Assembly (NCBI GenBank): GCA_000993685.1
Contig: LBWP01000003.1
Location: 6,196-70,195, forward strand
DNA: 64,000 nucleotides
Reading direction: 5' to 3'
Source: Candidatus Woesebacteria bacterium GW2011_GWA1_39_21
Lineage (GTDB): Bacteria; Patescibacteriota; Microgenomatia; UBA8517
Part shown: one piece after another, positions 1-64,000 of the stretch
How the letters are laid out: every line of letters begins with the position of its first letter
Numbering within the stretch: the stretch's first letter is position 1
The notes under the pieces: model-generated
Database searches by the model: none
Told to the model about the DNA's origin: nothing
Seen by the model: the letters and a program-made list of their open reading frames with translations, nothing else
Translations under genes and position numbers: made by a program

Positions 1-29
1 TATTTTTTAGCGGTTCGTCTCTGGCCTAC

Positions 30-2039
30 ATGATAGGTGTACCATCTGTCGATTTTCAGTTGAATAACCTGATATCTTTGATACATAACGAAGATACAGG
101 AGGCGTAAAGAAACTATTTGGGTCTTTAAACGTTGGTTGGATCGTCGTACATAATGAAACCCAATCGCAAAGAAGAAAGCTCGAATCTCTTGATAAAATC
201 AATGATTGGTTAAAAAGTGCTCCGAAATATTTGGAGCATGAGATTGATTTTGGACCTCTATCGATCTGGAAAGTAGCTCTTGGAGACAAGGGTAGACATT
301 TTTATTCTCCTTACGCGCCATTTACACTTATCGAAGGAACACCTGACACAATGTATTCTTATTGGAAAAACCAAACGGGGGAGGATTCAATGTTTGTAGT
401 TTCGAACTCTCAAGACTCCGACATTGTTGATAAACTTAACAGTGCGTTTTTTTCAGAACAGATTTATCCCGTAAAAACTGTAAAATACTCAGATCAAAAG
501 ACCGTCGATACCGGTACGTTGCCATATGTAAGTAAACTTCCTGGTTCTCCGCTTTATCCATTCATTCGTTTCAAGGAGTTTGTCGAAAAAATCTATACAA
601 ATAAGCCACCCTTGATAGAATGTCTAGATTTTGCGAGCAAAAGGTTAAGTGAAGCCGTCGCATTAAAAGATCTTAATATAAATGCATCTAAATCCAGTAT
701 GGAAGAGTATAAAAATATACTTGAGAATTGTTCTTTTTTGGCCGAAACTTCCCCGCTAAGCGGTTGGTCTGTGAACAGATTGTTGCTTTATGATAATTTG
801 TACGCGTTACAAAACAATTTTGGATTGTATGGCAAGGACGACATCTTGGAAGAATCTGTGGGTTTACTTAAGAAAATTATGTACATTTTTGAAGTAAGTC
901 CTTCGTATGATCGTGTTATTACAGACGATAATAGCAATGTGATTGCGTATACATATCAGGTACTATCCGATGGTGTTTATTCCCTAGAATTTGATGAATA
1001 CAATCTCGGACTATTTTCAACTCCCCGCTTAGTTAAAATTAATGACCGGGGATACAACCTTGAACCTGAAGTCGAGGAAAATAAACTGACTTTTCCAAAC
1101 TTAAGTTTGAAGGCTGGAAATAATGAAGTCCAAATTAAATATTTTAATAAAAATATTTTTTCTATCGACAGGGCGAAATTCATTAACGCCACTGTTACTA
1201 ATAACAAAGTTGTTGGCGAAGGTTATGTCATCGATGTTTCTTCAGAAAAAGATAGATTAGGAAAATTTGAATTTAGCTTAGGTAATGTCAAGGATATATA
1301 TAGTTATGACATCGTTTCGGATTACTTTGTGGAGAGGGGATCTGCCCCCGTAGTAAAAGTAAATCAGGATAGTGATTACGTGGATTCAGAAACTGAAATA
1401 GAACACGGTAACACCTGGCCTTTGGATTTAAGCGTTTATAATCGCCACTGGTTGCATCGGGGCAATACCTATATACCTTCTGGTAACGCAAACAGCGCAG
1501 TAGTTAGGTTTGAGTTACCGTTATGGAACGATTGTACGGATTTTAATTCTAAAAGCGCATGTAAAAACAAGGACCTGTATAAGATTTTTGATCGACCCAG
1601 TAAGGTTGTGCTAAAAAATATTCAAATTATTGCGAACTACGACAGTTACCCAACTTTAAACAGAGAAATATTAAATTCAGGTTATAATTTACATCAGGCA
1701 GTTTTGACGTACACAAAAATAACTTCTGAGGAGTATAGGCTTGGTTTATCAGAGCAGCAAGCTCCTTATGTTATAGTTTTTTCGGAAACATATCATCCCC
1801 AATGGAAGGTGTTTTCTGGAGACGGAAAAGAAATCCACGTTCAGCATTTTCAGGCTAACGGTTATGCAAACGGGTGGTTGGTTGAAGAAAATCTTCCAGA
1901 TACTGTATTTGTGAAATTTGGCCTCGAGAAGTACAGGAGATATGGTAACATTGTGTCCGGTCTATCTTTAATTGTCTTATTGCCGCTGATCATATACATT
2001 AATAGAAGGAGTAATAATGTCTTCAAAAAAGTCAGATAA
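30..2039 (+). CDS. Large cell-surface/membrane-anchored protein with a YfhO/AftD-like C-terminal module. It may continue upstream of the window, since there is no in-frame stop between position 3 and 30.
   Basis: 669-aa ORF. The C-terminus reads FSETYHPQWKVFSGDGKEIHVQHFQANGYANGWLVEE followed by a hydrophobic anchor LSLIVLLPLIIYINRR. The same module (FSESFDSFWEANG...NGF...TM) ends the next large ORF. No in-frame stop lies between the window start and the first ATG. Confidence 0.4.
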   Translation: MIGVPSVDFQLNNLISLIHNEDTGGVKKLFGSLNVGWIVVHNETQSQRRKLESLDKINDWLKSAPKYLEHEIDFGPLSIWKVALGDKGRHFYSPYAPFTLIEGTPDTMYSYWKNQTGEDSMFVVSNSQDSDIVDKLNSAFFSEQIYPVKTVKYSDQKTVDTGTLPYVSKLPGSPLYPFIRFKEFVEKIYTNKPPLIECLDFASKRLSEAVALKDLNINASKSSMEEYKNILENCSFLAETSPLSGWSVNRLLLYDNLYALQNNFGLYGKDDILEESVGLLKKIMYIFEVSPSYDRVITDDNSNVIAYTYQVLSDGVYSLEFDEYNLGLFSTPRLVKINDRGYNLEPEVEENKLTFPNLSLKAGNNEVQIKYFNKNIFSIDRAKFINATVTNNKVVGEGYVIDVSSEKDRLGKFEFSLGNVKDIYSYDIVSDYFVERGSAPVVKVNQDSDYVDSETEIEHGNTWPLDLSVYNRHWLHRGNTYIPSGNANSAVVRFELPLWNDCTDFNSKSACKNKDLYKIFDRPSKVVLKNIQIIANYDSYPTLNREILNSGYNLHQAVLTYTKITSEEYRLGLSEQQAPYVIVFSETYHPQWKVFSGDGKEIHVQHFQANGYANGWLVEENLPDTVFVKFGLEKYRRYGNIVSGLSLIVLLPLIIYINRRSNNVFKKVR

Positions 2040-2382
2040 ATTTCCTTACCGGTTAATTTTTACCGAGATAGCCCTATATATTTTGGTTGCATTGGCCTGG
2101 TATATCGCCAAAGAGTCACTAAATTTGAGTATCGAAAACGAATATTTAATTGATGGGATTTTCATTTTTGGATTTATCGGGATGGTTATAAGAAAAAATG
2201 CGCACCATCGTTTTTACTGGTATGCTTTTTCTGCAATTGTTTTATCCGCAATATCCGATACTTTAGGCGCCACTACGATTACTTTTTATTTTAGTAGTCT
2301 TGCAATTTCATTTCTAATTCTAGGCGTTTTAAATACACTCCTTTTTAATAAGAATTTTCAGAAAGCTAATGACCAGTCATAA
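2017..2382 (+). CDS. Small integral membrane protein with three predicted TM helices, function unknown.
   Basis: 121 aa, very hydrophobic (IALYILVALAWYIA, GIFIFGFIGMVI, FSAIVLSAISDTLG). A good SD, agaaGGAGtaataATG, precedes the start. It overlaps its neighbours by a few codons, which suggests an operon. Confidence 0.45.
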   Translation: MSSKKSDKFPYRLIFTEIALYILVALAWYIAKESLNLSIENEYLIDGIFIFGFIGMVIRKNAHHRFYWYAFSAIVLSAISDTLGATTITFYFSSLAISFLILGVLNTLLFNKNFQKANDQS

Positions 2383-5104
2383 AAAAGTTGCAATATTTGC
2401 GCTTCTTACCGCGTTGATCTTCAAATTTTGGATTTTTACAAGCAAGTCAAATCTTGGTTCCGATATTAGTTATCGTTTTTTGCCAATCGTTAATGGTATC
2501 TATCTGCCTTTTACGTGGAATAATGTTCAAACCGGAGACGGAATGGGCGTGTATGCCGTAAATACTTTGTGGTCATACCCTTCGGAGCTATTTTATGAGT
2601 CATTGACGAGATTTGGGCTGCCGTATTGGTTTCAAATTAAATATTTGATGCTTTTGCCGGCAATTCTAATTTCCACCTTAGGTTTCATCAAACTTTCAAA
2701 ATTTTTTAAAGGTGATTGGCTCGTTTCGTCTGTTTTATACGTCTTAAACACTTACTTTATTTTGCTTTTAGACGGTTCGCAAATGAACATCGTTTTGGCG
2801 TACAGTGTTTTCCCACTCACATTCTACTTTTTTTTAAGTGTTTGCGAAAAGTTGAGTGTTTACTTACTTTTAAAATTCGTCTTCAGTGTTTGGTTGATCG
2901 GCACTTTCGATTTGAGAATAGTCTGGATATTGGCATTCGTCGTGTTAATAAAATTTATTTTTGATTTTCTCACCGTTAAGGGTGGTGGTCAAAGGTTTTG
3001 CCTTTTCAAAAACTATATTGTCATTGGCTTAACGACTACAGTTTTTCTGGTTCTACTTAATCTGTATTGGATTTTACCGGCTAAATTTTCCGAAGGTGTG
3101 CATCTTCCTGCAGGGTACGACTCCGCCCAACAGGTAACCAATTTGAGTTTTTCAACGATCACACATGCTCTTTATTTATTTCAACCGCATTGGTATATCA
3201 ATAGCTTTGGCAAGGTAACAAACCCCGTGTGGTATTTTGCCATTGTTCCAATTTTCGCATTTGTTCCGGTTCTTCTTTCCAGAAAAAAGCAGTATTTGTT
3301 TTTAATCTCAATAGCATTTGTCGGGATATTTTTGACAAAAGGATCACAACCGCCTTTGGGGGAAGTATACCTGCAACTTTTCCAGAAAGTGCCGGGGTTT
3401 AACTTGTTTCGAGATCCGAGCAAGTTTTTTTTCTTAATTGCTTTCTCCTACTCGATATTGGTGGGGATTACTTCAAAATTAATTTCCAAAAAATCATATC
3501 TGCCTTCGCTCGTTTTCATCATCTATTTGGTATTTCTCATGAACCCCGTTTTGCGCGGCCAAATGACGGGATCTTTTTCTCCGGTCCAAAACGAAGATAA
3601 ATACTGGTCTTTTGCGCAATTGTTAAGTAGTCAAACCGATTTTTTTAGAACTTTCTCAATCCCGGTCAAGTTGCCGCTAGGTTATGTCTCATTTACGCAC
3701 CCATCAACCGAGGCATTTTCGATCGCAGAAAAAAGACCGTTCGAAATAGGCACTGTGGGAACATATGAGAAATTTAATTTCTTACGAGAAGCTCCTTTTA
3801 TGGGAGAGCTTATAAATGTTGCCGGAATAAAATATCTTATTTATCCTTTTCCCGACGCGCGGCGTAAAGCTTTGAAACAGGACAACCTCGATTACTACAA
3901 CACTTTCTTGCAACAGTTGACAAATTTACCATGGATAGAAAAGAAAATTTCAGATTCACCCGTTGCTGTGTTACAGACAAAAAAACACCAAGACCATTTT
4001 TTTATTACTCCTAGAACCTTTTATGTTGTTGGTTCGGATAGGATTTATTCGGACTTAGTTAATGTTACCGGATTTGATTTGTCCAAATTGGCGTTGGTCT
4101 TTGCGGAAGAACGGCCAGGTGTAGTTGGTAAGCCTGACAATCTCCCTATTACAAATATTCTTCTCTACCACAAAAGTGAGACTGATTTGGCAGCAAGTTT
4201 TATTGATAAGGCCCTCTATATTTTTCCTGCCCAAAATCTTAAGCGTGACCCAACTGATGTTAGCCCGTGGTGGAAGCGGGAGGCGAATGATTTTTTATCG
4301 ATGAGAAATTTTCTGCAAACCAAATATCAAATTGACAATCAAGATTTTGATTATCAGGGTGGCTATGCAGTAGCGGAAGGCGACCAACAGCTTGTCGTGC
4401 AAGATTTGAAGTTTAAATCTGGGAATTTATTGTTGGTACGCGTGATGAGAAGCTCTAAAAGCGGGAGCATCCAGTTTTGGCAGGATAATTCAAAGATCGG
4501 CGAAGTTGATACGCTTGATCAAAATCCTGAACAAGTAGAAATTAAGCTCACTGGTTATAACGATGTGCCAGATCGAATTTTCACTTATGATTCGGCCGCC
4601 TTTGACTGGCATCTTGTTGGAAAATTAAATTCGCAGCATCCCCTAAATGTCAAAACTTCCGGTGAGATTAATATTGTCAATGCGCTTGCCTCTGTATCCG
4701 AGCAAGATTGGAACCGGGTAAATAGGTTAACTGGCCCATACAACATTCTCGACTGGGACAAACTTTCAGACAAGGACAAACAACGATTAGTCGAAGTTTC
4801 AAGTGATGCAAAAGTAACCTATACCCGTCTTTCACCGACGGAATATAAAGTTAACATTTCAGGTTTGAAATCTCCGATAACACTTGCGTTTTCTGAGAGC
4901 TTTGATTCTTTTTGGGAAGCAAACGGTGTGGGTTCTTATCCCTTGTATAGTTTTATAAACGGTTTCAGAATCGATCAAGATGGGACGTATGACATCTACT
5001 TTTCTCCACAGAAATACGTTTTCGTACCTTTGGCAATTTCGGCTGCTTCATTGGTTATTATAGTCTTAATCTTGATTTACCCTACACTTCGAAAAAAGTT
5101 ATAA
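2369..5104 (+). CDS. YfhO-like (GT-C fold) polytopic membrane protein, a putative membrane glycosyltransferase.
   Basis: 911 aa. The N-terminal ~400 aa contain at least 10 hydrophobic helices. A large extracytoplasmic domain follows, and the C-terminus (ITLAFSESFDSFWEANGVGSYPLYSFINGFRIDQDGTYDIYF) ends in a TM anchor. This architecture matches YfhO/AftD-type proteins, from memory of the family. Confidence 0.5.
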   Translation: MTSHKKVAIFALLTALIFKFWIFTSKSNLGSDISYRFLPIVNGIYLPFTWNNVQTGDGMGVYAVNTLWSYPSELFYESLTRFGLPYWFQIKYLMLLPAILISTLGFIKLSKFFKGDWLVSSVLYVLNTYFILLLDGSQMNIVLAYSVFPLTFYFFLSVCEKLSVYLLLKFVFSVWLIGTFDLRIVWILAFVVLIKFIFDFLTVKGGGQRFCLFKNYIVIGLTTTVFLVLLNLYWILPAKFSEGVHLPAGYDSAQQVTNLSFSTITHALYLFQPHWYINSFGKVTNPVWYFAIVPIFAFVPVLLSRKKQYLFLISIAFVGIFLTKGSQPPLGEVYLQLFQKVPGFNLFRDPSKFFFLIAFSYSILVGITSKLISKKSYLPSLVFIIYLVFLMNPVLRGQMTGSFSPVQNEDKYWSFAQLLSSQTDFFRTFSIPVKLPLGYVSFTHPSTEAFSIAEKRPFEIGTVGTYEKFNFLREAPFMGELINVAGIKYLIYPFPDARRKALKQDNLDYYNTFLQQLTNLPWIEKKISDSPVAVLQTKKHQDHFFITPRTFYVVGSDRIYSDLVNVTGFDLSKLALVFAEERPGVVGKPDNLPITNILLYHKSETDLAASFIDKALYIFPAQNLKRDPTDVSPWWKREANDFLSMRNFLQTKYQIDNQDFDYQGGYAVAEGDQQLVVQDLKFKSGNLLLVRVMRSSKSGSIQFWQDNSKIGEVDTLDQNPEQVEIKLTGYNDVPDRIFTYDSAAFDWHLVGKLNSQHPLNVKTSGEINIVNALASVSEQDWNRVNRLTGPYNILDWDKLSDKDKQRLVEVSSDAKVTYTRLSPTEYKVNISGLKSPITLAFSESFDSFWEANGVGSYPLYSFINGFRIDQDGTYDIYFSPQKYVFVPLAISAASLVIIVLILIYPTLRKKL

Positions 5105-5255
5105 CATCCTCCACTATCTCTGCTTAAGGTTTTTTACAAAATCACTTTAAGGGAGGATGACATATAAGCAAAGCTTAACTCTGTTTGCACATTTTCAGCA
5201 TTCGATTCATCCCTAATCTAAAACTGAGGGTTTTCTCGAATGCTGTTATAATTAA
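5104..5255 (+). repeat. Copy 3 of a modular, structured repeat element (three copies in this window), a candidate sRNA or miniature mobile element.
   Basis: acatcctcc at 5104-5112 pairs with ggaggatgacat at 5152-5163. Next comes the module ataagcaaagcttaactctgtttgcacattttcag, then cattcgattcat, then a weak hairpin ccctaatctaaaactgaggg, then the conserved tail ttttctcgaatgctgttataa. It aligns module by module with 47338-47450 (same strand) and the reverse complement of 58972-59155. Confidence 0.6.
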
Positions 5256-6549
5256 ATTTGTGAGAAGGCTCTTGAAACTCAACTTTTTTTCTGTTGTAAA
5301 AACCAATACTTTTCGTCAATCAACTTTGACATTTACGGCAACCGTAATAAACGGAATTTTGGGAATGGTTTTTTACATTCTTCTTGCACGCGAGCTTGGC
5401 GTGTTTGATTTCGGCTTATTTTCATTGTCAATTACGGTCTTGGCGGTGGTTGCCGATATCGGAAATCTGGGGATTAATACTGGGATTGTAAATTTTGTAT
5501 CAAAGTATCTTAAATCCGACTACCACAGGTCGATGGGGTTTCTTAAGTTAGGGCTCTTGTCAAAAATTTTGATTGCACTCGTAGTTATTATTTTTGGTTT
5601 TTTATTGTCGCCATTTTTGTCAAAACAAGTTTTTAATAAACCGGAACTTGTTTTTGGACTGCGATTGGTTTTCATAGGTGTTGGTACAACTTGGCTGTTT
5701 TCATTTACAACTTCATACTACCAAGCCTCGCAAAAATTTATTAGCTGGGGGTTAATTCAGATCTTCACCAACTCATTAAGACTTGCGGTTGTTGTCTATT
5801 TGACGGCTAGTTTACAACTTAATTTAACAACAGCGATTATCAGCTATATCGTTGCGCCTTTGCTGGGATTTTTGTTGAGTTTTGTTAACATCTCAGTTGA
5901 CTTTGTCAAAGAAAAAATTAATTCAGAAGTTCGTGGTGAGTTTTTTAATTACAACAAGTGGGTTGCTATCTCGAGTGGAATTGCTGCTTTTTCATCACGC
6001 ACGGACATATTTGTGTTGGGAAGATTGGTTACAGCTTCCGGTATCGGGATTTATTCGGCAGCTAATCAGCTGGTATCAGTTGTTCCGCAACTAATCGGCG
6101 CAATGGGGACAGTTGTTGCCCCAAAATATTCTTCGTTCACCAATGACCAACAAATGCTAACTTATTTTAAAAAACTTTTACTGATGGTTGTCGCCGTGGC
6201 GTCTTTTATTCTGTTATGCACGCCTGGAGTGAGGTTAATAATTAATCAGTTTTTCGGAGTTGAGTATAGGAATTCGTTTCCAATTTTTATGGTTCTATTG
6301 GTCGCAATGTTATTCTTTCTGATTTCGGTCCCGTTCCATAATGCCATAATCTACTACTACTCATACCCGAAGCTATTTTCTTATCTGTCAGTGATCAATT
6401 TCATAGTAATTGCTTCACTTTCGGTGTTTTTAACACTGAATTTTGGTTACCAGTCAACAGCATATGCGATAATGGCTGGAAACATTGTCAATTTTATAGT
6501 TCCGGCTTTATGGTTTTGGCGAAGGGTGAGTGGTGTTAAAAATAAATAA
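5185..6549 (+). CDS. Wzx-like polysaccharide biosynthesis protein (MOP-superfamily oligosaccharide flippase). The true start is probably downstream, at GTG 5260 or ATG 5365.
   Basis: 12-14 predicted TM helices. The N-terminal region FYILLARELGVFDFGLFSLSITVLAVVADIGNLGINTGIVNFVSKY is typical of Wzx/RfbX flippases. The first ~25 codons (from a TTG) are the translated tail of the repeat element (…FSNAVIIKF = ttctcgaatgctgttataa), so they are not believed. Confidence 0.55.
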   Translation: MHIFSIRFIPNLKLRVFSNAVIIKFVRRLLKLNFFSVVKTNTFRQSTLTFTATVINGILGMVFYILLARELGVFDFGLFSLSITVLAVVADIGNLGINTGIVNFVSKYLKSDYHRSMGFLKLGLLSKILIALVVIIFGFLLSPFLSKQVFNKPELVFGLRLVFIGVGTTWLFSFTTSYYQASQKFISWGLIQIFTNSLRLAVVVYLTASLQLNLTTAIISYIVAPLLGFLLSFVNISVDFVKEKINSEVRGEFFNYNKWVAISSGIAAFSSRTDIFVLGRLVTASGIGIYSAANQLVSVVPQLIGAMGTVVAPKYSSFTNDQQMLTYFKKLLLMVVAVASFILLCTPGVRLIINQFFGVEYRNSFPIFMVLLVAMLFFLISVPFHNAIIYYYSYPKLFSYLSVINFIVIASLSVFLTLNFGYQSTAYAIMAGNIVNFIVPALWFWRRVSGVKNK

Positions 6550-6558
6550 GTTGTAAAA

Positions 6559-7404
6559 ATGCAAATTTGGGGACATGCATTGGTTAAGAATGAAGATCGC
6601 TACCTTTGGTATGCAATAAGTAGCGTGATTAAGTTTGTTGACAAGGTATTGCTTTGGGACACAGGAAGCTCCGATGATACTCTCAAGATTGTCGAAAGTC
6701 TAAAACAAAGATACCCGTCTAAAATCAAATTTAGGGAAATAGGTGAGGTAAATCCAGAACAATTTACAGTTGTCAGGCAAAAGATGTTAGAAGAAAGTGC
6801 TTGTGATTGGGTAGTGATTGTCGATGGAGATGAGGTTTGGTGGGAAGACAAAATAAAAGAAACAACTGATTTGATTCATACAAGGGGCCAAGGACTTGAT
6901 TCACTTGTTTCACAATATTATAACGTTATTGGTGATATCTATCACTTTCAGGATGAACTTGCAGGCAGGTACAATATTGATGGAAAAGTTGGTAATTTTA
7001 ATATCCGTGCTTTTAACAGAAAAATTAAGGGCCTGAAGTTTAAAAAGCCACACGGGCAACAAGGACTTTTTGATTTTGCCGACCGGCTTTTACAGGAGCG
7101 TGAGCAAAGCAAACGTTTCTGGGTGATGGGATATTCCTATCTTCATTTTACGAATATGCCCAGGTCACGTGCGCGTTCAAGCGATTTAGCTGTCCCAAAA
7201 AGAGCCTTTAAGTTGAAGTATGAATTAGGAAACAGTTTCCCGCTTGATTTCTACTACCCGGAAGTTTTCTTTGAAGATCGACCTGAGTATTTGAAATCGG
7301 TTTGGACCAATATGGATTTGAAGTACCAGGCGCGTTCATTTGTTGAGACACCCTTTAAAAAAGTAAAAAGACAACACTTTTCTTCAGAAAAATCAGGATA
7401 TTAA
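6559..7404 (+). CDS. GT-A fold glycosyltransferase, family 2-like (Glyco_tranf_2_4-like).
   Basis: The N-terminus HALVKNEDRYLWYAISSVIKFVDKVLLWDTGSSDDT and a later VIVDGDE (DxD-like) match GT2-like nucleotide-sugar transferases. It sits within the glycosyltransferase island. Confidence 0.45.
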   Translation: MQIWGHALVKNEDRYLWYAISSVIKFVDKVLLWDTGSSDDTLKIVESLKQRYPSKIKFREIGEVNPEQFTVVRQKMLEESACDWVVIVDGDEVWWEDKIKETTDLIHTRGQGLDSLVSQYYNVIGDIYHFQDELAGRYNIDGKVGNFNIRAFNRKIKGLKFKKPHGQQGLFDFADRLLQEREQSKRFWVMGYSYLHFTNMPRSRARSSDLAVPKRAFKLKYELGNSFPLDFYYPEVFFEDRPEYLKSVWTNMDLKYQARSFVETPFKKVKRQHFSSEKSGY

Positions 7405-7413
7405 GTTTTTTAG

Positions 7414-8988
7414 ATGATGGATAAAATTATTAAATTTAAGACGCACTACATTGTCTTTCTGCTTTTTGTTATTGCAATTGTTCCCAGGATTTACCGTTTT
7501 TCGCAACAACCGATTTACACTGACGAAATAACATGGATGGTCAGAGCGAAAGAAACATTCCTTGCGTTACGAACCTTTAATCGGCAGCATATAAAAAACT
7601 ATTTTCAAAGTAGTAACGCTTGGTGGGTTAATGACAACGACACTGAGGCAATAGCGCTTCCTTTGACTGCTGCGACTGGACCGTTTATCGCATATCTGGG
7701 AATTGGTCAAAGCGTTTTAACTAGAAATGTTGCGAGAGATTTTGTCGTTGCCCGTTTCCCGCTTATTGTGATTAATTCGTTTACGGTTGTGATTGTTTAT
7801 TTATTAACCAGAAAAATTACAGATAAAAAAACGGCACTTTTGACGGGAGTTTTGTACGCGTTGGATCCCGTGGCTATCAGTTACAGTCGTTTAATCATTA
7901 ATGATGGGCTTTTGACATTGTTTATCCTTTTTGGCATATATAGCTTTTTTTATATCGAGAACGTTAAGACGTCAATTATTTTGTCATCACTCTCAATCTG
8001 CTTTGCTTTTCTGACAAAGCCGATTGGACTACTTCCTCTGATAATATTTTTCTTTTACGCAATCTTTTCCGACAAAAAAATGAAGAATTTTATTAAGTTT
8101 ACTCTGATCGGATTAGTAAGTTTTGTCCTGATTCACTTTTTTTGGCCGGAAGCTTGGTTTCATCCATTCACTTCAGTGTTTGAATATCTGACGCGTCAGT
8201 TTAAGCTTATAGAAAATTCTACGGAAATGTTTTTTGCGGGAAGTGTTTCGCACCAGGTTCCCTTTTACTATTACTTTATTTTGATTTGTTTGCGTGTACC
8301 TTCTTACATTTTCTTCGGCCTTTTAGCCTCTTTGTATTTCTTTTTTACAAAAACTGGACGGAAAAAATTGATTTTGATAAATTTAAAAACCCTTTCGCAA
8401 ATAATTTATGTTTTTGTCTTTTTCTTATTTTTGTCGTTTGCCTCAAAAAAATCCGGAGTCAGGTATTTGCTTCCCATCTGGCCATATATTTACATTGGAG
8501 CATGTTGTGCGATTTTTCGTTTTGTCAAAAAACTACCGGAAATATTCGGAGGATTCGTTTTGCTTGCAATTATCTCGCTTTCTCTTTTTAATATTTACAA
8601 ATATGAACCAAATTATGATTACTACTACAACGAAATATTCGGTGGACCGGCGGTTGCCAAGAATTATGTGTCAACATCACTTTGTTATGGTGCAAAAGAG
8701 TCCGCCGATACATTGAAAAAGTGTTTTCCACAGGTTACGCAGATTTCTTATGTTGGTTGTGCAAGATCAACTTTACCATACTATTTTTCAGGAATTATAA
8801 ATTCACAGATAGACCCCAATCAACCCGTTGTAATCGAAGCCTATTATGAACAAATGAAATATGTGACAACGAAAACAGCAAAGCTAGTTAAAAATAAAGA
8901 TGTGATAAATGTTACAAAAAATGGTGTCGATCTGGCAAAGATCTACCTTAATTTGAAGCAGTTTCCCAAAAGTTGCTCTCTGAACTGA
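7414..8988 (+). CDS. GT-C fold membrane glycosyltransferase, ArnT/PMT-like (polyprenyl-phosphate-sugar dependent, GT39/GT83-like).
   Basis: 524 aa, polytopic. The first extracytoplasmic loop carries PIYTDEITWMVRAKE, the DE motif of the PMT/ArnT family. About 11 further TM helices follow. Confidence 0.55.
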   Translation: MMDKIIKFKTHYIVFLLFVIAIVPRIYRFSQQPIYTDEITWMVRAKETFLALRTFNRQHIKNYFQSSNAWWVNDNDTEAIALPLTAATGPFIAYLGIGQSVLTRNVARDFVVARFPLIVINSFTVVIVYLLTRKITDKKTALLTGVLYALDPVAISYSRLIINDGLLTLFILFGIYSFFYIENVKTSIILSSLSICFAFLTKPIGLLPLIIFFFYAIFSDKKMKNFIKFTLIGLVSFVLIHFFWPEAWFHPFTSVFEYLTRQFKLIENSTEMFFAGSVSHQVPFYYYFILICLRVPSYIFFGLLASLYFFFTKTGRKKLILINLKTLSQIIYVFVFFLFLSFASKKSGVRYLLPIWPYIYIGACCAIFRFVKKLPEIFGGFVLLAIISLSLFNIYKYEPNYDYYYNEIFGGPAVAKNYVSTSLCYGAKESADTLKKCFPQVTQISYVGCARSTLPYYFSGIINSQIDPNQPVVIEAYYEQMKYVTTKTAKLVKNKDVINVTKNGVDLAKIYLNLKQFPKSCSLN

Positions 8989-9048
8989 GTTTTGTTTTCT
9001 TCGTTTGTAGAATGATTTAGTAGTCTGGTTTAGATATAATTACCCAAT

Positions 9049-9726
9049 ATGGATAAAGTTGGGGAATACACGCTGGCTGTGATGAAGAAAGCCAAATGGT
9101 ATAACACGTGGATTTTGTCGTTTTTTGGGAAATATCTCGAAGGTGAGATTTTGGAAGTCGGATCGGGAACAGGAAATTTTTCTAGTCTACTAAAAAGTTA
9201 TGGAAAATTAAGTGCGGTCGATATTAAGAGAAATTATTTTCGTAAATATAACGACCCTCAAATAAGTGTTGGATATGGTGACATTGAAAAAGGCCAATAT
9301 TTTTTTAAAAATAAAAAGTTCGACGCGATTGTATGCCTAAACGTGATTGAACATATTAAAAATGATACAGTGGCAATCAAAAATATTCACAAGCTTTTAA
9401 AAAGTGGTGGGGCTGTCGTAGCCTTGGTTCCGGCAGGGGATTTGCTTTACAGCGATTATGATAGGTTGTTGGGCCATTACCGGCGTTACACGGTCTCCTC
9501 ATTTAGGAAAAAATTTCAAAGTGCAGGATTTAAGATCAAAAGCAGCCGATATCTTAACTGGTGGGGAGCGGTTGGGTGGTTTGTTTATCTTAAATTGTTG
9601 CGTAAATCAGTATTCCCGAAAAATGAGGTTGGTATTTTTGATTTTTTTGGAAGGTTTTTTCTTTGGCCTGAAAAGATTTTCTGCTTTCCCTTTGGTTTAT
9701 CGGTCTTGTTGGTTGCTGAAAAATGA
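9049..9726 (+). CDS. Class I SAM-dependent methyltransferase.
   Basis: Motif I EILEVGSGTGNFSSLL, an acidic-loop LSAVDI, and motif post-II FDAIVCLNVIEHIKND. Confidence 0.65.
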   Translation: MDKVGEYTLAVMKKAKWYNTWILSFFGKYLEGEILEVGSGTGNFSSLLKSYGKLSAVDIKRNYFRKYNDPQISVGYGDIEKGQYFFKNKKFDAIVCLNVIEHIKNDTVAIKNIHKLLKSGGAVVALVPAGDLLYSDYDRLLGHYRRYTVSSFRKKFQSAGFKIKSSRYLNWWGAVGWFVYLKLLRKSVFPKNEVGIFDFFGRFFLWPEKIFCFPFGLSVLLVAEK

Positions 9727-10448
9727 AACTTTCAATAATTATTCCTGTTTATAACGAAGAGTCGACGATCGAGACACTTTTGAGTAAGGTGTTAAGTGCC
9801 AAACTTCCGGCTAAAGTTGATAGAGAAATTGTGATTGTTGACGATGCTTCAAAAGATCTCTCTTATGATAAGATTTTGAAATTTAAGACCGCTTTGGATA
9901 AAAAAATTTCCACAAAGGTTATCCGCCACAACTTCAATCAGGGTAAAGGCGTTGCTGTGGTAGACGGAATCAATTTGTCAACAGGTGATTTTATTGTTAT
10001 TCAAGATGCCGATTTAGAGTACGACCCAGATGACTATCAAAAGCTGATCAAACCCATTATGGATCGAAAAACAGATGTTGTTTTTGGTACGCGTCTTAAG
10101 AATTATCCGCTGAAACTGTTTGGAAAAAACAAAACTCCACTTGTCAGTCATTATCTTGGCAATAAGTTTTTAACATTGGTTACTGAAATACTCTATCAAA
10201 GGAAAGTTAGTGATATGGAAACATGTTACAAAATGTTTCGTCGCGAGGTTATAAAAAACATAACGATACATGCTAAAAGATTTGATTTTGAACCAGAGTT
10301 TACCGCAAAGATTATTAAAAAGGGTTTCCGCATTTTTGAAGTTCCGATTAAAGTTAAGCCTCGTGGTTACGCTGAAGGAAAAAAGATTTTTTGGAAGGAC
10401 GGGTTTGTCGCTCTTTGGACACTTATCAAATACCGATTTGTTGATTAA
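9723..10448 (+). CDS. GT2 polyprenyl-phosphate sugar synthase (dolichyl/polyprenol-phosphate mannose synthase DPM1/Ppm1-like).
   Basis: MKLSIIIPVYNEESTIETLL, VIVDDASKD, QGKGVAV, and a DAD(LEYD) catalytic motif. At 241 aa it has no TM domain, like DPM1/Ppm1 catalytic domains. Its start overlaps the upstream stop (ATGA). Confidence 0.65.
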   Translation: MKLSIIIPVYNEESTIETLLSKVLSAKLPAKVDREIVIVDDASKDLSYDKILKFKTALDKKISTKVIRHNFNQGKGVAVVDGINLSTGDFIVIQDADLEYDPDDYQKLIKPIMDRKTDVVFGTRLKNYPLKLFGKNKTPLVSHYLGNKFLTLVTEILYQRKVSDMETCYKMFRREVIKNITIHAKRFDFEPEFTAKIIKKGFRIFEVPIKVKPRGYAEGKKIFWKDGFVALWTLIKYRFVD

Positions 10449-10563
10449 TAAGTCCAGACTCATTTAAAAAAACGATTACGCGATTACCCTTTAACTGTTT
10501 TTTTAAGTTCTGGTTATAAATTTAAAGAAGGCGAAATTATCGATTTTTGACTATAATAAAATA

Positions 10564-11640
10564 ATGAGGATCGCAATTCTCTCTTTCTACAGTGGAATAA
10601 ACCAAAGAGGTGTGGAACGTTGGGTTTATGATTTAGCTTCAAGGCTGTGGGTTACCCACGAAGTTACGGTTTTTCAAAATAACCCGTTAGGGATTAGGAC
10701 TAACTATAGTATTAGAACTTCTGGTATTAATTTTAATGAAGGTAAAACGCTAAGTGGGTGGATTGCGCGTCATTTATTTATTGATTACAAAAGTTTGAAG
10801 GTTTTGCATTTTACCTTGGCAATTTTAAAAACACTGTTTAAAGAAAATTTCGACATCGTAATTCCGACAGATGGTGGATGGGAACCAGCTATTGTCAGGA
10901 TTATAACCTGGCTAAGAAGAAAAAAAATGGTTGTTATTGGCCATGCTGGTATAGGATGGGACGACACCAATAATTTGTTATGTTTTCCTGATACTTTTGT
11001 CGCCCTGTCTTCGTATGCAAAAGTGTGGGCTGAAAAAACAAATCCCTTTGTCAAAACTGTATATATTCCAGACGGCGTAGATATGAAACTATTCAGACCC
11101 GACGGAGATAAAATTGATTTTGGTTTGAAAAGACCTTTGCTTCTGTGCGTTTCTTCGCTGGAAAAAGGCAAGAGGGTTGACTTAGTAATAAAAGCGGTTT
11201 CGCTTTTGAAAAATTATAATCTATTAGTGTGTGGGAGGGGAACACTGGAGAGAAAAATTTATAAATTTGGCCAAAAACTTTTGGGGAAAAGGTTCAAACT
11301 TAAAAGTTATGATTTTGATAAGATGCCTTTGGTCTATCGCTCGGCCGACGTTTTACTTTCTGCCTCGCTTCCGTCATATTCTTTTGAAATGGTTCTTGTT
11401 GAAGCAATGGCGAGCGGACTTTCTGTTATCGCAAATAACGATCCTATTCGAAGTGAAATTGTCGGAAAGGCGGGTTTTCTTATTGATGTGCGGGACACGC
11501 GACGGTTTTCTGAAGTAATTGGCAAAGTCCTTCAGAAACAAAACGCTCAAGGTTATTCTCTACATCAGGCGGGTAGATATTCGTGGGACAAGATATTATC
11601 CGAGTATGTAAGTTTATTTGAACGTTTGCAACAAAGTTAA
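10564..11640 (+). CDS. GT-B fold glycosyltransferase, family 4 (GT1 clan).
   Basis: The C-terminal EX7E region FEMVLVEAMASGLSVIANN is typical of GT4 retaining glycosyltransferases. Confidence 0.65.
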   Translation: MRIAILSFYSGINQRGVERWVYDLASRLWVTHEVTVFQNNPLGIRTNYSIRTSGINFNEGKTLSGWIARHLFIDYKSLKVLHFTLAILKTLFKENFDIVIPTDGGWEPAIVRIITWLRRKKMVVIGHAGIGWDDTNNLLCFPDTFVALSSYAKVWAEKTNPFVKTVYIPDGVDMKLFRPDGDKIDFGLKRPLLLCVSSLEKGKRVDLVIKAVSLLKNYNLLVCGRGTLERKIYKFGQKLLGKRFKLKSYDFDKMPLVYRSADVLLSASLPSYSFEMVLVEAMASGLSVIANNDPIRSEIVGKAGFLIDVRDTRRFSEVIGKVLQKQNAQGYSLHQAGRYSWDKILSEYVSLFERLQQS

Positions 11641-11649
11641 TTCAAGGTT

Positions 11650-12405
11650 ATGGCTCGATTGACAGTCACAATTATTACGTTGAATGAAGAAAAAGATCTT
11701 CCACGTTGTCTGGAATCGATAAAAAAGCTTGCCGATGAGATTGTTGTTGTTGATTCGGGAAGCACCGACCACACCGTTGATATCGCGCGGAAATATACTG
11801 CGAAAGTGTTTAAAAGGAAGTTTGATAACTATGCAAACCAAAAAAACTTTGCAGCACAAAAAGCATCAGGGGTATGGATTTTGTCTTTGGATGCGGATGA
11901 GGAAGTGGAATCCCAGTTGGCATCTGAGATTGCCTCTTGTATTAATAATAAGACTTTGAAATATTGCGCTTATTCGATTCCAAGAAAAAATATTATCTTT
12001 GGGAAGTTAATCAGGCACTCTCGTTGGCAAGCAGAGTTGGATAGACATGTCTGGCTGTGGAAGAAAGGTTTTGGGCAGTGGAGAGGTGATGTTCACGAAG
12101 AAGTTGAAGTCGATGGTTATGTTGGAAAAATGAACGGTGCAAAAATCCATCATCAATACCGAACTCTTAAAGAATTTTTCGCGATGATGAATCGTTATTC
12201 CGAATTTGAGTCCGAAGAGATTATTCGAAAAGGGGGGAATTTTTCATTATTCAAAATGATCTGTATACCCAAGTATAACTTTTTAGTTAGATATTTCTAC
12301 CGACTTGGATTTTTGGATGGCTGGAGAGGTTTTATGTTGTCATACCTTATGGCGATATACCATCTGATTGTTTGGGTAAAGGTTTGGACGAAAAGGAAAA
12401 TATGA
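11650..12405 (+). CDS. GT2 family glycosyltransferase (WaaE/KdtX-like).
   Basis: LTVTIITLNEEKDLPRCLESI, VVVDSGSTDHTVDIA, and a DADE motif (SLDADEE). Confidence 0.65.
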   Translation: MARLTVTIITLNEEKDLPRCLESIKKLADEIVVVDSGSTDHTVDIARKYTAKVFKRKFDNYANQKNFAAQKASGVWILSLDADEEVESQLASEIASCINNKTLKYCAYSIPRKNIIFGKLIRHSRWQAELDRHVWLWKKGFGQWRGDVHEEVEVDGYVGKMNGAKIHHQYRTLKEFFAMMNRYSEFESEEIIRKGGNFSLFKMICIPKYNFLVRYFYRLGFLDGWRGFMLSYLMAIYHLIVWVKVWTKRKI

Positions 12406-13880
12406 TTTATCTGGTAGTTTTTATAGGATTGATACTAAGACTTATTACGATAAATCAGTCTCTGTGGCTTGATGAAGCAATTGGAGCGATTGCGGCGAGA
12501 GAGATGTCGGTCTATCAAATGTTTGAAAGTTTTTTTACTGTCGATAATCATCCGCCTTTATATTATTTACTATTAAAGCTTTGGACAAGCATTTTTGGTT
12601 ATAGTGAATTTTCCTTAAGGTTTCCATCGATCCTGTTTTCCCTTTTAACGATTTATCTTGTATATAAAATTGCCCTTCTTATTCAACGGTTGGAAAAAGA
12701 CGATCATAAACCGATGCGAAGTGTCGGCTTGTTTACTTATCCGACTGTCGCAGCCTTACTCTTGGCAATTTCGCAGTTTAACATCTACTTTTCTCAGGAA
12801 GCAAGAATGTATTCGATGGCAGCTTTTTTTGCGTCGCTTCTCGTTTATTTTTTTATCAAACTTTACACCGTTCGGGTAAGTTGGTTCTACATGTTGGGAT
12901 TCTCTTTGGCACTCTTATGTCTCGGTACAACCGATTACTTGCCATACTTTCTTATTTTAACTATAGCTTTGTTTGCACTTGTCAAAAAATCGAGCTGGAA
13001 GTGGCTTTTTAATGTTTATACTTGCTTTATCCCGCTAGCAGTTTTTTGGGTGTTTTGGTTCACAACTTTTTCCAGGCAATCCCAGGGTGGATCTTGGTTG
13101 GTGACAACACTTCCCGCGTGGAAAAATCTCGCTGGCGGAGCAACTTTGAAACAGCTAATTCTCGTTTGGATCAAGTTTATTTTGGGAAGAGTGTCATTTG
13201 TGAATAAATATGTTTACGTTGCATTAGCTTTTCTATTTTCACTTCCCTACGCCACTTCTCTTATTTTGGCTTTTCGAAATCGTAATAAGAGAGGGATTTT
13301 ATGGTTATGGATGACGGCCCCTCTATTTTTAAGTTATTTAACATCTTTTGTGGTGCCATCTTTTGCATACTTCCGATTTTTGTTTGTGTACCCTGCTTTT
13401 GTACTTATTGTCGCTTGGGGGTTAGTAAATATAAAAAACGAACTTGCGAAGAAACTGGTTTTTTACTCGATAGTTATTTCAGCCTTGTTTTCGTGTATTT
13501 ATTATTATGGCAATTCTTCGCAGCAGAGAGAAAATTGGAGGGGGGCGGTCGCATTTGTTGAGGGTAATATTCAAAGGTCTGAAGTCGCCATCTTTGAATA
13601 CCCAGAACCGTTTGCGCCGTATAGATGGTATGAAAAAAGGCCAGCCTTCTCAATTGGTGTTACAGACTCTATTTCCGCGGGAAGTGAGGAAACACGCGAC
13701 ATTCTTATAAAAACAATTAATACGAAAACAGGGATCTACTATTTTGATTACCTTCATGACCTTTCTGACCCTCAAGACATAGTTCGAAAAACACTTACAG
13801 AACAGAAATTTTCAGCCAAGGAGATTGTTAGTTTTAGTGGTGTTGGACAGATATATCATTACAGAAAAGATTCATTATGA
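12372..13880 (+). CDS. GT-C fold membrane glycosyltransferase, PMT/ArnT-like (GT39/83-like).
   Basis: 502 aa, polytopic. It has the loop-1 DE motif NQSLWLDEAIGAIAAREM. About 11 hydrophobic helices and a C-terminal soluble domain follow. Confidence 0.55.
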   Translation: MGKGLDEKENMIYLVVFIGLILRLITINQSLWLDEAIGAIAAREMSVYQMFESFFTVDNHPPLYYLLLKLWTSIFGYSEFSLRFPSILFSLLTIYLVYKIALLIQRLEKDDHKPMRSVGLFTYPTVAALLLAISQFNIYFSQEARMYSMAAFFASLLVYFFIKLYTVRVSWFYMLGFSLALLCLGTTDYLPYFLILTIALFALVKKSSWKWLFNVYTCFIPLAVFWVFWFTTFSRQSQGGSWLVTTLPAWKNLAGGATLKQLILVWIKFILGRVSFVNKYVYVALAFLFSLPYATSLILAFRNRNKRGILWLWMTAPLFLSYLTSFVVPSFAYFRFLFVYPAFVLIVAWGLVNIKNELAKKLVFYSIVISALFSCIYYYGNSSQQRENWRGAVAFVEGNIQRSEVAIFEYPEPFAPYRWYEKRPAFSIGVTDSISAGSEETRDILIKTINTKTGIYYFDYLHDLSDPQDIVRKTLTEQKFSAKEIVSFSGVGQIYHYRKDSL

Positions 13881-15370
13881 AAACGGGTTTTGTTGCCACT
13901 TTGCTTAAAACCACGGTATTTATGCCGTGGATGAAGCAAATTTTCGCATTTAACGTATCTAATCGCAGGAAACAAACTTCCACAGCTTTCAAACCGTGGA
14001 AGTTTATTAATTGGGTGAAAACACACGTTACAGAACTAGTACTATTTCTGATAATTGCTCTCCATATCTCACTTCTTTTGCATCTGATATTTTTTCCATA
14101 TCCAGAACTTTTCGTATATTCGTTTCTATCCTCAAAAGGCTTATTGCCTTACAGAGATATTTTTGATCAGCACTTTCCCGGGATTATGCTTTTTCCGATT
14201 AATCTGTATTCGCTTGGCCTGGCAACTTTTGCAAGGATAAGAGTAGTTCATTTACTCTTAGTTGCCCTTAATCAGATTCTTTTGTATAAAATCGGTTGTA
14301 GAATAACAAACTCCAATAAAAAAGCGCTTCTGATGAATTTTTTTTATCTCCTCTGGCAACCTTACTTTGAGGGAAATGTTTTGTGGATTGAATCGTTTGT
14401 TACACCTCTTCTTCTTTTTTCTTACTACTTCCTCGACGCGAATTGCAGGAAACGGCTTTTCATTAGCGGTTTATTAATGGGTTTGGCACTGGTATTTAAA
14501 CAAGTTGTTTTCCCACTTATCTTGTTTGTTGTCGTCTACCTTTTTGTTAAAAATAGTAAAAAAATGTTTTTAGTTTATCTTTTTGGACTATCATTTTTCC
14601 CAATTTTGATGATAATGTTTGTTTTCTCAAAAGGTATTTTTGGTGAATTTCTTTATTGGACCGCAACTTTCAATCTCACGGTTTTTTCACAAATGGGCCG
14701 TAAGGATCCCAATTTAGCTGGTTTAATCCAGGCCGCACCCCTTTTCGCGCTGGGTTTTCTTTCTGCGTTTTTTGTGTTGGTCAAATTTGGGAAAAAATAT
14801 TTACCGCTTTTACTATTTGCAGCTGCGACCTTATTTTTTGCGTACGCTAGATATGATTTTATCCATCTCCAGCCGTCCCTGCCTTTTTTTATTTGCCTGA
14901 TAACTCTTTCTTTGTTTAGTATTAACCGTAGGTTACTAGTTATTTTTATAATTGTTTATATAACTCTTGCGTCATTTTTTATTATTCGCTTTTACAAGCT
15001 TAATTTTGGAAGTACAATCGTCTTTTGGGGAGAGACAGAGAAACTTGTTACCACTATTGTCAAGGAGAACACGAATCCTGACGATAAAATTTTTTCATAT
15101 GGCTCGATACCTGACATTTACTTCTTAACCAACAGACTTCCTCCGGGCAATAAGTTCGTATTTCAGTTTCCTTGGTTTATGAAAGTGGCAGAAAAAGACA
15201 TTTTAAAGGGTATAATACAAGATAGTCCGCAGATTGTTGTTGAAGAAGAAGGTGTTTATGTTCAAGGTTACAACTTAGATGATTATATGCAGAATATCCG
15301 TATGTACCTAGGTAGCAACTATGTACAGATTGGTAAAGTGGGAGAAATCAAAATTCTCAAAAAACTATGA
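13877..15370 (+). CDS. Polytopic membrane protein, a putative GT-C-like glycosyltransferase or polymerase.
   Basis: 497 aa with at least 10 hydrophobic helices. It has an acidic first loop (LPYRDIFDQHFPG) and a C-terminal soluble domain. It sits between GT-C and GT4 genes. No unambiguous family motif was recognised. Confidence 0.35.
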   Translation: MKTGFVATLLKTTVFMPWMKQIFAFNVSNRRKQTSTAFKPWKFINWVKTHVTELVLFLIIALHISLLLHLIFFPYPELFVYSFLSSKGLLPYRDIFDQHFPGIMLFPINLYSLGLATFARIRVVHLLLVALNQILLYKIGCRITNSNKKALLMNFFYLLWQPYFEGNVLWIESFVTPLLLFSYYFLDANCRKRLFISGLLMGLALVFKQVVFPLILFVVVYLFVKNSKKMFLVYLFGLSFFPILMIMFVFSKGIFGEFLYWTATFNLTVFSQMGRKDPNLAGLIQAAPLFALGFLSAFFVLVKFGKKYLPLLLFAAATLFFAYARYDFIHLQPSLPFFICLITLSLFSINRRLLVIFIIVYITLASFFIIRFYKLNFGSTIVFWGETEKLVTTIVKENTNPDDKIFSYGSIPDIYFLTNRLPPGNKFVFQFPWFMKVAEKDILKGIIQDSPQIVVEEEGVYVQGYNLDDYMQNIRMYLGSNYVQIGKVGEIKILKKL

Positions 15371-16452
15371 AAATTGCAATTGACGCTTCCCAGGTAATAT
15401 ATGATACCGGAGTTTCCGTTTATACACGAAATCTAATCGGATCTATTCTTAGTATCGATAAAAAGGATAATTTTCTTTTGTTTGGCGGTTCTTTGAGAAG
15501 AATTCCAAAACTTGTTGACACATTTTCTAAATTGACGCAATTAAGCAATAATGCCCGTAGTATAGTTTTTCCAATACCACCTTTTTTATCAGATGTTTTG
15601 TTCAACCGTTTGGGTTGGAGTATAGATCCGCTAATTGGAAAAGCTGATATCTTTCACTCTTCAGATTGGACTCAACCTAGCAGCAGTGCCTTTAAAGTTA
15701 CTACAGTTCACGATTTAGTACCAATACTTTTTGAAAGAATGTCCCACCCTAAGATTGTTGAGGTGCATAAAAGGAGGCTTGAGAGGGTAATGAAATATGC
15801 TGATAGAATAATTGTGCCGTCGCAAACAACCAGAGATGATCTGCTGAAACTGGGGTGTCCTGAAAAAGTGATTAATGTTATTCCCGAAGCCGTTGACCCA
15901 AGTTTTCACAAGTGTACTCGTGAAATAGTGGAAAGTACAAGGAGAAGATATAATCTCAACTCAAAATATTTATTGGCGGTAGGCACAAGTTACAGGAAAA
16001 ACATTGAACGTATTATCCAGGCATTTGAAAAAGTCAGAGTGGGTCGAAGGTTGAAGCTTGTGGTAATCGGCGAAGTACGTAAACCTATGCATTTTGTTAG
16101 GAACGTTGTGTATTTGGGTAGCGTTACGCAACGAGACATTGTTCCGATGTATGCTGGGAGTGAAGCGCTTCTCTATCCATCGCTGTACGAGGGTTTTGGT
16201 TTACCGATTCTGGAGGCTTTTTCACTAGGTGTGCCAGTTCTAACCTCCAATCGTGGAAGCATGGGGGAAATTGCCGGAGACGCCGCAGTTTTAGTTGACC
16301 CGGAAAATTTGGACTCTATATCTAGGGGAATCGAAAAGTTGCTGGAAAACAAGAATTTTTATGCGAGGTTGGGCAAAAAGGAGATAAAGAAATATAGCTG
16401 GAGGAGTACTGCTTTATTGACCTTAAGTTTGTACAAAAATCTTGTTAAATAA
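15367..16452 (+). CDS. GT4 family glycosyltransferase (GT-B fold).
   Basis: YPSLYEGFGLPILEAFSLGVPVLTSNRGSMGEIAGDAAVLVDP (EX7E motif). Confidence 0.7.
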   Translation: MKIAIDASQVIYDTGVSVYTRNLIGSILSIDKKDNFLLFGGSLRRIPKLVDTFSKLTQLSNNARSIVFPIPPFLSDVLFNRLGWSIDPLIGKADIFHSSDWTQPSSSAFKVTTVHDLVPILFERMSHPKIVEVHKRRLERVMKYADRIIVPSQTTRDDLLKLGCPEKVINVIPEAVDPSFHKCTREIVESTRRRYNLNSKYLLAVGTSYRKNIERIIQAFEKVRVGRRLKLVVIGEVRKPMHFVRNVVYLGSVTQRDIVPMYAGSEALLYPSLYEGFGLPILEAFSLGVPVLTSNRGSMGEIAGDAAVLVDPENLDSISRGIEKLLENKNFYARLGKKEIKKYSWRSTALLTLSLYKNLVK

Positions 16453-17593
16453 TATGATTATTGGTATTGACGGAACTGAGGCAAATGAAGAAGTGAGAGT
16501 CGGGTCGTCGGAGTATGCCTATCAACTTCTCCATTCAATCTATAGGATATCGTCTCGCTCTGAGTCTCAAAATAAGTTTTTAATTTTCCTTAAACAGGAC
16601 AAGATTAATGGTTTACCCCCTGAAAATAAGCGGTGGAGTTACGAGATCATTCCGTCCGACAGGTTTTGGGTATTTAAGAAGTTGTTACCAAGACTTATTT
16701 TCGGCAGCAAAATAGATCTTTTTTTCAGTCCAACGCATTACTTGCCGATTTTTACAACGGTTCCGCAGATTTGCACAATACATGACTTGGGTTACCTCAT
16801 GTTCTTGGAACAATTTAGACGCTACGACTTTTGGCAGTTGAAGTATTGGAGCGCTATTTCCATAATTATATCAAAATGTATCATCGCTGTTTCAAAAACA
16901 ACAAGGGATGACATTGTACGACATTACCCTTTTTCTTCTAATAAAATAAAAATAATATATCACGGGTTAGATCATCACCTTTTTAATCAAAATATTCCTG
17001 ATATTCTTGTGCGACATATTCAAGATAAGTTTAAAATTGGTAAATACTATATCCTTCATTTAGGAACACTCAAGCCTTCTAAAAATATTGAAGGGATTAT
17101 CAAAGCATTCTCTCTTTTTGTAAAGGCGGGACACACTATGTCGACGGGATTTCAATTGGTGATTGCCGGAAAAAAGGGTTGGATGTATGAAAATATTTTT
17201 CAACTGGTTAAGGAGCAAAATTTGGAAAACAGAGTTGTTTTCACTGATTATGTAACAGAGGAGGAAAAGAGGGCTCTTTATAAAGGGGCATATGCATTGA
17301 TTTCTCCGTCATATTGGGAAGGTTTTGGAATGCATGCTCTTGAAGCAATGGCCTGTGGAACACCCGTAATTGTTAGCGGAAGCGGTAGTTTGCGTGAAAT
17401 TGCAGGTTCGGCGGGCATTTACGTTGACCCATACAGTGTGGAAAGTATTTATGGGGGCATTGAGAAACTGGTTTCGATGAAGATTTCGGAATATAATAAA
17501 CAATCGAGGATGTGTTTTGAGCGTACGAAAGCCTATACTTGGGAAAGTACAGCAAGGAAAACACTAGATCTGTTTGAAGGTTTCTCAAAGTAA
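16442..17593 (+). CDS. GT4 family glycosyltransferase (GT-B fold).
   Basis: SPSYWEGFGMHALEAMACGTPVIVSGSGSLREIAG. Confidence 0.7.
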   Translation: MLNNMIIGIDGTEANEEVRVGSSEYAYQLLHSIYRISSRSESQNKFLIFLKQDKINGLPPENKRWSYEIIPSDRFWVFKKLLPRLIFGSKIDLFFSPTHYLPIFTTVPQICTIHDLGYLMFLEQFRRYDFWQLKYWSAISIIISKCIIAVSKTTRDDIVRHYPFSSNKIKIIYHGLDHHLFNQNIPDILVRHIQDKFKIGKYYILHLGTLKPSKNIEGIIKAFSLFVKAGHTMSTGFQLVIAGKKGWMYENIFQLVKEQNLENRVVFTDYVTEEEKRALYKGAYALISPSYWEGFGMHALEAMACGTPVIVSGSGSLREIAGSAGIYVDPYSVESIYGGIEKLVSMKISEYNKQSRMCFERTKAYTWESTARKTLDLFEGFSK

Positions 17594-17596
17594 AAA

Positions 17597-18232
17597 ATGA
17601 AGATTGCTAACTTAAATGTATCGTTTAAAGGGTTTTATTTTACGGATAAATATGGAGATACACTCACGCGTGCGCAAGCAACCCAAAAAATTTTCAGTAG
17701 AGTAAATAATATATTCATTGATATGGGGTTATTTTTTGTTCATAATGTAGGTTACATTCCAAGTCATCACATTAGAAGCATTGTCTATAAACTTGCTGGT
17801 GTAAAACTTGGAAAAGGAAGTGTTATTCACACTGGTTGTAAGTTTTTTGCGCCAACCGGTGTTGAAATTGGAAACGACTCGGTGATTGGATACAGAGCGT
17901 TTTTGGATGGGAGAGGGAAACTAAAAATTGGAAATCATGTTGATGTTGCAAGTGAAGTGATGGTTTATAATTCAGAACACGACATGAATGACCCAAAGTT
18001 TGAAGCAAAAATCGAGAGCGTGGAAATTGAAGACTATGTATTTATTGGACCTAGAGCTATTATTCTTCCAGGTGTCAGAATTGGATATGGCGCAATTGTT
18101 GCTGCTGGGTGTGTCGTAACAAAAAATGTTCCCAACTTTGCAGTTGTTGGTGGTGTGCCTGGGAAAGTGATCGGTGAAAGGAAAAATAAAAATCCAAATT
18201 ATATTTTGGGAAGACCGAGGCTTTTTCAATGA
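17597..18232 (+). CDS. Hexapeptide-repeat (left-handed beta-helix) acetyltransferase, sugar O-acetyltransferase-like.
   Basis: Repeated [LIV]G-x-x-x-x hexads: [24 protein letters not shown], and [49 protein letters not shown]. Confidence 0.7.
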
Positions 18233-18235
18233 CAA

Positions 18236-18790
18236 ATGAAAAAACTGGCAACAGCGGTATTTATCATAGGGTCCACAGCCCTACTTCTCTATTTGGTTTT
18301 GCCAAATCAACCCTTTCCAGCTGTTGATAACGCATCACTTCGGTCAAGTGAACCCGGCGATGTTGAATCTGATTTACGGCGTGGTTACTATAATAACAGC
18401 AACAGACAGGAGACGATTTCACTTTATCGTAGCAAGTTCAATCAACTCTCAATTTTTGGTAAAAAGTTAAACTATTTTTCTTTTACATTAAATTATCCGT
18501 CGGAAGAAGCACAAACACTAATTAGGGATCAGACAAGAAGTACGTACTTAGAGGAAATAGTCCACCCCATGCGCGAGTCGCTGTTTGTGAACGGTTTCGA
18601 ACCGAAAAAGGATAGCGATGTTATTTTTGTTAATGGTCAGAGTTACTTACAAAAGAACATTATTAAATTAGTCAATTCGACACTGTTTTTCAGACTTTTA
18701 CTAGGTATATTTGCCTTACTTTCAATTTTTCTTATCACAAAAGCTTGGACCAGTTATTATCAAGAATTTAAAACCAGTTTGTTGAAGTAG
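18236..18790 (+). CDS. Hypothetical bitopic membrane protein.
   Basis: 184 aa with an N-terminal TM (LATAVFIIGSTALLLYLVL) and a C-terminal TM (LLLGIFALLSIFLI). No recognised motif. Confidence 0.35.
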   Translation: MKKLATAVFIIGSTALLLYLVLPNQPFPAVDNASLRSSEPGDVESDLRRGYYNNSNRQETISLYRSKFNQLSIFGKKLNYFSFTLNYPSEEAQTLIRDQTRSTYLEEIVHPMRESLFVNGFEPKKDSDVIFVNGQSYLQKNIIKLVNSTLFFRLLLGIFALLSIFLITKAWTSYYQEFKTSLLK

Positions 18791-18808
18791 AATCAGCTGA
18801 AAAAGCGT

Positions 18809-19738
18809 ATGGCTAATAAAAAAAACATAATGTTGTCGATTATCATTGTTAGTTTCAACACCAATAAAATATTAAAAAGTTGTATTGATTCGGTTATTAA
18901 AAATAGCGGCAATTTAAAGTACGAATTCGTTATCGTTGATAATAACTCAACAGATGGATCTGTTGCCTATTTGAAAAGACTTTCCCAATACAAGAATGTA
19001 AAGGTTGTTTTTAATCGAACCAACGTTGGTTATGGTGGTGCGAATAACCAGGGAATTAATCGGGCTTTGGGTGATTACCTACTATTTCTTAACTCAGACA
19101 CATATTTCGAAAAAAATATCTTAAAGAAAATGGTTGATTATTTAAAAAAACATCCCCACATTGGTTGTATAAGTTGTATGCTCAAAAATTCCGACGGTAC
19201 CATTCAAGGTACAGGAGGATATTTCCCAAATCTCTTAGGAGTTTTTTCATGGATGTTGATTCAGGATTTTCCTTTTATTGATAGACTTATCAAACCTTTT
19301 CATCCCATGAAGTCACGTTCATTTTTTAAGGGAACTGGATTTTATCTACATGAGAAAGAGCTTGATTGGGTAACGGGGGCGTTTATGCTGATGAGAAAAA
19401 AAGCTGTGAATGATACAGGCCTTTTTGACCCGCATTATTTTATGTATATGGAAGAAGTTGATTATCTTTTCAGAATGAAAAAGAAGGGTTGGAAAGTTTT
19501 ATATAAGCCGGATTGGTCAATTGTTCATCTGGGTGGAAAAAGTGGATCTGCAGGTTCTGGAATCCTTCTTGAATTTGAGGGTGTAAAGATATTTTACAAA
19601 AAACATTACCCTAAATGGCAATACGCGCTTTTAAGGGTTATTTTAAAAACAGGTGCGTTTTGGAGAATGTGTATATTTGGTTTACTTAAAGGTAAGGTGG
19701 ATTTTACGGTATATGCAAAAGCTTTCCAACAAATTTAA
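18809..19738 (+). CDS. GT2 family glycosyltransferase (rhamnosyltransferase-like).
   Basis: MLSIIIVSFNTNKILKSCIDSV, VIVDNNSTDGS, and DxD-like NSDTYF. Confidence 0.65.
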   Translation: MANKKNIMLSIIIVSFNTNKILKSCIDSVIKNSGNLKYEFVIVDNNSTDGSVAYLKRLSQYKNVKVVFNRTNVGYGGANNQGINRALGDYLLFLNSDTYFEKNILKKMVDYLKKHPHIGCISCMLKNSDGTIQGTGGYFPNLLGVFSWMLIQDFPFIDRLIKPFHPMKSRSFFKGTGFYLHEKELDWVTGAFMLMRKKAVNDTGLFDPHYFMYMEEVDYLFRMKKKGWKVLYKPDWSIVHLGGKSGSAGSGILLEFEGVKIFYKKHYPKWQYALLRVILKTGAFWRMCIFGLLKGKVDFTVYAKAFQQI

Positions 19739-21074
19739 TCAAATTAATAAATACTTAGTGGCAGCTCTGATACTTACGATTCCGTTATATCAGAAATTTC
19801 CCTTTATTGGCGTTCCCGGAACTTTTGTATCAATAAGGATGGAAGATTTTCTGGTTCTGCTTTCGGTTACCGTTTTTATTATTATCAACTTTAAAAATGT
19901 TGTCAGATATGCAGAAAACCCGATTTTTAAGTCTGTGTTTTTGTTTTTCGCTCTTGCGTCCTTTTCACTGTTGTCTGCTATATTGATTACTAAAACAATT
20001 AGCCCAACAATTGGCGTTATACATCTCATCAGACGTGTCGAGTACATGAGCATGTTGTTTATTGGTTATTCCGCGATTTTTAACAATCGTAATAACCTTT
20101 CTTTTTACGTTAAATTAATATTAATCGTCGTCTTTTTATCTTTCACATACGGCTTGGGGCAACGCTACTTTGAATGGCCAATTATTATCACCCAAAACGA
20201 GGAATACTCCAAAGGAATTGCGTTGAGATTTGTGGAAGGTGGTCACATTAACTCAACGTTTGCCGGACATTACGACCTAGCAACTTACTTGGTAATGGTC
20301 ATGCCTTTGATTTTGAACATCTTCTTCTTTATTAAAAGGGGAGTTGGGAAATATATATTTTTTGTTGCCTATCTTTGCGGATTGTGGTTGTTGGTTAATT
20401 CGGCCTCGCGGATAGCGATGGTGTCGCTTCTGCTTTCTGCAAGCCTTGCACTTCTATTGACGAAAAAGTTTGTTAAAGCGATTCCGATTTTGATCTTAAG
20501 CATATTATTTATTGGATTTTCATCAAATTTGATTGTTAGGTACGAAAGACTGTTTACGATTGTCGGCGATGAAGCAAAACGTATTTTCAGCTACCAGATC
20601 ACGTCTGTGTATGCCCAGGGTGAAGATGGTCTAGAGAGGCGCGAAAGTGCACTACCAACACCAACTCCACTTCCTATATTTGAGGACAGATCGACATCGA
20701 TTAGATTAAATGTCGAGTGGCCGAGGGCAATTAGGGCGTTTGTCAAAAACCCGCTTTACGGAACTGGATATTCATCAATTACTTTGGCAACCGACAATGA
20801 TTATCTGCGGGCTTTAGGGGAAACGGGTCTATTGGGTTTCATTTCGTTTGCACTTGTAATTGCATGGCTTGTACTTAATTTTATAAAGATTTATCGAGAG
20901 AGTTTCGGATTTGAAAAAGTTTTTTTGAGCGGAATTTTCGGATCTTTGTTTGGAGTTTTGTTAAATGCGATGTTTATTGACGTTTTTGAAGCATCCAAAA
21001 TTGCACTTTCATTTTGGTTATTTATGGGAATGGCTCTGGCATTGAAGGTGAAAAAATATGAGAAAACTATTTAG
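19713..21074 (+). CDS. O-antigen ligase / Wzy-like polymerase family membrane protein.
   Basis: Polytopic protein with a large loop reading GTGYSSITLATDNDYLRALGETGLLGFISFALVIAWLVL. This resembles the O-antigen ligase (Wzy_C) signature, from memory. The start is moved to the internal ATG at 19713 to avoid an 85-nt overlap with the upstream GT2 gene. Confidence 0.5.
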   Translation: MQKLSNKFNQINKYLVAALILTIPLYQKFPFIGVPGTFVSIRMEDFLVLLSVTVFIIINFKNVVRYAENPIFKSVFLFFALASFSLLSAILITKTISPTIGVIHLIRRVEYMSMLFIGYSAIFNNRNNLSFYVKLILIVVFLSFTYGLGQRYFEWPIIITQNEEYSKGIALRFVEGGHINSTFAGHYDLATYLVMVMPLILNIFFFIKRGVGKYIFFVAYLCGLWLLVNSASRIAMVSLLLSASLALLLTKKFVKAIPILILSILFIGFSSNLIVRYERLFTIVGDEAKRIFSYQITSVYAQGEDGLERRESALPTPTPLPIFEDRSTSIRLNVEWPRAIRAFVKNPLYGTGYSSITLATDNDYLRALGETGLLGFISFALVIAWLVLNFIKIYRESFGFEKVFLSGIFGSLFGVLLNAMFIDVFEASKIALSFWLFMGMALALKVKKYEKTI

Positions 21075-22485
21075 GTTTTTACTAAAAGAAAAGGTGCTTC
21101 TTGTTGCGATTCTTATTGTTGGGTTTATTGTGCGTTTGTACAAGATTAATTCTCCAATTGCGGATTGGCATTCCTTCAGGCAAGCGGACACTGCGGCGGT
21201 TGCGAGAGTCTATTTAGAAAAAGGGATAAATCTTTTGGAACCAACGTACTACGATATTTCCAGAGTGCAAAGTGGGCATTTCAATCCGATTGGCTACCGT
21301 TTTGTCGAGTTTCCAATTTACCAGCTTTTACATGTTGAATTTTATCGAGTGTTACCCTTGTTTTCTTTTGAAGAAATAGGGAGAATGTTATCGGCCGTTT
21401 TTGCAGTAGTTACAGCATACTTTTTATTTCAAATCGCAAAACTGATTTTTGGGAAATATATTGGATTACTGACTGCTTTTATATACTTAATTCTTCCCTT
21501 TAATATATATTTTACGCGTGTAATTTTACCAGAGCCACTTTCGGTCATGCTGGGGGTTGTCGCTTTGTGGTTTTTTCTAAGGTATGAAAAGAGCAATCGT
21601 TTAAGTTTTCTTGTCTTGTATAGTATTTGTATGTCAGCAGCACTTTTAGTCAAACCTTATTTAGTTTTTTATAACTTTTATCCTTTATATTTCTTTCTGA
21701 AAAAATATCGGCTTAAAAAACTGTTTTTGAACAGGGAGACATTAATTGTTTCCATAATTGTTCTTGTTCCATTCATACTTTGGCGCATATGGATTTCACG
21801 CCATCCGGAGGGGATACCTTTCTGGAATTGGACCTTCAATGGCGATGGTGTGCGCTTTAAGCCAGCTTTCTGGTATTGGATATTTGGAGAACGTATTGGC
21901 AAGCTTATTTTAGGCATTTGGGGAATTTATCCATTCCTGCTTGGTCTTGCAAAAGTTAGGAAAAACGCATTTGTTGTCTCAATGCTTGTGGGATCACTAA
22001 CATATCTTTGTGTCGTTTCCACAGCAAACGTCCGACACGATTATTATCAAACGTTGATCATTCCCTCCATTGCACCGGTTGTTGCCATTGGTTTTGGAGA
22101 AATGATAAATTCCGCGAAAAAGAAATTAACAGAATTGGGTTTTCCACTTGTGATATTTCTGCTTATGATTCTGATATCCGCCTTTCAAGTAAAAGAGTAT
22201 TACAAAATCGATCACCCAGAAATTATCGAAGCCGGGGAGGCTGTCCAACAATTGACGCCACCCGATGCTTTAGTTATTGCCAGTTACAACGGCGATACGG
22301 CATTTTTGTACCAAACAAATAGGAAAGGTTGGCCAGTTGTAGAGCTTCCGATTGACGAGTTGATTAATGAAGGCGCTTCTTATTATGCCTCCGTAAATCT
22401 TAATGATGCGCAGACGATTGAATTTATGAAAAGATTTCAAATTTTGAAAAGGACAAACAACTATGTCGTACTTAAACTAAAATAG
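21058..22485 (+). CDS. Polytopic membrane protein, a putative GT-C-like glycosyltransferase.
   Basis: 475 aa. N-terminal TM, then the loop ADWHSFRQADTAAVARVY, then about 10 TM helices and a C-terminal soluble domain. It is ArnT/PMT-like in architecture only. Confidence 0.4.
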   Translation: MRKLFRFLLKEKVLLVAILIVGFIVRLYKINSPIADWHSFRQADTAAVARVYLEKGINLLEPTYYDISRVQSGHFNPIGYRFVEFPIYQLLHVEFYRVLPLFSFEEIGRMLSAVFAVVTAYFLFQIAKLIFGKYIGLLTAFIYLILPFNIYFTRVILPEPLSVMLGVVALWFFLRYEKSNRLSFLVLYSICMSAALLVKPYLVFYNFYPLYFFLKKYRLKKLFLNRETLIVSIIVLVPFILWRIWISRHPEGIPFWNWTFNGDGVRFKPAFWYWIFGERIGKLILGIWGIYPFLLGLAKVRKNAFVVSMLVGSLTYLCVVSTANVRHDYYQTLIIPSIAPVVAIGFGEMINSAKKKLTELGFPLVIFLLMILISAFQVKEYYKIDHPEIIEAGEAVQQLTPPDALVIASYNGDTAFLYQTNRKGWPVVELPIDELINEGASYYASVNLNDAQTIEFMKRFQILKRTNNYVVLKLK

Positions 22486-22488
22486 AAG

Positions 22489-23697
22489 ATGAAAATTTTA
22501 ATGCTTGTTCCCTACTTACCGACGATCACGATGAGTGGCGGGCAAACACGCTGGTACAATATCATAAAGTATTTAGCAAAAAAACATGAAATTACCCTCT
22601 TTTCCCTGATTAAAGACGAATCTGAAAGAGAGTTAGTTCCTGAACTTTTGAAGTATTGTAAAAAGGTTAAAGTTTTTAAACGTCCACAAAAACCTTGGAC
22701 GATTAGAAACATTCTTTTATCTGTTTTGGGGCCTTTTCCACTCCTTGTTGTTCGCAATTGGTCGTTTGATGAAATGAGATCGCTTCAAAGAGAGTTAGTT
22801 ATGGAAAAGTATGACCTGATTCACACAGAGACTTTTTATGTTATGCCGCATTTGGGAAAAACGAAAGTGCCGGTTATTCAGGTGGAACAGACTATTTGGC
22901 ATGAAGTATATAAACATCACGTGGAGAGTGAAATACCGTTTTTTTTACGACCGTTGTTCCTTATTGATGTCGCAAAAATTATTTTTTGGGAAAAGTTTTA
23001 CTGGAAGAAGGCAGATAGATTATTCGCTGTCTCGGAAGAGGACCGTGATCTTATGAAAAATCTTCTACCCGATAAGAAAATTGGAATCATCCCCAATGGG
23101 GTGGACAGTAAATATTACACAAGTTCGAAAATAAAAAGACATGACCCACCACGAGTTTTGTATGGTGTTTCTAATTTTGAGTGGTTGCAAAACCAGGAGG
23201 CAGTAAAACTTTTATTGGATGAAATCTGGCCACAGATTAGAAAAATATATAAGGCTCCACTTAAGCTATGGATTGTTGGGAGGAAAATGCCGGAGTGGAT
23301 TAAAAACAGCGCGCGCCAAAACAGTGACGTATTCATTACCGAAAATATTAAAGACGCAAGAGACGCATATGCTTCTGCGACAATTATGATAACGCCAATA
23401 AAAGGAGGCGGTGGAACCAGGATAAAAATTCTGGAGGCAATGGCTGCTGGATTACCGGTTGTTTCTACAAGTATTGGGATTGCTGGACTCAAAGTTGAAA
23501 ACGGCAAAAATGTATTAATTGCTGACACTTCTGAAGACATCGCCGAAAACGCGGTAAAACTACTTAACGACGAGAATCTCTTGAGAAAAATCGGTAAGAA
23601 TGGCCAACTTCATGTTGAAAAATACTTTGACTGGAAATCGATTGTCATGATGCACGAACCGGTATATAGGGACCTGATTAGTATCAAAAATGATTAA
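22489..23697 (+). CDS. GT4 family glycosyltransferase (GT-B fold).
   Basis: GGGTRIKILEAMAAGLPVVSTSIGIAGL. Confidence 0.65.
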   Translation: MKILMLVPYLPTITMSGGQTRWYNIIKYLAKKHEITLFSLIKDESERELVPELLKYCKKVKVFKRPQKPWTIRNILLSVLGPFPLLVVRNWSFDEMRSLQRELVMEKYDLIHTETFYVMPHLGKTKVPVIQVEQTIWHEVYKHHVESEIPFFLRPLFLIDVAKIIFWEKFYWKKADRLFAVSEEDRDLMKNLLPDKKIGIIPNGVDSKYYTSSKIKRHDPPRVLYGVSNFEWLQNQEAVKLLLDEIWPQIRKIYKAPLKLWIVGRKMPEWIKNSARQNSDVFITENIKDARDAYASATIMITPIKGGGGTRIKILEAMAAGLPVVSTSIGIAGLKVENGKNVLIADTSEDIAENAVKLLNDENLLRKIGKNGQLHVEKYFDWKSIVMMHEPVYRDLISIKND

Positions 23698-24592
23698 AAA
23701 ACAGTTGGCGATTGTCGTCCTCAATTACAATACACGCGACCTACTTGATGGATGTTTGACTTCACTTAAAGCTCTCGTAAACGAACTTTTGTTTGAGGTG
23801 ATTGTTGTTGATAACGGTTCAACCGACGACTCTGTAGAGATGGTTAAAGAAAAATATCGTTGGGTCAAACTGCTTGAAACCGGGGGAAATCTTGGATTTG
23901 CCCGTGGTAATAACGCAGCCAGAAAAGTTATCAAAAACGATTATATTTTATTTTTGAATTCGGACACGTTAGTTGGCCGTGGTGTGCTAGTAAAGTGCCT
24001 AAAATACCTAAAAGATAACAATTTAGGAGCGCTGACCTGTAAGCTCCTTCTCGAAGACGGTTCTTTAGACCCGGACTGCCGAAGATCGTTTATCACGCCG
24101 TGGATTGGCCTTTCGCACCTGTTTTTGAAATTGGACAGAATCTTTCCCAGGTCGAAATTGTTTGCGAAGTACTGGTACGGATACCTGTCGCAGGATTTAA
24201 TCCATGAGGTCAATGCAATACAGGGTGCGTTTTTTTTAACGTCGAAAACAGTTTTGGATGAAGTAGGGTGGTTTGACGAGGACTATTTTTTGGATGGTGA
24301 AGACATTGACTTGTCATGGAAGATTAAAAGCCACGGTTATAAAATTGTCTATTATCCAGAGGCCTCGATTACACATCTAAAAGGAGCAACTAAAGGTAAG
24401 AACCGTAAAGATAAAAAATACATCAGTTTTCAAGATAAATTAAAGTATAGATTGTCTGGGGTAAACTCGATGGAGATTTTCTATAGAAAGAGGCTTTGGA
24501 ATAACTATCCTACTTATCTGAATTATCTGGTCATTTTTGGCATCAAATTTCTTAAACTCATACGTACAGTGAAAATACTAATTTTCAAATGA
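23690..24592 (+). CDS. GT2 family glycosyltransferase.
   Basis: LAIVVLNYNTRDLLDGCL, VIVVDNGSTDDS, and NSDT. Confidence 0.65.
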   Translation: MIKKQLAIVVLNYNTRDLLDGCLTSLKALVNELLFEVIVVDNGSTDDSVEMVKEKYRWVKLLETGGNLGFARGNNAARKVIKNDYILFLNSDTLVGRGVLVKCLKYLKDNNLGALTCKLLLEDGSLDPDCRRSFITPWIGLSHLFLKLDRIFPRSKLFAKYWYGYLSQDLIHEVNAIQGAFFLTSKTVLDEVGWFDEDYFLDGEDIDLSWKIKSHGYKIVYYPEASITHLKGATKGKNRKDKKYISFQDKLKYRLSGVNSMEIFYRKRLWNNYPTYLNYLVIFGIKFLKLIRTVKILIFK

Positions 24593-25734
24593 GAATACTT
24601 ATTGACGCGAGAATGTATGGTTTGGAGCACACAGGGATTGGAAGATATCTTATTAATTTAATTGAGCAGCTTAAAAGAGAATCGTCGAATTCGATAGAAA
24701 CAAAACATCACTTTATTATTCTTTTAAGAAAAAAATATTTTGAGACGTTAACCTTTTCCAAAGGTTGGGAAAAAATTCTGGTAGATATCCCACATTATGG
24801 TATAAGGGAACAACTTTTACTTCCAGGCATAATTGAAAAACATAAACCTGATCTTGTTCATTTTCCACACATTAATGTCCCAATTTTTTATAAAGGCAGA
24901 TACGTTGTAACTGTACATGATATAACAATGCAAAAACAGGGGATCGCAGCGACTAAACTACCGCTTCCAATATATTTTCTCAAACGGCTGCCTTTTTTAT
25001 GTATCAGCAAGTTTGCTGTAAAAAACGCCAGTAAGATTATCGTACCTAGTAAAACTACAGCAACAAATGTTGCAAACTTTTATAACATGTCGATACAAAA
25101 AATCGTCGTGATTTATGAAGGTTTTGACGATCGGATTTCAATTGCGACAAAGTATTTAAACGAGATTGATGTTTTGTCAAAATATGATTTGCTCAACAAA
25201 GATTATTTTTTCTACGTTGGTAATGCATATCCACACAAAAATTTGCCGATTGTTATTAGGGCAGTGAAGGATCTTAACGAAAATAAAAATATGCACATTT
25301 TCTTTGTAATTGCGGGACTGAAAGACGACTTTCATCAACAACTGTCGGATTTTGTAAATGACTTGGGCGCAGGCGGGCATATAAAACTTGTGGGGTATGT
25401 TAAGGATGAAGAACTGGCAATTATTTACAGGAATTCAGTTGGATTTGTTTATCCATCGCTGTCGGAAGGTTTTGGTTTGCAGGGACTTGAAGCAATTTCT
25501 TCGGGAACCTTTCTGGTGTGTTCGAATATTGGCGTTTTTAAAGAAGTTTATGGGTTTCACGCATTTTATTTTGATCCGAAGAGTGTTGATTCTATTTCTG
25601 GAACACTCTATTCAATTTCCAATATGAGCAAAGTTGATAAGAATAAATACATTAGAGCTGCCCAGGCATATATTAAAAAATATTCCTGGAAAAGAATGGC
25701 TGAAGAGACACTGAAGGTCTATGAAGGCGTATGA
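24589..25734 (+). CDS. GT4 family glycosyltransferase (GT-B fold).
   Basis: YPSLSEGFGLQGLEAISSGTFLVCSNIGVFKEV. Confidence 0.65.
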   Translation: MRILIDARMYGLEHTGIGRYLINLIEQLKRESSNSIETKHHFIILLRKKYFETLTFSKGWEKILVDIPHYGIREQLLLPGIIEKHKPDLVHFPHINVPIFYKGRYVVTVHDITMQKQGIAATKLPLPIYFLKRLPFLCISKFAVKNASKIIVPSKTTATNVANFYNMSIQKIVVIYEGFDDRISIATKYLNEIDVLSKYDLLNKDYFFYVGNAYPHKNLPIVIRAVKDLNENKNMHIFFVIAGLKDDFHQQLSDFVNDLGAGGHIKLVGYVKDEELAIIYRNSVGFVYPSLSEGFGLQGLEAISSGTFLVCSNIGVFKEVYGFHAFYFDPKSVDSISGTLYSISNMSKVDKNKYIRAAQAYIKKYSWKRMAEETLKVYEGV

Positions 25735-26843
25735 AGACGGCAATTGTCTACGATCGGGTAAACAAGTTCGGTGGGGCAGAGCGTGTCCTTCTTGTTCTGC
25801 ATGAAATCTTTCCGAAAGCACCTTTGTATACATCAGTTTATTCTCCACAGAACGCAACTTGGGCGAAGGTTTTTCCTAAGGTATATACGAGTTTTTTAAA
25901 TAGGTTTCCCTTTTTGAGAAATAACCATGAAATTTTGAGTATTTTTATGCCTCTAGCTTTTGAGTCTTTCAATTTTGATGACTACGACTTGGTGATTTCG
26001 GTAAGTTCTGAAGCAGCAAAAGGAATTATTACTAAGCCAAAGACAAGACATCTATGTTATTGTTTAACTCCGACCCGTTATTTGTTTAGCGGTTTTTCGC
26101 AGTATAGAGACAATCCTCCCGGGGGACTAAAACTAATTCCTTTTTACAAAAACATCTCGAACCCATTTATTAGTTATCTGAAAAAATGGGACCAAATCGC
26201 TGCCGGAAGACCGGATGTGATGATTGCCATTTCGAAAGAGGTGCAAAACAGAATAAAAAAATATTATCACAGAGATAGCAAACTGATATTCCCACCTGTT
26301 GATGTAGTAAAATTTAGGAATAAATCGGATTTTAAACCAAAAGAGAAAAATTATTATTTGATTGTCAGTCGGCTTGAACCATATAAAAAAGTTGACTTGG
26401 CGATCGACGCTTTCGTAAAGCTAAAGAAGAATCTGGTTGTAATTGGTATTGGCAGTCAACTGGGAACTTATAAATCGAAGTACAAACAAAACAAAAACAT
26501 TTTATTTGAAGGTTTTGTTCCCGACGACGAACTGCCTGGGTATTACCAAAACGCCAGGGCATTTATTTTTCCCCAGGAAGAGGATTTTGGAATTACAGCA
26601 GTTGAGGCGCAGGCTTCTGGATCTTTGGTAATTGCGTATAAAAAAGGCGGTGCGTTGGATACAGTTGTTGATGGAATTACCGGCGTCTTTTTTGATAAGC
26701 AAGACGTGGAGAGTTTAATCACAGCTATTAAAAGACACGAAAGAACAAAATTTGATAAAAATATCCTCTGGAGAAACGCAAAAAAATTTGATTGCAAACG
26801 CTTTAAGAAAGAAATTGTAGACTTGTTGGAAATAAACGTTTAA
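25731..26843 (+). CDS. GT4 family glycosyltransferase (GT-B fold).
   Basis: FPQEEDFGITAVEAQASGSLVIAYKKGGALDTV. Confidence 0.65.
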   Translation: MKTAIVYDRVNKFGGAERVLLVLHEIFPKAPLYTSVYSPQNATWAKVFPKVYTSFLNRFPFLRNNHEILSIFMPLAFESFNFDDYDLVISVSSEAAKGIITKPKTRHLCYCLTPTRYLFSGFSQYRDNPPGGLKLIPFYKNISNPFISYLKKWDQIAAGRPDVMIAISKEVQNRIKKYYHRDSKLIFPPVDVVKFRNKSDFKPKEKNYYLIVSRLEPYKKVDLAIDAFVKLKKNLVVIGIGSQLGTYKSKYKQNKNILFEGFVPDDELPGYYQNARAFIFPQEEDFGITAVEAQASGSLVIAYKKGGALDTVVDGITGVFFDKQDVESLITAIKRHERTKFDKNILWRNAKKFDCKRFKKEIVDLLEINV

Positions 26844-26856
26844 TATTGGTATTACA

Positions 26857-27915
26857 ATGATACCAGTGATGATTTGTGGCGGTTTTGGTACAAAGATGTG
26901 GCCTTTAAGCCGTGAACATAAACCAAAACATTTTCTGCCGTTGATCGGCGAAAAATCTCTCTTTCAGCTGAACTACGAAACATTAAAAACACATTTTAAA
27001 CCAGAGGAAATTTACATTTCTACTAATGAAGATCAGTTCGAATTGGGAAAGTTGAATGTGCCCGAGATTCCGCCGGAGAATTATATTCTTGAACCTGAAA
27101 TGAGGAATCAAGGACCTGCAACAGGACTGGTAGCAGCGTTTTTATATAAGAAAGGTCTAATGGACGAACCTTTTATGCTCGTTCAAACCGACGTTATCAG
27201 AGAGCCTGCTGAGGCGTTTATAAAAATGATGTTGGATTGCGATGTGGTTGCGCGCAAAGAGAGTAAGTACTTAACCGGGGGAAAACGAACCGATTACCCT
27301 GCGATGGGAGTGGATTATCTTATAAAAGGTGAGAAAGTTTCGGACGAGGGGTCTGTTGGGATTTATAATGTGGCTAAGTTTGTCTGGAGAAGTACAAAGG
27401 AACAGACGGAAGAGCTTATTAAACAACAGGGGGCGTTGATACACACAAACCATACTTGTATGACTCCCAAAAACCTTTTGAGTATGTTGCAGAAGTATAA
27501 ACCGGAATGGTATGAACCTTTGATGAATTATGTCAACGGATCTGATTTGAGAATTGAGTATCAAAAAATGCCTCCAGGCCCGATTGAAGATGTAACCCAG
27601 CAAGTTCATGCAAATGGCGAGTCATTAGTTGTTGAGTTACCTTTCCAATGGTTTGATTTTGGAACGTTTGACAACTTGTACGAATATTTGAAATTAAGAG
27701 GTCTTTACAAAACACCGGAGAATGTTGTTGATTTAGACGGGCACGACAATTTTGTTCGTCTGGATGATGCAAATAAGGTTGTTGGAATTGTTGGAGTTGA
27801 CAACTTAGTTGTAGTCGATACTGGAGATGCACTACTTATTTGTGATAAGAAAATGGCGAGCCGTGTCAATGAAGTTTTGAAGGAGGTTAAGAATAGAAAT
27901 ATCGCGCTGACATAG
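26857..27915 (+). CDS. Sugar-1-phosphate nucleotidyltransferase (mannose-1-phosphate guanylyltransferase ManC-like N-terminal domain).
   Basis: MIPVMICGGFGTKMWPLSREHKPKHFLPLIGEKSLFQ matches the GGxGTRLWPLS nucleotide-binding loop of ManC/GMP-type enzymes. Confidence 0.55.
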   Translation: MIPVMICGGFGTKMWPLSREHKPKHFLPLIGEKSLFQLNYETLKTHFKPEEIYISTNEDQFELGKLNVPEIPPENYILEPEMRNQGPATGLVAAFLYKKGLMDEPFMLVQTDVIREPAEAFIKMMLDCDVVARKESKYLTGGKRTDYPAMGVDYLIKGEKVSDEGSVGIYNVAKFVWRSTKEQTEELIKQQGALIHTNHTCMTPKNLLSMLQKYKPEWYEPLMNYVNGSDLRIEYQKMPPGPIEDVTQQVHANGESLVVELPFQWFDFGTFDNLYEYLKLRGLYKTPENVVDLDGHDNFVRLDDANKVVGIVGVDNLVVVDTGDALLICDKKMASRVNEVLKEVKNRNIALT

Positions 27916-27953
27916 TCGGAATTTGAAAGCGATATATAAATCGTGGGCTGAGT

Positions 27954-28607
27954 ATGAATTACGAGGTAGCAAAGCGAATAATTGATGTAGTTGGCGCAGT
28001 AATTCTTCTTATCGTTTTTTCTCCAGTGATGTTGGCGGCAGCGATTGCAATAAAATTGACTTCACCAGGTCCGATATTTGTTGAAAAAGACAACTTGCAT
28101 ATGAGAAGACTTGGAAAAAACAGGAAGCTGTTTCGGCTTTTCAAATTTCGTTCAATGATGGTTAAGGCCGACGTTTTGGAAAAAACAGATCCTCGTTTTA
28201 AAAATGTCTATATGGAAAAAAGAAAAAGTGGAAATTACAAACCGGTAAACGATCCGCGAATTACTCCAGTCGGAAAATTTATTAGAAAACACTCGATTGA
28301 TGAGATGCCTCAACTGATTAATGTTTTAAGAGGGGAGATGAGTATTGTTGGCCCGCGTGCTTATCTTCCTGATGAACTCCAAGAACAACAAAAAAAATTC
28401 CCAGGTACACAGAAGTATGTTAAAGAGATGTTGACCGTGAAGCCTGGAATAACTGGGTTTTGGCAGGTCAATGGTAGAAGTGAGGTCAATTTTGACAAAA
28501 GGATTGAGATGGATGCATATTATGCTAGAAAGAAATCTATAGTTTTTGATGCTCTGATTATGCTCAAAACTCCAATGGTTATGGTTTCTGGGCGGGGAGC
28601 AGTCTAA
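27954..28607 (+). CDS. Small monotopic polyprenyl-phosphate phosphoglycosyltransferase (bacterial sugar transferase, PglC/WbaP C-terminal-domain type), the priming enzyme.
   Basis: One N-terminal helix (VVGAVILLIVFSPVMLAAAIAIKL), then KFRSM, PRITPVGKFIRKHSIDEMPQLINVLRGEMSIVGPRA. This is the canonical Bac_transf signature. Confidence 0.7.
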   Translation: MNYEVAKRIIDVVGAVILLIVFSPVMLAAAIAIKLTSPGPIFVEKDNLHMRRLGKNRKLFRLFKFRSMMVKADVLEKTDPRFKNVYMEKRKSGNYKPVNDPRITPVGKFIRKHSIDEMPQLINVLRGEMSIVGPRAYLPDELQEQQKKFPGTQKYVKEMLTVKPGITGFWQVNGRSEVNFDKRIEMDAYYARKKSIVFDALIMLKTPMVMVSGRGAV

Positions 28608-28696
28608 TTACAAAATATTTTAAGTGCCGTTAGTGGTAGTTAACTTACTGTTGCGTGCTTCTTTTATAAGTTCTTGTTTTTGTGTAACATAAAAAG

Positions 28697-30763
28697 ATGG
28701 AGAGTATTCCGAAAATCACACCGGGTGAGCCTTTAGTTTCCGATAAAGATGTGTATAATGTCAAAAGTGCTGTAGACCCGAGCCAAAAAAGACAAGAAAC
28801 TGTTTTGATTCCAAAAATAAATATGGAGGAAAATAGTGCAAATCTGAACTCAACCATTTCAAACACACCCGCTACCCCTATGTCTCGGAGTAAGTCGCGT
28901 TCAAAACTGCTTCGCATTTTATTACCGGGTATGCTGGTGCTAGTCGTGCTTCTACTTGTTTTTGGATTTTTGTCGTGGGGGGTTTATAAAAGTGCGCTTA
29001 GCGTAAAGGATCACGCAACAAAGGTGAAAGATAGTTTAATCCAAAAAGATTTGAATTTGACTTCCGACGAGTTGGGAAAATTCAAAACATCAATTGAAGA
29101 TCTTAATAAATCTTACTCCAGACTTGTTTTCATTAAACCGATACCTTTCATCGGATCTTACTATCGCGATGGCACTCACATGATAAACGCAGTGCTTGAT
29201 GGCGTTGACGCCGGAGGAATACTTTTAGATTCTGTAAAACCTTATGCAGATATTATTGGTTTTAAGAGTGATGGAGGTGCAAACCCGGCAATTCGAACGG
29301 CGCAAGACAAAATTGACTTCGTAATTAAAACTGTCCCCGAGATAGTTCCCAAGATCGATGAACTTTCGGAAAAGGTGAATTTGGTGAATCAAGAACTTTC
29401 CGGAATTGATCCCAACCGGTACCCGCAAAACGTAAAAGGCTTTGCATTAAGACAAAACATGGTAAGTGCATTTGAACTACTTGACTCTGTTGATCATTTG
29501 ATTTCGGAAGGTAAGCCACTACTTTCAAAGTCCGATTACTTTTTAGGTGTTGAAAGCCCGAGGACTTATATGATCATTTTTCAAAACGATAAAGAATTAA
29601 GGCCGACGGGCGGATTTATTACTGCGTATTCGATTGCGAGAGTTGATCGAGGAAGGTTTATTCCAGTAACTTCAAGTGATATTTATGATCTTGATAACAG
29701 ATACCAGCCGACAATCAAAGCGCCTGACCAGTTTCCGAAATACCTAAAAGGAATTTATGTTGCTCTGAATCGTTTCCGCTTGAGGGATATGAACTGGAAC
29801 CCAGATTTTGAGCAGTCGATGAATGTTTTCTCACAGGAAATTAAGAAGGCGGGAATATCAGATATTGATGGAATAATCGCCGTAGATACACAGATGCTTG
29901 TTAATTTGTTGGAGGTCTTGGGGAAAGTTAACGTTCCAGGTTACGGTGATTATTCCGCGGACATTACGCCGGAGTGTAAATGCCCCCAGGTTATTTATGA
30001 ATTGGAAAGTTTTGCTGACACAGAAGGGGCGATTGTTTGGAGTGAGAATGAGCCGGGAAAAATTGTTTATGCACCACCAAATTACGACGACAGGAAAAAA
30101 ATTATCGGACCACTTATGAACTCCATACTTTCGGCAACCTTGGGCCAACCAGATAATAGATTTCCACTTCTTTTTGAAGCCGCAGTTAAATCCTTTACAG
30201 AAAAACACGTTCTCTTTTATCTTTTCGACAAAGACGCAGAGGATGCAGTAAAGGCCTTTGGTGTTGGTGGTAACATAAAGGACTATGGTGGTGGCGACTA
30301 TTTGTACATTAACGATGCGAATTTGGGCGGAAGAAAATCAAATTTGTATGTGACACAAGAAGTAACACAGGAGGTTGCATCTAAAGGCGATCGTTTGGAA
30401 AAAACCCTAACAATTACATACAAGAACCCTGAGAAACAAGATGGGTGGCTGAACTCGGTTCTTCCCAACTGGATCAGAATTTATGTTCCAAAAGGTAGCG
30501 AGGTGTTAGAAAAAGACGGATTTGAAGAGTTTGTCGATCCGTATGAAGAATCGGGAAAGACAGTCTTTGCGGGATTTGTTAGTATCAGGCCTCAAGGTGT
30601 TGCGAAGGTAAGTGTTAAATACAGTGTCCCGGTAAATTTCGGTAAGGAGTACCGTCTTTTTATTCAAAAACAACCCGGAAAAGATGCACCTTTATATAGC
30701 ATTTCCTTTGGAAGGAAGAATAAAGAATTTGCACTAAAAACTGATCAGGAAATTAGATTATAG
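28697..30763 (+). CDS. Large membrane-anchored extracytoplasmic protein, DUF4012-like (recalled from memory).
   Basis: 688 aa. A Ser/Thr/Pro-rich N-terminal region, one TM (LLRILLPGMLVLVVLLLVFGFL), and a long extracellular domain with MIIFQNDKELRPTGGFITAYS and other conserved-looking blocks. Confidence 0.35.
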   Translation: MESIPKITPGEPLVSDKDVYNVKSAVDPSQKRQETVLIPKINMEENSANLNSTISNTPATPMSRSKSRSKLLRILLPGMLVLVVLLLVFGFLSWGVYKSALSVKDHATKVKDSLIQKDLNLTSDELGKFKTSIEDLNKSYSRLVFIKPIPFIGSYYRDGTHMINAVLDGVDAGGILLDSVKPYADIIGFKSDGGANPAIRTAQDKIDFVIKTVPEIVPKIDELSEKVNLVNQELSGIDPNRYPQNVKGFALRQNMVSAFELLDSVDHLISEGKPLLSKSDYFLGVESPRTYMIIFQNDKELRPTGGFITAYSIARVDRGRFIPVTSSDIYDLDNRYQPTIKAPDQFPKYLKGIYVALNRFRLRDMNWNPDFEQSMNVFSQEIKKAGISDIDGIIAVDTQMLVNLLEVLGKVNVPGYGDYSADITPECKCPQVIYELESFADTEGAIVWSENEPGKIVYAPPNYDDRKKIIGPLMNSILSATLGQPDNRFPLLFEAAVKSFTEKHVLFYLFDKDAEDAVKAFGVGGNIKDYGGGDYLYINDANLGGRKSNLYVTQEVTQEVASKGDRLEKTLTITYKNPEKQDGWLNSVLPNWIRIYVPKGSEVLEKDGFEEFVDPYEESGKTVFAGFVSIRPQGVAKVSVKYSVPVNFGKEYRLFIQKQPGKDAPLYSISFGRKNKEFALKTDQEIRL

Positions 30764-30798
30764 TTGATAAATCCGCCAAATTTTCTCTATCTTCAAAT

Positions 30799-31344
30799 AT
30801 GTCTAGAAGTTCGTTTTCTACAGAGGGAATTGTTCTTGCAAGAAAAAATTATGGGGAAGCAGATCGCCTATTAACTATTTTTTCTAGGCACTACGGAAAA
30901 ATATTTTTGTTGGCGAAAGGTGTTAGAAAACCGAAAAGCAGAAAAAGAGGACATATTGAGATTTTTTCCAGAGTCAGATTTTCATTTGCGAAAAATGACA
31001 ACTTTGTATTGATGAATGAAGCGGAGTTGATCGATTCTTACCAGCAGATAAGAACAAATTTGAAAAAGGCCACGCTTTCCTACTATTTCGTCGAGGTTAT
31101 TACAAAGATCATTCCGGGTGAAGAGAAACACGAGGAGCTTTACAACAAATTAATTGAATACCTTCAACATTTAAAGTCATCCTCAAAACTTAAACTGCTA
31201 AGGCTCAATTTTGTCGAGGAAGTTTTGGTGCTTTTAGGTTATTGGCCGCGGGGTAAAGTATTTATGGATGCAGATAGAGTTCTTGACGCGGTTTTGGAAA
31301 GACAAATAAATTCCAAAAGGGTTGGGGAAAAGATACTTCATTGA
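30799..31344 (+). CDS. recO: DNA repair protein RecO (short form).
   Basis: The N-terminal OB-fold signature FSTEGIVLARKNYGEADRLLTIFSRHYGKIFLLAKGVRKPKSRK. At 181 aa it lacks a long C-terminal domain. Confidence 0.6.
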   Translation: MSRSSFSTEGIVLARKNYGEADRLLTIFSRHYGKIFLLAKGVRKPKSRKRGHIEIFSRVRFSFAKNDNFVLMNEAELIDSYQQIRTNLKKATLSYYFVEVITKIIPGEEKHEELYNKLIEYLQHLKSSSKLKLLRLNFVEEVLVLLGYWPRGKVFMDADRVLDAVLERQINSKRVGEKILH

Positions 31345-31409
31345 TCGCAAGTAAGTTTTGTGCAACATACACCAAACTGTGTTTTAAAAATATATAAATC
31401 TGATATAAA

Positions 31410-32558
31410 ATGTCGGGGATGGCTAATATTATAAAATGTCCGCATTGCAACAAGACTTTTGAGCTGACCGATGTGCTGCAGCATCAAATTGAAGAAAAGC
31501 TGACCGCCGATCTTTTCAAAAAACATCAAGAAGAACTCGAAACGGTTAAAAAGGAAGCAGAGCAAAAAATTAGGAAAGATCTTGAAGAAAAAACAAGTTT
31601 GGAAATGAGTGATCTTCAAAAACAGCTTTCGGAAAAAGAAGAGAAGGTTAATGAAATGCGCGGTAATGAATTGAAGTTACGTGAGGAGAAAAGAAAACTT
31701 CAAGAGAAGGAAAAAGATTTAGAGTTGGAAACGAAAAGAAGGATTGACGATGAAAGAAAAAAGATAGAAGAGTCTGTGTTGAAACAAGCTGTTGAAGAAC
31801 ATAGATTTCAGGATTTAGAGAAAGAACAAAAGATCGCGGCATTACAAAAACAATTGGAGGAGGCACTGCGTAAATCAAAAGTCGGATCACAGCAGCTTCA
31901 AGGGGAGGTCTTGGAATTAGATATCGAAGGTTTATTGAGGGACAGTTTTCCCTCAGACGAAGTTGCCCCGGTTGCAAAAGGAGTTAAAGGAGCAGATGTG
32001 CGCCAAATTGTTAAAAGCCCCAAAGGATATGCTGCAGGGGTTATCCTATGGGAGATCAAAAGGACAAAGGCATGGACGGATTCTTGGACCTCAAAGTTAA
32101 AAGAAGATTTGCGTGCTGAAACGGCCAATATCCCTGTAATTGTAACAACAACATTACCAAAAGATATTGACTCGGGTTTTGGCTTATACGATGGAGTTTG
32201 GGTTGTGTCGTTTAATTTGGTTGTGCCTGTGGCGACAATAATCAGAAAAAATTTACTTGATGTTCTCTTTGAAAAAGCAGTCTCATCGCACAAAGGGGAA
32301 AAGTCAGAGATCTTATACGAATATATTACCTCACATGAATTTCAACAACAAGTTGAGGCGATAGTTGAGGTTTATAACGAAATGAAGGGTCAGATTGAAA
32401 AGGAGAAGGCTGCGTTTGAGAAAATATGGAAGGCACGAGAAGGGCAAATGCAGCGCTTCATAAGTTCAACAGCTAATGTCGTTGGTTCAATTCAGGGGAG
32501 GATTGGTCAAACCGCTCTTCCGATAAAAGGGTTGGAACTTCTCGAAGATGGGGAGTAA
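31410..32558 (+). CDS. Zinc-ribbon / long coiled-coil protein with a C-terminal PD-(D/E)xK-like region (DUF2130-like).
   Basis: N-terminal CPHCNKTFELTD, about 150 aa of E/K-rich coiled coil, and a C-terminal block GADVRQIVKSPKGYAAGVILWEIKRTK (D…E-x-K arrangement). Confidence 0.4.
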   Translation: MSGMANIIKCPHCNKTFELTDVLQHQIEEKLTADLFKKHQEELETVKKEAEQKIRKDLEEKTSLEMSDLQKQLSEKEEKVNEMRGNELKLREEKRKLQEKEKDLELETKRRIDDERKKIEESVLKQAVEEHRFQDLEKEQKIAALQKQLEEALRKSKVGSQQLQGEVLELDIEGLLRDSFPSDEVAPVAKGVKGADVRQIVKSPKGYAAGVILWEIKRTKAWTDSWTSKLKEDLRAETANIPVIVTTTLPKDIDSGFGLYDGVWVVSFNLVVPVATIIRKNLLDVLFEKAVSSHKGEKSEILYEYITSHEFQQQVEAIVEVYNEMKGQIEKEKAAFEKIWKAREGQMQRFISSTANVVGSIQGRIGQTALPIKGLELLEDGE

Positions 32559-32562
32559 TAAT

Positions 32563-33156
32563 TTAACTTTGAATTAGCTTCAGAAGAGATAGAAGCTGCA
32601 CGCGGTGGTAAGCGACAAACCATATCAGATATACGATTACCCCGGGGAAAATTAATACTTTTTCCACGAATTTTCCAGTCGTGATTCTCAGTGCTTTAAT
32701 AGGTGGAAAACCGATTTTAAATGGCAACGGAAAAAGAAGCGGAACACCTTCTTTGGTCAACATATCTGCACAGACGTGGGCTACGAAACCGACCATAATA
32801 CTAATGGTCACAAGCTCTATGTCGACGTAATTTGGATTTATTAGATGCAAAATGACAAAAGAAAGAATTTTGTAAAGAATGTACCCTCCAAGTATCGAGT
32901 GGGAAATCGTTCGATGTTCGAGCATCAGGTTTCGAAAAATTCTTCCTAAAAAATTTCCCGCGGGAAGAAGATCCCAAAGTCGGTTGGTAGCTTGATCCAT
33001 ATCAGGAATAAGCGATCCTATTGTGCAACCAATTAAAGATGCAATTGCAGTGTTTACGTTAAGGTTTTCTGGAGGAAAATTTGCTGCAACTGTAATTAGC
33101 GATGCAAAACCAATCATATCGTGAGTTCGCGATGTCATAATAAGAAATATTAACAC
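32563..33156 (-). CDS. Membrane-bound metal-dependent hydrolase (YdjM/DUF457 family). The start may be the internal Met 18 nt downstream.
   Basis: MTSRTHDMIGFASL…SLIPDMDQ and hydrophobic helices typical of LexA-regulon YdjM-like membrane hydrolases. Confidence 0.5.
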   Translation of the reverse strand: MLIFLIMTSRTHDMIGFASLITVAANFPPENLNVNTAIASLIGCTIGSLIPDMDQATNRLWDLLPAGNFLGRIFRNLMLEHRTISHSILGGYILYKILSFVILHLINPNYVDIELVTISIMVGFVAHVCADMLTKEGVPLLFPLPFKIGFPPIKALRITTGKFVEKVLIFPGVIVYLIWFVAYHRVQLLSLLKLIQS

Positions 33157-33218
33157 ATTATAGTTGACGGTTTATTCGATGTAGAAATTAAACGTTACTT
33201 CGGATTATAATTACAAAT

Positions 33219-34598
33219 ATGGCTGACACCAATTCTTCAGGATTGATAGATAAGATAACAGCGCTTTGTAAAAGAAGAGGCTTTGTTTTTCCTTCGTCAG
33301 AGCTTTACGGAGGTTTAGCTAATGTCTGGGATTTTGGACCGGTTGGAATTCTTTTGAAAAATAACATCCGTGATCTCTGGTGGAAACATTTTGTTTCGGA
33401 CCGTGATGATATGGTTGGAATTGATGCCTCGGCAATTCTCCGCCCGGAAGTTTGGGCTGCTTCTGGACATGTGTCAGGTTTTAATGATGCGATGGTCGAT
33501 TGCAAGGAATGTAGAAATAGGCTTCGGGCTGATCATTTGATTGAGGATGTGATTCCTGAGAAAAAAGTTGAGGGTTTGTCGTATCCACAGTTAGATAAAA
33601 TAATTTCAGAAAACAAAATTAAGTGCCCCAAGTGTGGTAAATCGAATTGGACGAAAGTTCGAAAGTTTAGCCAGCTCGTTGAAGTAAAAATCGGTGTTTT
33701 AGAGGAAGGTAAAGATTTGGCGTATCTTCGCGGTGAGATTGCGCAGGGCATTTTTTTAAATTTTAAAAATGTTGTTAACTCAACAAGAGTGAAAATTCCT
33801 TTTGGTATTGCACAAGTTGGGAAGGCATATCGTAATGAGGTCACCATGGGGCAGTTTATACACCGTACTTTTGAATTTGATCTGATGGAATTCGAATATT
33901 TTATTAAGTCTGAAAATTGGGAAGAGATCTATGAAATGTGGCGTGATGAAATGTGGAAATGGGCGCTTTCTTTGGGAATTAAAGAGGAAAATCTGCGCTG
34001 GCGCGAACATGGGGAATTTGAAAGATCGTTTTATTCAAATAAGACAATGGATATTGAATATAAATATCCGTTCGGCTGGAAAGAAATGTTTGGAATTGCT
34101 TATCGCTCTGACTATGATTTGTCAAACCATACGGAAAAATCAGGAAAAGATTTGTCATACAACGATCCGATAACTGGTACGTCATTTATTCCACATGTGG
34201 TTGAACCGACTTTCGGGTTATCACGATTAACTGGAATAACTTTATTTAACGCTTATACAGAAGTGGGAGATCGAGTTTTATTAAAGTTAGATCCAAAGCT
34301 GGCGCCGTACAAAGTTGCCGTTTTTCCACTATTGGCAAACAAGCCCGATTTGGTCGTTAAAGCAAAAGATATTTACCATAAGCTAAAGACAAATTTTGTC
34401 TGCGTTTGGGATGATCGGGGGAATATTGGAAAACGCTATTTTGCACAGGATGAAATCGGTACGCCCTGGTGTGTGACAGTTGATTTCCAAACTCTTGAAG
34501 ATGACACAGTTACGGTGCGTGACAGAGATACTTCAGAACAGGAAAGGGTGAGTGTTGAAAAATTGCCGGAATACTTTACGAGCAAGTTAGAAAAGTAA
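33219..34598 (+). CDS. glyQS: Glycine--tRNA ligase, alpha2 dimeric type.
   Basis: GFVFPSSELYGGLANVWDFGPVGILLKNNI…WWKHFV is the hallmark of GlyQS class II synthetases. 459 aa, with the anticodon-binding domain present. Confidence 0.8.
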   Translation: MADTNSSGLIDKITALCKRRGFVFPSSELYGGLANVWDFGPVGILLKNNIRDLWWKHFVSDRDDMVGIDASAILRPEVWAASGHVSGFNDAMVDCKECRNRLRADHLIEDVIPEKKVEGLSYPQLDKIISENKIKCPKCGKSNWTKVRKFSQLVEVKIGVLEEGKDLAYLRGEIAQGIFLNFKNVVNSTRVKIPFGIAQVGKAYRNEVTMGQFIHRTFEFDLMEFEYFIKSENWEEIYEMWRDEMWKWALSLGIKEENLRWREHGEFERSFYSNKTMDIEYKYPFGWKEMFGIAYRSDYDLSNHTEKSGKDLSYNDPITGTSFIPHVVEPTFGLSRLTGITLFNAYTEVGDRVLLKLDPKLAPYKVAVFPLLANKPDLVVKAKDIYHKLKTNFVCVWDDRGNIGKRYFAQDEIGTPWCVTVDFQTLEDDTVTVRDRDTSEQERVSVEKLPEYFTSKLEK

Positions 34599-34650
34599 CG
34601 CTTATGTCCTTGACTAGGAGGGTATCGACATTTAAAAATATAAGTAGTTT

Positions 34651-35394
34651 ATGAGAAAATTTATCCCCTTTGCAGTTTTAATTTTGGGAGTTGTTGTTGT
34701 TGCCGGAGCCTTTTTGTTTTTGAAAAACAGAGGTCGCGGGATGGTGGACGATCAGCAAATATCTGATGCAGACGTTGCACCGGCTGTTTCGTTGGATAAA
34801 AGACCAGTTGTTTCACTAACGCCGTCATCAGATGGGCACTGGTTGAAAATGGAAATTAAAAAGATTTCAATTGATGCGGCAACTTTGGATTATGAACTGA
34901 CATACAAAGTTCCTGATGGGCGAACTCAAGGAGTTCCTGGAACTTGGAAATTGGCAACAAAAGACGATATTGCAAAAGACATGCTTTTGGGATCTGAATC
35001 TTCTGGGAGGTTCCGCTATGACGAGGGTGTTGAAAATGGAAATTTGACACTTCGTTTTCGTGACACTAATGGTAAGTTGGTTGCTAAATTCGAAACTAAT
35101 TTTAAGTTGTACTCCAATGTGGAAAATCTTGCGTCTGAAGATGACGTTTTTTCGCTGACTTTGGGTAGAGCTAACGCTAGGGCGTTTTTTGTGGTGATGG
35201 GCACCGTCGGTTATTCTGGAAACGATAAATTGAGTGATTCAACCAAACTCTATGGATTTTTTACGTCATCGTCTGATAAGTACCCCGCAGTAGTCAAAAT
35301 GGAGGGCGCATCCAACTTAAAATATTGGGATGGAAGTAGCTGGACGAGCAGCTTTGATAAAGTGGGTAGCGGAATTTTTGCAGGTTCCTATTAA
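34651..35394 (+). CDS. Hypothetical secreted/membrane-anchored protein.
   Basis: N-terminal anchor FIPFAVLILGVVVVAGAFLFL, then a hydrophilic domain. No recognised motif. Confidence 0.35.
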   Translation: MRKFIPFAVLILGVVVVAGAFLFLKNRGRGMVDDQQISDADVAPAVSLDKRPVVSLTPSSDGHWLKMEIKKISIDAATLDYELTYKVPDGRTQGVPGTWKLATKDDIAKDMLLGSESSGRFRYDEGVENGNLTLRFRDTNGKLVAKFETNFKLYSNVENLASEDDVFSLTLGRANARAFFVVMGTVGYSGNDKLSDSTKLYGFFTSSSDKYPAVVKMEGASNLKYWDGSSWTSSFDKVGSGIFAGSY

Positions 35395-35530
35395 TTTTCT
35401 TCAGTTAATTTAATCATCGATACGTTGGCAACAATTACCTGTGAAACACCTTAGTGCTTTTGGGCAATTTAATCTTACACTGTTGTCTCTTCGGGTTCTT
35501 TCTGCCTTGACAGAGCTGTGAAAATATATA

Positions 35531-35560
35531 AGAATGGTGTAAAGTGGTGAAAAGTGGTAA
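35531..35560 (+). promoter_or_regulatory. Putative MraZ operator: three direct repeats with 10-bp periodicity just upstream of mraZ.
   Basis: agAATGGTGT / aaAGTGGTGA / aaAGTGGTAA at 35531, 35541 and 35551. A TTGACA sits at about 35505-35510 upstream. MraZ is known to bind three direct GTGG-containing repeats spaced 10 bp apart in its own promoter. Confidence 0.5.
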
Positions 35561-35580
35561 ATTATATATAGCTTTACTAC

Positions 35581-36027
35581 ATGTTGATCGGACAATATAT
35601 TTCAAAGATTACCGAAAAAAACAGAATTTCGCTACCAAAGAAATTTAGGAGTGAGCTTGGAGATAGGGTGATTATCGCAAAATGGTACGAAGGCTGTTGC
35701 GTGATTGTTTCTGAGGTCAGTTGGAATCAAATATTAAAGATGTTGACGGGAAGAATGAGTACATTAACAAGAGCAGTGAGAGATACTGACAGATTTATTT
35801 TAGGTTCAGCCTATGAATTAGACCTTGATCTTCAGGGAAGGTTTGTAATTCCAGGTACTCTTAAAGATTATGCAGATCTTTCCGAGGATGTGGTCTTTTT
35901 AGGTTTGGGGAACAGAATAGAATTATGGAATTTGGATGTCTGGGTGAAGAAGGAAAAGAGTGTTCAGGGAAGCGCTGAAGAAGCGCTCGAATCAATGGCT
36001 GTCCAAAGTACGTCAAATGAAGAATAA
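35581..36027 (+). CDS. mraZ: Transcriptional regulator MraZ.
   Basis: 148 aa. MLIGQYISKITEKNRISLPKKFR, and a second half with DLQGRFVIPGTLKDYADL (duplicated MraZ/SpoVT-AbrB-like halves). Confidence 0.85.
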   Translation: MLIGQYISKITEKNRISLPKKFRSELGDRVIIAKWYEGCCVIVSEVSWNQILKMLTGRMSTLTRAVRDTDRFILGSAYELDLDLQGRFVIPGTLKDYADLSEDVVFLGLGNRIELWNLDVWVKKEKSVQGSAEEALESMAVQSTSNEE

Positions 36028-37021
36028 TTTAATAGGGGTTTTGGAGCCTGTTCATAAACCAGTCCTGTTGAAAGAAGTGTTGGCAGCTTTTGAACATATT
36101 GCACCTTTAAATAATCAAGCTCACAAGGGTAATAAACCGATTGTTGTTGATGCGACATTGGGAGCTGGAGGACACGCGAAGGAGTTAATCCGACGCGGTT
36201 TTTACGTTTTGGGGATTGATGCAAATAGGAAGATGGTAAAAATTGCCGGGGAAAATTTACGAAATTTTGTTACAAGTGAATTTGCTCATCGGGCCGAGAG
36301 GCTCTCTGAGCCAGAGGCCTGCCCAACCGGAAATTTTGATGAATTCTTCAAAATCGTAACAAGTAATTTTGTATCTATTGATCGCGTTGCTCATGAAAGC
36401 GGATTTGAAAATGTTGATGGGATACTCTTTGATTTGGGAATTAGCTCGTATCACTATCAATTTTCAAGCGGATTTTCTTTCCAAAATCCAGATCTTGCCC
36501 TTGATATGCGTTTGTCCGATTCACAAAACGTTACGGCGGCAGATTTGTTGAATGCGCTTCCATATAAAAAGTTAGCGGAGTTATTCGCACAAACAATACC
36601 TGGGAAAGCAAAAAGATTGGCGAGATGTGTGGAACAGTCCCGCAGAAATCGTAAGATTGAAACAGTCGGCGACTTTTTGAAGATTGTCGACTCTGCAATT
36701 TTTATTACAAAGCGAATGGTCGGTAAGAACCAAAGCCCTTACACGCTGCCGTTTTTGGCCCTAAGAATTGCGGTAAATTACGAGCTTGATAATTTAAAAA
36801 TAGCACTGAATAAGTCATGCGGAGTTTTAAAAGATGGAGGTGTGTTAGCCGTTATCAGTTTCCATTCAGGTGAAGATAAAATCGTGAAGGATATTTTTAA
36901 AGACCTGGTGGAAAAAAAACTGATGAAATGGAAAGAAAAGTTAGTTATACCAAGTACAATTGAAATTTTAAACAATCCGAGGTCGAGGAGTGCAAAGTTG
37001 AGGGTAATTTCGAGATTATGA
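36017..37021 (+). CDS. rsmH: 16S rRNA (cytosine1402-N4)-methyltransferase RsmH (MraW).
   Basis: HKPVLLKEVL…VVDATLGAGGHAKELI, and DLGISSYHYQ. It directly follows mraZ. The start is set at the ATG at 36017 rather than the overlapping upstream ATG. Confidence 0.8.
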   Translation: MKNNLIGVLEPVHKPVLLKEVLAAFEHIAPLNNQAHKGNKPIVVDATLGAGGHAKELIRRGFYVLGIDANRKMVKIAGENLRNFVTSEFAHRAERLSEPEACPTGNFDEFFKIVTSNFVSIDRVAHESGFENVDGILFDLGISSYHYQFSSGFSFQNPDLALDMRLSDSQNVTAADLLNALPYKKLAELFAQTIPGKAKRLARCVEQSRRNRKIETVGDFLKIVDSAIFITKRMVGKNQSPYTLPFLALRIAVNYELDNLKIALNKSCGVLKDGGVLAVISFHSGEDKIVKDIFKDLVEKKLMKWKEKLVIPSTIEILNNPRSRSAKLRVISRL

Positions 37022-37308
37022 AAAATAACGCGGCGAAAGTAAAATTATTTTTGACAGCGACTTTACTTATTGGGTTTGTCGTAAATGGTGTGATTATTAC
37101 AATTTATAACGTTGACAAATCAACAGATACGGCTTCGATTACTTCACAAATTGACAAATTAAAAATGAAAAACAGTAAATTAACAGAGCAAATTTCGCAA
37201 GCGGATTCATTGACGGATTTGATGCGACAATCGAACGAGATTGGTTTTCAGGAAAGTTCTGATATCTTATACTTCAAACAAAGAGATACAATAGCTCAGG
37301 CGCGTTGA
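37018..37308 (+). CDS. ftsL: Cell division protein FtsL-like (small bitopic protein).
   Basis: 96 aa. TM (LFLTATLLIGFVVNGVIITIY), then a coiled-coil stretch. It lies in the canonical position between rsmH and ftsI. Confidence 0.55.
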   Translation: MKNNAAKVKLFLTATLLIGFVVNGVIITIYNVDKSTDTASITSQIDKLKMKNSKLTEQISQADSLTDLMRQSNEIGFQESSDILYFKQRDTIAQAR

Positions 37309-37309
37309 T

Positions 37310-39043
37310 ATGCAGCTAAGATTGAGAATTTACACAATTGTATCATTTGTCCTGTTTATAGTGCTTATTTCTCGTTTCTTTTATTGGCAAATAATCAGAT
37401 CGAAGGACCTATCAGATGAGGTTCGTCCACAACATGAGAAGAAATCGATTGAAGTTGCTTATCGCGGGAAAATTCTTGCGTCCGATGGGACGGTTCTTGT
37501 TGGTCAGGCAGATTCTTGGAATTTATTTGCCGAACCCAAAAGAATGATCAATTCTAATTCCGATGCGGAGAAGTTGTCGCAACTACTTGTTGAAGATGTT
37601 TATGACACGAAAATGCTCGGCGAAGAAGTAAGACGAATAGAGTCTTTGGTTTCAGATAAAAATAAATCTTGGGTACCTTTGAAAAACAGACTAACTACAG
37701 AAGTTAAAGATCAGATTGAAGCGCAAAAAATTGAAGGAATTGGTTTTGATAGAGACGAGGTAAGAGTCTATCCTGAAGCCTCAGCTGCAGCACAACTTCT
37801 TGGATTTCTTGGAAAAAATGATATAAGTGAAAATCAAGGTTATTTCGGTATAGAAGGTTTTTACCATACGACGCTGTCTGCATCGTATGGTATCGAGAAG
37901 CGGGAAACTGATCTTCGTGGTTTACCAATTCTTTTCGGTCAGAGCAAAAGCGTCCCTTCTTATTCTGGCGCTGATTTAGTTACTTATATCGACAAGGGTG
38001 TTCAACTTATGGCTGAAGAAGAATTGAAAAATGGTGTTGAGAAATACGGTGCTGTCAATGGTTCGGTGGTTGTTATTGATCCTTCAACCGGTGGTGTATT
38101 GGCGATGGCTTCTGTCCCTTCATTTGACCCGCGAAAATATTGGGAGTACGCCAACGACTTGTTTTTAAATCCCGTGATTTCCGCCTCGTTTGAACCTGGG
38201 TCAGTCTTCAAGATTATTACGATGGCTGCGGGACTGGATTCTAACGCAATAGATGTTGATACAAAATGTGACATTTGTTCTGGTCCGCTTCGGATGGGTG
38301 AATACACGATTCACACGTGGAACGATCAATATTTTCCGGAGTCTTCAATGACAGATATTATTGTTCATTCCGATAATGTTGGTATGGTGTTTGTTGCGCA
38401 AAAGACGGGGATTGATAAAAATTTACAGTATTTGGAAAAGTTCGGGCTTGGTAAAAAAACAGAAATCGACCTCCAGGGTGAGATGACGCCACAGTTGAGG
38501 AAAGAGAAAGATTGGAAAGAGATTGACTTGGCAACATCAAGTTTTGGGCAGGGAATAGCTGTAACACCAATCCAGATGATTAGTGCTGTCAATGTCATTG
38601 CAAATGACGGTGTGTCTATTAAACCAAAAGTTGTTAAACAAATTACTGTTGGTGATAAAGTTTATACAGTACAAGATTCGGAAACAGGACATCGCGTGAT
38701 ATCAAAAAATACTGCGGATGAAATTACGCAAATGATGGTGGAAGCTGCAAAATATGGTGAGTCAAAATGGACGTATAAAAGGGGTTACGGTGTTGCTGGA
38801 AAAACTGGTACTGCGCAGATACCCATTTCCGGCCACTATGATGCAGAAAAGACTGTTGCGAGTTTTGTTGGCTTTGCCCCTTACCGGAACCCTAAATTTA
38901 TTATGCTTGTAACTTTGAGAGAACCCAAAAGTTCCCAGTGGGCTTCCGAAACTGCAGCACCGCTCTGGTATAATATTGCTGAGAGATTATTTTTACATTT
39001 TGGCATAACTCCACAACCGGAGTATAATCGAGTATTACCGTGA
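37310..39043 (+). CDS. ftsI: Peptidoglycan D,D-transpeptidase FtsI (class B penicillin-binding protein).
   Basis: N-terminal TM, a dimerisation domain, and transpeptidase motifs SVFK (SxxK), SDN (HSDNVG) and KTGTA. Confidence 0.8.
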   Translation: MQLRLRIYTIVSFVLFIVLISRFFYWQIIRSKDLSDEVRPQHEKKSIEVAYRGKILASDGTVLVGQADSWNLFAEPKRMINSNSDAEKLSQLLVEDVYDTKMLGEEVRRIESLVSDKNKSWVPLKNRLTTEVKDQIEAQKIEGIGFDRDEVRVYPEASAAAQLLGFLGKNDISENQGYFGIEGFYHTTLSASYGIEKRETDLRGLPILFGQSKSVPSYSGADLVTYIDKGVQLMAEEELKNGVEKYGAVNGSVVVIDPSTGGVLAMASVPSFDPRKYWEYANDLFLNPVISASFEPGSVFKIITMAAGLDSNAIDVDTKCDICSGPLRMGEYTIHTWNDQYFPESSMTDIIVHSDNVGMVFVAQKTGIDKNLQYLEKFGLGKKTEIDLQGEMTPQLRKEKDWKEIDLATSSFGQGIAVTPIQMISAVNVIANDGVSIKPKVVKQITVGDKVYTVQDSETGHRVISKNTADEITQMMVEAAKYGESKWTYKRGYGVAGKTGTAQIPISGHYDAEKTVASFVGFAPYRNPKFIMLVTLREPKSSQWASETAAPLWYNIAERLFLHFGITPQPEYNRVLP

Positions 39044-40332
39044 ACATTAGAATTCAAGGTGGGCAAAAGTTAAACGGTGTAATTAAGCCTTCAGGTAGTA
39101 AAAACTCTGCTGTTTCAATCATTCCCTCCACATTGATGTTTGATACCCCAGTGACTTTGATGAACGTTCCAGAGATAACGGACGTAAATAAACTAATTGC
39201 CATCATGCAGAAACTGGGAAGCAAAATTGATTGGCAAAAAAAAGAAGGCGTGATGAAAATTGATAACCGAAAAATTTCTTTCGAAAAAGTTACGCGTGAA
39301 GATTGGAATGCAATGCGTGGAACATCACTTTTATGGGGTCCAATGCTTGCGCGATTTGGGAAAGTTGATTTTGGGGGATTACCTGGAGGTTGTACTCTTG
39401 GCTTTAGGACGCTTTCGCCACACTATAAAGCTTTTGAGGATTTGGGAGTGGAAGTCAAAGAGGGGGAAAATGGAATAAGAATGGATGCAGCTCGCGCCAA
39501 AGCTGGGAGTATTTGGCTTCGTGAAATGAGTCCGACTGCAACGGAGAACGCGATTATGCTAGCGCTGTCCTTGAAAGGAAATACGCAAATCTACGGTGCA
39601 GCATCAGAGCCACAAGTTCAAGATTTATGCATGTTTTTGAATAATGCCGGTGCTCATATTTCTGGTGTTAGTTCGAGTATCTTGAATATTGAAGGCGGGA
39701 ATACTTTGAGAAAAGTGGAATATGCAATGTTCAGCGATCATTACGAGATAGCTACTTTTTTGGCTATGGCGGCAATTACGGGTGGTCGTATTGAAGTCCA
39801 AAATTCGCAACCAGAACTTTTTGAGCATATCAACTATATTTTTTCCCGTTTCGGGGTTGTGGTTGATTATCACAAAACTACAGCGGTGGTTGAAGCCAAT
39901 CAGAAGATAAGGGTCATACCTGAAGATAGTGGAAGAAATTACTTAAGCATCAAGGCGCAGCCATGGCCATCGTTACCAGTTGATCTTCTTCCAATATATA
40001 TACCCATCTCTCTAAAAGCAAAAAGTGGTGTGACGCTTTTTCACAATTGGATGTACGATTCAGGGCTTTTCTGGACAAGCGAATTAACAAAACTGGGTGC
40101 AAATATTATCATGTGTGATCCGCACAGAATAATTACAATTGCCGGGGAGAAGCTAAGAGGAGCAACTATCGAGGCACCATATATTATCCGAGCTGTAGTT
40201 TCAATGGTTTTAGCATGTATGATTGCCGAGGGAGAATCAACAATTTTAAACGCGGATGCTCTCTATCGTGGCCATCCATATTTTGCCGAGAACCTTCAGA
40301 AACTGGGAGCAAAAATTGAAGAAGTGAAATGA
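39040..40332 (+). CDS. murA: UDP-N-acetylglucosamine 1-carboxyvinyltransferase MurA.
   Basis: MNIRIQGGQKLNGVIKPSGSKNSAVSIIP. 430 aa, EPSP-synthase fold length. Confidence 0.85.
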   Translation: MNIRIQGGQKLNGVIKPSGSKNSAVSIIPSTLMFDTPVTLMNVPEITDVNKLIAIMQKLGSKIDWQKKEGVMKIDNRKISFEKVTREDWNAMRGTSLLWGPMLARFGKVDFGGLPGGCTLGFRTLSPHYKAFEDLGVEVKEGENGIRMDAARAKAGSIWLREMSPTATENAIMLALSLKGNTQIYGAASEPQVQDLCMFLNNAGAHISGVSSSILNIEGGNTLRKVEYAMFSDHYEIATFLAMAAITGGRIEVQNSQPELFEHINYIFSRFGVVVDYHKTTAVVEANQKIRVIPEDSGRNYLSIKAQPWPSLPVDLLPIYIPISLKAKSGVTLFHNWMYDSGLFWTSELTKLGANIIMCDPHRIITIAGEKLRGATIEAPYIIRAVVSMVLACMIAEGESTILNADALYRGHPYFAENLQKLGAKIEEVK

Positions 40333-42578
40333 GAGCGCAAGACATCGTTGGGTTACTTCGTGAAGCATCTTTGTTGAAGAAATCAAACGTTATCCAAAAT
40401 GTAAATATTGTTGGAATTTCTGACGACTCCAGAAAAATCGCGAGAGGATTTTTGTTTGTTGCTGTAAAAGGCCTGAGGACAGACGGAAACAAGTATCTTG
40501 AAGATGCTATAAAAAGTGGAGCATCGACAATTGTTAGCGAACGCCCTTTCAAAAAAGCAGTTGTCGGTGAAAGGGTAAACTACATTCAGGTGCAAGACTC
40601 TAGAAAGGCTCTTTCACTTATTGCTGCGCTTTGGTATGAAAACCCGGCTGAAAAACTTAAAATTATTGGACTAACCGGGACTAAAGGAAAGACGACTGTT
40701 GCTCATCTTCTTCATCATATTTTTAACAAAGTAAAAATCGGGGTAGGTATGATTTCGACCGTGAATGCCGTAATTGCCAACGAAGTATCTGATACCGGAT
40801 TGCATGTAACCAATCCCGAACCGCTTCTTTTCCAATCGTTTCTAAAAAAGATGGTAGATAAAGGGCTAAAGTATGCCGTGTGTGAAATAACCTCACATGG
40901 GTTGGATCAGGAAAGGGTCTATGGGATTAATTACGAGGTGGGAGTTTTGACAAATATTACGCCAGAGCATCTGGATTACCACAAAACTTTCGCTAATTAC
41001 CGCCGTTCAAAACTGAAACTTTTTGAGAGGTCGAAAAAGTTAGTTGTTAATCGTGACGATCCGTCGTACAGAGTTATAAGACAAATGTTTAAGAACGACA
41101 AAAAGATGGCAAGCTACTCACTAAATGCAGATGCAGACATTGTTGGAAAAATACATCGGATGACAGAAGACTATATGGATTATGGAGTAGTCAAAGATGC
41201 GAAAGTGTACAGGGGAAGAATTAAGCTTTTGGGAAAATATAATTTATACAATGTTTTAGCTGCGGTTTGTGTTGCACAGCTGGAAGGAATAGGATTGAAA
41301 GCGTCAATGCGTGCGTTAGAGGATTTTCAACCTCCGGAAGGGCGCTTGGAGAAAGTGAATAATGAATTGGGAATTAATATTTATATTGATTTTGCGCATA
41401 CTCCAGATTCGCTTGAAAACTTACTACTTCTTTTAAAGAAAATGACAAAAAAACGACTAATCTGTGTTTTTGGTTGTGCGGGTGAAAGGGATAAAAGGAA
41501 GCGTTTTCAAATGGGTAAAATTTCAGGACGCTTGGCGGATTTAAGTATTATTACGGCGGAAGACCCCAGAACCGAGGATGTAAATGGAATATGTAGTCAG
41601 ATAAAAAGAGGAGCGTTGAAAGCGTTGGCAAAAGACTACTTTTCGAAAGATAATGCTGAAAGGAAATATTTGATTGTCCCCGATAGATATGAAGCAATAT
41701 ATTACTCGATTAAAAGTGTTGCTCAAACCGGCGATACGATTGTTATTTGTGGAAAGGGTCATGAAAACAGCATGTGTTATGGGAAAATTGAACATTTATG
41801 GAAGGATAGAATAGCGATTGAGAATGTGTTAAAAGCTGAGTACGGAAAGAATGCGATTATCTTAGCTGCCGGTAAAGGAAAGCGTCTAAACTCAGAAGCC
41901 CCAAAAGTGATTCTCGACATTGCGGAAAAACCAATAGTTAGTTATTGTGTGACTAATCTAAGGAGATCCGGTTTTTCAAACATTACTTTGGTGGTTGGAT
42001 ATCGAGCTTCAGATGTAATTAAAGAAATTGGCCCGACTGTAAATTATGCATTCCAAAGGACCGCTTTGGGTACTGGACATGCTGCTTGGCAAGGAATGAA
42101 AAATCTGAAAAGTGAAAGAACTATTTTAGTCGTTAACGGCGATGACAGTGCTTTCTATAAACCAGAAACTTTTGCCGCGGTTTTCCAAAGCCATCTTGAA
42201 TCCAAGGCAAAGTTGACCTTTACGAGTACGATTTTGGAAAATCCAACAGGAATTGGGAGATTGGTACGAGATATTAACGGAACACTGCTTCGTATTGTTG
42301 AGGAGAAAATCGCAAGCGAATCTGAAAAGAAAATTAAAGAATGCAATATTGGAATGTATGTATTTGATCGGGGATGGTTTTTGAAAAATATAAAGAAGGT
42401 GAAGAAAGGTACGGTTGGTGAGTATTATATTACTGACTTGATTGAAATTGCCGTAAGGCAGAATGATTTTATTAATGTTTTTCGTCTGAACGATTCGAGG
42501 CAGTGGTGTGGCATAAATACATGGGATGAACTTGAGCATGCAAATAAGAAGATGAATGAGGAAATTAATAAAACTTAG
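40329..42578 (+). CDS. murE: MurE (UDP-MurNAc-L-Ala-D-Glu:diamino-acid ligase) fused to a C-terminal GlmU-like sugar-1-phosphate nucleotidyltransferase domain.
   Basis: Residues 1-~495 carry IIGLTGTKGKTTVAHLL, DFAHTPDSLENLL and other Mur ligase motifs. Residues ~500-749 carry AIILAAGKGKRLNSEAPKVILDIAEKPIV…ALGTGHAAWQG…LVVNGDDSAF, which matches the GlmU N-terminal uridyltransferase domain (LAAGKGTRM…KVL…GTGHA…GD). Confidence 0.75.
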   Translation: MRAQDIVGLLREASLLKKSNVIQNVNIVGISDDSRKIARGFLFVAVKGLRTDGNKYLEDAIKSGASTIVSERPFKKAVVGERVNYIQVQDSRKALSLIAALWYENPAEKLKIIGLTGTKGKTTVAHLLHHIFNKVKIGVGMISTVNAVIANEVSDTGLHVTNPEPLLFQSFLKKMVDKGLKYAVCEITSHGLDQERVYGINYEVGVLTNITPEHLDYHKTFANYRRSKLKLFERSKKLVVNRDDPSYRVIRQMFKNDKKMASYSLNADADIVGKIHRMTEDYMDYGVVKDAKVYRGRIKLLGKYNLYNVLAAVCVAQLEGIGLKASMRALEDFQPPEGRLEKVNNELGINIYIDFAHTPDSLENLLLLLKKMTKKRLICVFGCAGERDKRKRFQMGKISGRLADLSIITAEDPRTEDVNGICSQIKRGALKALAKDYFSKDNAERKYLIVPDRYEAIYYSIKSVAQTGDTIVICGKGHENSMCYGKIEHLWKDRIAIENVLKAEYGKNAIILAAGKGKRLNSEAPKVILDIAEKPIVSYCVTNLRRSGFSNITLVVGYRASDVIKEIGPTVNYAFQRTALGTGHAAWQGMKNLKSERTILVVNGDDSAFYKPETFAAVFQSHLESKAKLTFTSTILENPTGIGRLVRDINGTLLRIVEEKIASESEKKIKECNIGMYVFDRGWFLKNIKKVKKGTVGEYYITDLIEIAVRQNDFINVFRLNDSRQWCGINTWDELEHANKKMNEEINKT

Positions 42579-44022
42579 CCGATCAGATAAAATCAGAATG
42601 AGAAGCCCCGATAAAGTTAAAAAAGTTCACTTGACTGGAATTAAAGGTGTAGGGATGACCGCACTCGCGACATATTACCAGGACATGGGAATGTTTGTTA
42701 CTGGCAGCGATGTTCCAGAAGCTTTTGTTACCGATGAAATATTGAAAAAGCGAAATATTGGTTGGAGTTTGGGGATAAGTAAAAAACATGTAAAACTTGG
42801 TTTTGATCTTTTGGTCACAACAGCCGCACATGGTGGACTTGAAAATGAGGAAGTCAAAAAGGCAAAACAATTAAAGATCCCCGTTTTAACGTATGCGGAA
42901 GCATTGGCACAGGCAAGCCTCGAGAAGGAAACAATTTGTGTTTGCGGGGTTGGTGGAAAAACTACTACTTGTTCGATGTTGTCAGTACTTCTTGATACAG
43001 CAGGATTAAACCCATCCTTTTTAGTCGGGGTGGGCAATATTTTTCCACTCGGAGTTTCCGGACGCTATGTAAAAGAAGGCAGAGTTTTTATTTGCGAGGC
43101 TGATGAGTACGCCGTTTCTCCCGGAGTTGATAACCGACCGAAATTCTCTCTTCTCAAGCCAAAAGTAATCATTGCTACCAATATTGAATATGACCATCCA
43201 GATATTTACCCCGATTTTGAAAAAACCAAAGAAACGTTTTTGCAATTTTTCAATAAACTTGGAAAGTATGGATATTTACTTGCTGACGCCGATAACAAAA
43301 ATACGATTGAGGTTGCAAAAAAATCAGATGCATATTTAATTACTTATGGCTTCGAAAAGAGTGCTGACTACCGAATTAAAAAAGTAAAGTATGCTGAACA
43401 AAGAACGAGCTTTGACCTCTATATAAAAAAGAAACGCCTACTTGTTGAAAACTTGACGATTAATGTTCCAGGAGAATTTAATATCAGAAACGCCGTGGCT
43501 GCTTTCGCAGTAGGGGATTTATTGGGAGTTGAGCAGGAAATATTAGTAAAGGGATTGCGACGATATTTGGGCTGCAGGCGCAGATTTGAAGAAATGATTT
43601 TTTATAAAAACGCAAGATTTTATGATGACTATGCACATCATCCGTCAGAAATAAAGGCGACATTGCAAGCTGCCCGTGAGTGGTTTCCCAAAAGGAGGAT
43701 TGTAGCTATTTTCCAACCACATACTTACTCAAGAACCAAAGCTTTATTCGAACAATTTGCCCAAAGTTTTGCTGATGCTGATGTTGTTGCATTAATGGAT
43801 ATTTATGCGTCTGCGAGAGAAAAATATGATCCAACGGTATCCTCAAAATTGTTGACGGAAGGTGTACATAAATATAATAAAAATACACATTATGTTGCTG
43901 ATCAAAAAACTACAGTAGCTTGGGTAAAGACAAACGTTAAGGCGGGGGATATTGTTTTAACAATGGGTGCGGGGAACATTTTTCACCTCTATGATTTGTT
44001 GAAGAAAAATCCAGTTAAATAA
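42556..44022 (+). CDS. murC: UDP-N-acetylmuramate--L-alanine ligase MurC.
   Basis: VHLTGIKGVGMTALATYYQDMGMFVTGSD, ICVCGVGGKTTTCSML, and DDYAHHPSEI. Confidence 0.8.
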   Translation: MRKLIKLSRSDKIRMRSPDKVKKVHLTGIKGVGMTALATYYQDMGMFVTGSDVPEAFVTDEILKKRNIGWSLGISKKHVKLGFDLLVTTAAHGGLENEEVKKAKQLKIPVLTYAEALAQASLEKETICVCGVGGKTTTCSMLSVLLDTAGLNPSFLVGVGNIFPLGVSGRYVKEGRVFICEADEYAVSPGVDNRPKFSLLKPKVIIATNIEYDHPDIYPDFEKTKETFLQFFNKLGKYGYLLADADNKNTIEVAKKSDAYLITYGFEKSADYRIKKVKYAEQRTSFDLYIKKKRLLVENLTINVPGEFNIRNAVAAFAVGDLLGVEQEILVKGLRRYLGCRRRFEEMIFYKNARFYDDYAHHPSEIKATLQAAREWFPKRRIVAIFQPHTYSRTKALFEQFAQSFADADVVALMDIYASAREKYDPTVSSKLLTEGVHKYNKNTHYVADQKTTVAWVKTNVKAGDIVLTMGAGNIFHLYDLLKKNPVK

Positions 44023-45082
44023 TGTTTACCTCGGGCGTGAGATCGATGCTGTAGGCTTTTTTAACATCCAACTTCATTTTTTCGGCAAATTTGAGAATCT
44101 CCTGCGCAGTTGCTCCTTTTTGTGTCATGACAACAAGAGATTGGTTTGGCGACGTTCCCACTTTTCCGATCCATTTTCCCTTCCAACCCAATTCTTCCAG
44201 AAGCCACCCGGCGGGTATCTTAACGTAATCCGAATATATAAACTTTGGGTCGTCGGGTTTTGGGTATGATAATTTGTCTATCGGATAGAACTGGATATTA
44301 GGAACTTTTTTTTGAATCCCGACAAGCTCCTTTTTGGTTATAACAGGATTTAAGAAAAAACTACCTGCTGTTCCTATTTTTTCCCAATCAGGAAATTTCC
44401 GTTCGCGAATTAGTGTTACAGCTTTTGAAGCATCCCTGATGTTGTAGGGAGGATTTGAAATTTTTGCCAACTCGTCTTCCAGTGACCCATACCGTGAATG
44501 GTATGAAGTATTTATTTCATCATTTTTCGCTAAGCGAAGGTTTACTTTGGTAATGATGAACCTATTTCTATAATCTTTTTTAAAAATACTTTCCCGGTAC
44601 CCGAATTTGCAAGCCTTTTTATCGAAGGAAATGGTCTTACCTGAAGCCATTTCGATTACTTCCAAAGAAACAAAGACGTCTTCGAAATTTTCACCATAAG
44701 CGGCGATGTTTTGGATGGCACCTGCCCCGACAGTGCCGGGAATCAAAGCCATATTTTCAACTCCGGAAAAACCGTTGTTGACAGCCCAAGCAACAAACCC
44801 GCTCCAGGATTCACCTGCCTGGATTTCGACTGTAATTTCTTTTTCGTCCTGATCAACAACAGCAATTCCTTTTGTCGCGATTTGGAGAATTGTCCCTGGG
44901 TAATCTTTGGTAAAAAGTGTGTTAGTGCCACTTCCGAGTACAAGCAGGTTATTGTTATATTTTTTATTTTGAAGAACTTTAACTATATCTTCGATTTTAC
45001 TAATAAGGATAAAACATTTTGCCTTGACGTCGACCTTAAACGAGTGCTTGTTTTTTAAGGAGAAGTTATGAAGAATTTTCAT
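44015..45082 (-). CDS. murB: UDP-N-acetylenolpyruvoylglucosamine reductase MurB (FAD-binding). The only dcw gene on the - strand here.
   Basis: LVLGSGTNTLFTKDYPGTIL, ALIPGTVGAGAIQNIAAYG, and the C-terminal KIPAGWLLEELGWKG. The ORF runs on to 45199, but that would overlap the murD start, so the start is set at the internal ATG at 45082. Confidence 0.75.
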   Translation of the reverse strand: MKILHNFSLKNKHSFKVDVKAKCFILISKIEDIVKVLQNKKYNNNLLVLGSGTNTLFTKDYPGTILQIATKGIAVVDQDEKEITVEIQAGESWSGFVAWAVNNGFSGVENMALIPGTVGAGAIQNIAAYGENFEDVFVSLEVIEMASGKTISFDKKACKFGYRESIFKKDYRNRFIITKVNLRLAKNDEINTSYHSRYGSLEDELAKISNPPYNIRDASKAVTLIRERKFPDWEKIGTAGSFFLNPVITKKELVGIQKKVPNIQFYPIDKLSYPKPDDPKFIYSDYVKIPAGWLLEELGWKGKWIGKVGTSPNQSLVVMTQKGATAQEILKFAEKMKLDVKKAYSIDLTPEVNII

Positions 45083-45134
45083 TATTTTGAGGTAATTATA
45101 ATATTGTACATCTGATGATACAATACTTGTATCG

Positions 45135-46505
45135 ATGTTGACTTTGAAATCTAAAATCGCCGTTTTGGGTTTGGGTGTTGAAGGGAAAGATACAATCAAT
45201 TATCTACAGAAAAAAGGTATAAATGACATTACTGTCTTTGACAAAAAAACAAAGAGCGATTTAGATTTGTCCGGTATTAATACTTCAGATTTAAAATTCA
45301 TTACAGGAGCGGATTATCTTAAAACTGGCTTGACAGTTTATAAAACAATTTTCAGATCGCCTGGGGTATACCGATTTTTGCCGGAAATTATCACGGCTGA
45401 AAAGTCAGGTAGCGTAATTACGAGCAATATTAAACTTTTCTTTGAAAAATTTAACGGTGTAAGTATTGGAGTTACTGGTACGAAAGGGAAGGGGACAACG
45501 TGCACTTTGATTTATGAGATGCTCAAAAAAAGCGGGAAGAATGTATATTTAACAGGGAATATTGGATCTCCCCCGTTATCGGTTTTGGACGAGGTTGGGG
45601 AGAGCTCAGTTGTTGTTTTAGAACTTTCTTCATTTCAACTTATTGATTTGCAAAAAAGTCCCGACATTGCGGTTGTCTTGAATGTTACAAGCGACCACAT
45701 GGATTGGCATAAAAATCAGAAAGAGTATGTCGATGCTAAAAAAAATATCGTGAAACAACAAGATGAAGACGACTTTAAAGTAATTAATTTTGACTACAAA
45801 ACCTCAAAAGATTTCGCCGACCTCTCCCCTTCTAAAAATTACTTTTTTAGTAAAAATGAAAAAGTTGTTGGCGGGTATGTTGAGAATGGAGTAATTTATC
45901 TGAAAATTGAAGGGAAGTTGTCGAAAATCGGAAACACTAAAGACTTACTTTTACGGGGAAAACATAATTGGGAAAATGTTTGTGCCGCAGCTTGTACGTC
46001 TTATCTTGCGGGTGCGGATCTAAAGAGTATTGAAAAAACAGTTTTTTCCTTTAAGGGTTTGGAGCACAGACTAGAACTGGTTGGTGAGGTGGATGGTGTA
46101 AAATATTACAACGACTCTTTTTCAACAAACCCTCAAACAACAATTGCTGCAGTTGATTCTTTTTTTGAACCGACGACTTTGATTATAGGGGGCTATGATA
46201 AGGGATTAGATTTTAATCAAATGGCCAAACATTTATCTAAAACCAAAAATCTAAAAAATATTCTTCTTATTGGTGATCTTGAAGATAAGCTTTACGAATT
46301 GTTAAAAAAATATAAATCTGAAAACTTAATTATAAGGATGGGTAAACCTGGAATGTCGCAAATTTTAGAGAAATGTAAAGAGGTTACTAAAAAAGGTGGT
46401 GTAGTTTTGCTCTCGCCTGCATGTGCTTCTTTTGACATGTTTGAAAATTACAAGGAGCGTGGAAATCAATTTAAAAAATGCGTGATGAACCTAATTGGAA
46501 GCTAA
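45135..46505 (+). CDS. murD: UDP-N-acetylmuramoyl-L-alanine--D-glutamate ligase MurD.
   Basis: IAVLGLGVEGKD (Rossmann start), GVTGTKGKGTTCTLIYEML, and DSFSTNP in the C-terminal domain. Confidence 0.8.
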   Translation: MLTLKSKIAVLGLGVEGKDTINYLQKKGINDITVFDKKTKSDLDLSGINTSDLKFITGADYLKTGLTVYKTIFRSPGVYRFLPEIITAEKSGSVITSNIKLFFEKFNGVSIGVTGTKGKGTTCTLIYEMLKKSGKNVYLTGNIGSPPLSVLDEVGESSVVVLELSSFQLIDLQKSPDIAVVLNVTSDHMDWHKNQKEYVDAKKNIVKQQDEDDFKVINFDYKTSKDFADLSPSKNYFFSKNEKVVGGYVENGVIYLKIEGKLSKIGNTKDLLLRGKHNWENVCAAACTSYLAGADLKSIEKTVFSFKGLEHRLELVGEVDGVKYYNDSFSTNPQTTIAAVDSFFEPTTLIIGGYDKGLDFNQMAKHLSKTKNLKNILLIGDLEDKLYELLKKYKSENLIIRMGKPGMSQILEKCKEVTKKGGVVLLSPACASFDMFENYKERGNQFKKCVMNLIGS

Positions 46506-46509
46506 ATCA

Positions 46510-47460
46510 TTACCACTTACCTTTTTCTACGAAATTTCTAAACAGTTGTATCACATCTTTAGTGACGTGTCCGACTTTTCCGTTACCTATCTTTTTCTTA
46601 TCAACTTTCACAACTGGCATGACCTCTTTGTTGCTTGCAGTTAAAAAGACCTCATCGGCAGAAAAGATGTCGGATAATTTTATCGGTCTTTTTATGACCG
46701 GATAAATTATATGACAAAGACTGATGACCAGGTCTCTTGTAATACCGAAAAGAATCTTATTGTCGCTCGTGTAGATTTGCTTATTTTTGACGATAAAGAC
46801 ATTACTTGTAGTTGCCTCTGTAATATTACCTGATTTTTCGTCGTAATAAACTGCTTCAATACATCCGCTTTTTTTCGCTAAATTTAACGCCCTAATTGCG
46901 ACTGAATATTCGAGAGATTTGATTTCAGGGAAAGGACGGGAATATTTGTACGAGAGGGCTTTTGCACCATTTTCAAAAAGCGCATTTGGGTAAAAGTGAC
47001 GGTCCTCGACGATAACAATAATTGAGGCTTTAGCAGAAGGTTCGGTCGATGAATTTCCAACACCGCCGGTTATTAGAATACGAATTGTTTTTTCTTTTCC
47101 GTTTATGTTTTTTGAAAGCGTGTTGTTGACGATGCTTTCAATTTCTCTTTTTGTCTTTCCAATCGTTAAACCCAATATCTTTGCAGAATTAAAAAGTCGG
47201 TCAATGTGCCGGTCGATAAGAAATGGCCGATTATTATAAGTGACAAGAAAATCAAAAACGCCAAAGCCGCGAAGCAGTCCGATATCTAAAACACTAATTA
47301 CCGCCTTACTTTCAGGCAAATAATTTCCATTTATATAATGACATCCTCCCCGCCTTAAAAGGCGGGGTTTCTCCAAGGAGGATGACATATCAGAGTTCAA
47401 TTCATCCCCACCCTGAAGGGTGGGGTTTTCTTGAACGCTGTTATAAATTGGCACACTCAT
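46510..47460 (-). CDS. Class IV (fold type IV) aminotransferase, D-amino-acid or branched-chain aminotransferase-like. The N-terminus is uncertain: the first ~40 codons are encoded by the repeat element.
   Basis: INGNYLPESKAVISVLDIGLLRGFGVFDFLVTY aligns with the N-terminus of Dat/IlvE enzymes (xNGxxxxxxeAxIsxxDxGxxxGDGVFE). There is no canonical start codon right before this block. The ATGs at 47460 and 47388 both lie inside the repeat copy. Confidence 0.6.
   Translation of the reverse strand: MSVPIYNSVQENPTLQGGDELNSDMSSSLEKPRLLRRGGCHYINGNYLPESKAVISVLDIGLLRGFGVFDFLVTYNNRPFLIDRHIDRLFNSAKILGLTIGKTKREIESIVNNTLSKNINGKEKTIRILITGGVGNSSTEPSAKASIIVIVEDRHFYPNALFENGAKALSYKYSRPFPEIKSLEYSVAIRALNLAKKSGCIEAVYYDEKSGNITEATTSNVFIVKNKQIYTSDNKILFGITRDLVISLCHIIYPVIKRPIKLSDIFSADEVFLTASNKEVMPVVKVDKKKIGNGKVGHVTKDVIQLFRNFVEKGKW
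47338..47450 (+). repeat. Copy 1 of the modular structured repeat element. This is the compact version.
   Basis: atgacatcctcc-CCGCCTTaaaAGGCGGGG-tttctccaa-ggaggatgacat, then atcagagttcaattcat, then ccccaccctgaagggtggggttttctt, then gaacgctgttataaattg. It shares a 14-mer with copy 3 (ggaggatgacatat) and most of its length with the reverse complement of 58972-59155. Confidence 0.6.
47406..47432 (+). terminator. Intrinsic-terminator-like hairpin inside repeat copy 1.
   Basis: CCCCACCC-tgaa-GGGTGGGG followed by TTTTCTT. No + strand gene ends nearby, so it is more likely the 3' end of the element's own transcript, or a bidirectional insulator. Confidence 0.35.
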
Positions 47461-47572
47461 TTAACATGTTCTAACAACTACAGATTATTATATAGGTAGA
47501 TTAAGTTAAAATAACAATCAATCTATCCTCCTAAGTCCGGCTGCTTCTGCAGCCTTTAATATATTTGCACCC

Positions 47573-47701
47573 TTACTTCTCTTTTTTGGGTAGTTTGCCT
47601 AATTCTTTTTGAAGCGTTTGTACTTGGACATCTGGTTCGATAAGAGTTTTAGAATTTTCTAATGAAATGGGTTTGGTTTGAGCAAGTGCCTCGCCTGTCA
47701 T
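47573..47701 (-). CDS. Unannotated 42-aa small ORF with a strong SD. Low confidence.
   Basis: Minus strand: GGGGGGTGAtacttATG ACA GGC GAG… gives MTGEALAQTKPISLENSKTLIEPDVQVQTLQKELGKLPKKEK*. It is too short for the supplied ORF track and lies in a ~430-bp region otherwise lacking genes. Confidence 0.25.
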   Translation of the reverse strand: MTGEALAQTKPISLENSKTLIEPDVQVQTLQKELGKLPKKEK

Positions 47702-47889
47702 AAGTATCACCCCCCCTTAAACAATTAGTAGATAATACCACATATTCAAGTAATTTATGAGGGGACGCGAAAAGATGTTAAAATAAACCAATACTGACAG
47801 TTAAGCCCAAGATCTTGTGTCGACAAGAAGGTTTTTTCTTCAACCACGGACGCGTAGTCCCCGGCTTTGAAGAGAAATTTAATATAAAC

Positions 47890-48603
47890 ATGATAGACAA
47901 AAATATAGTAGTTCTTCACGGATGGGGGGCACATCGACAAAGATTAGCTCCGCTTGTATCAGAATTAAGGAATAAAAGATGGAACGTTTTTTTTCCTAAA
48001 TTGCCTGGGTTTGGCGGTGGAGAACTAACCAGAGCTTACAACTTGGAAGATTATGTTTTACAGGTTGTGAATGAATCTGCAAAAAGATTTGCCGGAAAGA
48101 AGTATTTTGTTTTTGGTCACTCTTTTGGCGGGCGAATTGCTATTAAGCTTTCACTTTCTGATCAAAATTTGTCTGGTTTGATTCTTTGTGCGTCGGGAGG
48201 AATATCGAGAGGAAAATTTATCAAAAGAGCGGTATTTTACATGCTTGCAAAAACAGGCAGGGTGTTTCTTTTCCATAAACCGCTAGCCGACCGTTTTAGA
48301 AAAATTTTGTACAAAGCTGCCAGAGAGCATGATTATGAGAAGACCTCGGGATATGTTAAAGAGACATTTAAAAACGTAGCCTCAGAAGATTTGAGAAAAT
48401 TAGCTAAAACAATTAAGACCCCGACACTGATCTTGTGGGGGAAAAATGATAAGATGACTCCGTATAAAGATGCTTTATATTTGAACAGGAGCATAAAAGA
48501 CAGTGAGCTTGTCAGCTATACAAACGACGGACATACGCTGCCCTATGTTGAACCTGAAGAAATATCCAAAAAAATTGAAATATGGTATCAGAATTTGTCT
48601 TAA
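47890..48603 (+). CDS. Alpha/beta-fold hydrolase.
   Basis: IVVLHGWGAH…(nucleophile elbow) FVFGHSFGGRIAIKL…LILWGKNDKMTP…DGHTLPY (Ser-Asp-His triad context). The track's upstream extension from 47815 is not believed. Confidence 0.6.
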   Translation: MIDKNIVVLHGWGAHRQRLAPLVSELRNKRWNVFFPKLPGFGGGELTRAYNLEDYVLQVVNESAKRFAGKKYFVFGHSFGGRIAIKLSLSDQNLSGLILCASGGISRGKFIKRAVFYMLAKTGRVFLFHKPLADRFRKILYKAAREHDYEKTSGYVKETFKNVASEDLRKLAKTIKTPTLILWGKNDKMTPYKDALYLNRSIKDSELVSYTNDGHTLPYVEPEEISKKIEIWYQNLS

Positions 48604-49469
48604 TACTTTATTTTTTGATTATCTACCTTTTGTGGTTATTAACTTGTGTGTTACAGGTTTTGGTGTGGACTTATTGGGTTCAGGTTAAGGAATACAGATT
48701 CGATCGCTTATGGTCATTTTTTAAAACCTCTGATGGTAAGAGTAAATTATTTTTCTACTTTTTCTTACTTAAAAGCGTGTCGTTACCGTTGGGATTTTTG
48801 TCGAAGTTTTTAGTGCCGTTTACTGTCCCATACCTCACTATTTTGTTGATGATAATTATTTTTAAAAGTAAAGCCATTGGTTTTCGAAAACCAGTTCTGA
48901 CAAAAAGAATGCAAATTATTTTATTATTTTCTTTTTTGCCTCTCTTGATGCCACTAATTCTGCCGTTAAATCTCGGAATTATTTTAGGTGAATTTCTGCT
49001 GCCTATTGGCACTGTATGTGGCGTAGTTGTAACTAGCTATTTAACGAGGAAAACCAAGTTGAAGGAAAAACTGGAAGCCGTTGAAAAATTAAGAAAAGTT
49101 AATCCGTTTGTAATTGCAATAACTGGAAGTTACGGGAAGACTACAACAAAAGATTTTGTTACACATTTTCTGTCACAAAAATACAAAACTCAAAAAACGG
49201 AAAAAAGTGAAAATACTTTTTTTGGAGTTGTTCGGACAATTAATAACAAGTTAACTAACGATACAAGATACTTCGTTTGTGAAATAGGTGCGTACAAAAA
49301 GGGAGAAATTAAAGAACTTGCTGAGGTGGTTAAACCTAAAATGGCAATTATTACGGGAATCGAACCACAACATGTTGATCTTTTCGGCTCAATGAATAAT
49401 CTTAAGGATGCGAAATTTGAAATCGTTGATAGCTTGAAAAATGAAGGATTTGCAATTTTCAATCTCTGA
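48582..49469 (+). CDS. murF: MurF-like Mur ligase, N-terminal and central-domain fragment. It has an unusual ~170-aa polytopic membrane N-terminus, and the frame is broken before the C-terminal domain.
   Basis: Residues 1-~170 are hydrophobic helices. Then come VIAITGSYGKTTTKDFV (P-loop) and CEIGAYKKGEIKELAEVVKPKMAIITGIEPQHVDLFGS (Mur ligase central domain). The ORF ends at 49469. The C-terminal domain continues in another frame from 49475. Confidence 0.55.
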   Translation: MVSEFVLILYFLIIYLLWLLTCVLQVLVWTYWVQVKEYRFDRLWSFFKTSDGKSKLFFYFFLLKSVSLPLGFLSKFLVPFTVPYLTILLMIIIFKSKAIGFRKPVLTKRMQIILLFSFLPLLMPLILPLNLGIILGEFLLPIGTVCGVVVTSYLTRKTKLKEKLEAVEKLRKVNPFVIAITGSYGKTTTKDFVTHFLSQKYKTQKTEKSENTFFGVVRTINNKLTNDTRYFVCEIGAYKKGEIKELAEVVKPKMAIITGIEPQHVDLFGSMNNLKDAKFEIVDSLKNEGFAIFNL

Positions 49470-49474
49470 ATGAG

Positions 49475-50050
49475 GTGCAGTTTAGTGTGCTGGAAAACGG
49501 GAAACAAGTTAACAATAAGTTCACAGTAAAAACAACGGGGGTACATTTTATTGAAAATATAAGTTGTGCGATATTAATCTCAAGGATTTTAGGTTTGTCG
49601 TGGGTAGAAATTGAGAAAGCCATGTCTTCGCTTATAACTCCCGAAGGTACGATGTCTCTTATCAAAACAGTGACTGGTGCCATAATAATAAACGATAGTT
49701 ATAACAGCTCGCAAAAAAGTTTCACTGCAGCGCTTGACTATTTGTCATTTTTTAAAAATAAAAAGAAGGTTGTGATAAGTAGCGGAATAATAGAGCTCGG
49801 AGAGTTTTCTCAAAAAATACATGAAGATTTGGGAGTGAAGATGTCCGAATTAATCGATAAAGTTATAGTTACAAATAAAGATAACGCTTTATATATTTTA
49901 AATGGCATGGCAGACAAGAGCAAAATTAAGTATGAAGCCAATCTCCAAATTTTGAAAAAAATGTTTCTGAAGTCTATTGACGACAGCGATGTAATTTTAC
50001 TTGAAGGAAGACAACCCTCGGCGATTATGGATGTAGTTAAAAGTTTATGA
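49475..50050 (+). CDS. murF: MurF-like Mur ligase, C-terminal domain fragment. It is in a different frame from the upstream fragment, so this is a split gene or a frameshift.
   Basis: IINDSYNSSQKSFTAALDYL…VVISSGIIELGEFSQKIHEDLG matches the Mur ligase C-terminal domain (DSYNANPxS…LGxMxELG…H). It starts with GTG in the track. Confidence 0.5.
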   Translation: MQFSVLENGKQVNNKFTVKTTGVHFIENISCAILISRILGLSWVEIEKAMSSLITPEGTMSLIKTVTGAIIINDSYNSSQKSFTAALDYLSFFKNKKKVVISSGIIELGEFSQKIHEDLGVKMSELIDKVIVTNKDNALYILNGMADKSKIKYEANLQILKKMFLKSIDDSDVILLEGRQPSAIMDVVKSL

Positions 50051-51297
50051 AGCCTGTTGTAATTTCGATTTCACCAAATACAGAGAAGGATGATATTTTA
50101 TTGTCTTTACGTGTGCTACTTTCGCCGTGGAAATGGTTTGATGAAAAAGCTGTTTCTGACTTCGAAAATAAATTTGCCTCGTATTTTGGAAAAAATTATA
50201 AAGCCCTTGCTGTAAATAGCGGAAGGTCGGCGGAGTTTCTCATTTTAAAAGCGATGGATATAAGAAAAGGTGACTTTGTAGCAATACAGGCGCTTACTTG
50301 TATCGCTGTTTCAAATCCTATTTTATGGAACGATGCGTTGCCACTATACGTTGATGTTGATGATTCCTACAACATGGATGTTGGGGACCTTGAGAAAAAG
50401 TTAAACGGCGATGTAAGGTGTGTTATTGTTCAGCATTCTTTTGGTGTACCCGCGAAAGTTGAAGAAATTGCAAGAGTGGCAAAGAAGCATAATATTTCAG
50501 TCATTGAAGACTGCGCGGTTTCGATGGGGGGTAAATATAATGGTAAAAAATTAGGAACTTTTGGAGATATTTCCTTTTTTAGTTTTGGAAGAGATAAGGT
50601 AATTTCATCGGTGTTTGGTGGAATGATACTGACATCTAACCAAAATTATTATAAAAAACTCAGATTGTTAAGGGACAATTTGGCAGAACCGCCAAAATCT
50701 TGGGTGATACGTCAACTACTACACCCAATACTTTTTTCGTTTATTAAACCTTCATATTTTTTGGGTTTTAGAAAATACTCAATTGGAAAAATGCTTTTGT
50801 TTGTTTCTCAGAAGTTAAGGATTTTAGACAAAGCTGTTTACGAAAAGGAAAAAAGAGGTAAAAAACCAGAACTTTTTCCCTCGAAAATGCCGGGTGCTTT
50901 GGCTGTGTTGGCTTTACACCAGTTTAATAAACTCGATAAATTTAACAAAAGAAGGATTGGTTTTCATAATAGTTATTTAAAAATGTTGGAAGGAACTAAT
51001 TTCCGATGTCCAAGCGGTGTCGAAGGGGCAATTTGGCTTCGTGTTCCTATTCACGAGTTAAAGTCAAAGGAAATAATAGAATTTGCTAAACGTCAGAATA
51101 TTTTATTGGGTGATTGGTACAATAAAGTTGTAACACCAGCGTTAGATCTAGAAGTTATCGGTTATAGAAAAGGAAGTTGCCCGGCGGCCGAGATGTATGC
51201 AGGGTGTTTACTTAATTTACCAACATACCCATTGATGGAAAATTCTGACGTTGAAAATGTTGTTTCAGTTTTGAAATTATGGGAAAGTACGAAGTAA
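50047..51297 (+). CDS. DegT/DnrJ/EryC1/StrS-family PLP-dependent aminotransferase (sugar aminotransferase-like).
   Basis: ALAVNSGRSAEFLILKAM, VIEDCAVSMGGKYNGKKLGTFGDISFFSFGRDKVISSVFGGMIL (contains the Schiff-base Lys). Confidence 0.6.
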   Translation: MKPVVISISPNTEKDDILLSLRVLLSPWKWFDEKAVSDFENKFASYFGKNYKALAVNSGRSAEFLILKAMDIRKGDFVAIQALTCIAVSNPILWNDALPLYVDVDDSYNMDVGDLEKKLNGDVRCVIVQHSFGVPAKVEEIARVAKKHNISVIEDCAVSMGGKYNGKKLGTFGDISFFSFGRDKVISSVFGGMILTSNQNYYKKLRLLRDNLAEPPKSWVIRQLLHPILFSFIKPSYFLGFRKYSIGKMLLFVSQKLRILDKAVYEKEKRGKKPELFPSKMPGALAVLALHQFNKLDKFNKRRIGFHNSYLKMLEGTNFRCPSGVEGAIWLRVPIHELKSKEIIEFAKRQNILLGDWYNKVVTPALDLEVIGYRKGSCPAAEMYAGCLLNLPTYPLMENSDVENVVSVLKLWESTK

Positions 51298-52301
51298 AAG
51301 AAATTAGTAGCAAAAATTTGTGGGAGAAGTTTGTTTTACAAAATGACCCTAAGTCATTTCTGCAATCTTGGAATTGGGGGGAGACAAATAAAATTTTGGG
51401 GAAGAAAATCTTCAGACTTGGATTTACTAAAGACAAAAAACTTGTTGGTGTGTGTTTGGTAATAGAAGAAAAAGCAAAAAGAGGGCCGCATTTTTTAATT
51501 CCCGGTGGACCACTTTTTGATTGGGAAAACAAAAGACTAGTTTCATTCTTTTTGAAGACGATAAAAAGTTATGCAGTAAAACAAAAAGTTTGGTTTGTGC
51601 GTATAAGGCCGGAACTCTTCGATAATCAAAAAAATCGAAAATTATTTAGTAGTTTAGGTTTGTTGCCGGCACCGATGCACCTTCATGCTGAAAACACGTG
51701 GGTTTTGGAAATAGATCGAAACGACGATGAACTGCTTTCAGGTATGAGAAAGACAACAAGATATCTAATTAAAAAAAGTTTGGACATGAATCTTAGCGTG
51801 AAGGTTTATAGTGTTCCTGACAAAACTGAAATATTGGATAAACTTCAGGGTGAAACAGTGAAAAGGCATAAGTTTAAGGGTTTTTCAAACTCGCTTTTTA
51901 CGGCACAACTGGCTACTTTTGCGAAGGATGGCCAAGCGGAATTGGTTGTTTGTGGGAAAGGTGAATACAACCTGGCAGCAGCAATAATCATCTTTTATGG
52001 AAGATATGCGTACTATCATCACAGCGGCTCGACATCAGACTTTAGAGAAATCCCATTTTCGTATTTTTTACAGTGGAAGATAATTCAATCTGCAAGGGAA
52101 AAAGGCATGAAGTTTTATAACTTTTGGGGAATTGCTCCAAACGATAGTCCAAAACATAGATTCGCTGGAGTAACGCTTTTTAAAACAGGATTTGGGGGTA
52201 ATAGAATTGATTGGCTACATGCATACGATCTTCCGGTTTCGCCCTTATATTTTTTTACTCATGTCTTTGAAACAGGTAGAAGAATTATGAGGAGATTGTA
52301 A
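51279..52301 (+). CDS. FemAB-family peptidyltransferase (peptidoglycan interpeptide bridge formation, FemX/MurM-like).
   Basis: 340 aa. N-terminal KNLWEKFVLQNDPKSFLQSWNWGE, and a C-terminal GNAT-like half with YYHHSGSTSDFREIPFSYFLQWKIIQSAREKGMKFYNFWGI. It lies inside the dcw cluster next to mraY. Confidence 0.6.
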   Translation: MGKYEVKEISSKNLWEKFVLQNDPKSFLQSWNWGETNKILGKKIFRLGFTKDKKLVGVCLVIEEKAKRGPHFLIPGGPLFDWENKRLVSFFLKTIKSYAVKQKVWFVRIRPELFDNQKNRKLFSSLGLLPAPMHLHAENTWVLEIDRNDDELLSGMRKTTRYLIKKSLDMNLSVKVYSVPDKTEILDKLQGETVKRHKFKGFSNSLFTAQLATFAKDGQAELVVCGKGEYNLAAAIIIFYGRYAYYHHSGSTSDFREIPFSYFLQWKIIQSAREKGMKFYNFWGIAPNDSPKHRFAGVTLFKTGFGGNRIDWLHAYDLPVSPLYFFTHVFETGRRIMRRL

Positions 52302-52338
52302 GCGAAAATTATAGGCGTTATAATACTTAATACTACTT

Positions 52339-53394
52339 ATGACTTTGCCAAACGTACTGCCCTTGGCGTTAGGACTGATATTGTTTTCATTTTTTGTAAC
52401 GAGCATTCTAATCATTCCCTATATCAATCTTCTTTACCGACTACATTTAACGCGTAGAAAAGAAGCGCCAAGAAGGGGTAAGGTGCCGATTTTTGATGAG
52501 TATCACGATGTCAAAGCAGGGACTCCTGTTGGCGGTGGAGTGTTAATAATTCTCGTTGTGCTTCTTTTGTTCTACCTATTGTTTCCGTTTGCCTCACACA
52601 TGGGAGTTTATATCCGAAGCTCCCATGATTTTAAGTGGGAGCTATTTGCAATCTTCTTTACCTTTTTGTCGTTCGGGCTTTTGGGGTTATCGGATGACTT
52701 GATGAAGATGTTTTCAAAACCTAAACCGGGGGTACTTGGGTTATGGTTTGGAATGACTCGGAAAACAAAATTTATTTTGCAATGGGTGTTAGCGTTTATT
52801 GTCGGCGCAATTTTGTATTACAAGTTGGGAATTCACTTTCTCCATTTGCCCTTTGTTAACGTCAACATCAATCTCGGTTTTTTTTATCTTTTCTTTTCTG
52901 CATTTGTCATCGTTACTTTCACCAACGCTTTTAACATTACCGACGGGTTGGATGGTTTATCGAGCGGATTGTTTTTAATTTGTCTTGTAGCGTTTGGAAT
53001 AATTTCTTCTGCTTCTTTGGACACACCGCTTTCGTTGTTCATAGCACTACTTTTGGGATCGTTATTCGCTTTTCTGTATTTTAACGTTTGGCCAGCGAGA
53101 ATATTTTTGGGCGATGCCGGCGCGTTGTCTTTTGGAGCAACGCTCGCCGTTGTTGGTTTGCTTACTGGGAGTATTGTTGCACTGACGATCGTTGGTGGAG
53201 TATTTATCATCGAGCTCGTATCATCATTTGTCCAGATTGTCGGCTGGAAATTTTTAAAAAGGCCTTTACTGCCGCTTGCACCCTTACATAACAGTTTCCT
53301 TTTACGTGGTTGGGAAGAGCCGAAGATTGTTTTTCGTGCTTGGCTCGTTGGTATTGTTCTGGCAATTTTCGGACTTTGGCTGTCGATGATATGA
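52339..53394 (+). CDS. mraY: Phospho-N-acetylmuramoyl-pentapeptide transferase MraY.
   Basis: NAFNITDGLDGLSSG, the MraY/WecA signature. About 10 TM helices. Confidence 0.85.
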   Translation: MTLPNVLPLALGLILFSFFVTSILIIPYINLLYRLHLTRRKEAPRRGKVPIFDEYHDVKAGTPVGGGVLIILVVLLLFYLLFPFASHMGVYIRSSHDFKWELFAIFFTFLSFGLLGLSDDLMKMFSKPKPGVLGLWFGMTRKTKFILQWVLAFIVGAILYYKLGIHFLHLPFVNVNINLGFFYLFFSAFVIVTFTNAFNITDGLDGLSSGLFLICLVAFGIISSASLDTPLSLFIALLLGSLFAFLYFNVWPARIFLGDAGALSFGATLAVVGLLTGSIVALTIVGGVFIIELVSSFVQIVGWKFLKRPLLPLAPLHNSFLLRGWEEPKIVFRAWLVGIVLAIFGLWLSMI

Positions 53395-53409
53395 CCTTTT
53401 TTTATATTT

Positions 53410-54516
53410 ATGAAGAGAAAGAAAGCTTCTGCAAAACATTTGTTTTTCTTTATTGACTACAGATTGTTTATTCCGCTTTTGGTACTTATTTTAATCGGAT
53501 TGTTTGCGATTATGGATGTCTCCGCGCCACGGGCGATGGAAATTTTTTCTGATCGTTTTTATTTTGTTAAACAACAATTGGTTTGGGTGATTGTGGGACT
53601 TTTTGTTTTTTTGATTATCTCGCAAATTAATGTGACTATCTGGAGCAAGTTCGCTCTCTACATCTATCTTCTCTCGATAATTTTTCTAATATTGGTTTTG
53701 ATTCCTGGAATCAGCGCCAAAACGTTGGGTGCACGTCGTTGGCTAAATCTTGGTTTTTTTGGGTTTCAACCGTCTGAATTTGCAAAATTGGCACTTTGCA
53801 TATATCTTGCAAAACTTGCGGCTAACAAGAGAAAGTTAATATCGTTTCTTCTTCCGATAATTCTGACTTCGTCACTAGTGATGTTGCAGCCGGATTTGGG
53901 TACAACGATTGTTATTGGGATAATTGCTTTTTCACAGCTTGTTTTTTCGGGTGTCGACTTACGTAAAATACTAATAATCGGAATTTGCGCTATCGTTGTT
54001 GTATTTCTATTGATTATCATGTCAGACTACAGAAGGGAGAGGTTGCAGGCCTTTTTGAACCCGATAACAAGCGACCAAAGTGACAACTACCATATAAAAC
54101 AGATTTTATATTCATTGGCGATTGGTGGTGTTAGTGGTTCTGGTATCGGGCAATCTAAACAAAAATATTTATTTTTGCCGGAGGCAACAACGGATTCAAT
54201 TATGGCGATTGTAGCTGAGGAGACCGGTTTTCTAGGTGTTTCAATTATACTTGGTATTTATATCTTTATTTCACTTCGGATGGCAACTAGTTTGAAAAAA
54301 GTAAAAGATGATTTTTTAATAGTCCTTGCGATTGGCATTTCATCATGGTTTACCGGTCAGGCGTTTATTAACCTTGGGTCGGTGTCTTCACTCCTACCGT
54401 TTACTGGTGTTCCGCTTCCATTTATTTCTTACGGGGGATCTACATTGCTCACAATGTTAACTGCTTTTGCAATTTTTAATTCGGTGTTAAAGTATTCGCA
54501 AAGGTATGAATGGTAA
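53410..54516 (+). CDS. ftsW: SEDS-family peptidoglycan glycosyltransferase FtsW.
   Basis: RRWLNLGFFGFQPSEFAKLALCIYLA and C-terminal FISYGGSTLLTMLTAFAIF. It lies between mraY and murG. Confidence 0.8.
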   Translation: MKRKKASAKHLFFFIDYRLFIPLLVLILIGLFAIMDVSAPRAMEIFSDRFYFVKQQLVWVIVGLFVFLIISQINVTIWSKFALYIYLLSIIFLILVLIPGISAKTLGARRWLNLGFFGFQPSEFAKLALCIYLAKLAANKRKLISFLLPIILTSSLVMLQPDLGTTIVIGIIAFSQLVFSGVDLRKILIIGICAIVVVFLLIIMSDYRRERLQAFLNPITSDQSDNYHIKQILYSLAIGGVSGSGIGQSKQKYLFLPEATTDSIMAIVAEETGFLGVSIILGIYIFISLRMATSLKKVKDDFLIVLAIGISSWFTGQAFINLGSVSSLLPFTGVPLPFISYGGSTLLTMLTAFAIFNSVLKYSQRYEW

Positions 54517-55612
54517 ACTGTTGATTGCAGCGGGACACGCTGGTTCAACGGCGTATGCGACAATTGAGGAGTTCAAAATACAAAATCCCAATTGGGGGAT
54601 TGTCTTTGTGGGATCTTCAAGCGCCATGGAGGGTCGCAAGTCCTCCACAATTGAAAACGCCTACATGCCAAAAATCGGGATAAAATTTATCCCAATTGTC
54701 AGTGGAAGATTGCAAAGGAAATTTACACTTTGGACGCTTCCGTCACTTTTGAAAATACCGATCGGGTTTGCCCATGCACTTTTCATTCTTCTTTCAGAAA
54801 GACCGAACGCAATTCTTTCATTTGGAGGTTTTTCCGCTTTTCCGATCGTTGTGATTGGCTGGTTACTGCGCATACCTGTTATCATTCATGATCAAACAAC
54901 ATCAGCAGGCAGGTCTAATTTAGCATCTGTGCCCTTCGCAAAGAAGATTGCCCTTTCGCGGGATGATAGTCTCAGGTATTTTCCAAAAAACAAATCCGAA
55001 GTGGTTGGAAACCCAATCTCAAAAGAGGTCATAACTTGCAAAAACAAAAAGTATGCAAAAAGAACAAGTGCTATCTTTATTGCCGGTGGTTCGCGAGGTT
55101 CGATTTCGCTTAACCGCCTTGCGATAACAATTCTTCCCGAACTTCTTCATGATTTTGTTGTCTATCATCAGACTGGTGACGTTGATTTTCCGGATATTAA
55201 AAAGTTTTTGTTAACATTAGACAGAAAAAGTCGAAATAGATATCACCCTTTCCCAAAGGTTGAGATGTGGAATTGGTACAAATATTTACGCGACAGTGAT
55301 ATTCTCGTTTCAAGGTCCGGTGCAAACATTGTTTCCGAAGCGTTGCAAATTGGCATACCGTCGATTTTTATTCCCCTGCCTTTTGCCTATAATGACGAGC
55401 AAAGAAAGAATGCGAAATACGCAGAGGATTTAGGTCTGTCAAGGGTGCTTGATGAAAAAGATTTAGATCCCAAGCGGCTTTATGTGGAAATTCTCGGGCT
55501 GTCGCGAAAGTGGGATAAAATTGTAAAATCTTACCAAAAACCAAAAATTGATGATAGTAAGGCTGCAGAAAAATTGTGTAAAATTATTTCCGAGTATGCA
55601 TTGGTTTTTTAG
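54506..55612 (+). CDS. murG: UDP-GlcNAc:lipid I N-acetylglucosaminyltransferase MurG.
   Basis: C-terminal SRSGANIVSEALQIGIPSIFIPLPFAYNDEQRKNAKYAEDLG (the MurG G-loop/HQ-N region). GT28 length. Confidence 0.75.
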   Translation: MNGKLLIAAGHAGSTAYATIEEFKIQNPNWGIVFVGSSSAMEGRKSSTIENAYMPKIGIKFIPIVSGRLQRKFTLWTLPSLLKIPIGFAHALFILLSERPNAILSFGGFSAFPIVVIGWLLRIPVIIHDQTTSAGRSNLASVPFAKKIALSRDDSLRYFPKNKSEVVGNPISKEVITCKNKKYAKRTSAIFIAGGSRGSISLNRLAITILPELLHDFVVYHQTGDVDFPDIKKFLLTLDRKSRNRYHPFPKVEMWNWYKYLRDSDILVSRSGANIVSEALQIGIPSIFIPLPFAYNDEQRKNAKYAEDLGLSRVLDEKDLDPKRLYVEILGLSRKWDKIVKSYQKPKIDDSKAAEKLCKIISEYALVF

Positions 55613-56285
55613 AATTCTTGCAGTTGTGGTCTTTTTGGCCGGGTCTTTTTTATCCTACTCATTCCTAAAAATAAAAAAAATTGAATGTGTGAGCCAGTAT
55701 ACAAAATGCAGTTCGGATTTAGGTGTGGGTTTGGACAAGATTCGTAAAGACAAGATCTTCTCAACACAAAATGAGATTCGCAACTACTTGAGCGTTGAAC
55801 CGTTGGTAAAAAAATACTCTATTCAATTTATGCTTGATGGTACGTTTATTGTTCGCATTCAAGAGCGAAACGCTAAGTATTGTTTAAGTTCTGGTGACAA
55901 AAGTTATTACACTGACGAGGAAGCTGTTGTGATAAAAATTGATAGCGCTAAAAAAACGAATTGTGTATCCGAAGAAGGTGTTGATTATCAGAAAGGAGAT
56001 AGATTAGAGTATAAAGAGTTGCAGTTTCAAAAGCTGTTTTATGAACTTCGTGATCTACCCGGTATTGGCGAAGCGAAGATCGAGGGAGATGCGATGAAGG
56101 TTCAATTCCGGGACGGAGTGAAAATGTTTTTTTTATACAACACTGATTTGGAATTGAGTGCGGGAAAGGCCTATTACATTGCGTCACAGTTTGATATTAT
56201 TAAAGAGTATATAATTAATAAAGGCTACACGAGTGTGTCAGAGGTAGATTTTCGTTTTAACAATCCGATAATTAGAGCTATATGA
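55596..56285 (+). CDS. ftsQ: Cell division protein FtsQ/DivIB (POTRA-containing).
   Basis: N-terminal TM (FFRILAVVVFLAGSFLSYSFL), then a beta-rich periplasmic domain. It is in the canonical murG–ftsQ–ftsA order. The start is set at the ATG at 55596 to avoid overlapping murG. Confidence 0.55.
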   Translation: MHWFFRILAVVVFLAGSFLSYSFLKIKKIECVSQYTKCSSDLGVGLDKIRKDKIFSTQNEIRNYLSVEPLVKKYSIQFMLDGTFIVRIQERNAKYCLSSGDKSYYTDEEAVVIKIDSAKKTNCVSEEGVDYQKGDRLEYKELQFQKLFYELRDLPGIGEAKIEGDAMKVQFRDGVKMFFLYNTDLELSAGKAYYIASQFDIIKEYIINKGYTSVSEVDFRFNNPIIRAI

Positions 56286-57562
56286 TGAAATCTAGATCGA
56301 CAATAATTGCTGCCATTGATATAGGATCAGAAAAAGTTACAACGTTGATAGCTAATGTTCAGACAGAACTAACTGATTTATCAAAAGTGATTAATGTCAT
56401 TGGAGTTGCGGCGAGCGAGTCGGGTGAAGGCAGAGGAATTAAAAAAGGTCAAATTGTAAATTTAGAAGAAGCAGTTGATGCTGTGATCGAGTCGGTAGAG
56501 TCTGCAGAAAGAATGGCTGGCCACAACGTCACCAAAGCATATCTTGCTTTAGGTGGTGCGCATATTCTCTCACAGAACTCACATGGGGTAGTTGCAATTT
56601 CAAACCCTGAAGGAGAGATTACACAAGCAGACATTAATCGAGTAATCGATGCCGCTTCGGCCGTTTCTTTGCCGCCGTCGCGTGTACTGATACACGTTAT
56701 TCCTAAAGAGTTTATAGTGGATGGTGACTCTGGTATTAAAGATCCCTTAAGAATGGAGGGTGTCCGTTTGGAAGCTGAGGCTCACTTGATCACTGCTTCT
56801 TCCTCTGCAGTTAAAAATATTGAAAAAGTGTTGGATGAGGTTGGGATAAAAGTGGAAGAGTTTATATATTCCGGTATCGCCTCTTCAGATGCGGTTTTGA
56901 CGAAGACAGAAAAGGAGCTTGGTTGTGTGATGATTGATATCGGTGCAGGAACGACTTCAATTGCGGTTTACGAAGAGGGTTCGTTAACATATTCTTATGT
57001 TCTTCCAATTGGTTCACGCAATGTTACAAAAGATTTGGCGACTGGGCTGCGGGTCTCCTTGGAGGCTGCTGAAAAAATCAAATTATCCCTCAATCCACTT
57101 CGTGAAAAAAAAGGTACGGAAGCTGAAGAATATCTTGATCTGACCAAGTATGACGCCGGTGAAGACAAAAAAGTTTCCAGAAAAACTGTATTAGAGGGAA
57201 TAATCCGCCCCAGGCTGAATGAAATATTTTCAATGGTCAAGACACAACTTGAGAAAGAAAAGTTGATTAATAAAATTCCTTCAGGTGCGATTATTACAGG
57301 TGGAGGAGCGCAAGTTTATGGAGTTGAAGAATCGGGCAAGAGACTCCTTTCTTTACCCGTACGAATCGGAAAGCCACATGGCGTTGAAGGTTTGGTTGAT
57401 GAAATCCTTAATACTTCTTTTTCTGTTCCTATCGGAGTACTGATAAATGCTTCAAAAAAGGAACCTAAAGATCACTTGACAAGTATATCAAAAAGGTTAA
57501 AACTACCAACTATAGGAATACTTGCAAAACTAGCAAAAATTTTTAAAGATCTCCTGCCCTGA
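56282..57562 (+). CDS. ftsA: Cell division protein FtsA (actin-like ATPase).
   Basis: IAAIDIGSEKVTTLIA (phosphate-1), DIGAGTTSIAVYEEG (phosphate-2), ITGGGAQVYGV (adenosine). Confidence 0.85.
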   Translation: MMKSRSTIIAAIDIGSEKVTTLIANVQTELTDLSKVINVIGVAASESGEGRGIKKGQIVNLEEAVDAVIESVESAERMAGHNVTKAYLALGGAHILSQNSHGVVAISNPEGEITQADINRVIDAASAVSLPPSRVLIHVIPKEFIVDGDSGIKDPLRMEGVRLEAEAHLITASSSAVKNIEKVLDEVGIKVEEFIYSGIASSDAVLTKTEKELGCVMIDIGAGTTSIAVYEEGSLTYSYVLPIGSRNVTKDLATGLRVSLEAAEKIKLSLNPLREKKGTEAEEYLDLTKYDAGEDKKVSRKTVLEGIIRPRLNEIFSMVKTQLEKEKLINKIPSGAIITGGGAQVYGVEESGKRLLSLPVRIGKPHGVEGLVDEILNTSFSVPIGVLINASKKEPKDHLTSISKRLKLPTIGILAKLAKIFKDLLP

Positions 57563-57732
57563 ATTAACTTAACTCACAAGATATTTCTAATTTGGGGGTA
57601 ACTAAATAACTACAGACCGAAAGCTTTTATTTGCTAAAAAAATTGCAAATTTTTAAAATATGCATTGTTGTCATATTTGGACTGCGAGTTGTTTTTTACA
57701 TTGCCCCATAATAAAATCACGGAAATAGATAT

Positions 57733-58896
57733 ATGGCATTAGTAAAACCGGATTCAGGTAGAATCGCAAAAATAAAAGTTATCGGAGTTGGTGGAGGAGG
57801 GGGAAATGCTGTTAGTTCGATGGTCGAGAGCGGCAACATCAGCGGTGTTGAATTCATTGCTGTTAATACCGATGCGCAGGTACTTTTAGCAAATAAAGCT
57901 TCAACGAAAATTCAGATAGGCGAAAAAATAACTAAGGGTCTAGGTGTTGGTGGTAACCCGGAAATCGGGACGCAGGCGGCGGAGGAATCTCAGGAGAAAC
58001 TCAAAGAGCTCATGATTGATTCCGACATGGTGTTTGTTACAGCTGGAATGGGAGGGGGTACGGGAACGGGAGCGGCGCCAACAATCGCCCGCTTAGCCAA
58101 AGAGTCTGGTGCCTTGACTGTAGCGGTTGTTACGCGTCCTTTTCATTTTGAGGGTACAAGACGCGCTGTTGTTGCGGATGACGGTGTTGACAAGTTAAGA
58201 AACGAGGTCGATACATTAATCGTTATTCCTAACCAGAGATTAATGGATGTAATTGATCGGAAGATGACACTTGTTGACGCCTTCAGAATTGTTGATTCTG
58301 TTTTGGCACAAGCTGTTGGCGGAATTTCAGAGATAATTACGGTTCCCGGACTTGTTAACGTCGATTTTGCCGATGTGAAGACTATTATGAAAGAGGCGGG
58401 CTCCGCGCTTTTGGGAATCGGGACGGGCGTTGGTGAGAATCGGGCGCAAATGGCGGCAAGGGCGGCAATTGCCTCTCCACTGCTTGATCTGTCAATTGAA
58501 GGTGCAACTGGGGTACTTTTTAATATCACGGGTGGACCCGATCTCACAATGTTTGAGGTTGATGAGGCGGCAAGAGTAATATCATCTTCAGCAGAACCCG
58601 ACGCTAATATTATCTTTGGAGCGGTGATTAAAAATGATATGGCCGACCAAGTAAGAATTACAGTTGTCGCGACCGGTTTTGATGAAGCAAAATCGAGACT
58701 TGCGAAAATGAGTCAGAAAACTGAGCCGCAATTTCAGGGCGTTGTCAGCGAAAGAGGAGAAGAGCAAAAAGGTGAAGAGATAACTCAGACAGATAGCCGC
58801 TCGTTTGAAGAAAGTGTTGAGGCTGATGATGAAATTGATGAGTTCGGTAAAAAGTTTGAGATTCCTGCATTTTTAAGAAGGATAAAGCAAGGATGA
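57733..58896 (+). CDS. ftsZ: Cell division GTPase FtsZ.
   Basis: [14 protein letters not shown], the tubulin signature [10 protein letters not shown], and NTDAQ. An acidic C-terminal tail ends in [15 protein letters not shown]. Confidence 0.9.
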
Positions 58897-58971
58897 GTTC
58901 TGAAAGTAAATTAATTGTCTGACCTTTCATCTTCGGGCTTTGTGAAATCTATTGTCTTCGAGAGAGAAAAA

Positions 58972-59155
58972 ACCGTCATTTTATAACAACGTTCAAGAAA
59001 ACCCCACCCTTCAGGGTGGGGATGAACCGCCTGCTTAGCTGCGCAAGCTAGCGGGCAGGATTGAACTCTGAAAATGCGTAAGCGGAGTCAAGCTTTGCTT
59101 TTATGTCATCCTCCTTGGGGACACCCCACCTATTAAGGCGGGGAGGATGTCATTA
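58972..59155 (-). repeat. Copy 2 of the modular structured repeat element. This is the expanded version, with two inserted hairpin modules.
   Basis: Read on the - strand: atgacatcctcc-CCGCCTTaataGGTGGGG-tgtccccaa-ggaggatgacat, aaaagcaaagcttgactccgcttacgcattttcag, agttcaat, [cctgcccgctagcttgcgcagctaagcaggcgg], ttcat, ccccaccctgaagggtggggttttctt, gaacgttgttataaaatg. The aaagcaaagctt… module is shared with copy 3 and absent from copy 1. Confidence 0.6.
58995..59021 (-). terminator. Intrinsic-terminator-like hairpin inside repeat copy 2 (- strand).
   Basis: On the - strand, CCCCACCC-tgaa-GGGTGGGG followed by TTTTCTT. It is identical to the hairpin in copy 1. Confidence 0.35.
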
Positions 59156-59205
59156 AAAGACTTGACCTTATTCAAATAGGAAGAAAATTGTTGTAAAATT
59201 TCCCC

Positions 59206-62106
59206 ATGATGAGCAATAAACCTCGTTTTGAAGATATTTCGACAAATTGCAATTTTGTTGAAGAAGAAAAAAAATTGATTAAACATTGGTACCAAGACGG
59301 TGTCGTAAAAAAATATTTAGATAAAAACAAATCTGCGAAAGAGTTTTTTTCCTTTTTAGATGGTCCAATTACGGCAAATAACCCGATGGGTGTCCATCAT
59401 GCTTGGGGTAGAACTTACAAAGACCTTTTTCAGAGATACAAAAATATGAAGGGATTCAAGCAACGATTTCAAAATGGCTTTGACTGCCAGGGTCTTTGGG
59501 TTGAGGTGGAAGTTGAAAAAGAACTTGGTTTTAAAAGTAAAAAGGATATCGATAAGTACGGGGTGGCGAATTTCATCAATAAATGTAAAAAGCGAGTCAA
59601 TAAATATTCAGCCATGCAAACACAACAAACAATCAGGTTGGGTAATTTTATGGATTGGGACAATTCCTACTACACAATGAGTGATGACAACAATTACATG
59701 ATTTGGCATTTTCTCAAAGAATGTAAGCAAAAGAATTTAATCTACAAAGGGATAGACGTTGTTCCCTGGTGTTACCGTTGCGAAACCGCAATTTCAGAAC
59801 ATGAGATACTTACCGAAGACTATAAAGACGTCGAACACACCTCTATCTACTTTCGACTGCCGATAACTGGTCGGAAAAATGAATTTTTACTGGTCTGGAC
59901 AACTACACCATGGACTATCCCTGCAAATATCGCAGTTTCAGTTGATGGAGAAAATAATTATTCATTGGTTGATTTTGAAGGTAAATATTACTGGGTGATG
60001 AATAAACTTGTTCAGAAAATATTTATTAGAGACTACAAGATTTTAAAAACAGTTAAGGGTACTGATTTGGATGGGTTTGCTTACACATCTGCGTTTGACG
60101 ATCTTCAGTCAAATAAAGCACTTTCTAAAGATAAACTGTTTCATACTGTAGTTATAACAGACTCAATGATTATGCCTATTACCGAAGAAGAAGGAACAGG
60201 GCTTGTGCATACCTCAACGGGAACCGGAGCTGAGGATCATAGGCTTGGTAAGAAGATCGGTCTTCCGATTATGCCTGCAATTAAAGACAATGCGGATTAT
60301 ATTGAAGGTTTTGGCGATCTTTCTGGAAAAAATGCAAAGCAAAACCCTGAATTAATTTTTGATATTTTGAAAACAAAGAAAGATGGTCTGTTTTTGTTTA
60401 AGTTAGAAAATTACCGTCATAGATACCCAGCGTGTTGGCGCTGTAAAAGTGAACTGGTGTGGAAATTAACCGACGAATGGTATATCGCCATCGAACCAGT
60501 CAGGGAAAAGATGAAAAAAAACGCGAAGGCGATTAGTTGGATCCCCGAGTTTGGTTTGAAAAGGGAATTGGACTGGCTGTCGAACATGCACGACTGGTTG
60601 ATTTCGAAAAAAAATCGCTATTGGGGTTTAGCTTTGCCAATTTGGGAATGTGATTGCGGTAATTTTGAGGTTGTCGGTGGCTTTGACGAACTGAGGCAAA
60701 AAGCTGTAGAAGGCTGGAACGTGTTTGAAGGGCACACTCCACACAAGCCTTTTATCGATAAAGTTAAGATCAAATGTGGCAAGTGTGGAAAAACTATCAG
60801 TAGGATTTCCGATGTTGGTAATCCATGGTTGGACGCGGGTATAGTTCCATTCTCGACAATCTCTTCTAACAATCGATCAAAACCACTTTATATTACAGAT
60901 AAGGAGGAATTCCACCGTTGGTTTCCAGCAGACTTCATTACTGAAAGTTTTCCTGGTCAATTCAAAAATTGGTTTTACTCGGTTCTCGCAATGAGCACAA
61001 TCTTAGAGAACAAAATTCCCTACAAAACAGTGTTTGGTTTTGCCACTTTGGTTGCCGAAGACGGTAGGCCGATGCATAAAAGTTGGGGGAACTCGATTGA
61101 ATTTAATGATGGAGCCGAAAAAATTGGCGCCGATGTTATGCGCTGGATGTTTGTTTGTGCCAACCCGGCGGATAATTTACTTTTTGGTTATAAAAATGCC
61201 GATGAAGTTAGAAGAAGGTTTTATTTGAAGTTGTGGAACAGCTATAACTTTTTTGTGACATATGCCAACTTAGATCTCTATGCTCCGACCAAAAGTGTTG
61301 ATTTCAAAACTGGTAGTTTAACAATTCTTGACAAGTGGATACTGACTAGGCTTAAGGAAACGTTGACTGGTGTTGATACGATGTTGGCGGAATACAACAG
61401 CGCGTCGGCAGCGTTGAAAATAGAAGATTTTGTTAACGACTTCTCGAATTGGTATATTAGAAGATCTCGAAGTCGGGTTGGTATCGCTGCCTCGGATCTT
61501 AATGATAAAAAAACTTTTTATGACGTTTCATATACAATCCTTCTGACACTGTCGAAAATGCTTGCGCCGCTTTTACCTTTTTTATCAGAACTTATTTACA
61601 CGAATTTGACAAAAAACGAAAGCGTCCACTTAGAAGACTGGCCGGATTTTCACTATGAGATCGACATTTTTATGACAGAGCAGATGTCTGTTGTCCGCAA
61701 AGCTGCCGAGGCAATCCACTCAGAAAGAAAGAAAAAAAATATTGCAATCAGTCAACCGCTTTTGGGAGCAGAGATTTACGGACCTTCCCAAAAACCTGAT
61801 AGCCGATATCTACAGATTTTGCTTGAAGAGACTAATTTGCTCAGCCTTAACTGGGTAAAAAAGGGTGCGGTTTACCAGGTTACCCTCAACGAAAAAATTA
61901 CTCCCGAGTTGGAGGAGCAGGCAAAGACAAGAAAACTTGTTCGAAAGATCCAAAACGCGCGAAAAGTTCTTGGCGTGAAGCTTAATGAAAAGGTCGAGGT
62001 TATTTCCGATTGGCTGCCGAGCGACAAAAAACTTCTTGCTTTTATCAAAGAGAAAACCCTTGCCACCGAATTAGTCTCTGGCGATGAGTTCAAAGTTGAA
62101 AAGTAA
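59206..62106 (+). CDS. ileS: Isoleucine--tRNA ligase.
   Basis: 966 aa class I synthetase. The editing-domain motif LLVWTTTPWTIPANIAVSV (the IleS WTTTPWTLP signature), CWRCKSELVWKLTDEWYI, a KMSKS-region variant PMHKSWGN, and Zn-knuckle CGKCGK. It sits downstream of ftsZ, as in many Gram-positive dcw regions. Confidence 0.7.
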   Translation: MMSNKPRFEDISTNCNFVEEEKKLIKHWYQDGVVKKYLDKNKSAKEFFSFLDGPITANNPMGVHHAWGRTYKDLFQRYKNMKGFKQRFQNGFDCQGLWVEVEVEKELGFKSKKDIDKYGVANFINKCKKRVNKYSAMQTQQTIRLGNFMDWDNSYYTMSDDNNYMIWHFLKECKQKNLIYKGIDVVPWCYRCETAISEHEILTEDYKDVEHTSIYFRLPITGRKNEFLLVWTTTPWTIPANIAVSVDGENNYSLVDFEGKYYWVMNKLVQKIFIRDYKILKTVKGTDLDGFAYTSAFDDLQSNKALSKDKLFHTVVITDSMIMPITEEEGTGLVHTSTGTGAEDHRLGKKIGLPIMPAIKDNADYIEGFGDLSGKNAKQNPELIFDILKTKKDGLFLFKLENYRHRYPACWRCKSELVWKLTDEWYIAIEPVREKMKKNAKAISWIPEFGLKRELDWLSNMHDWLISKKNRYWGLALPIWECDCGNFEVVGGFDELRQKAVEGWNVFEGHTPHKPFIDKVKIKCGKCGKTISRISDVGNPWLDAGIVPFSTISSNNRSKPLYITDKEEFHRWFPADFITESFPGQFKNWFYSVLAMSTILENKIPYKTVFGFATLVAEDGRPMHKSWGNSIEFNDGAEKIGADVMRWMFVCANPADNLLFGYKNADEVRRRFYLKLWNSYNFFVTYANLDLYAPTKSVDFKTGSLTILDKWILTRLKETLTGVDTMLAEYNSASAALKIEDFVNDFSNWYIRRSRSRVGIAASDLNDKKTFYDVSYTILLTLSKMLAPLLPFLSELIYTNLTKNESVHLEDWPDFHYEIDIFMTEQMSVVRKAAEAIHSERKKKNIAISQPLLGAEIYGPSQKPDSRYLQILLEETNLLSLNWVKKGAVYQVTLNEKITPELEEQAKTRKLVRKIQNARKVLGVKLNEKVEVISDWLPSDKKLLAFIKEKTLATELVSGDEFKVEK

Positions 62107-62114
62107 ATAATTTC

Positions 62115-63182
62115 GTGAAGTTTTTTCCAAAACCCTTTTTACAGGAGCCGATTGTAATTTTTTGCGCCTTAGTCCTTTTAACGACTGGTGTCTTCATCCT
62201 GAATTCACTTTCCCCAGATCTATTTCCGCAGTACTACATCTACATTTTGGTGGCTTTAAGTGTTTTTTATCTACTCTATCTATTTGGGTTTGATATCGTG
62301 AAGTATTTTACAACCCATCTGTACGTTTTTTCTATTGTACTTCTCGTATTAACCTTAGTAATTGGGCGGGTAACGAGAGGCGCTGTTAGGTGGATTCCTT
62401 TGGGAGACTATTCTTTTCAAGCCTCTGAAGTTGTCAGACCGTTTTTGCTTTTGTTTTTTGCGCAGAGGCTTTCTGGTGTCAGAAAGAGTATTGCAAAAAT
62501 TGCAAAACTTGGTTTACTTGCGATGCTTCCCGTTTTGTTGATTGCGATTCAACCTTCATTCGGGGTTGCACTTTTGACGACGATTGGTATTTCCGTAATA
62601 TTTGCCTTTAAATTGCTGCGCGGAAAAAGTTTTATTGCAATTTTATTTATTGTCCTTTTGGGAGTTCCCTTAGTGTGGACTTTTTTTAAACCTTATCAAA
62701 GAGAACGTATATCAAACTTTTTTATCTACGAGTCGGATCCGTCGGGATCTGGTTACAACACAATTCAATCAATCATCTCAACAGGTTCCGGAGGACTGCT
62801 TGGAAGAGGTTTTAAGAAGGGGTTCCAGACTCAGCTACGGTACTTACCAGAAAAACATACGGATTTTGTCTTCGCTGGAATTTCTGAAGAATTGGGTTTT
62901 GTAGGCGCGTCGATTGTTTTAGCCGCACTTTTTATTTTGTATTTTCGGATAATTTCACTTGCTTGCAACTCTGACGACGAAGCTTATACTCTGTTTGCAA
63001 TTGGTTCAGTTGTTGTTTTGATTGGTGAGACAGTAATTAATGTTGGGATGAACTTGGGGTTACTTCCGATAACAGGTATACCCTTACCTTTGGTCTCCGC
63101 GGGCGGGTCGTCGCTGCTTTCCTCTTTCATAACGCTGTCACTTATCATGAGCGGGAAAAGTGTAAAGAAAGTCTTGAGATAA
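62115..63182 (+). CDS. Second SEDS-family protein (RodA/FtsW-like peptidoglycan glycosyltransferase).
   Basis: Ten TM helices, and a C-terminal GIPLPLVSAGGSSLLSSFITLSLIMS (SEDS signature). Confidence 0.7.
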   Translation: MKFFPKPFLQEPIVIFCALVLLTTGVFILNSLSPDLFPQYYIYILVALSVFYLLYLFGFDIVKYFTTHLYVFSIVLLVLTLVIGRVTRGAVRWIPLGDYSFQASEVVRPFLLLFFAQRLSGVRKSIAKIAKLGLLAMLPVLLIAIQPSFGVALLTTIGISVIFAFKLLRGKSFIAILFIVLLGVPLVWTFFKPYQRERISNFFIYESDPSGSGYNTIQSIISTGSGGLLGRGFKKGFQTQLRYLPEKHTDFVFAGISEELGFVGASIVLAALFILYFRIISLACNSDDEAYTLFAIGSVVVLIGETVINVGMNLGLLPITGIPLPLVSAGGSSLLSSFITLSLIMSGKSVKKVLR

Positions 63183-63210
63183 TTAACAAATACGCGTAAA
63201 ATAGCATGAT

Positions 63211-63507
63211 ATGAAATACGCAGTAATCAAAATTTCTGGCAAGCAGCACAAAGTTGTTGAGGGAGAACGTTTACTTGTTGATAAGTTAAACGAAGAAAAA
63301 ATAGACACACTTCTTGTTCGGGACGGAGACGAGACAATTATCGGGAAACCATATGTAAGCAGGGCGAAAGTAAGTTTTAAAAAAGAAGAAGTCGTAAAAG
63401 GTAAAAAAATTGATATCCTAAAATACAAGGCAAAATCGAGATATCGAAAACATCTCGGCTTTCGACCCCAGTATACTCCGATTGTAATTGAGAAAATATC
63501 TTTATAA
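63211..63507 (+). CDS. rplU: 50S ribosomal protein L21.
   Basis: MKYAVIKISGKQHKVVEGERLLVDKL, the canonical bL21 N-terminus. 98 aa. Confidence 0.85.
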   Translation: MKYAVIKISGKQHKVVEGERLLVDKLNEEKIDTLLVRDGDETIIGKPYVSRAKVSFKKEEVVKGKKIDILKYKAKSRYRKHLGFRPQYTPIVIEKISL

Positions 63508-63537
63508 CTATATACTTTTATAACATACTGCATACTC

Positions 63538-63566
63538 TTGACAAGCGTGAAAATATTGACTATAGT
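63538..63566 (+). promoter_or_regulatory. Near-consensus sigma70-type promoter for rpmA.
   Basis: TTGACA (63538-63543), a 17-nt spacer, TATAGT (63561-63566). The rpmA ATG is ~90 nt downstream. Confidence 0.45.
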
Positions 63567-63654
63567 CTAGATATTCATTTTTTCCTTTTTAAAATAGTTG
63601 ATAATTAACTTTTTTCTAAGTTAATATATTCATACAGATATAGAATAGAAAAGT

Positions 63655-63903
63655 ATGTCAAAGAAAAAACAAGGCGGAAAACTTGTACAACAAAAGAGAA
63701 CGCAGCCTAAGTATTTAGGTGTAAAACTTCATGACGGCCAAAAAGTTACAACCGGTGCAGTTATTGTTCGGCAGCGAGGAACAAAATATTTGCCTGGAAT
63801 GTCAGTTTCTGTTGGGAAAGATCATACTTTGTTTGCAATGGAAAGCGGAGTCGTTAAGTTTAAAACACGATTGGGCAGGAAAATGGTTAGTGTCGTTTCA
63901 TGA
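63655..63903 (+). CDS. rpmA: 50S ribosomal protein L27.
   Basis: MSKKKQGGKLVQQKRTQPKYLGVKLHDGQKVTTGAVIVRQRGTKYLPG. The bL27 signature. Confidence 0.9.
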   Translation: MSKKKQGGKLVQQKRTQPKYLGVKLHDGQKVTTGAVIVRQRGTKYLPGMSVSVGKDHTLFAMESGVVKFKTRLGRKMVSVVS

Positions 63904-63924
63904 GAAAGTAGTTTATTAATCAGT

Positions 63925-64000
63925 ATGGCCGACGAAATAGTCCAAATTCCAGTTGATCAACTTCAAGCGAATCCCTTACAACCTCGGGGGGCAATTACCC
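63925..64000 (+). CDS. ParB/Spo0J-like partition protein, N-terminal fragment only (runs off the window).
   Basis: MADEIVQIPVDQLQANPLQPRGAIT resembles the ParB N-terminal box (IPIDxIxPNPxQPR). Confidence 0.45.
   Translation, partial: MADEIVQIPVDQLQANPLQPRGAIT

Follow-up and report, generated by a model that had tools for sequence, protein, structure and literature searches.

The 64-kb stretch of Woesebacteria (CPR) DNA analyzed here, referred to as the window, contains exactly three homologous hairpin-rich segments, A, B and C. These had been picked out in a sequence-only reading, in which B (47338) was the first copy, C (58972-59155) the second and A (5104) the third, and their homology was upheld by blastn-short matches between the shared blocks (E = 1e-16 to 1e-19) and by alignment. 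The refined boundaries are 5101-5247 for A, 47338-47442 for B and 58985-59153 for C, and the conserved flank ATAA then follows each. The three segments are copies of one element family of Woesebacteria/Microgenomates (CPR).

Copy B (105 nt, 47338-47442) is the canonical element, with a covariance-model score of 122.9 bits. Its proposed top strand is the minus strand, the opposite of the strand first read, and it lies in the divergent spacer between genes assigned by Pfam to a class IV aminotransferase (minus strand, start near 47331) and an alpha/beta hydrolase (47815, plus strand). It comprises two hairpins with no strand assigned: hp1, CCCCGCCTTAAAAGGCGGGG, at 47348-47367, where all six pairs show double changes in the family, and hp2, CCCCACCCTGAAGGGTGGGG, at 47406-47425, where seven of the eight pairs do. 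On the top strand the foot of hp1 is preceded by GAAA and stands 10 nt from the element end, ...TCAT. Hairpin hp2 is adjoined on the plus strand by TTTT, which reads as the guide AAAA on the top strand, and on the plus strand it resembles an intrinsic terminator. The two hairpins are proposed to be the right-end (hp1) and left-end (hp2) subterminal palindromes. The host target tetranucleotide at 47443-47446 (TTAT on the top strand, ATAA on the plus strand) was assigned from flank conservation in the family and would serve as C_L, the cleavage site on the left, with the hairpin foot 17 nt to its 3' side.

Copy C (169 nt, 58985-59153) has its top strand on plus, having first been read on minus, and scores 55.8 bits. 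It lies between ftsZ (57733-58896, +) and ileS (59206-62106, +), both assigned by Pfam, directly after a host TTAT at 58981-58984 (+), and the same arrangement recurs on four other groundwater contigs. The extra length is due to two nested modules with no strand assigned: a 33-nt palindromic insert, CCTGCCCGCTAGCTTGCGCAGCTAAGCAGGCGG, at 59027-59059 and an optional 30-nt module, AAAGCAAAGCTTGACTCCGCTTACGCATTT, at 59072-59101, the latter seen also in the alignment. Hairpins of the form CC(K)GCC...GGCAGG, related to the palindromic insert, occur at the same two hot spots elsewhere (L038, L048, L053, L055 and L059), while the 30-nt module is also present in L143 and a related module lies within the hp2 loop of L063.

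Copy A (147 nt, 5101-5247, top strand minus) is decayed. The covariance model matches it only over 5157-5252 (45.2 bits), its first hairpin is degenerate and its second weak, and its 5' end is ATAACAT where ATGACAT is expected; the 30-nt module is present at 5165-5194. The first bases of copy A include TAA (5102-5104), the stop codon of a 911-aa gene. At the other end, its last bases together with the flank ATAAT (5248-5252, +) form TGTTATAAT, an extended -10 box, and 7 nt further on is the GTG (5260) of a Wzx-type flippase gene (PF01943). The arrangement TATAAT-N6-8-ATG is also common at window genes with no element nearby.

With the copies matched in this way, all the parts listed in the sequence-only reading were recovered: the inverted repeat ACATCCTCC...GGAGGATGACAT, the GC hairpins of B and C with a degenerate first hairpin in A, the module of about 30 nt in A and C that is absent from B, the additional palindrome in C, the terminal GC hairpin with its T-run (weak in A) and the conserved tail. 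The proposal that secondary structure is under selection was borne out across the family, where 97.2% of cells are paired, compared with 82% in shuffles and 35-46% when the partners were slid. Double-sided changes were found in 21 of 35 pairs, a level reached by none of 500 shuffles. The core element of about 108 nt holds four covarying helices, hp1, hp2, P1 and P3, of which P1 and P3 are long-range and each enclose a hairpin. Among the metagenome matches listed, a compensatory change in P1 (ACGTCC/GGACG) was present in 18 of 18 copies, with ACATTC/GAATG in some others. The hairpin sequences themselves differ widely among copies of a single genome, and element lengths are biased to multiples of three.

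Distinct copies in Patescibacteria number 62, in 23 genomes. A first pattern scan of one genome per species returned 60 loci, all in Patescibacteria MAGs except for one chance match. The highest load, at least 21 copies, was found in one assembly of about 1.03 Mb. At least 85 further unique full copies, from at least 120 contigs, were obtained from groundwater metagenomes in a second scan whose pattern was drawn from the element's other half, a set that was not selected on helix P1. In place of exactly three copies without covariation, the outcome that would have counted against the first reading, the family has well above a hundred members and its helices covary strongly. CPR/Patescibacteria genomes, which measure about 1 Mb and are dense in coding sequence, are viewed as streamlined. 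Three copies in 64 kb, and at least 21 in one 1.03-Mb assembly, correspond to dozens per genome despite this streamlining.

The element is mobile, dispersed, non-autonomous DNA, so that the suggestion of a MITE-like element with module-level indels and selected hairpins stands. Related genomes lack it at the murC, dtd and L022 sites. At L022 it lies between orthologues of the window genes at 40329-42578 and murC, where the window has only about 20 nt, and two loci of one MAG (L012 and L020) hold identical 113-nt copies in unrelated flanks. In L048 one copy sits directly after the TCAT end of another. The murC product of L029 has a 36-residue insert that is missing from an 87%-identical relative. 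Comparison of the empty site, GCAAAATTTTGT/AAAATT, with the filled site, GCAAAATTTTAT-(108 bp)-AAAATC, in murC genes 85% identical at the DNA level gives a net insertion of exactly 108 bp after TT(A/G)T. Likewise, the dtd product is 181 aa in L012 and 145 aa in all relatives. Five of the 62 copies are intragenic and in-frame (murC, dtd, a P-type ATPase, a GT4 glycosyltransferase and a DUF4153 protein); these inserts are free of stop codons, every length is a multiple of three, and they add 34-36 residues. Pfam domains span the inserts in DUF4153, Dtd, MurC and the P-type ATPase. As element length is biased to multiples of three, intragenic insertions can apparently survive as protein inserts of this size.

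Variation in position bears directly on the possibility that the family is a host regulatory cassette, an insulator or terminator joined to an extended -10 promoter for leaderless genes, which is fixed by selection and does not move. In about 25 of the 62 copies TATAAT is followed, 5-14 nt further on, by a start codon on the same strand, or by a tRNA gene or rpmH; TGnTATAAT is a perfect extended -10 box, and leaderless-type spacing is common in the window genome. Such a cassette would not, however, be expected to occupy different positions in different genomes or to lie within five genes, and element-free native promoters exist. No gene lies at the supposed promoter end of copies B and C, the latter pointing into the 3' end of ftsZ, and empty-site comparisons assign the ATAA(T) of the box to the host flank. 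As the primary explanation the cassette is therefore largely refuted and highly improbable; what is left of it would be no more than a by-product of insertions that hit -10 boxes. TATAAT contains ATAA, whose reverse complement is TTAT, which would explain why many copies lie in -10 boxes of leaderless genes; copies landing there would rebuild the box as TGTTATAAT.

The sequence-only reading had also offered a self-contained sRNA transcription unit, with a TATAAT-like box as its own promoter, a rho-independent terminator and Shine-Dalgarno/anti-Shine-Dalgarno mimicry. A small-RNA gene family of this kind, or one giving an HgcC- or omega-RNA-like transcript from the opposite strand with mobility secondary, would account for the strong helix covariation, and an RNA derived from a PATE changed the growth of Halobacterium when overexpressed (PMC4615843). 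The G·T pairs in P3 (40, vs 0 A·C) also favor the strand on which that reading was made, and so speak against the proposed top strand. The scan for a sigma-70-type site upstream of window copies A, B and C was nevertheless negative, and no conserved promoter lies 5' of the element on either strand: on the strand first read, only two T's are conserved there, and the supposed promoter box is the element's own end. Copies are found in both orientations in every gene context, including the translated copies within ORFs, and presence varies at orthologous sites. The length bias is a coding-level rather than an RNA-level constraint. Of the terminator, the motif stood: hp2 with its T-run was called in B and C and scored as a terminator, though the weak hairpin of A was not called. 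Its role in the window is doubtful, since the hairpins of B and C follow no co-oriented gene (copy A does follow one) and P3, the helix around the hairpin, draws on bases located 3' to the T-run. About 16 copies in other genomes have a placement that would let them terminate an upstream gene. A small-RNA family is accordingly considered very unlikely, and the ribosome-binding mimicry that formed part of it found no support.

No Rfam family matched the window segments at gathering thresholds, and the sole resemblance, to HgcC (RF00062), was on the strand opposite to that of the proposed sRNA. Matches to HgcC were obtained in all copies tested (n = 9-10) on the top strand at 26.6-33.7 bits, that of copy B being 33.4 bits on the minus strand. 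These scores are below the HgcC gathering score of 50 bits, and the element is therefore not a member of HgcC by the Rfam criterion. The copies nonetheless align to the whole 130-nt HgcC model in the same strand, the middle of the element being about 24 nt shorter than the model. Shared features are a hairpin followed by GAUGA..UGAAC and ...AACCCCGCC-UUUA-GGCGGGGAGGAnGUCA, then a last hairpin and a 10-nt tail. The HgcC consensus, GAAC, a hairpin and 10 nt ending in TCAG, obeys the same guide/cleavage rule as the GAAA/TCAT of the element. HgcC is archaeal and filed as an RNA gene of unknown function, whereas the element is bacterial (CPR). An RE-like motif in HgcC is common to the sotRNAs of IS1341-type (IS200/IS605) elements and to PATEs (PMC4615843). 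The element ties an orphan Rfam family to IS200/IS605-type ends and gives a pointer to the identity of HgcC.

On the top strand the element reads host TTAT, then AACAGCATTCAAG-AAAA-(hairpin)-GATGAATTGAACGCTGATATGTCATCCTCCTTTAGAGG-GAAA-(hairpin)-AGGATGTCAT, then host. The active strand is proposed to be this one, the reverse of the orientation first read. The hairpins stand 17 nt from the host TTAT on the left and 10 nt from the terminal TCAT on the right, the latter distance being kept in most of the at least 85 unbiased metagenome copies. In IS608, C_L is TTAC, 19 nt 5' of the left hairpin foot, C_R is TCAA, 10 nt 3' of the right, and the guides 5' of the feet are AAAG and GAAT (PMC3201880, PMC5934647). 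Both ends of the element obey the pairing scheme of IS608, with AAAA/TTAT on the left and GAAA/TCAT on the right, and its hypervariable guide position (TxTT) is equivalent to the non-canonical A·A pair of IS608.

It is considered probable that the family is a PATE, a non-autonomous element that moves as single-stranded DNA in the IS200/IS605 manner. A Y1 (HUH) transposase supplied in trans would bind both subterminal hairpins and cut the strand on the 3' side of the flanking TTAT, which precedes the left hairpin by 17 nt, and on the 3' side of the terminal TCAT, which follows the right hairpin by 10 nt. The excised strand would then be reinserted 3' of another TTAT without target duplication. 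Each cleavage or target tetranucleotide would be read by pairing with the four bases 5' of a hairpin foot, AAAA reading TTAT and GAAA reading TCAT. The enzyme, the single-stranded intermediate and the active strand are inferred. A motif search of the 1.33 Mb of collected loci did not find the transposase, and tblastn over the same 1.33 Mb with an IS200 TnpA query gave no match; no full-length IS with the element's ends was seen in the loci and the metagenome matches listed, nor was a cognate TnpA or TnpB identified there. The hairpin variation within one genome would be unusual if a single TnpA recognizes all copies. Insertion coupled to replication in the IS200/IS605 manner would be strand-specific, with the top strand on the lagging-strand template; between co-directional genes about 16 copies are sense and about 10 antisense, with no clear bias, and in the window the top strand is on the G-rich strand in one of the three copies.

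Of the 54 genome copies whose guide is T-type, 49 have the host flank TTAT (ATAA on the other strand), as do 77 of the 85 metagenome copies among the matches listed, which makes 126 of 139 with guide AAxA. A flank of ATGA was found in five of the six GAAA-guide copies and in 2 of the 54 AAxA-guide copies (Fisher p = 2e-5; p = 1.5e-6 when the metagenome matches listed are added), all five retargeted copies being from a single genome. The guide base therefore covaries with the host flank. That ATGA belongs to the host was shown by the ATG opening an ORF of at least 104 codons in six of the seven copies so flanked. The GAAA-guide subfamily is proposed to land immediately upstream of start codons, at TCAT (ATGA when read on the gene strand). 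Among right ends with ATAA (TTAT), a matching guide change was present in only two of five copies.

The likeness of TTAT to TCAT leaves the filled and empty junctions uncertain by 3-4 nt, and at murC and dtd a target duplication of 2-4 bp (AT, TAA or ATAA) would fit as well. They could thus have been left by a classical MITE moved by a DDE transposase of the IS630/Tc1 or IS5/PIF type, inserting at TTATAA-like sites with duplication of TA, TTA or TTAT. This would be in keeping with the TAA/ATAA at both junctions of the filled murC and dtd sites, with TTAT(G/A)A at both junctions of nearly all copies, and with a small, AT-target-seeking element in many copies. It does not predict that a base 17 nt inside the end covaries with the host flank. 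Nor are terminal inverted repeats present, the best match being 7/8 over TTATGACA/TGTTATAA, which includes the putative duplication, and the candidate duplicated bases mismatch within single copies (TC vs CT and TT vs CT, for example). The asymmetric hairpin geometry of 17 and 10 nt is also IS608-like. Mobilization by a DDE enzyme was consequently judged unlikely. IS200/IS605-type movement could also be extended to an active, guide-programmed transposon with one-base retargeting, selected length and an HgcC-like guide RNA for a TnpB-type nuclease, a combination regarded as quite unlikely to hold in full. If true, one-base guide changes have moved the target from TTAT (-10 boxes and stop-codon contexts) to TCAT (start codons), and the multiple-of-three length is selected, with insertions into essential genes surviving as protein inserts. 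The top-strand HgcC-like transcript may then serve a TnpB-type nuclease in trans, its guide derived from the flank.

The element is parasitic DNA that has spread through groundwater Woesebacteria, at times in-frame in essential genes. For CPR annotation, the family should be masked before promoters, terminators, sRNAs or "lineage-specific protein insertions" are called, and its tendency to insert in -10 boxes and at start codons is relevant to leaderless-gene expression in CPR. The covariation of guide and target parallels, in natural sequences, the retargeting experiments done on IS608.

Several known systems share parts of this behavior. Correia elements of Neisseria and BOX elements of pneumococcus occur in many copies near genes, are modular with stable hairpins, and make -10 boxes at their junctions. 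The element resembles both in its optional modules, its stable hairpins and the -10 boxes created or restored at the insertion junction. Correia elements carry inverted repeats of 26 bp with duplication of TA, while BOX is built from boxA, boxB and boxC modules, and guide-based tetranucleotide targeting is not known for either. Rickettsia palindromic elements reportedly (as Ogata and colleagues are said to have described in Science in 2000) lie in-frame in housekeeping genes, adding a peptide while the ORF is kept. The present family is a second case of such "coding palindromes," best known from Rickettsia, here with a target and a plausible mechanism. The likeness, of palindromic repeats of about 100-150 bp that are both intergenic and in-frame in genes of a small, reduced genome, is one of behavior and does not imply homology. 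A specific target and IS200/IS605-like end geometry set the element apart from the Rickettsia repeats.

The closest likeness is to the IS200/IS605 derivatives, whose relatives include the REP/REPIN elements mobilized by RAYT transposases. In common with PATEs and the MITE-like derivatives of IS200/IS605, the element is short and non-coding, consists of fused ends that each have a subterminal hairpin, lacks terminal inverted repeats and is probably inserted 3' of a specific tetranucleotide. Its cleavage geometry is asymmetric, 17 and 10 nt compared with 19 and 10 nt in IS608, and in both the four bases that precede each hairpin foot complement the cleavage sites under the IS608 pairing scheme, with the target following the guide. 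The Rickettsia elements are also named in a review (PMC10969869). Unlike PATEs and IS608, the element adds the covarying helices P1 and P3 around its hairpins, varies widely in its hairpins within one genome, is hosted by CPR with TTAT or TCAT as its target, and has a length biased to multiples of three, with some copies in-frame in genes.

The three segments regarded as homologous in the sequence-only reading are indeed related, as blocks shared by copy B (47338) and copy C (59155, minus strand) matched each other within the window at E = 1e-16 to 1e-19 (blastn-short), and copy A (5104), which is more decayed, is related to both. On the inferred top strand of the element, which is opposite to the strand used in that reading, the copies lie at 5101-5247 (-) for A, 47338-47442 (-) for B and 58985-59153 (+) for C, with cores of 147, 105 and 169 nt, respectively. 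The modules listed for them proved correct once copies 1, 2 and 3 were mapped to B, C and A. Neither blastn-short nor a covariance model detected a fourth copy in the window. Downstream of copy B, at a distance of about 80 nt, positions 47522-47560 (ATCCTCC-TAAGTCC-GGCTGCTTCTGCAGCC-TTTAATA) combine a sequence resembling the element start with a subsequent hairpin that the scan called terminator-like; this stretch may be the remnant of another copy. The proposed Rfam check bore out the lack of a nameable family, with no match in the window at gathering thresholds, and no known ribozymes were reported by Rfam searches in the window or the element. The window, from a groundwater CPR bacterium, is 38% G+C and densely coding; an identical IleRS is encoded on contigs from Rifle and other aquifers, and the related genomes belong to Woesebacteria/Microgenomates.

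The extent of the family was deduced from two scans. The first, using the pattern ACATCCTCC-N20-50-GGAGGATGACATA against one genome per species, gave 60 loci, all of them in Patescibacteria MAGs, mostly Woesebacteria, apart from a single chance match within an archaeal ORF. These loci yielded 62 distinct copies, at least 21 of them in a single assembly of ~1.03 Mb, and a covariance model trained on 50 canonical copies recovered about ten further, more diverged copies from the same loci. The second scan, of metagenome contigs and based solely on the opposite half of the element, returned at least 120 contigs with at least 85 unique full copies. Several loci from 'binchicken' MAGs (L012, L020, L029, L030, L057 and others) are titled 'uncultured Gammaproteobacteria'. 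These titles are probably wrong, since L029 is syntenic with the mur genes of the window at 43-49% identity and a Dtd 98% identical to that of L012 is named 'Candidatus Microgenomates' by NCBI.

On the strand of the sequence-only reading, the consensus is ATGACATCCTCC-[hp1]-TTTCCCTCTAAA-GGAGGATGACATATCAGCGTTCAATTCATC-[hp2]-TTTTCTTGAATGCTGTT|ATAAT, where hp1 and hp2 are subterminal hairpins. Four helices are formed, namely the two hairpins, P1 (CATCCTCC/GGAGGATG) around hp1 and P3 (CAGCGTTCAA/TTGAATGCTG) around hp2. In the model-based alignment, 97.2% of cells were paired and 21 of 35 pairs had changed on both sides; no shuffle reached the observed pairing, and slid controls gave 35-46%. P1 had been held constant by the first search pattern, and for this helix the second set is independent; there, among the copies listed, compensatory changes were observed as ACGTCC/GGACG in 18 of 18 copies and as ACATTC/GAATG in others. 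Since the helices covary beyond both kinds of control, the hairpins are deduced to be under selection, as had been claimed. Hairpin sequences differ among copies of one genome. The stem bases of hp1 and hp2 are often alike inside one copy, yet different between copies (CCTCGCA in both hairpins of L013, L035 and L058; CCACG in both of L007 and L054; also L015 and L064), for which gene conversion, a requirement for a shared binding protein and alternative pairing are possible reasons.

Core lengths were multiples of three in 66 of the 85 metagenome copies listed (p = 7e-17), in 23 of 42 when the 108-nt mode was left out (p = 0.005), and in 36 of 62 in the genome-derived set. The bias persists in module-bearing copies (126, 129, 132, 135, 141, 147, 153, 162 and 186 nt) and would fit a lineage-level selection for insertions that leave reading frames intact. 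The optional module of ~30 nt (AAGCAAAGCTTnnC...CATTT; window 5165-5194 and 59072-59101) recurs in L143 and in L063, where it occupies a different position, inside the hp2 loop. A smaller nested palindrome, CC(K)GCC...GGCAGG, of 21-33 nt appears to behave like an independent mini-insertion and was found at two recurrent hot spots within copies (window 59027-59059; L038, L048, L053 and L059, after ...GACATA; L055, after GTTCAA). Deletion derivatives were of two types: single-hairpin mini-elements of ~55 nt, with the 5' end fused to the 3' tail, and solo second halves without hp1 and P1 (L008 ~1340-1397 (-), L037 ~7810-7867 (-), L078, L081, L101, L132, L136, L137 and L183).

The element is mobile DNA, neither a fixed gene nor a regulatory site, and that it is mobile and non-autonomous is held with great confidence. 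Identical 113-nt copies occur at L012 and L020 of one MAG with unrelated flanks. In L022, which shows synteny to window 37.3-46.5 kb, a copy separates the orthologues of window 40329-42578 and murC; the corresponding spacer of the window is only ~20 nt. Five of the 62 copies are intragenic, in frame and stop-free within conserved genes, four of them antisense, in murC (L029), dtd (L012), a P-type ATPase gene (L050) and a GT4 glycosyltransferase gene (L051), and one sense, in a DUF4153 protein gene (L008). Pfam domains run on across these inserts. Because the lengths are multiples of three and no stops interrupt the host frame, the inserts are deduced to be translated, and an intron or other spliced element was ruled out on the same grounds. 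Among 5.8 billion proteins, the MurC nearest to that of L029 shares 87% of the aligned residues and is missing precisely the 36 residues of the insert. The search for empty sites suggested in the sequence-only reading was successful for murC, as a relative with 85% identical DNA reads GCAAAATTTTGT|AAAATT, compared to the filled GCAAAATTTTAT[108 bp]AAAATC of L029. In the MurC relative without the insertion (L066 3001-5295), MurC is fused to MurB in a protein of 764 aa. For dtd, a product of 181 aa was seen only in L012 and in a twin with 98% identity, and all other relatives have 145 aa. No empty-site allele of window copy B was found in JGI metagenomes. In the literature, we found no description of such a repeat or MITE family in CPR bacteria.

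The proposal of a self-contained sRNA unit on the strand of the sequence-only reading was rejected. The proposed Shine-Dalgarno/anti-Shine-Dalgarno riboregulator of a downstream gene did not hold, as gene distance and orientation are inconsistent among copies; the CCTCC/GGAGG pairing is merely helix P1, in which CCTTC/GAAGG is also tolerated. A small ORF from the conserved ATG was likewise discarded, since the frames differ among copies (e.g., MTSSPL* versus long read-through). In B and C, no co-oriented gene precedes the terminator-like hairpin, and termination is therefore not the reason for the location of those copies.

We infer that copies may affect neighbouring genes. A start codon, a tRNA gene or rpmH lies within 5-14 nt of the element tail in about 25 of 62 copies, and copy A lies 7 nt before the GTG of a Wzx-type flippase gene. 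TTAT on one strand is ATAA, as contained in TATAAT, on the other, and insertion there would leave ATAAT in the flank, from which the last bases of the element would rebuild TGTTATAAT, an extended -10 box; both the frequent proximity to gene starts and the position of copy A would be explained by such insertion. Genes of the window genome commonly start at an ATG 6-8 nt after a TATAAT where no element is present. Many element-free gene starts (window 9049, 10564, 22489, 28697, 31419, 33219, 59206 and 63211) lie 5-8 nt after a TATAAT/TAAAAT-like hexamer with no Shine-Dalgarno between. The pattern suggests that leaderless mRNAs may be widespread in this CPR genome. No orientation bias of copies relative to genes was evident. 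No Pfam match at E <= 0.001 was obtained for the 911-aa ORF that precedes copy A (window 2369-5104 (+)). At L023 7070-7279 (-), a glmS ribozyme (54.8 bits; gathering score, 37) adjoins the element copy at 7293-7405.

As to the mechanism, it is probable, at a confidence well short of that for mobility itself, that the family consists of PATE-like (palindrome-associated transposable element) miniature transposons of the IS200/IS605 type in Woesebacteria. The strongest single result for such movement is the covariation of guide, the 4 nt 5' of a hairpin foot, with host flank. In the subfamily with the left guide GAAA (TTTCC on the strand of the sequence-only reading), the flank is ATGA (TCAT on the top strand) in five of six copies, as opposed to only 2 of 54 copies with guide AAxA (Fisher p = 2e-5, or 1.5e-6 after adding the listed metagenome copies). 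The ATGA flank belongs to host DNA and is not carried by the element; in six of seven such copies, its ATG starts an ORF of 104 codons or more, with ordinary N-termini such as MKKKIIIYTIIGVLVLSA. The TCAT-seeking subfamily seems to insert just in front of start codons. For the right end (ATAA ends), covariation of guide and cleavage fits just two of five copies and was not relied on.

Neither terminal inverted repeats nor a target-site duplication was found consistently across copies. Both junctions read TT|AT(G/A)A, and in L048 one copy directly follows another (...GCTGTT|ATGACAT...). Since the position of filled and empty junctions is ambiguous by 3-4 nt, a short target duplication and a DDE enzyme may be less likely alternatives. 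In the preferred IS200/IS605-type movement by single-strand peel-and-paste, the top strand would be cleaved 3' of TTAT and TCAT, sites read by guides AAAA and GAAA, and a circle or tandem junction would read ...GGATGTCAT|AACAGC.... The G·T pairs of P3 favour the strand of the sequence-only reading, 40 versus 0. No TnpA or other transposase was detected in 1.33 Mb of locus sequence by a crude motif search and tblastn, and the 189 loci contained deletion derivatives and no full-length autonomous IS with the same ends. Of wider interest are the in-frame inserts that essential genes carry in a streamlined genome, natural retargeting via the guide, and a link to the orphan HgcC family.

This link came from a permissive Rfam search, in which the reverse strand of copy B matched HgcC (RF00062) at 33.4 bits, below the gathering score of 50; the terminal hairpin of sot0042 was a further, weak match (E about 0.07-0.1 for a stretch of 301 bases). 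The same reverse-strand HgcC match was obtained for nine of nine copies at eight other loci (26.6-33.7 bits, again below 50). Tnpb genes of the IS1341 type, within the IS200/IS605 family, give rise to sotRNAs at their 3' end, and the motif of these RNAs, located at the right end of the IS, is carried by HgcC and by a PATE-derived RNA (Gomes-Filho et al., PMC4615843). On the HgcC-matching (top) strand, the element reads TTAT | AACAGCATTCAAG-AAAA-[hp2']-...-GAAA-[hp1']-AGGATGTCAT |. In IS608, the flank contains the left cleavage site, TTAC, at 19 nt 5' of the foot of the left hairpin, and the sites are read by the guide tetranucleotides AAAG and GAAT, 5' of the hairpin feet, with pairing -1/G4, -2/G3 (non-canonical A·A), -3/G1 and -4/G2 (PMC3201880, PMC5934647). 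The corresponding site-to-hairpin distances in the element are 17 and 10 nt, the former compared to the 19 nt on the left of IS608. Under the exact IS608 scheme, AAAA pairs with TTAT and GAAA with TCAT, and the variable guide position of the element (TTTT, TGTT, TCTT and TATT on the strand of the sequence-only reading) is the third, which is the non-canonical one in IS608. In the HgcC consensus, GAAC stands before a hairpin, and the 10 nt after this hairpin end in TCAG, an arrangement that obeys the IS608 scheme as well.

Follow-up and report, generated by a model that had tools for sequence, protein, structure and literature searches.

The window, a 64,000-nucleotide stretch of a groundwater Woesebacteria genome (Microgenomates, CPR), contains an envelope-glycan gene cluster of about 30 kb (Table 1). 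The genes named in an earlier note on this DNA are all present where it placed them, and all cluster ORFs lie on the plus strand. The cluster encodes six GT-C enzymes, four of the PMT_2 type and two AftD-like, together with a Bac_transf phosphoglycosyl transferase (PGT), Wzx, a Wzy_C protein, ManC, a WcaF-like acetyltransferase, methyltransferases, five GT2 glycosyltransferases and seven GT4 glycosyltransferases (six within the window, one just upstream). Two further polytopic proteins are encoded just upstream of the window. The second AftD-like GT-C at the window start, Wzx, Wzy_C, Bac_transf, the acetyltransferase, the methyltransferases and the many cytoplasmic glycosyltransferases were absent from the earlier note. 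The gene for a DUF4012 protein is the last of the cluster, and the dcw cell-wall cluster starts about 5 kb downstream of the cluster end, with four unrelated genes between. The base composition of the region shows no island-like departure from its surroundings. No LCP ligase, Wzz/PCP co-polymerase or Pfam GtrA flippase was found among the window ORFs, no AglB/STT3 gene is present in the locus, and neither the cluster nor its flanks yielded a gene for an S-layer protein or pilin.

Table 1. Genes of the envelope-glycan cluster within the window
Position	Strand	Feature	Evidence
1..2039	+	AftD-like GT-C, C-terminal 669 aa of 1171 aa; C-terminal TM anchor	PF11847 in full gene
2017..2382	+	Small membrane protein, 121 aa, 2 to 4 hydrophobic helices	Hydropathy
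2369..5104	+	AftD-like GT-C, 911 aa	AF2 model, Foldseek match to AftD
5185..6549	+	Wzx/MOP-family flippase	Polysacc_synt 85.4 bits; NCBIfam MOP flippase
6559..7404	+	GT2, 281 aa, weakly GmaR/SunS-like	Glycos_transf_2 36.7 bits; PDB GmaR E 1.4e-4
7414..8988	+	PMT/PMT_2-type GT-C, 524 aa	PMT_2 48.3 bits, PMT 39.1 bits, both over Pfam cut-offs
9049..9726	+	SAM-dependent methyltransferase	Methyltransf_23/11/12/25
9723..10448	+	GT2-241, soluble 241-aa polyprenyl-phosphate sugar synthase, DPM1/ArnC/GtrB type	Glycos_transf_2 112.8 bits
10564..11640	+	GT4 glycosyltransferase	Glycos_transf_1 68.7 bits
11650..12405	+	GT2-251, 251 aa, GmaR/SunS-like	Pfam; PDB GmaR 1e-19
12402..13880	+	PMT_2-type GT-C, 492 aa	PMT_2 36.6 bits, over cut-off
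13877..15370	+	Divergent PMT_2-type GT-C, 497 aa	Family PMT_2 matches and AF2 fold
15367..16452	+	GT4 glycosyltransferase	
16442..17593	+	GT4 glycosyltransferase	
17597..18232	+	Hexapeptide-repeat O-acetyltransferase, WcaF-like	
18236..18790	+	184-aa protein, N- and C-terminal TM helices, ~125-aa loop between	
18809..19738	+	GT2 glycosyltransferase, 309 aa	
19653..21074	+	Wzy_C-domain polytopic protein	Wzy_C 48 bits, cut-off 31.7
21058..22485	+	PMT_2-type GT-C, 475 aa	PMT_2 44.4 bits
22489..23697	+	GT4 glycosyltransferase	
23690..24592	+	GT2 glycosyltransferase, 300 aa	
24589..25734	+	GT4 glycosyltransferase	
25731..26843	+	GT4 glycosyltransferase	
26857..27915	+	ManC-type mannose-1-phosphate guanylyltransferase without PMI domain	NTP_transferase and ManC_GMP_beta-helix domains
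27954..28607	+	Small monotopic phosphoglycosyl transferase	Bac_transf 197 bits; TIGR03025 252 bits
28697..30763	+	DUF4012 protein, 688 aa, one N-terminal TM helix	DUF4012 82.9 bits

The PMT_2-type enzymes are named here by their first position. GT-C 7414 carries the motif YTDEITW (aa 35-41), whose loop-1 pair D37-E38 (nt 7522-7527) is invariant across 19 homologues. Its family profile matches yeast Pmt1 (1.5e-6), Pmt2, CtPmt4 and ArnT, with Pmt1 and Pmt2 scoring better than ArnT, and the PMT_4TMC domain was not found in it by the Pfam search. The 281-aa GT2 gene ends 10 bp before it. In GT-C 12402, the motif WLDEAIG provides the loop-1 D-E (nt 12471-12476), and D24/E25 are invariant in 32 homologues; the protein has more than 2000 homologues. 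The PMT_2 match spans aa 59-101 only, and the family aligns to that of GT-C 7414 with 97.9% probability (hhalign, E 4e-13). Public gene calls start this gene at the ATG at 12402, while the ORF from the TTG at 12372 would give 502 aa. Both proteins had been proposed as GT-Cs with a loop-1 DE motif, which the Pfam matches and the invariant residues bear out.

The two further candidates named in the earlier note, GT-C 13877 and GT-C 21058, also prove to be GT-Cs, the former by family and fold and the latter by its PMT_2 score. With 21 bits, GT-C 13877 itself falls short of the PMT_2 cut-off of 26.1, but 30 of the 42 members of its family match PMT_2, and its AF2 model (pLDDT 92) resembles STT3, ArnT, DPY19, AftA and Pmt4. 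Homology begins at about aa 54, and E77 and P101 are invariant. The post-TM1 loop of GT-C 21058 carries the acidic residues D35 and D43. Pairwise BLASTP among the four PMT_2 GT-Cs gives no clear similarity, with one pair only reaching E 0.01.

The GT2-251 gene is coupled to the following GT-C 12402 gene, and its product ends in an amphipathic GFLDGWRGF helix of the kind present in WaaE/KdtX. In a natural fusion protein (P0364), a GT2-251 orthologue (55% identity) and a 12402-type GT-C (43.5% identity) form one chain, and because of this fusion we regard the two as a second GT-A/GT-C pair. It is the fusion that points to GT2-251, which is GmaR/SunS-like and not DPM1-like, as a putative lipid-sugar synthase.

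Solved polyprenyl-phosphate synthases align across the full length of GT2-241, which has a DAD motif at aa 95-97 and no predicted TM helix. The closest is the Pyrococcus furiosus DPMS (PDB ID 5mlz), matched by the family profile with E 1.4e-32 over 209 of 229 positions, and the profile scores 116 bits for DPMS, 91 for ArnC and 88 for GtrB, in agreement with the earlier description of a DPM1-like enzyme making a polyprenyl-phosphate sugar. Within NCBIfam, AglJ, an enzyme of archaeal S-layer glycosylation, scores highest, with 97.7 bits against an equivalog cut-off of 325. Read against the PfDPMS paper, GT2-241 keeps the DAD motif, R124 and the A-loop basic residues, and has His, Asn and Glu in place of the DPMS signature residues Arg131, Ser135 and Gln93; the first two are members of a set of phosphate-binding residues that the paper describes as conserved in bona fide DPMSs (PMC5526996).

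In 36 of 80 loci with GT2-241 orthologues from other phyla, an immediately adjacent gene (±1) encodes a polytopic protein, and 11 of the 80 have three or more polytopic proteins in an array beside this GT2. Within ±2 genes there are 55 polytopic neighbours, among them 19 PMT_2, 2 STT3, 2 YfhO and 3 Wzx proteins. This company agrees with the core enzyme logic put forward in the earlier note, a cytoplasmic GT2 making a polyprenyl-phosphate sugar and GT-Cs using lipid-linked donors outside. The commonest soluble neighbours are methyltransferases, and in the Woesebacteria cluster the methyltransferase gene overlaps that of GT2-241 by 4 bp. Another Microgenomates genome (L010) keeps the gene order of the cluster, as does Woesebacteria GWA1_38_8 (L012). 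The GT-C density, described before as unusual, is indeed high, but other Microgenomates share this architecture and polytopic arrays occur in the other phyla.

The ManC match to TIGR01479 (GMP_PMI, E 8e-41) stops at profile position 348 of 467, having started at 1, so that the protein is the pyrophosphorylase part and lacks the isomerase domain. By its domains, it is a true GDP-mannose pyrophosphorylase domain, as the earlier note had supposed. ManC is not enriched among the neighbours of GT2-241 orthologues in other phyla, which, with the replaced DPMS residues, speaks against mannose as the settled sugar. GT2-241 would load a single sugar onto polyprenyl phosphate, and mannose is possible.

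A Ppm1/DPM1-type synthase with ManC could supply polyprenyl-phosphate-mannose to PMT-like GT-Cs that O-mannosylate secreted, S-layer or pilus proteins in the style of actinobacterial Pmt/Ppm1. DPMS as nearest solved relative, ManC within the cluster and the Pmt-leaning profile of GT-C 7414, with its invariant DE and its scores over both cut-offs, are what this account would predict. We nevertheless consider it quite unlikely, given the residue replacements, the neighbourhoods without ManC enrichment and the lack of a PMT_4TMC match in the Pfam search. Characterised Gram-positive PMT_2 proteins such as GacL, CsdD, CsdF and GtsC glycosylate polymers (PMC8035078). Protein O-mannosylation also needs no PGT, Wzx, Wzy or about a dozen cytoplasmic glycosyltransferases, yet the GT-Cs are interleaved with these. 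The surrounding PGT, Wzx, Wzy_C, GT4, GT2, acetyltransferase and methyltransferase genes therefore suggest a Wzx/Wzy-type cluster and not the pmt/ppm1-like module of the earlier note.

The first AftD-like gene begins about 1.5 kb before the window start, and the window ORF (30-2039) is its C-terminal part. The full gene (L007 6508-10023) matches PF11847 (GT-C_AftD) with 39.1 bits (cut-off 26), and its product has 11-12 hydrophobic segments. The 911-aa protein has about 10 TM helices, a beta-rich extracytoplasmic part of about 480 aa and a C-terminal TM anchor. The best Foldseek match of its AF2 model (pLDDT 88) is AftD (PDB ID 6w98, E 8e-10, sequence identity about 10%), followed by STT3 and PglB. 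BLASTP between the 911-aa and 1171-aa AftD-like proteins gives E values of 1e-6 and 5e-7, D32 of the former is invariant in 30 homologues, and its family is limited to Microgenomates. The earlier note had called it YfhO-like; it is a polytopic GT-C, but matches no Pfam family, YfhO included. The gene of the 121-aa membrane protein overlaps both AftD-like genes and keeps its position in L010 and L012. The protein has no Pfam or NCBIfam match and is a candidate accessory subunit or GtrA-like flippase.

These enzymes bring to mind the mycobacterial LM/LAM/arabinogalactan line, where a short lipid-linked primer would be flipped and the six GT-Cs would build the polymer outside, sugar by sugar. The AftD-like enzymes would then be chain-extending or branching transferases, and the donors polyprenyl-phosphate sugars. 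The large ectodomains of the two AftD-like GT-Cs, the dissimilarity of the four PMT_2 GT-Cs, suggesting distinct linkages, and the two polytopic proteins upstream of the window are consistent with such a line, whereas the single clear polyprenyl-phosphate-sugar synthase is not, and no decaprenyl-phospho-arabinose (DPA) pathway (UbiA-type DPPR synthase, DprE1/E2) was found among the scanned window ORFs. Wzy_C and about a dozen cytoplasmic glycosyltransferases argue that most linkages form inside the cell. We judge this line unlikely, and the LM/LAM analogy of the earlier note keeps some value because two GT-Cs are AftD-like. One or two synthases for six GT-Cs is a lopsided ratio, and some GT-Cs may draw on Und-PP- or Und-P-oligosaccharides, or on donors made elsewhere in the genome.

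The PGT corresponds to the catalytic domain of WbaP/WcaJ/EPS-type enzymes, and is predicted to start an Und-PP-linked glycan. Public gene calls start Wzx at window position 5260 (429 aa). The 184-aa protein has no family in Pfam or NCBIfam, and its topology would, speculatively, permit a WpsH/Wzz-like or accessory role. The Wzy_C protein reaches no NCBIfam equivalog, neither Wzy nor WaaL, and may polymerise the glycan, or else act as a ligase or an O-oligosaccharyltransferase, both of which belong to its superfamily; the sequence gives no subtype. The Wzy_C domain is common to O-oligosaccharyltransferases and also present in O-antigen ligases, so the acceptor could be protein. In a protein O-glycosylation or S-layer (slg-type) cluster, Wzy_C would act like PglL/WsaB and move the Und-PP-oligosaccharide en bloc to surface proteins, after which GT-Cs would add more sugars to the protein-bound glycan, the final step paralleling AglS in Haloferax. 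The AglJ match of GT2-241, although far under its cut-off, and the missing Wzy/WaaL equivalog fit this scheme. It is the least probable of the alternatives in our view, given that neither S-layer nor pilin genes were identified within the cluster or next to it, that sequence does not subtype the Wzy_C protein and that the nearby peptidoglycan genes suit a wall polymer at least equally.

The analysis directly shows to which families and folds the proteins belong, that the catalytic acids are invariant, that a GT2 and a GT-C gene are fused, that synteny is conserved and that GT2 and GT-C genes lie together across phyla. The most fitting reading of the locus is a heteropolysaccharide cluster of the Wzx/Wzy type in which multi-component transmembrane glycosylation is embedded, and its product is most likely a surface polysaccharide, made along the ordinary lipid-carrier route and afterwards extended or decorated outside the membrane. 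We lean, with little more than even confidence, towards this being the main envelope-glycan factory of the cell, combining two known routes, for which we infer donors, acceptors, flippase and order of steps as follows. The first route, deduced from gene content, would start with the PGT on undecaprenyl phosphate. The GT4 and GT2 enzymes would lengthen the oligosaccharide in the cytoplasm from donors including ManC-derived GDP-mannose, the acetyltransferase and methyltransferases would modify it, Wzx would flip it, and the Wzy_C protein would polymerise or ligate it. In the second, the lipid-sugar made by GT2-241 would be flipped by Wzx or a small membrane protein, and the GT2-251/GT-C 12402 couple probably operates likewise. 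The four divergent PMT_2 GT-Cs and the two AftD-like GT-Cs, the latter bringing large carbohydrate-binding-like ectodomains, would act on the outer face, moving sugars or oligosaccharides from lipid carriers to the polymer as it grows or, less likely, to surface proteins.

Haloferax volcanii N-glycosylation (AglJ/AglD, AglR, AglS) likewise combines a Dol-P-hexose synthase, a Wzx-like flippase and a GT-C adding the final sugar outside, but the AglJ score is low, AglB/STT3 is missing from the locus and the host is bacterial. Classical Wzx/Wzy O-antigen, capsule and EPS clusters share the Bac_transf PGT, MOP flippase, Wzy_C, many GT4 and GT2 enzymes, WcaF-like acetyltransferase and NDP-sugar gene. 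The Woesebacteria locus differs in lacking Wzz/PCP, Wza and a tyrosine kinase, in its six interleaved GT-Cs and in its monoderm CPR host. The actinobacterial Ppm1/Pmt system and PPM- or DPA-dependent GT-Cs (PimE, MptA-C, Emb, AftA-D) resemble it in pairing a polyprenyl-phosphate-sugar synthase with many outer-face GT-Cs, and AftD in its carbohydrate-binding ectodomains, as the 6w98 and PF11847 matches indicate. In mycobacteria, however, the counterparts of these genes are scattered and no Wzy is known to take part, whereas here they lie in one cluster with PGT, Wzx and Wzy, no DPA pathway genes were found among the scanned ORFs, the DPMS signature is kept only partly and identity to AftD is low.

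The closest systems are those of Gram-positive wall-polysaccharide multi-component transmembrane glycosylation (GacI/J/K/L; WpsA/B/G/I/J, CsdAB/CD/EF; GtsABC). Streptococcus pyogenes GacIJKL has a soluble GT-A with a small partner in the membrane, besides a Wzx-type flippase and a PMT_2 GT-C; Bacillus anthracis GtsABC decorates a Wzx/Wzy polymer (PMC8035078), and the Lactococcus lactis GT-Cs (WpsA/B, G, I, J) transfer or polymerise C55-P-oligosaccharides (PMC9574508). Shared with these are a TM-less cytoplasmic GT-A for C55-P-sugar, a cluster-encoded Wzx-type flippase and PMT_2 GT-Cs outside the membrane, set inside a polysaccharide cluster that also encodes small membrane proteins (PMC8035078, PMC9574508). 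The Woesebacteria locus differs in having six GT-Cs (two AftD-like) instead of one to three, in lacking rhamnan/ABC-transporter genes and recognisable GtrA, LCP and Wzz, in a GT2-241 nearer to archaeal DPMS/AglJ than to the NCBIfam GtrB/CsbB-type equivalog, and in a GT-C partnered by a GmaR/SunS-like GT2, the pair being fused in some genomes. Judged by its genes, the overall design is already known from GacIJKL, WpsABGIJ and GtsABC, and the Woesebacteria locus is a rich variant of it.

Some 30 kb of the window belong to the glycan cluster, which continues upstream; in 1-30763, all genes are on the plus strand, and their stop and start codons often overlap. Interleaved with its GT-C enzymes, an initiating phosphoglycosyl transferase (the small Bac_transf PGT, 197 bits), a MOP/Wzx flippase (Polysacc_synt, 85 bits) and a polytopic Wzy-type protein with the Wzy_C domain (48 bits) are found in one cluster, together with six GT4s in the window and one upstream, four other GT2s, a WcaF-like acetyltransferase, and methyltransferases, one in the window and more upstream. 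The parts list is that of a predicted Wzx/Wzy-dependent heteropolysaccharide cluster. A possible alternative is that the Wzy_C protein carries out en bloc protein O-glycosylation. Neither a chain-length regulator (Wzz/PCP) nor a wall ligase (LCP) is detected among the window ORFs scanned. The ManC-like pyrophosphorylase is confirmed, having the NTP_transferase and ManC beta-helix domains and matching the guanylyltransferase part of TIGR01479 (E 8e-41), with the isomerase domain absent. The last gene of the cluster encodes a DUF4012 protein (688 aa) without an NCBIfam name, whose one TM helix is N-terminal.

Features of the glycan cluster and the neighbouring cell-wall cluster, in window positions
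Feature	Position	Content
Glycan cluster	1-30763	
1171-aa AftD-like protein	1-2039	C-terminal part (ORF 30-2039)
121-aa small membrane protein	2017-2382	
911-aa AftD-like protein	2369-5104	
MOP/Wzx flippase	5185-6549	
GT2-281	6559-7404	GmaR/SunS-like GT2
GT-C 7414	7414-8988	
SAM methyltransferase and GT2-241	9049-10448	methyltransferase from 9049; GT2-241 at 9723-10448
GT2-251	11650-12405	251-aa GT2
GT-C 12402	12402-13880	ORF 12372-13880
GT-C 13877	13877-15370	K/R-rich start 13877-14035
184-aa two-TM protein	18236-18790	
Wzy_C protein	19653-21074	
GT-C 21058	21058-22485	
ManC	26857-27915	
Bac_transf PGT	27954-28607	
DUF4012 protein	28697-30763	
dcw/cell-wall cluster	35581-63182	MraZ, MraW, FtsI, MurA-like, Mur ligases, MurB, MraY, FtsW, MurG, FtsA, FtsZ
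Mur ligase fusion	40329-42578	
Split-looking Mur ligase	48582-50050	Mur_ligase_M 48582-49469 (TGA 49467-49469); Mur_ligase_C 49475-50050, another frame
DegT aminotransferase	50047	
FemAB	51279	
Second SEDS protein	62115	

The window comes from a groundwater metagenome contig of the Rifle aquifer, and its proteins recur on contigs of up to 154 kb from several samples; the NCBI entry for the 911-aa protein is UT39_C0003G0007 of Candidatus Woesebacteria bacterium GW2011_GWA1_39_21 (Microgenomates, CPR). The G+C content is about 0.37 throughout, and there are no tRNA genes in the window. The cluster is not an island, as the earlier note had called it, since the first 28 kb do not stand out in composition (0.35-0.39, like the remainder) and related genomes show synteny with the locus. 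The gene calls differ in one sample (999 plus 143 aa for the upstream AftD-like gene, 511 aa for GT-C 7414, 227 aa for GT2-251), which points to strain-level variation or assembly differences. A fuller contig with the same locus (L007) shows, upstream of the window, one GT4, two methyltransferases and two more polytopic proteins (L007 positions 1-1361 and 2428-4350), neither with a Pfam family. One of the pair has 640 aa, with SEDW following TM1 and roughly 11 hydrophobic segments, and the other is partial with at least seven segments; both are possible additional GT-Cs.

A complete dcw/peptidoglycan cluster from MraZ to FtsZ begins some 5 kb downstream of where the glycan cluster ends, with four unrelated genes in between. 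It also holds a DegT aminotransferase, a FemAB protein and a second SEDS protein, and an unusual 749-aa fusion of a complete Mur ligase (N, M, C) with a C-terminal NTP_transferase domain (aa 509-744). The split-looking Mur ligase of this cluster may be truly split, or a frameshift, a pseudogene or an assembly error may account for its appearance.

Two GT-Cs had been proposed from their loop-1 motifs, and both assignments stand. GT-C 7414 (YTDEITW) lies above the Pfam cut-offs for PMT_2 and for PMT (PF02366, 39.1 bits with a cut-off of 22.7, profile positions 81-232 of 245), its loop-1 D37/E38 is invariant among 19 homologues, and its family profile matches yeast Pmt1 (1.5e-6) and Pmt2, C. thermophilum Pmt4 and ArnT. 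For the second (WLDEAIG), the start at 12402 of the public gene calls (492 aa) is more probable than 12372. GT-C 12402 matches PMT_2 with 36.6 bits. Its family has more than 2000 members and an invariant WLDE Asp-Glu (D24/E25); hhalign relates this family to that of GT-C 7414 with 97.9% probability, superposing the DE motifs.

Two polytopic proteins previously listed as candidates can likewise be placed among the GT-Cs. GT-C 21058 matches PMT_2 with 44.4 bits and has D35 and D43 after TM1. GT-C 13877 taken alone is under the PMT_2 cut-off, but 30 of its 42 family members match PMT_2; E77 is invariant, and the AF2 model (pLDDT 92) matches STT3, ArnT, DPY19, AglB, AftA and Pmt4 (E 1e-6 to 1e-3). 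GT-Cs 12402, 13877 and 21058 are all polytopic, with a PMT_2 match or GT-C fold and an acidic residue in the first outer loop. That the DE or acidic loop faces outward is a prediction from the K/R-rich N-termini and from homology. The first 50 or so residues of GT-C 13877 are K/R-rich, modelled with low confidence and outside the homologue matches, which set in near aa 54, so that translation may really start downstream of the ORF start. Recent paralogy of the four PMT_2 proteins is rejected by BLASTP, one pair reaching only E 0.01. Single-sequence PDB searches with the GT-Cs gave nothing useful, and the family profiles of the 911-aa protein and of GT-Cs 13877 and 12402 reached no solved chain by sequence, so that a fold search, or Pfam searches with family members, was needed.

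The Pmt matches of GT-C 7414 bear on a dedicated protein O-mannosylation, a possible alternative. Bacterial and eukaryotic Pmt enzymes carry a C-terminal PMT_4TMC domain, which was not found in GT-C 7414 (Pfam scan, E <= 0.01). The Firmicutes PMT_2 proteins with known function act on polymers (PMC8035078).

Two larger proteins are AftD-like, one by its match to PF11847 and the other by its fold, and both have large soluble ectodomains. The 1171-aa protein, only the C-terminal part of which is in the window, matches PF11847 (GT-C_AftD) with 39.1 bits. The 911-aa protein had been taken for a YfhO-like GT-C; it is a GT-C by its fold, but it matches no Pfam family, YfhO (PF09586) included (E <= 0.01). 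The best match of its AF2 model (built on 30 homologues, pLDDT 88) is the mycobacterial AftD (PDB ID 6w98; E 8e-10, TM-score 0.52 normalised to the query), followed by STT3 and PglB, and in the fold search the beta-rich C-terminal half matches carbohydrate-binding modules. A true PF09586 protein beside an 868-aa homologue in a related Microgenomates locus (L011) indicates that the YfhO and 911-aa families are distinct. The roughly 150 homologues are found in Microgenomates only, and the 911-aa and 1171-aa proteins are distant paralogues. NCBIfam also gives MmpA for the 911-aa protein (37 bits, cut-off 210; E 1e-9), a match that we regard as a non-specific likeness of membrane regions. With the two AftD assignments, the locus has six GT-Cs, not four or five. 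The AftD likeness brings in a second possible alternative, a LAM/AG-like assembly that is mainly extracytoplasmic; no decaprenyl-phospho-arabinose pathway (UbiA-type DPPR synthase, DprE1/E2) is found among the window ORFs scanned.

The candidate lipid-sugar synthase is a soluble 241-aa GT2 (GT2-241) with a GT-A GT2 catalytic domain (PF00535, 112.8 bits) and a DXD motif (DAD), of which D95 and D97 are invariant and A96 nearly invariant among 29 orthologues. Its best solved relatives are the P. furiosus Dol-P-Man synthase PfDPMS (PDB ID 5mlz), ArnC and GtrB; with the family profile, PfDPMS scores highest (116 bits, E 1.4e-32, over positions 1-209 of 229), ahead of ArnC (91 bits) and GtrB (88 bits). 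The likeness to solved Pol-P synthases reaches through the interface-helix and acceptor-loop region, where the motifs EVP and R-G-x-x-GKK align with the A-loop. The top NCBIfam matches are all polyprenyl-phosphate glycosyltransferases (AglJ, ArnC, PpgS and a haloarchaeal Dol-P-hexose transferase), with none near the equivalog cut-off. In PfDPMS, the Dol-P phosphate is bound by Arg117, Arg131 and Ser135, which bona fide DPMSs conserve, and a metal ligand is Gln93 in the motif DADLQH (PMC5526996). The GT2-241 family keeps only Arg117 (R124, invariant), with Arg131 replaced by His143, Ser135 by Asn147 (nearly invariant) and Gln93 by Glu99 (invariant); the alignment near the interface helix is of moderate confidence. 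Of the polyprenyl-phosphate-mannose type that the earlier note had assigned to this enzyme, the polyprenyl-phosphate half is supported by the full-length match to Pol-P synthases, and the mannose half is not supported by the DPMS signature. GT2-241 has no TM helix, and soluble synthases with a partner exist, such as GacI/GacJ (PMC8035078). The 121-aa protein and the 184-aa two-TM protein, neither in any family, are possible membrane partners and candidates for accessory roles.

The GT2-241 family is very widespread, with 43-55% identity across Chloroflexota, Bacteroidota, Verrucomicrobiota, Acidobacteriota, other CPR and DPANN archaea. In a census of 80 orthologue loci, a polytopic neighbour stands within one gene in 36 loci, within two in 43 and within four in 50. 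The 55 polytopic neighbours within two genes include PMT_2 (19), PMT (9), Wzx (3), STT3, YfhO and PTPS_related (2 each) and DUF2079 (1). This recurrent pairing with GT-Cs and the full-length match to solved synthases support a function of GT2-241 as Pol-P-sugar synthase. The GT-C density of the window, thought unusual, is high but not unique, as arrays of at least three polytopic proteins stand beside GT2-241 orthologues in 11 of the 80 loci, in other phyla.

Among the soluble neighbours, enrichment is seen for methyltransferases, for SDR epimerase/dehydratases and for UDP-glucose dehydrogenases. As to GDP-mannose as the donor, ManC stands in the cluster of the window, but ManC or NTP_transferase proteins are absent from the top 25 neighbour families. 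We put mannose as the sugar of GT2-241 at slightly short of an even chance. In loci L012-L091 of the census, UDP-glucose dehydrogenases (4) and SDR epimerase/dehydratases (8) recur beside the orthologues, which hints that in some lineages the family may use UDP-GlcA-derived sugars, not mannose. In the window, a SAM methyltransferase gene runs 4 bp into that of GT2-241, and a methyltransferase is paired with the orthologue also in loci L012, L015, L021, L041 and L058; methyltransferases are the commonest soluble same-strand neighbours in other phyla (11/93).

Neither GT2-251 nor GT2-281 is DPM1-like, both being GmaR/SunS-like. The best solved relatives of GT2-251 are GmaR and SunS, and its C-terminal amphipathic GFLDGWRGF helix is of a kind typical of WaaE/KdtX-type enzymes. 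The gene for GT2-251 overlaps the start of GT-C 12402, an adjacency kept in another Microgenomates genome (L010). A public 743-aa protein is an end-to-end fusion of both orthologues (55% identity to GT2-251, 43.5% to GT-C 12402), with 11 member sequences in its 90%-identity cluster. The fusion indicates a coupled function, and most simply, GT2-251 would make a lipid-sugar that feeds GT-C 12402.

In L010, the gene order is kept as methyltransferase, AftD-like protein, small protein, 907-aa protein, Wzx, GT2, methyltransferase, 234-aa GT2, GT4, 252-aa GT2, PMT_2 and PMT_2/GT87; Woesebacteria GWA1_38_8 shares a part of this order, and L011 has a looser version. The size of the cluster, the core order kept in two other Microgenomates genomes and the position about 5 kb from the dcw genes make it likely that the cluster specifies a major surface polymer of these cells, for which the genes predict a methylated, acetylated and possibly mannose-containing heteroglycan. 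Inside the cluster of L010 (12870-14462) and L011 (1338-3047), there is a carbamoyltransferase (Carbam_trans_N/C) that is absent from the window, suggesting that these relatives may carry carbamoylated sugars.

CPR bacterial envelopes are almost unstudied, and our literature search on GT-C enzymes or glycosylation in CPR/Patescibacteria found nothing relevant. A far-reaching idea, which we consider unlikely, is that in Microgenomates much of a lineage-specific envelope glycopolymer is built outside the membrane by a conserved battery of at least six GT-Cs, including the unannotated AftD-like family, with a new kind of lipid-sugar synthase, a GmaR/SunS-like GT2 coupled, and in some genomes fused, to a PMT_2 transferase. 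If true, an ultra-small monoderm bacterium would assemble glycan outside the membrane much as mycobacteria do, with machinery encoded a few kb upstream of its cell-division genes and possibly central to the surface layer or to host attachment. Concrete targets are the Microgenomates-only AftD-like family without a Pfam model, the natural GT2::GT-C fusion, and the soluble GT2-241 family, recurrently paired with GT-Cs across bacterial and archaeal phyla.

The three possible alternatives, O-mannosylation, LAM/AG-like assembly and en bloc O-glycosylation, are compatible with one another. The model with the best support combines two known schemes, a Wzx/Wzy route and a Pol-P-sugar/GT-C route. The PGT would start an Und-PP-linked repeat unit, to which GT4 and GT2 enzymes would add sugars; the unit would receive acetyl and methyl groups and be flipped by Wzx, and the Wzy_C protein would then polymerise or ligate it. 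Alongside, GT2-241 and perhaps GT2-251 would make Pol-P-sugars, which, once flipped, would serve the GT-Cs outside the membrane in decorating, branching or extending the polymer. That the cluster extends a known design principle is plausible but unproven. S. pyogenes has the soluble GacI, the small GacJ, the Wzx-type GacK and the PMT_2 protein GacL, and in B. anthracis GtsABC acts on a Wzx/Wzy polymer (PMC8035078). In L. lactis, the system has WpsA/B, G, I and J, whose GT-Cs not only transfer C55-P-oligosaccharides but also polymerise them, and the two-TM WpsH is a regulator (PMC9574508). The published Gac, Gts and Wps systems fit the model for the window closely.

Follow-up and report, generated by a model that had tools for sequence, protein, structure and literature searches.

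A predicted bifunctional MurE and GlmU-type uridylyltransferase fusion in the dcw cluster of a Candidatus Woesebacteria bacterium

In the MurE step, UDP-MurNAc-L-Ala-D-Glu receives its third amino acid. UDP-GlcNAc is the substrate of MurA and MurG, and MurA, MurB, MurC and MurD stand between its formation and the MurE step. GlmU is bifunctional, acting as GlcN-1-P acetyltransferase and as GlcNAc-1-P uridylyltransferase. Isolated N-terminal fragments of GlmU keep uridyltransferase activity. The pyrophosphorylase domain of the E. coli enzyme was studied as a unit in a 331-residue construct (1fwy/1fxj), a laboratory truncation keeping part of the LbH domain. Another uridylyltransferase of the same fold, MurU, uses MurNAc-1-P in AmgK-MurU recycling; it is small, stands alone and feeds the Mur pathway. 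Fusions between enzymes of peptidoglycan synthesis are also known: natural Mur chimeras include MurE-MurF, MurC-Ddl, MurB/MurC, MurG-MurC, MurD-FtsW and MraY-MurG (PMC10214165, PMC4803751). They unite the products of adjacent dcw genes in one polypeptide, are lineage-specific, often lack a linker and often combine non-consecutive steps.

We analysed a stretch of 64,000 nucleotides (hereafter the window) from Candidatus Woesebacteria, an uncultured groundwater bacterium. A single ORF of the window (40329..42578, + strand, 749 aa plus stop) carries a MurE ligase followed by a GlmU-type uridyltransferase domain. Its product, GenBank KKR11772.1 (UniRef100_A0A0G0RDN2), is already public, named just ‘MurE’. 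Judging from its sequence, we consider it probable that this ORF encodes a genuine bifunctional enzyme, MurE plus GlmU-type uridylyltransferase, which arose from merged neighbouring genes. The protein resembles the natural Mur chimeras in the features listed above: two peptidoglycan enzymes lie in one conserved ORF, and the arrangement is recurrent (all 120 best homologues; MurE::NT in 34 of 81 loci, NT being the GlmU-type nucleotidyltransferase domain). It differs from them in its partner, which is half of an enzyme of UDP-GlcNAc synthesis, upstream of the Mur steps. GlmU figures in none of the six chimera types of a census that excluded unidentified species (PMC10214165), and our literature searches for a MurE-GlmU fusion or an LbH-less GlmU in CPR/Patescibacteria found nothing relevant.

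The domain layout was established by profile searches. Pfam placed Mur_ligase (PF01225) at residues 27-103, Mur_ligase_M (PF08245) at 116-316 (4e-48), Mur_ligase_C (PF02875) at 338-477 (2e-29) and NTP_transferase (PF00483) at 509-744 (8e-22). The initial annotation, made from the sequence alone, had proposed a complete MurE running without a stop into the N-terminal uridyltransferase domain of GlmU, with no acetyltransferase hexapeptide part. This layout stands: MurE occupies residues 1-503, residues 508-749 correspond to GlmU 1-242, and the protein stops at position 242 of the 447-position GlmU model. No Hexapep or LbH match was obtained in the 749 residues with Pfam and NCBIfam profiles. The motifs cited at the time were all located (GTKGKTT at 117, DFAHTPDSL at 354, LAAGKGKRL at 512-520, GTGHA at 581, NGDD at 603); the end of MurE, placed at about residue 495, has to be moved to about 503.

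The MurE part (40329..41837, + strand) contains all three Mur ligase domains and exceeds the family's curated thresholds: 472 bits against 373 for the equivalog NF001126 (residues 17-503) and 449 bits against 257 for TIGR01085. The P-loop, G117-T-K-G-K-T-T123, is encoded at nt 40677-40697, and across the 61-120 homologues compared there is little or no variation in GTKGKTT, DFAHTP, GCAGERD or GKGHE. An AF2 model of the whole fusion (pLDDT 92.5, pTM 0.88) was compared with solved structures, and its MurE part matched MurE enzymes with TMt 0.82-0.89, S. aureus 4c13 giving 0.89. The three domains and the P-loop are common to E. coli 1e8c, M. tuberculosis 2wtz, S. aureus 4c13 and T. maritima 4bub, and the window protein differs from these in carrying an additional C-terminal enzyme. 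It also differs in the amino-acid-site motif. MurE enzymes adding mDAP have DNPR (PMC3829189) and the Lys-type S. aureus enzyme has DNPA; here we found E411-D-P-R414, which keeps the Arg of DNPR but has Asp in place of its Asn. This change touches the choice of the added amino acid and not membership of the MurE family; as EDPR is neither DNPR nor DNPA, the third residue of the stem peptide is not predictable from it.

The C-terminal domain (residues 508-749, 242 aa; 41850..42575, + strand) has GlmU as its best match, at positions 1-242 of 447 of NF010934 (2.5e-61, 211 bits), and no unrelated family scored higher, a possibility left open by the initial annotation. Curated cut-offs for whole GlmU proteins are missed (NF010934, 211 against 450 bits; TIGR01173, 180 against 367) because half of the model is absent from the domain. 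In a sequence search of the PDB, GlmU was matched at 2.8e-41 and the E. coli 331-residue construct at 1e-24; alignment with the GlmU N-terminal domain runs end to end at 33-34% identity. Superposition of the modelled domain on UDP-GlcNAc-bound GlmU of S. pneumoniae (1g97) gives 1.6 A over 245 columns, and the solved GlmU structures compared give 1.6-2.0 A. Its C-terminus falls within the helix that leads, in full-length GlmU, to the LbH domain; as the latter is absent, the canonical GlmU homotrimer is not expected. Compared with the laboratory construct, this is a natural and complete truncation, which occurs both stand-alone and fused.

The GlmU signature L-x2-G-x-G-T-x-M-x4-P-K appears as L512-AAGKGKRLNSEAPK526 with two substitutions, T to K and M to L in the canonical GxGTRM, the consensus of the family still being GTRM. 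We then located twelve predicted active-site residues, R519, K526, Q576, G581, T582, D605, G643, E658, N673, E698, Y700 and N730, equivalent to GlmU R18, K25, Q76, G81, T82, D105, G140, E154, N169, E195, Y197 and N227. They are conserved at 96% or more in 120 fusion proteins, and at 95% or more over the 81 fused and unfused loci; ten of them (R18, K25, Q76, G81, T82, D105, G140, E154, N169 and N227 in GlmU numbering) we take to be catalytic, metal-binding and UDP-GlcNAc-contact sites. The signature and the checked residues are shared with 1g97, H. influenzae 2v0h and S. aureus 9dqf. Relative to these GlmUs, the window protein lacks the LbH acetyltransferase/trimerisation half, has the domain appended to MurE, and carries NGDDSAFY, invariant in the fusion family, in place of GDxPL. 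With this motif and the K and L substitutions, sugar specificity could differ in detail from that of GlmU.

Most probably, the C-terminal domain would convert GlcNAc-1-P and UTP to UDP-GlcNAc. Another sugar-1-phosphate might be activated instead: MurNAc-1-P, in a MurU-like recycling bypassing MurA and MurB, GlcN-1-P acetylated later, or Glc-1-P. In favour of such a substrate, the usual source of GlcNAc-1-P is gone with the acetyltransferase half, NGDDSAFY, specific to the family, and Y103N depart from E. coli-type GlmU, Patescibacteria are scavengers, and an APH-type kinase is fused to one relative of the domain (P0170), reminiscent of the anomeric-kinase and uridylyltransferase pairs of salvage routes. 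We nevertheless regard it as unlikely. The GlmU score, 211 bits, exceeds that of every other nucleotidyltransferase family by over 100 bits (archaeal GlmU 107, AglF 82, RmlA 76, MurU 44), margins that rule out RmlA, GalU or AglF; MurU, at 43.7 bits against an NF045761 cut-off of 250, is likewise rejected, its sequence match being weak and the domain belonging to the GlmU branch. The GlcNAc-contact residues T82, G140, E154 and N169 are conserved, murA and murB are retained beside the gene, and in relatives the gene is accompanied by glmS and a YvcK-type protein.

Could the fusion be artefactual, a sequencing error near 41.8 kb hiding a stop, or an assembly join linking two genes? The initial annotation had raised this concern, which the data dispel. 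The frame is open throughout 40329..42578, and at 41.8 kb it neither shifts nor meets a stop. Records on 18 contigs give the same 749-aa protein, a further contig has a one-residue variant (K47Q), and window positions 30329-49465, which include the junction, align without gaps and at 99.9% identity with three independent ENA assemblies (L083-L085). The same architecture, Mur ligase domains plus PF00483, was recovered uninterrupted in all 120 best homologues, which come from many samples and are 42-59% identical to the window protein. A complete 1.08-Mb Woesebacteria chromosome (CP066686.1) carries one of the 34 fused species-level loci. The one point on the other side is a local defect of the window assembly, where a 151-nt deletion, seen by comparison with three other assemblies, interrupts murF. 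We therefore attach next to no probability to an artefact.

The fusion gene lies in a dcw cluster (35581..58896, + strand). The order is mraZ, rsmH, ftsL-like, PBP, murA, murE::glmU-N, murC, murB (-), murD, class IV aminotransferase (-), hydrolase, murF, degT-like, femAB-like, mraY, ftsW, murG, ftsQ-like (uncertain), ftsA and ftsZ. The stop of murA (39040..40332, + strand; NF006873, 351 bits against a cut-off of 297) shares 4 nt with the fusion start, and the start of murC (42556..44022, + strand) overlaps the fusion end by 23 nt.

We surveyed 81 loci, the window and 80 species loci: 41 have a stand-alone GlmU-N, 34 MurE::NT, 4 NT::MurC, 1 MurE::NT::MurC::MurB and 1 NT::HAD. A three-part MurE::NT::MurC fusion also exists among relatives. 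The GlmU-N-only gene is thus a regular dcw member in Microgenomates-type Patescibacteria. In relatives it adjoins murA, glmS and the gene of the YvcK-type protein, which matches TIGR01826 (231 bits, cut-off 196), a UDP-GlcNAc-binding protein in NCBIfam. The architecture had been described as non-standard for a dcw cluster, which holds for bacteria in general but not within Woesebacteria, where the fusion is the norm.

In sister lineages, GlmU-N is separate and sits between murE and murC, and at unfused loci the murE stop and the GlmU-N start overlap, typically by 1-14 nt and often in the sequence ATGA. The length of the fused connector is about that of the MurE tail plus the NT head expected from unfused loci. 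Comparison of these loci shows an origin by stop-codon loss between coupled neighbours: a GlmU without its LbH half resides between murE and murC in Microgenomates-type Patescibacteria, and loss of the murE stop where the GlmU-N start overlaps welded the genes in Woesebacteria. In a neighbour-joining tree, the window protein and two others (L003 and L031) are separate from the main fused clade, and the tree leaves the number of fusion events, as judged from sequence, at one or two.

Why was the fusion kept? Channelling of UDP-GlcNAc or UDP-MurNAc, or a modified peptidoglycan precursor, had been suggested initially and finds no support here: four enzymatic steps separate the two reactions, which makes substrate channelling an unlikely reason. 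The murE/GlmU-N overlap in sister lineages and the fusion of the same gene to MurC elsewhere point to a simpler cause. For non-sequential Mur fusions in general, stability or stoichiometry has been preferred to channelling (PMC10214165). The fusion may similarly be retained for obligatory 1:1 co-expression, for stability of the non-trimeric domain and/or for assembly of a Mur complex.

A tighter functional coupling can also be imagined, in which GlmU-N docks rigidly on MurE and senses UDP-GlcNAc/UTP, or nucleates a Mur complex passing UDP-intermediates. The structure of the junction (41805..41867, + strand) is relevant to this. No linker is added: residues 493-502 form the last MurE helix, 503-506 a four-residue loop and 507-513 the first nucleotidyltransferase strand, with pLDDT 94-95 across, and the connector is ordered in the predicted structure. 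The pTM of 0.88 over four domains and 749 aa suggests a rigid packing and, with the ordered four-residue connector, a fixed orientation. Fusion of the same domain to MurC and in three- or four-part MurE::NT::MurC(::MurB) chains goes in the same direction, as does the argument that Mur chimeras stabilise the Mur complex (PMC10214165). The two reactions are however non-consecutive, the fully conserved catalytic residues mean that the domain is no dead sensor, and the gene is separate in about half of the related species. Coupling of this kind is in our view quite improbable.

With the LbH half absent, GlmU acetylation would have to come in trans, or be avoided through GlcNAc salvage. The 64-kb window has 51 ORFs of 150 aa or more, and in these we found no separate glmU, LbH GlcN-1-P acetyltransferase, glmS or glmM. 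Two members of a glycan cluster were set aside: the ORF at 17597-18232 encodes a hexapeptide protein, but this is a polysaccharide O-acetyltransferase of the WcaF type, and the one at 26857-27915 encodes a ManC-type GDP-mannose enzyme.

In relatives, a GNAT gene, absent from the 64-kb window, adjoins the fusion and glmS in 10 fused loci. Neighbourhoods of the types glmS-GNAT-murE::NT and NT-HAD-glmS were observed, together with NT::HAD, HAD::NT and HAD::GNAT fusions. When the GNAT and HAD neighbours were compared by sequence with NCBIfam and the PDB, all matches were generic or insignificant. A single-sequence homologue search with the GNAT returned the query alone; a profile search brought up 40 proteins, of which every one is a small GNAT and none a GNAT::NT fusion. 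A role of this GNAT in acetylation is a lead. Because of the chain of fusions and adjacencies, we tentatively raise the possibility, in our opinion rather doubtful, that Microgenomates-type Patescibacteria replaced the GlmM/GlmU route by a dcw-wired set of GlmU-N, GNAT and HAD, the MurE fusion marking an integrated UDP-GlcNAc-to-Mur assembly. In such a set, the LbH-less GlmU-N would be free or fused to MurE or MurC, the lineage-specific GNAT would take over N-acetylation like eukaryotic GNA1, and the HAD enzyme would be a hexosamine-phosphate mutase, or a pyrophosphatase pulling the reaction forward. Its logic would be shared with the eukaryote-type route (GNA1 GNAT, AGM1 mutase, UAP1), namely a uridylyltransferase without built-in acetyltransferase and a separate GNAT, by analogy only; no specific family could be assigned to the GNAT, which the window lacks.

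The fusion constitutes a seventh type of natural Mur chimera, and the first tying UDP-GlcNAc synthesis to a Mur ligase. It comes in two-, three- and four-enzyme forms (MurE::GlmU-N, GlmU-N::MurC, MurE::GlmU-N::MurC and MurE::GlmU-N::MurC::MurB), and the multi-enzyme forms are attractive natural constructs for structures of the proposed cytoplasmic Mur complex. An annotation gap comes to light as well: the only names given to such proteins are ‘MurE’, ‘NTP transferase domain-containing protein’ and ‘hypothetical protein’, so that reconstructions of Patescibacteria may score GlmU as missing, or as complete despite the lost acetyltransferase half. Finally, it makes testable the question of how GlcNAc-1-P is supplied where the sole recognisable GlmU is without acetyltransferase, a question which bears on the host dependence of these bacteria.

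The murE::glmU-N ORF (window positions 40329-42578, forward strand) is one reading frame of 749 aa, and the DNA near 41.8 kb, where a missed stop or an assembly join had been suspected, contains neither a stop nor a frame change. Pfam recognised residues 27-103, 116-316 and 338-477 as the three domains of a Mur ligase, followed by an NTP_transferase domain at residues 509-744. With NCBIfam, residues 17-503 matched the MurE equivalog NF001126 (472 bits, cut-off 373) and residues 508-748 matched positions 1-242 of the 447 in the GlmU model NF010934 (2.5e-61). This model was the best for the second domain, other nucleotidyltransferase families scoring far lower (archaeal GlmU 107 bits, AglF 82, RmlA-long 76, MurU 44). 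Neither database gave a hexapeptide or left-handed beta-helix (LbH) match in the protein. The initial annotation, which had read MurE joined to a GlmU-type N-terminal domain without hexapeptide part, is thus confirmed by both profile libraries and every motif that it quoted was found, but the MurE part ends at ~503 and not at ~495. The connector between the two parts (MurE and the uridyltransferase half of GlmU, GlmU-N) is ~4 residues long.

The protein is 100% identical to KKR11772.1 / UniRef100_A0A0G0RDN2, named 'UDP-N-acetylmuramyl-tripeptide synthetase' from a Candidatus Woesebacteria bacterium. The identical protein is on record in 18 contigs, and a K47Q variant on one further contig. An assembly artefact could have joined two genes, and the window does carry one local defect elsewhere: murF falls into two ORFs, 48582-49469 and 49475-50050, that differ in frame, where three independent ENA assemblies (L083-L085) contain 151 nt more at position 49465 and encode an intact MurF of 539 aa. 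The murF split thus comes from a deletion or from misassembly in this record, unless it is a rare variant, and such a defect is why comparison with independent assemblies mattered. For the fusion, the artefact is ruled out by these assemblies, which match window positions 30329-49465 at 99.9% identity with zero gaps, and by the homologues. All of the 120 best database homologues (42-59% identity, 635-783 aa) combine Mur ligase domains with PF00483, and one of them is encoded on a closed Woesebacteria chromosome of 1.08 Mb. The polypeptide is conserved as a single ORF.

The best PDB sequence matches of the second domain are all GlmU (S. aureus 9dqf, 2.8e-41; H. influenzae 2v0h, 4e-32; S. pneumoniae 1g95, ~2e-31). 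An AlphaFold2 model built with 61 homologues reached a mean pLDDT of 92.5 and a pTM of 0.88. Its C-terminal domain superposed on S. pneumoniae GlmU with UDP-GlcNAc and Mg2+ (1g97) at 1.6 A over 245 columns and its MurE part on S. aureus MurE 4c13 with a TMt of 0.89; structure comparison of the model found no PDB entry spanning both parts. Equivalent residues were assigned from the alignment with H. influenzae GlmU, which is numbered as in E. coli: R18, K25, Q76, G81, T82 and D105 correspond to R519, K526, Q576, G581, T582 and D605 of the fusion, and G140, E154, N169, E195, Y197 and N227 to G643, E658, N673, E698, Y700 and N730. The functional roles of these residues (R18 to N227) are those given in the GlmU structural literature. 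Each of the 12 is conserved in at least 96% of the 120 fusion proteins and in at least 95% of the second domains from the 81 loci, fused or not, and catalytic equipment is complete in both halves of the fusion. The family differs from GlmU by an invariant NGDDSAFY in place of xGDxPL, and the window protein has K and L in the GlmU signature GxGTRM. The second domain terminates within the helix that in full-length GlmU leads into the LbH domain.

The fusion protein is a member of MurE, showing all tested features but DNPR, the motif of mDAP-type enzymes, in place of which it carries EDPR. It does not qualify as a bifunctional GlmU equivalog, since it lacks the LbH half and scores below the curated cut-offs; its uridyltransferase domain is of the GlmU branch and most likely acts as the corresponding half of GlmU does.

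Relatives were sought in one genome of each GTDB species, using a profile that covered the junction and second domain. The best 80 loci of 172 relatives were kept with 10-kb flanks, and their ORFs were called and labelled by phmmer with seed proteins. After duplicate removal the census comprised 81 loci (80 species loci and the window): stand-alone GlmU-N of ~245-280 aa in 41, MurE::GlmU-N in 34 including the window, GlmU-N::MurC in four, GlmU-N::HAD in one and a 1519-aa MurE::GlmU-N::MurC::MurB in one (locus L005, 2292-6851). A 1216-aa MurE::GlmU-N::MurC protein (P0062) was separately confirmed. Relatives also showed GlmU-N::MurC (~665 aa), MurC::MurB (~730 aa) and MurB::MurD (~726-730 aa); multi-enzyme fusions occur, besides L005 and P0062, in loci L041, L050, L077, L082, L001 (13097-15289), L014 and L016, and MurD ORFs of unusual length (817-846 aa) in L021, L026 and L031.

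Among named lineages, the fused form is found in Woesebacteria and in unclassified Microgenomates or Patescibacteria. In Woykebacteria, Chisholmbacteria and others, murE, GlmU-N and murC follow one another as separate genes, and the Levybacteria order is murF-murE-murC-murA-GlmU-N. In unfused pairs the GlmU-N start typically overlaps the murE stop by 1-14 nt (ATGA, TAATG). In fused proteins, 18-19 residues separate EHPWSD of MurE from AAGKG of the second domain, about the sum of a MurE tail and a GlmU-N head less a few residues. From the gene overlaps together with this matching spacing, the fusion arose by stop-codon loss between translationally coupled neighbours, and gene adjacency explains its origin; murC, the neighbour on the other side, has taken up the GlmU-N gene as well. 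A crude neighbour-joining tree gave one large fused clade and placed the window, L003 and L031 outside it, which is compatible with one or with two fusion events. Many species-representative MAG records with the fusion in a Patescibacteria-type cell-wall (dcw) cluster are titled 'uncultured Gammaproteobacteria bacterium' (L003, L008, L010, L012 and others), one likewise 'Alphaproteobacteria', and one 'Nanoarchaeia archaeon' record has the unfused Patescibacteria-type arrangement; the taxonomy in these titles appears to be a placeholder or an error.

When the second domain was compared exhaustively by phmmer with 1.84 billion cluster representatives, 372 matched at E <=1e-30. Of the best 147 of these, 93 (230-300 aa) stand alone and 42 are longer. 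Among the 42, hexapeptide repeats mark 16 as true GlmU-type, seven carry a HAD domain and six Mur ligase domains, and a PGM/PMM mutase, an APH-type kinase and a C39 peptidase domain occur once each. In eight retrieved proteins (P0129, P0128, P0199, P0216, P0170, P0194, P0131, P0150) the partner of LbH-less GlmU is a HAD hydrolase attached to one end or the other, a mutase of PGM/PMM type (950 aa), an APH-type kinase or a C39 peptidase domain, or else a Mur ligase that follows it. The truncated GlmU is thus a mobile module that has joined several partners related to the pathway, and in the neighbourhood of the window organism MurE is the commonest of them.

A recurrent three-gene dcw module at 48582-52301 encodes a long MurF (~530-600 aa, extended at its N-terminus by ~165 aa), a sugar aminotransferase of DegT/PseC type and a member of the FemAB family; it recurs in L008, L010, L022, L031, L060, L065, L070, L071 and L079, and suggests a lineage-specific precursor modification or stem-peptide branch. 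A class IV aminotransferase (46510-47460, reverse strand), which is of the branched-chain or D-amino-acid type and scores under every curated cut-off, takes the place held in relatives by murI and ddl, neither of which was found in the window, and may supply D-Glu by transamination. A large surface-glycan cluster (5185-28607) encodes a flippase, more than 10 GT2/GT4 glycosyltransferases and three membrane glycosyltransferases of the PMT_2 family. It also has genes for a Wzy_C protein, an O-acetyltransferase of WcaF type, a GDP-mannose enzyme of ManC type and an initiating transferase (Bac_transf). Pfam gave no match for several large ORFs (30-2039, 2369-5104, 13877-15370).

The fusion protein would carry out MurE ligation and the reaction GlcNAc-1-P + UTP -> UDP-GlcNAc + PPi, whose product would feed MurA and MurG; murA overlaps the fusion start by 4 nt. 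Direct channelling between the two reactions, raised as one possibility in the initial annotation, is unsupported and unlikely because MurA, MurB, MurC and MurD act between them. At the predicted junction, a helix (493-502), a loop (503-506) and a strand (507-513) are modelled with pLDDT 94-95, so the short connector is predicted to be ordered, and the pTM hints at a fixed domain orientation. For natural Mur chimeras, stability, fixed stoichiometry or complex assembly is favoured by the authors of a published census, which left out proteins from unidentified species (PMC10214165). The present fusion is the same phenomenon, yet lies outside all six published types, and full-text searches found no description of it; its sequences are already public and its Pfam architecture is visible in databases, and the fusion is therefore not new in kind. 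Without the LbH domain the canonical GlmU trimer is not expected, and fusion to a Mur ligase may offset the stability lost with it.

No glmS, glmM or LbH GlcN-1-P acetyltransferase was found among the 51 ORFs (>=150 aa) of the 64-kb window. The main Woesebacteria clade frequently has the order murA, yvcK, glmS, GNAT (opposite strand), murE::glmU-N (L001 5003-12034; L017 4348-8728; L025 8275-8769), yvcK being called by TIGR01826 ('UDP-GlcNAc-binding protein YvcK', 231 bits, cut-off 196). The GNAT, found in 10 species loci and as HAD::GNAT in four of them, belongs to a small family of ~40 proteins from Woesebacteria and Shapirobacteria; neither it nor the neighbouring HAD gave a specific family or structural match. 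Levybacteria-type loci have a HAD gene between GlmU-N and glmS. These adjacencies, with the HAD::GNAT, GlmU-N::HAD and HAD::GlmU-N fusions, link GNAT, HAD and GlmU-N. In L058 (8712-9989) and L080 (~8723-9965), a 425-aa archaeal-GlmU-like gene with nucleotidyltransferase and LbH parts (TIGR03992, 255 bits, below its cut-off of 292) separates murE from GlmU-N and is a possible acetyltransferase in trans in these lineages. The single relative of GlmU-N that carries an APH-type kinase would fit a salvage of GlcNAc via an anomeric kinase. Speculatively, and with a rather low probability, GNAT, HAD and LbH-less GlmU might form a non-canonical route to UDP-GlcNAc that is integrated with the Mur ligases.
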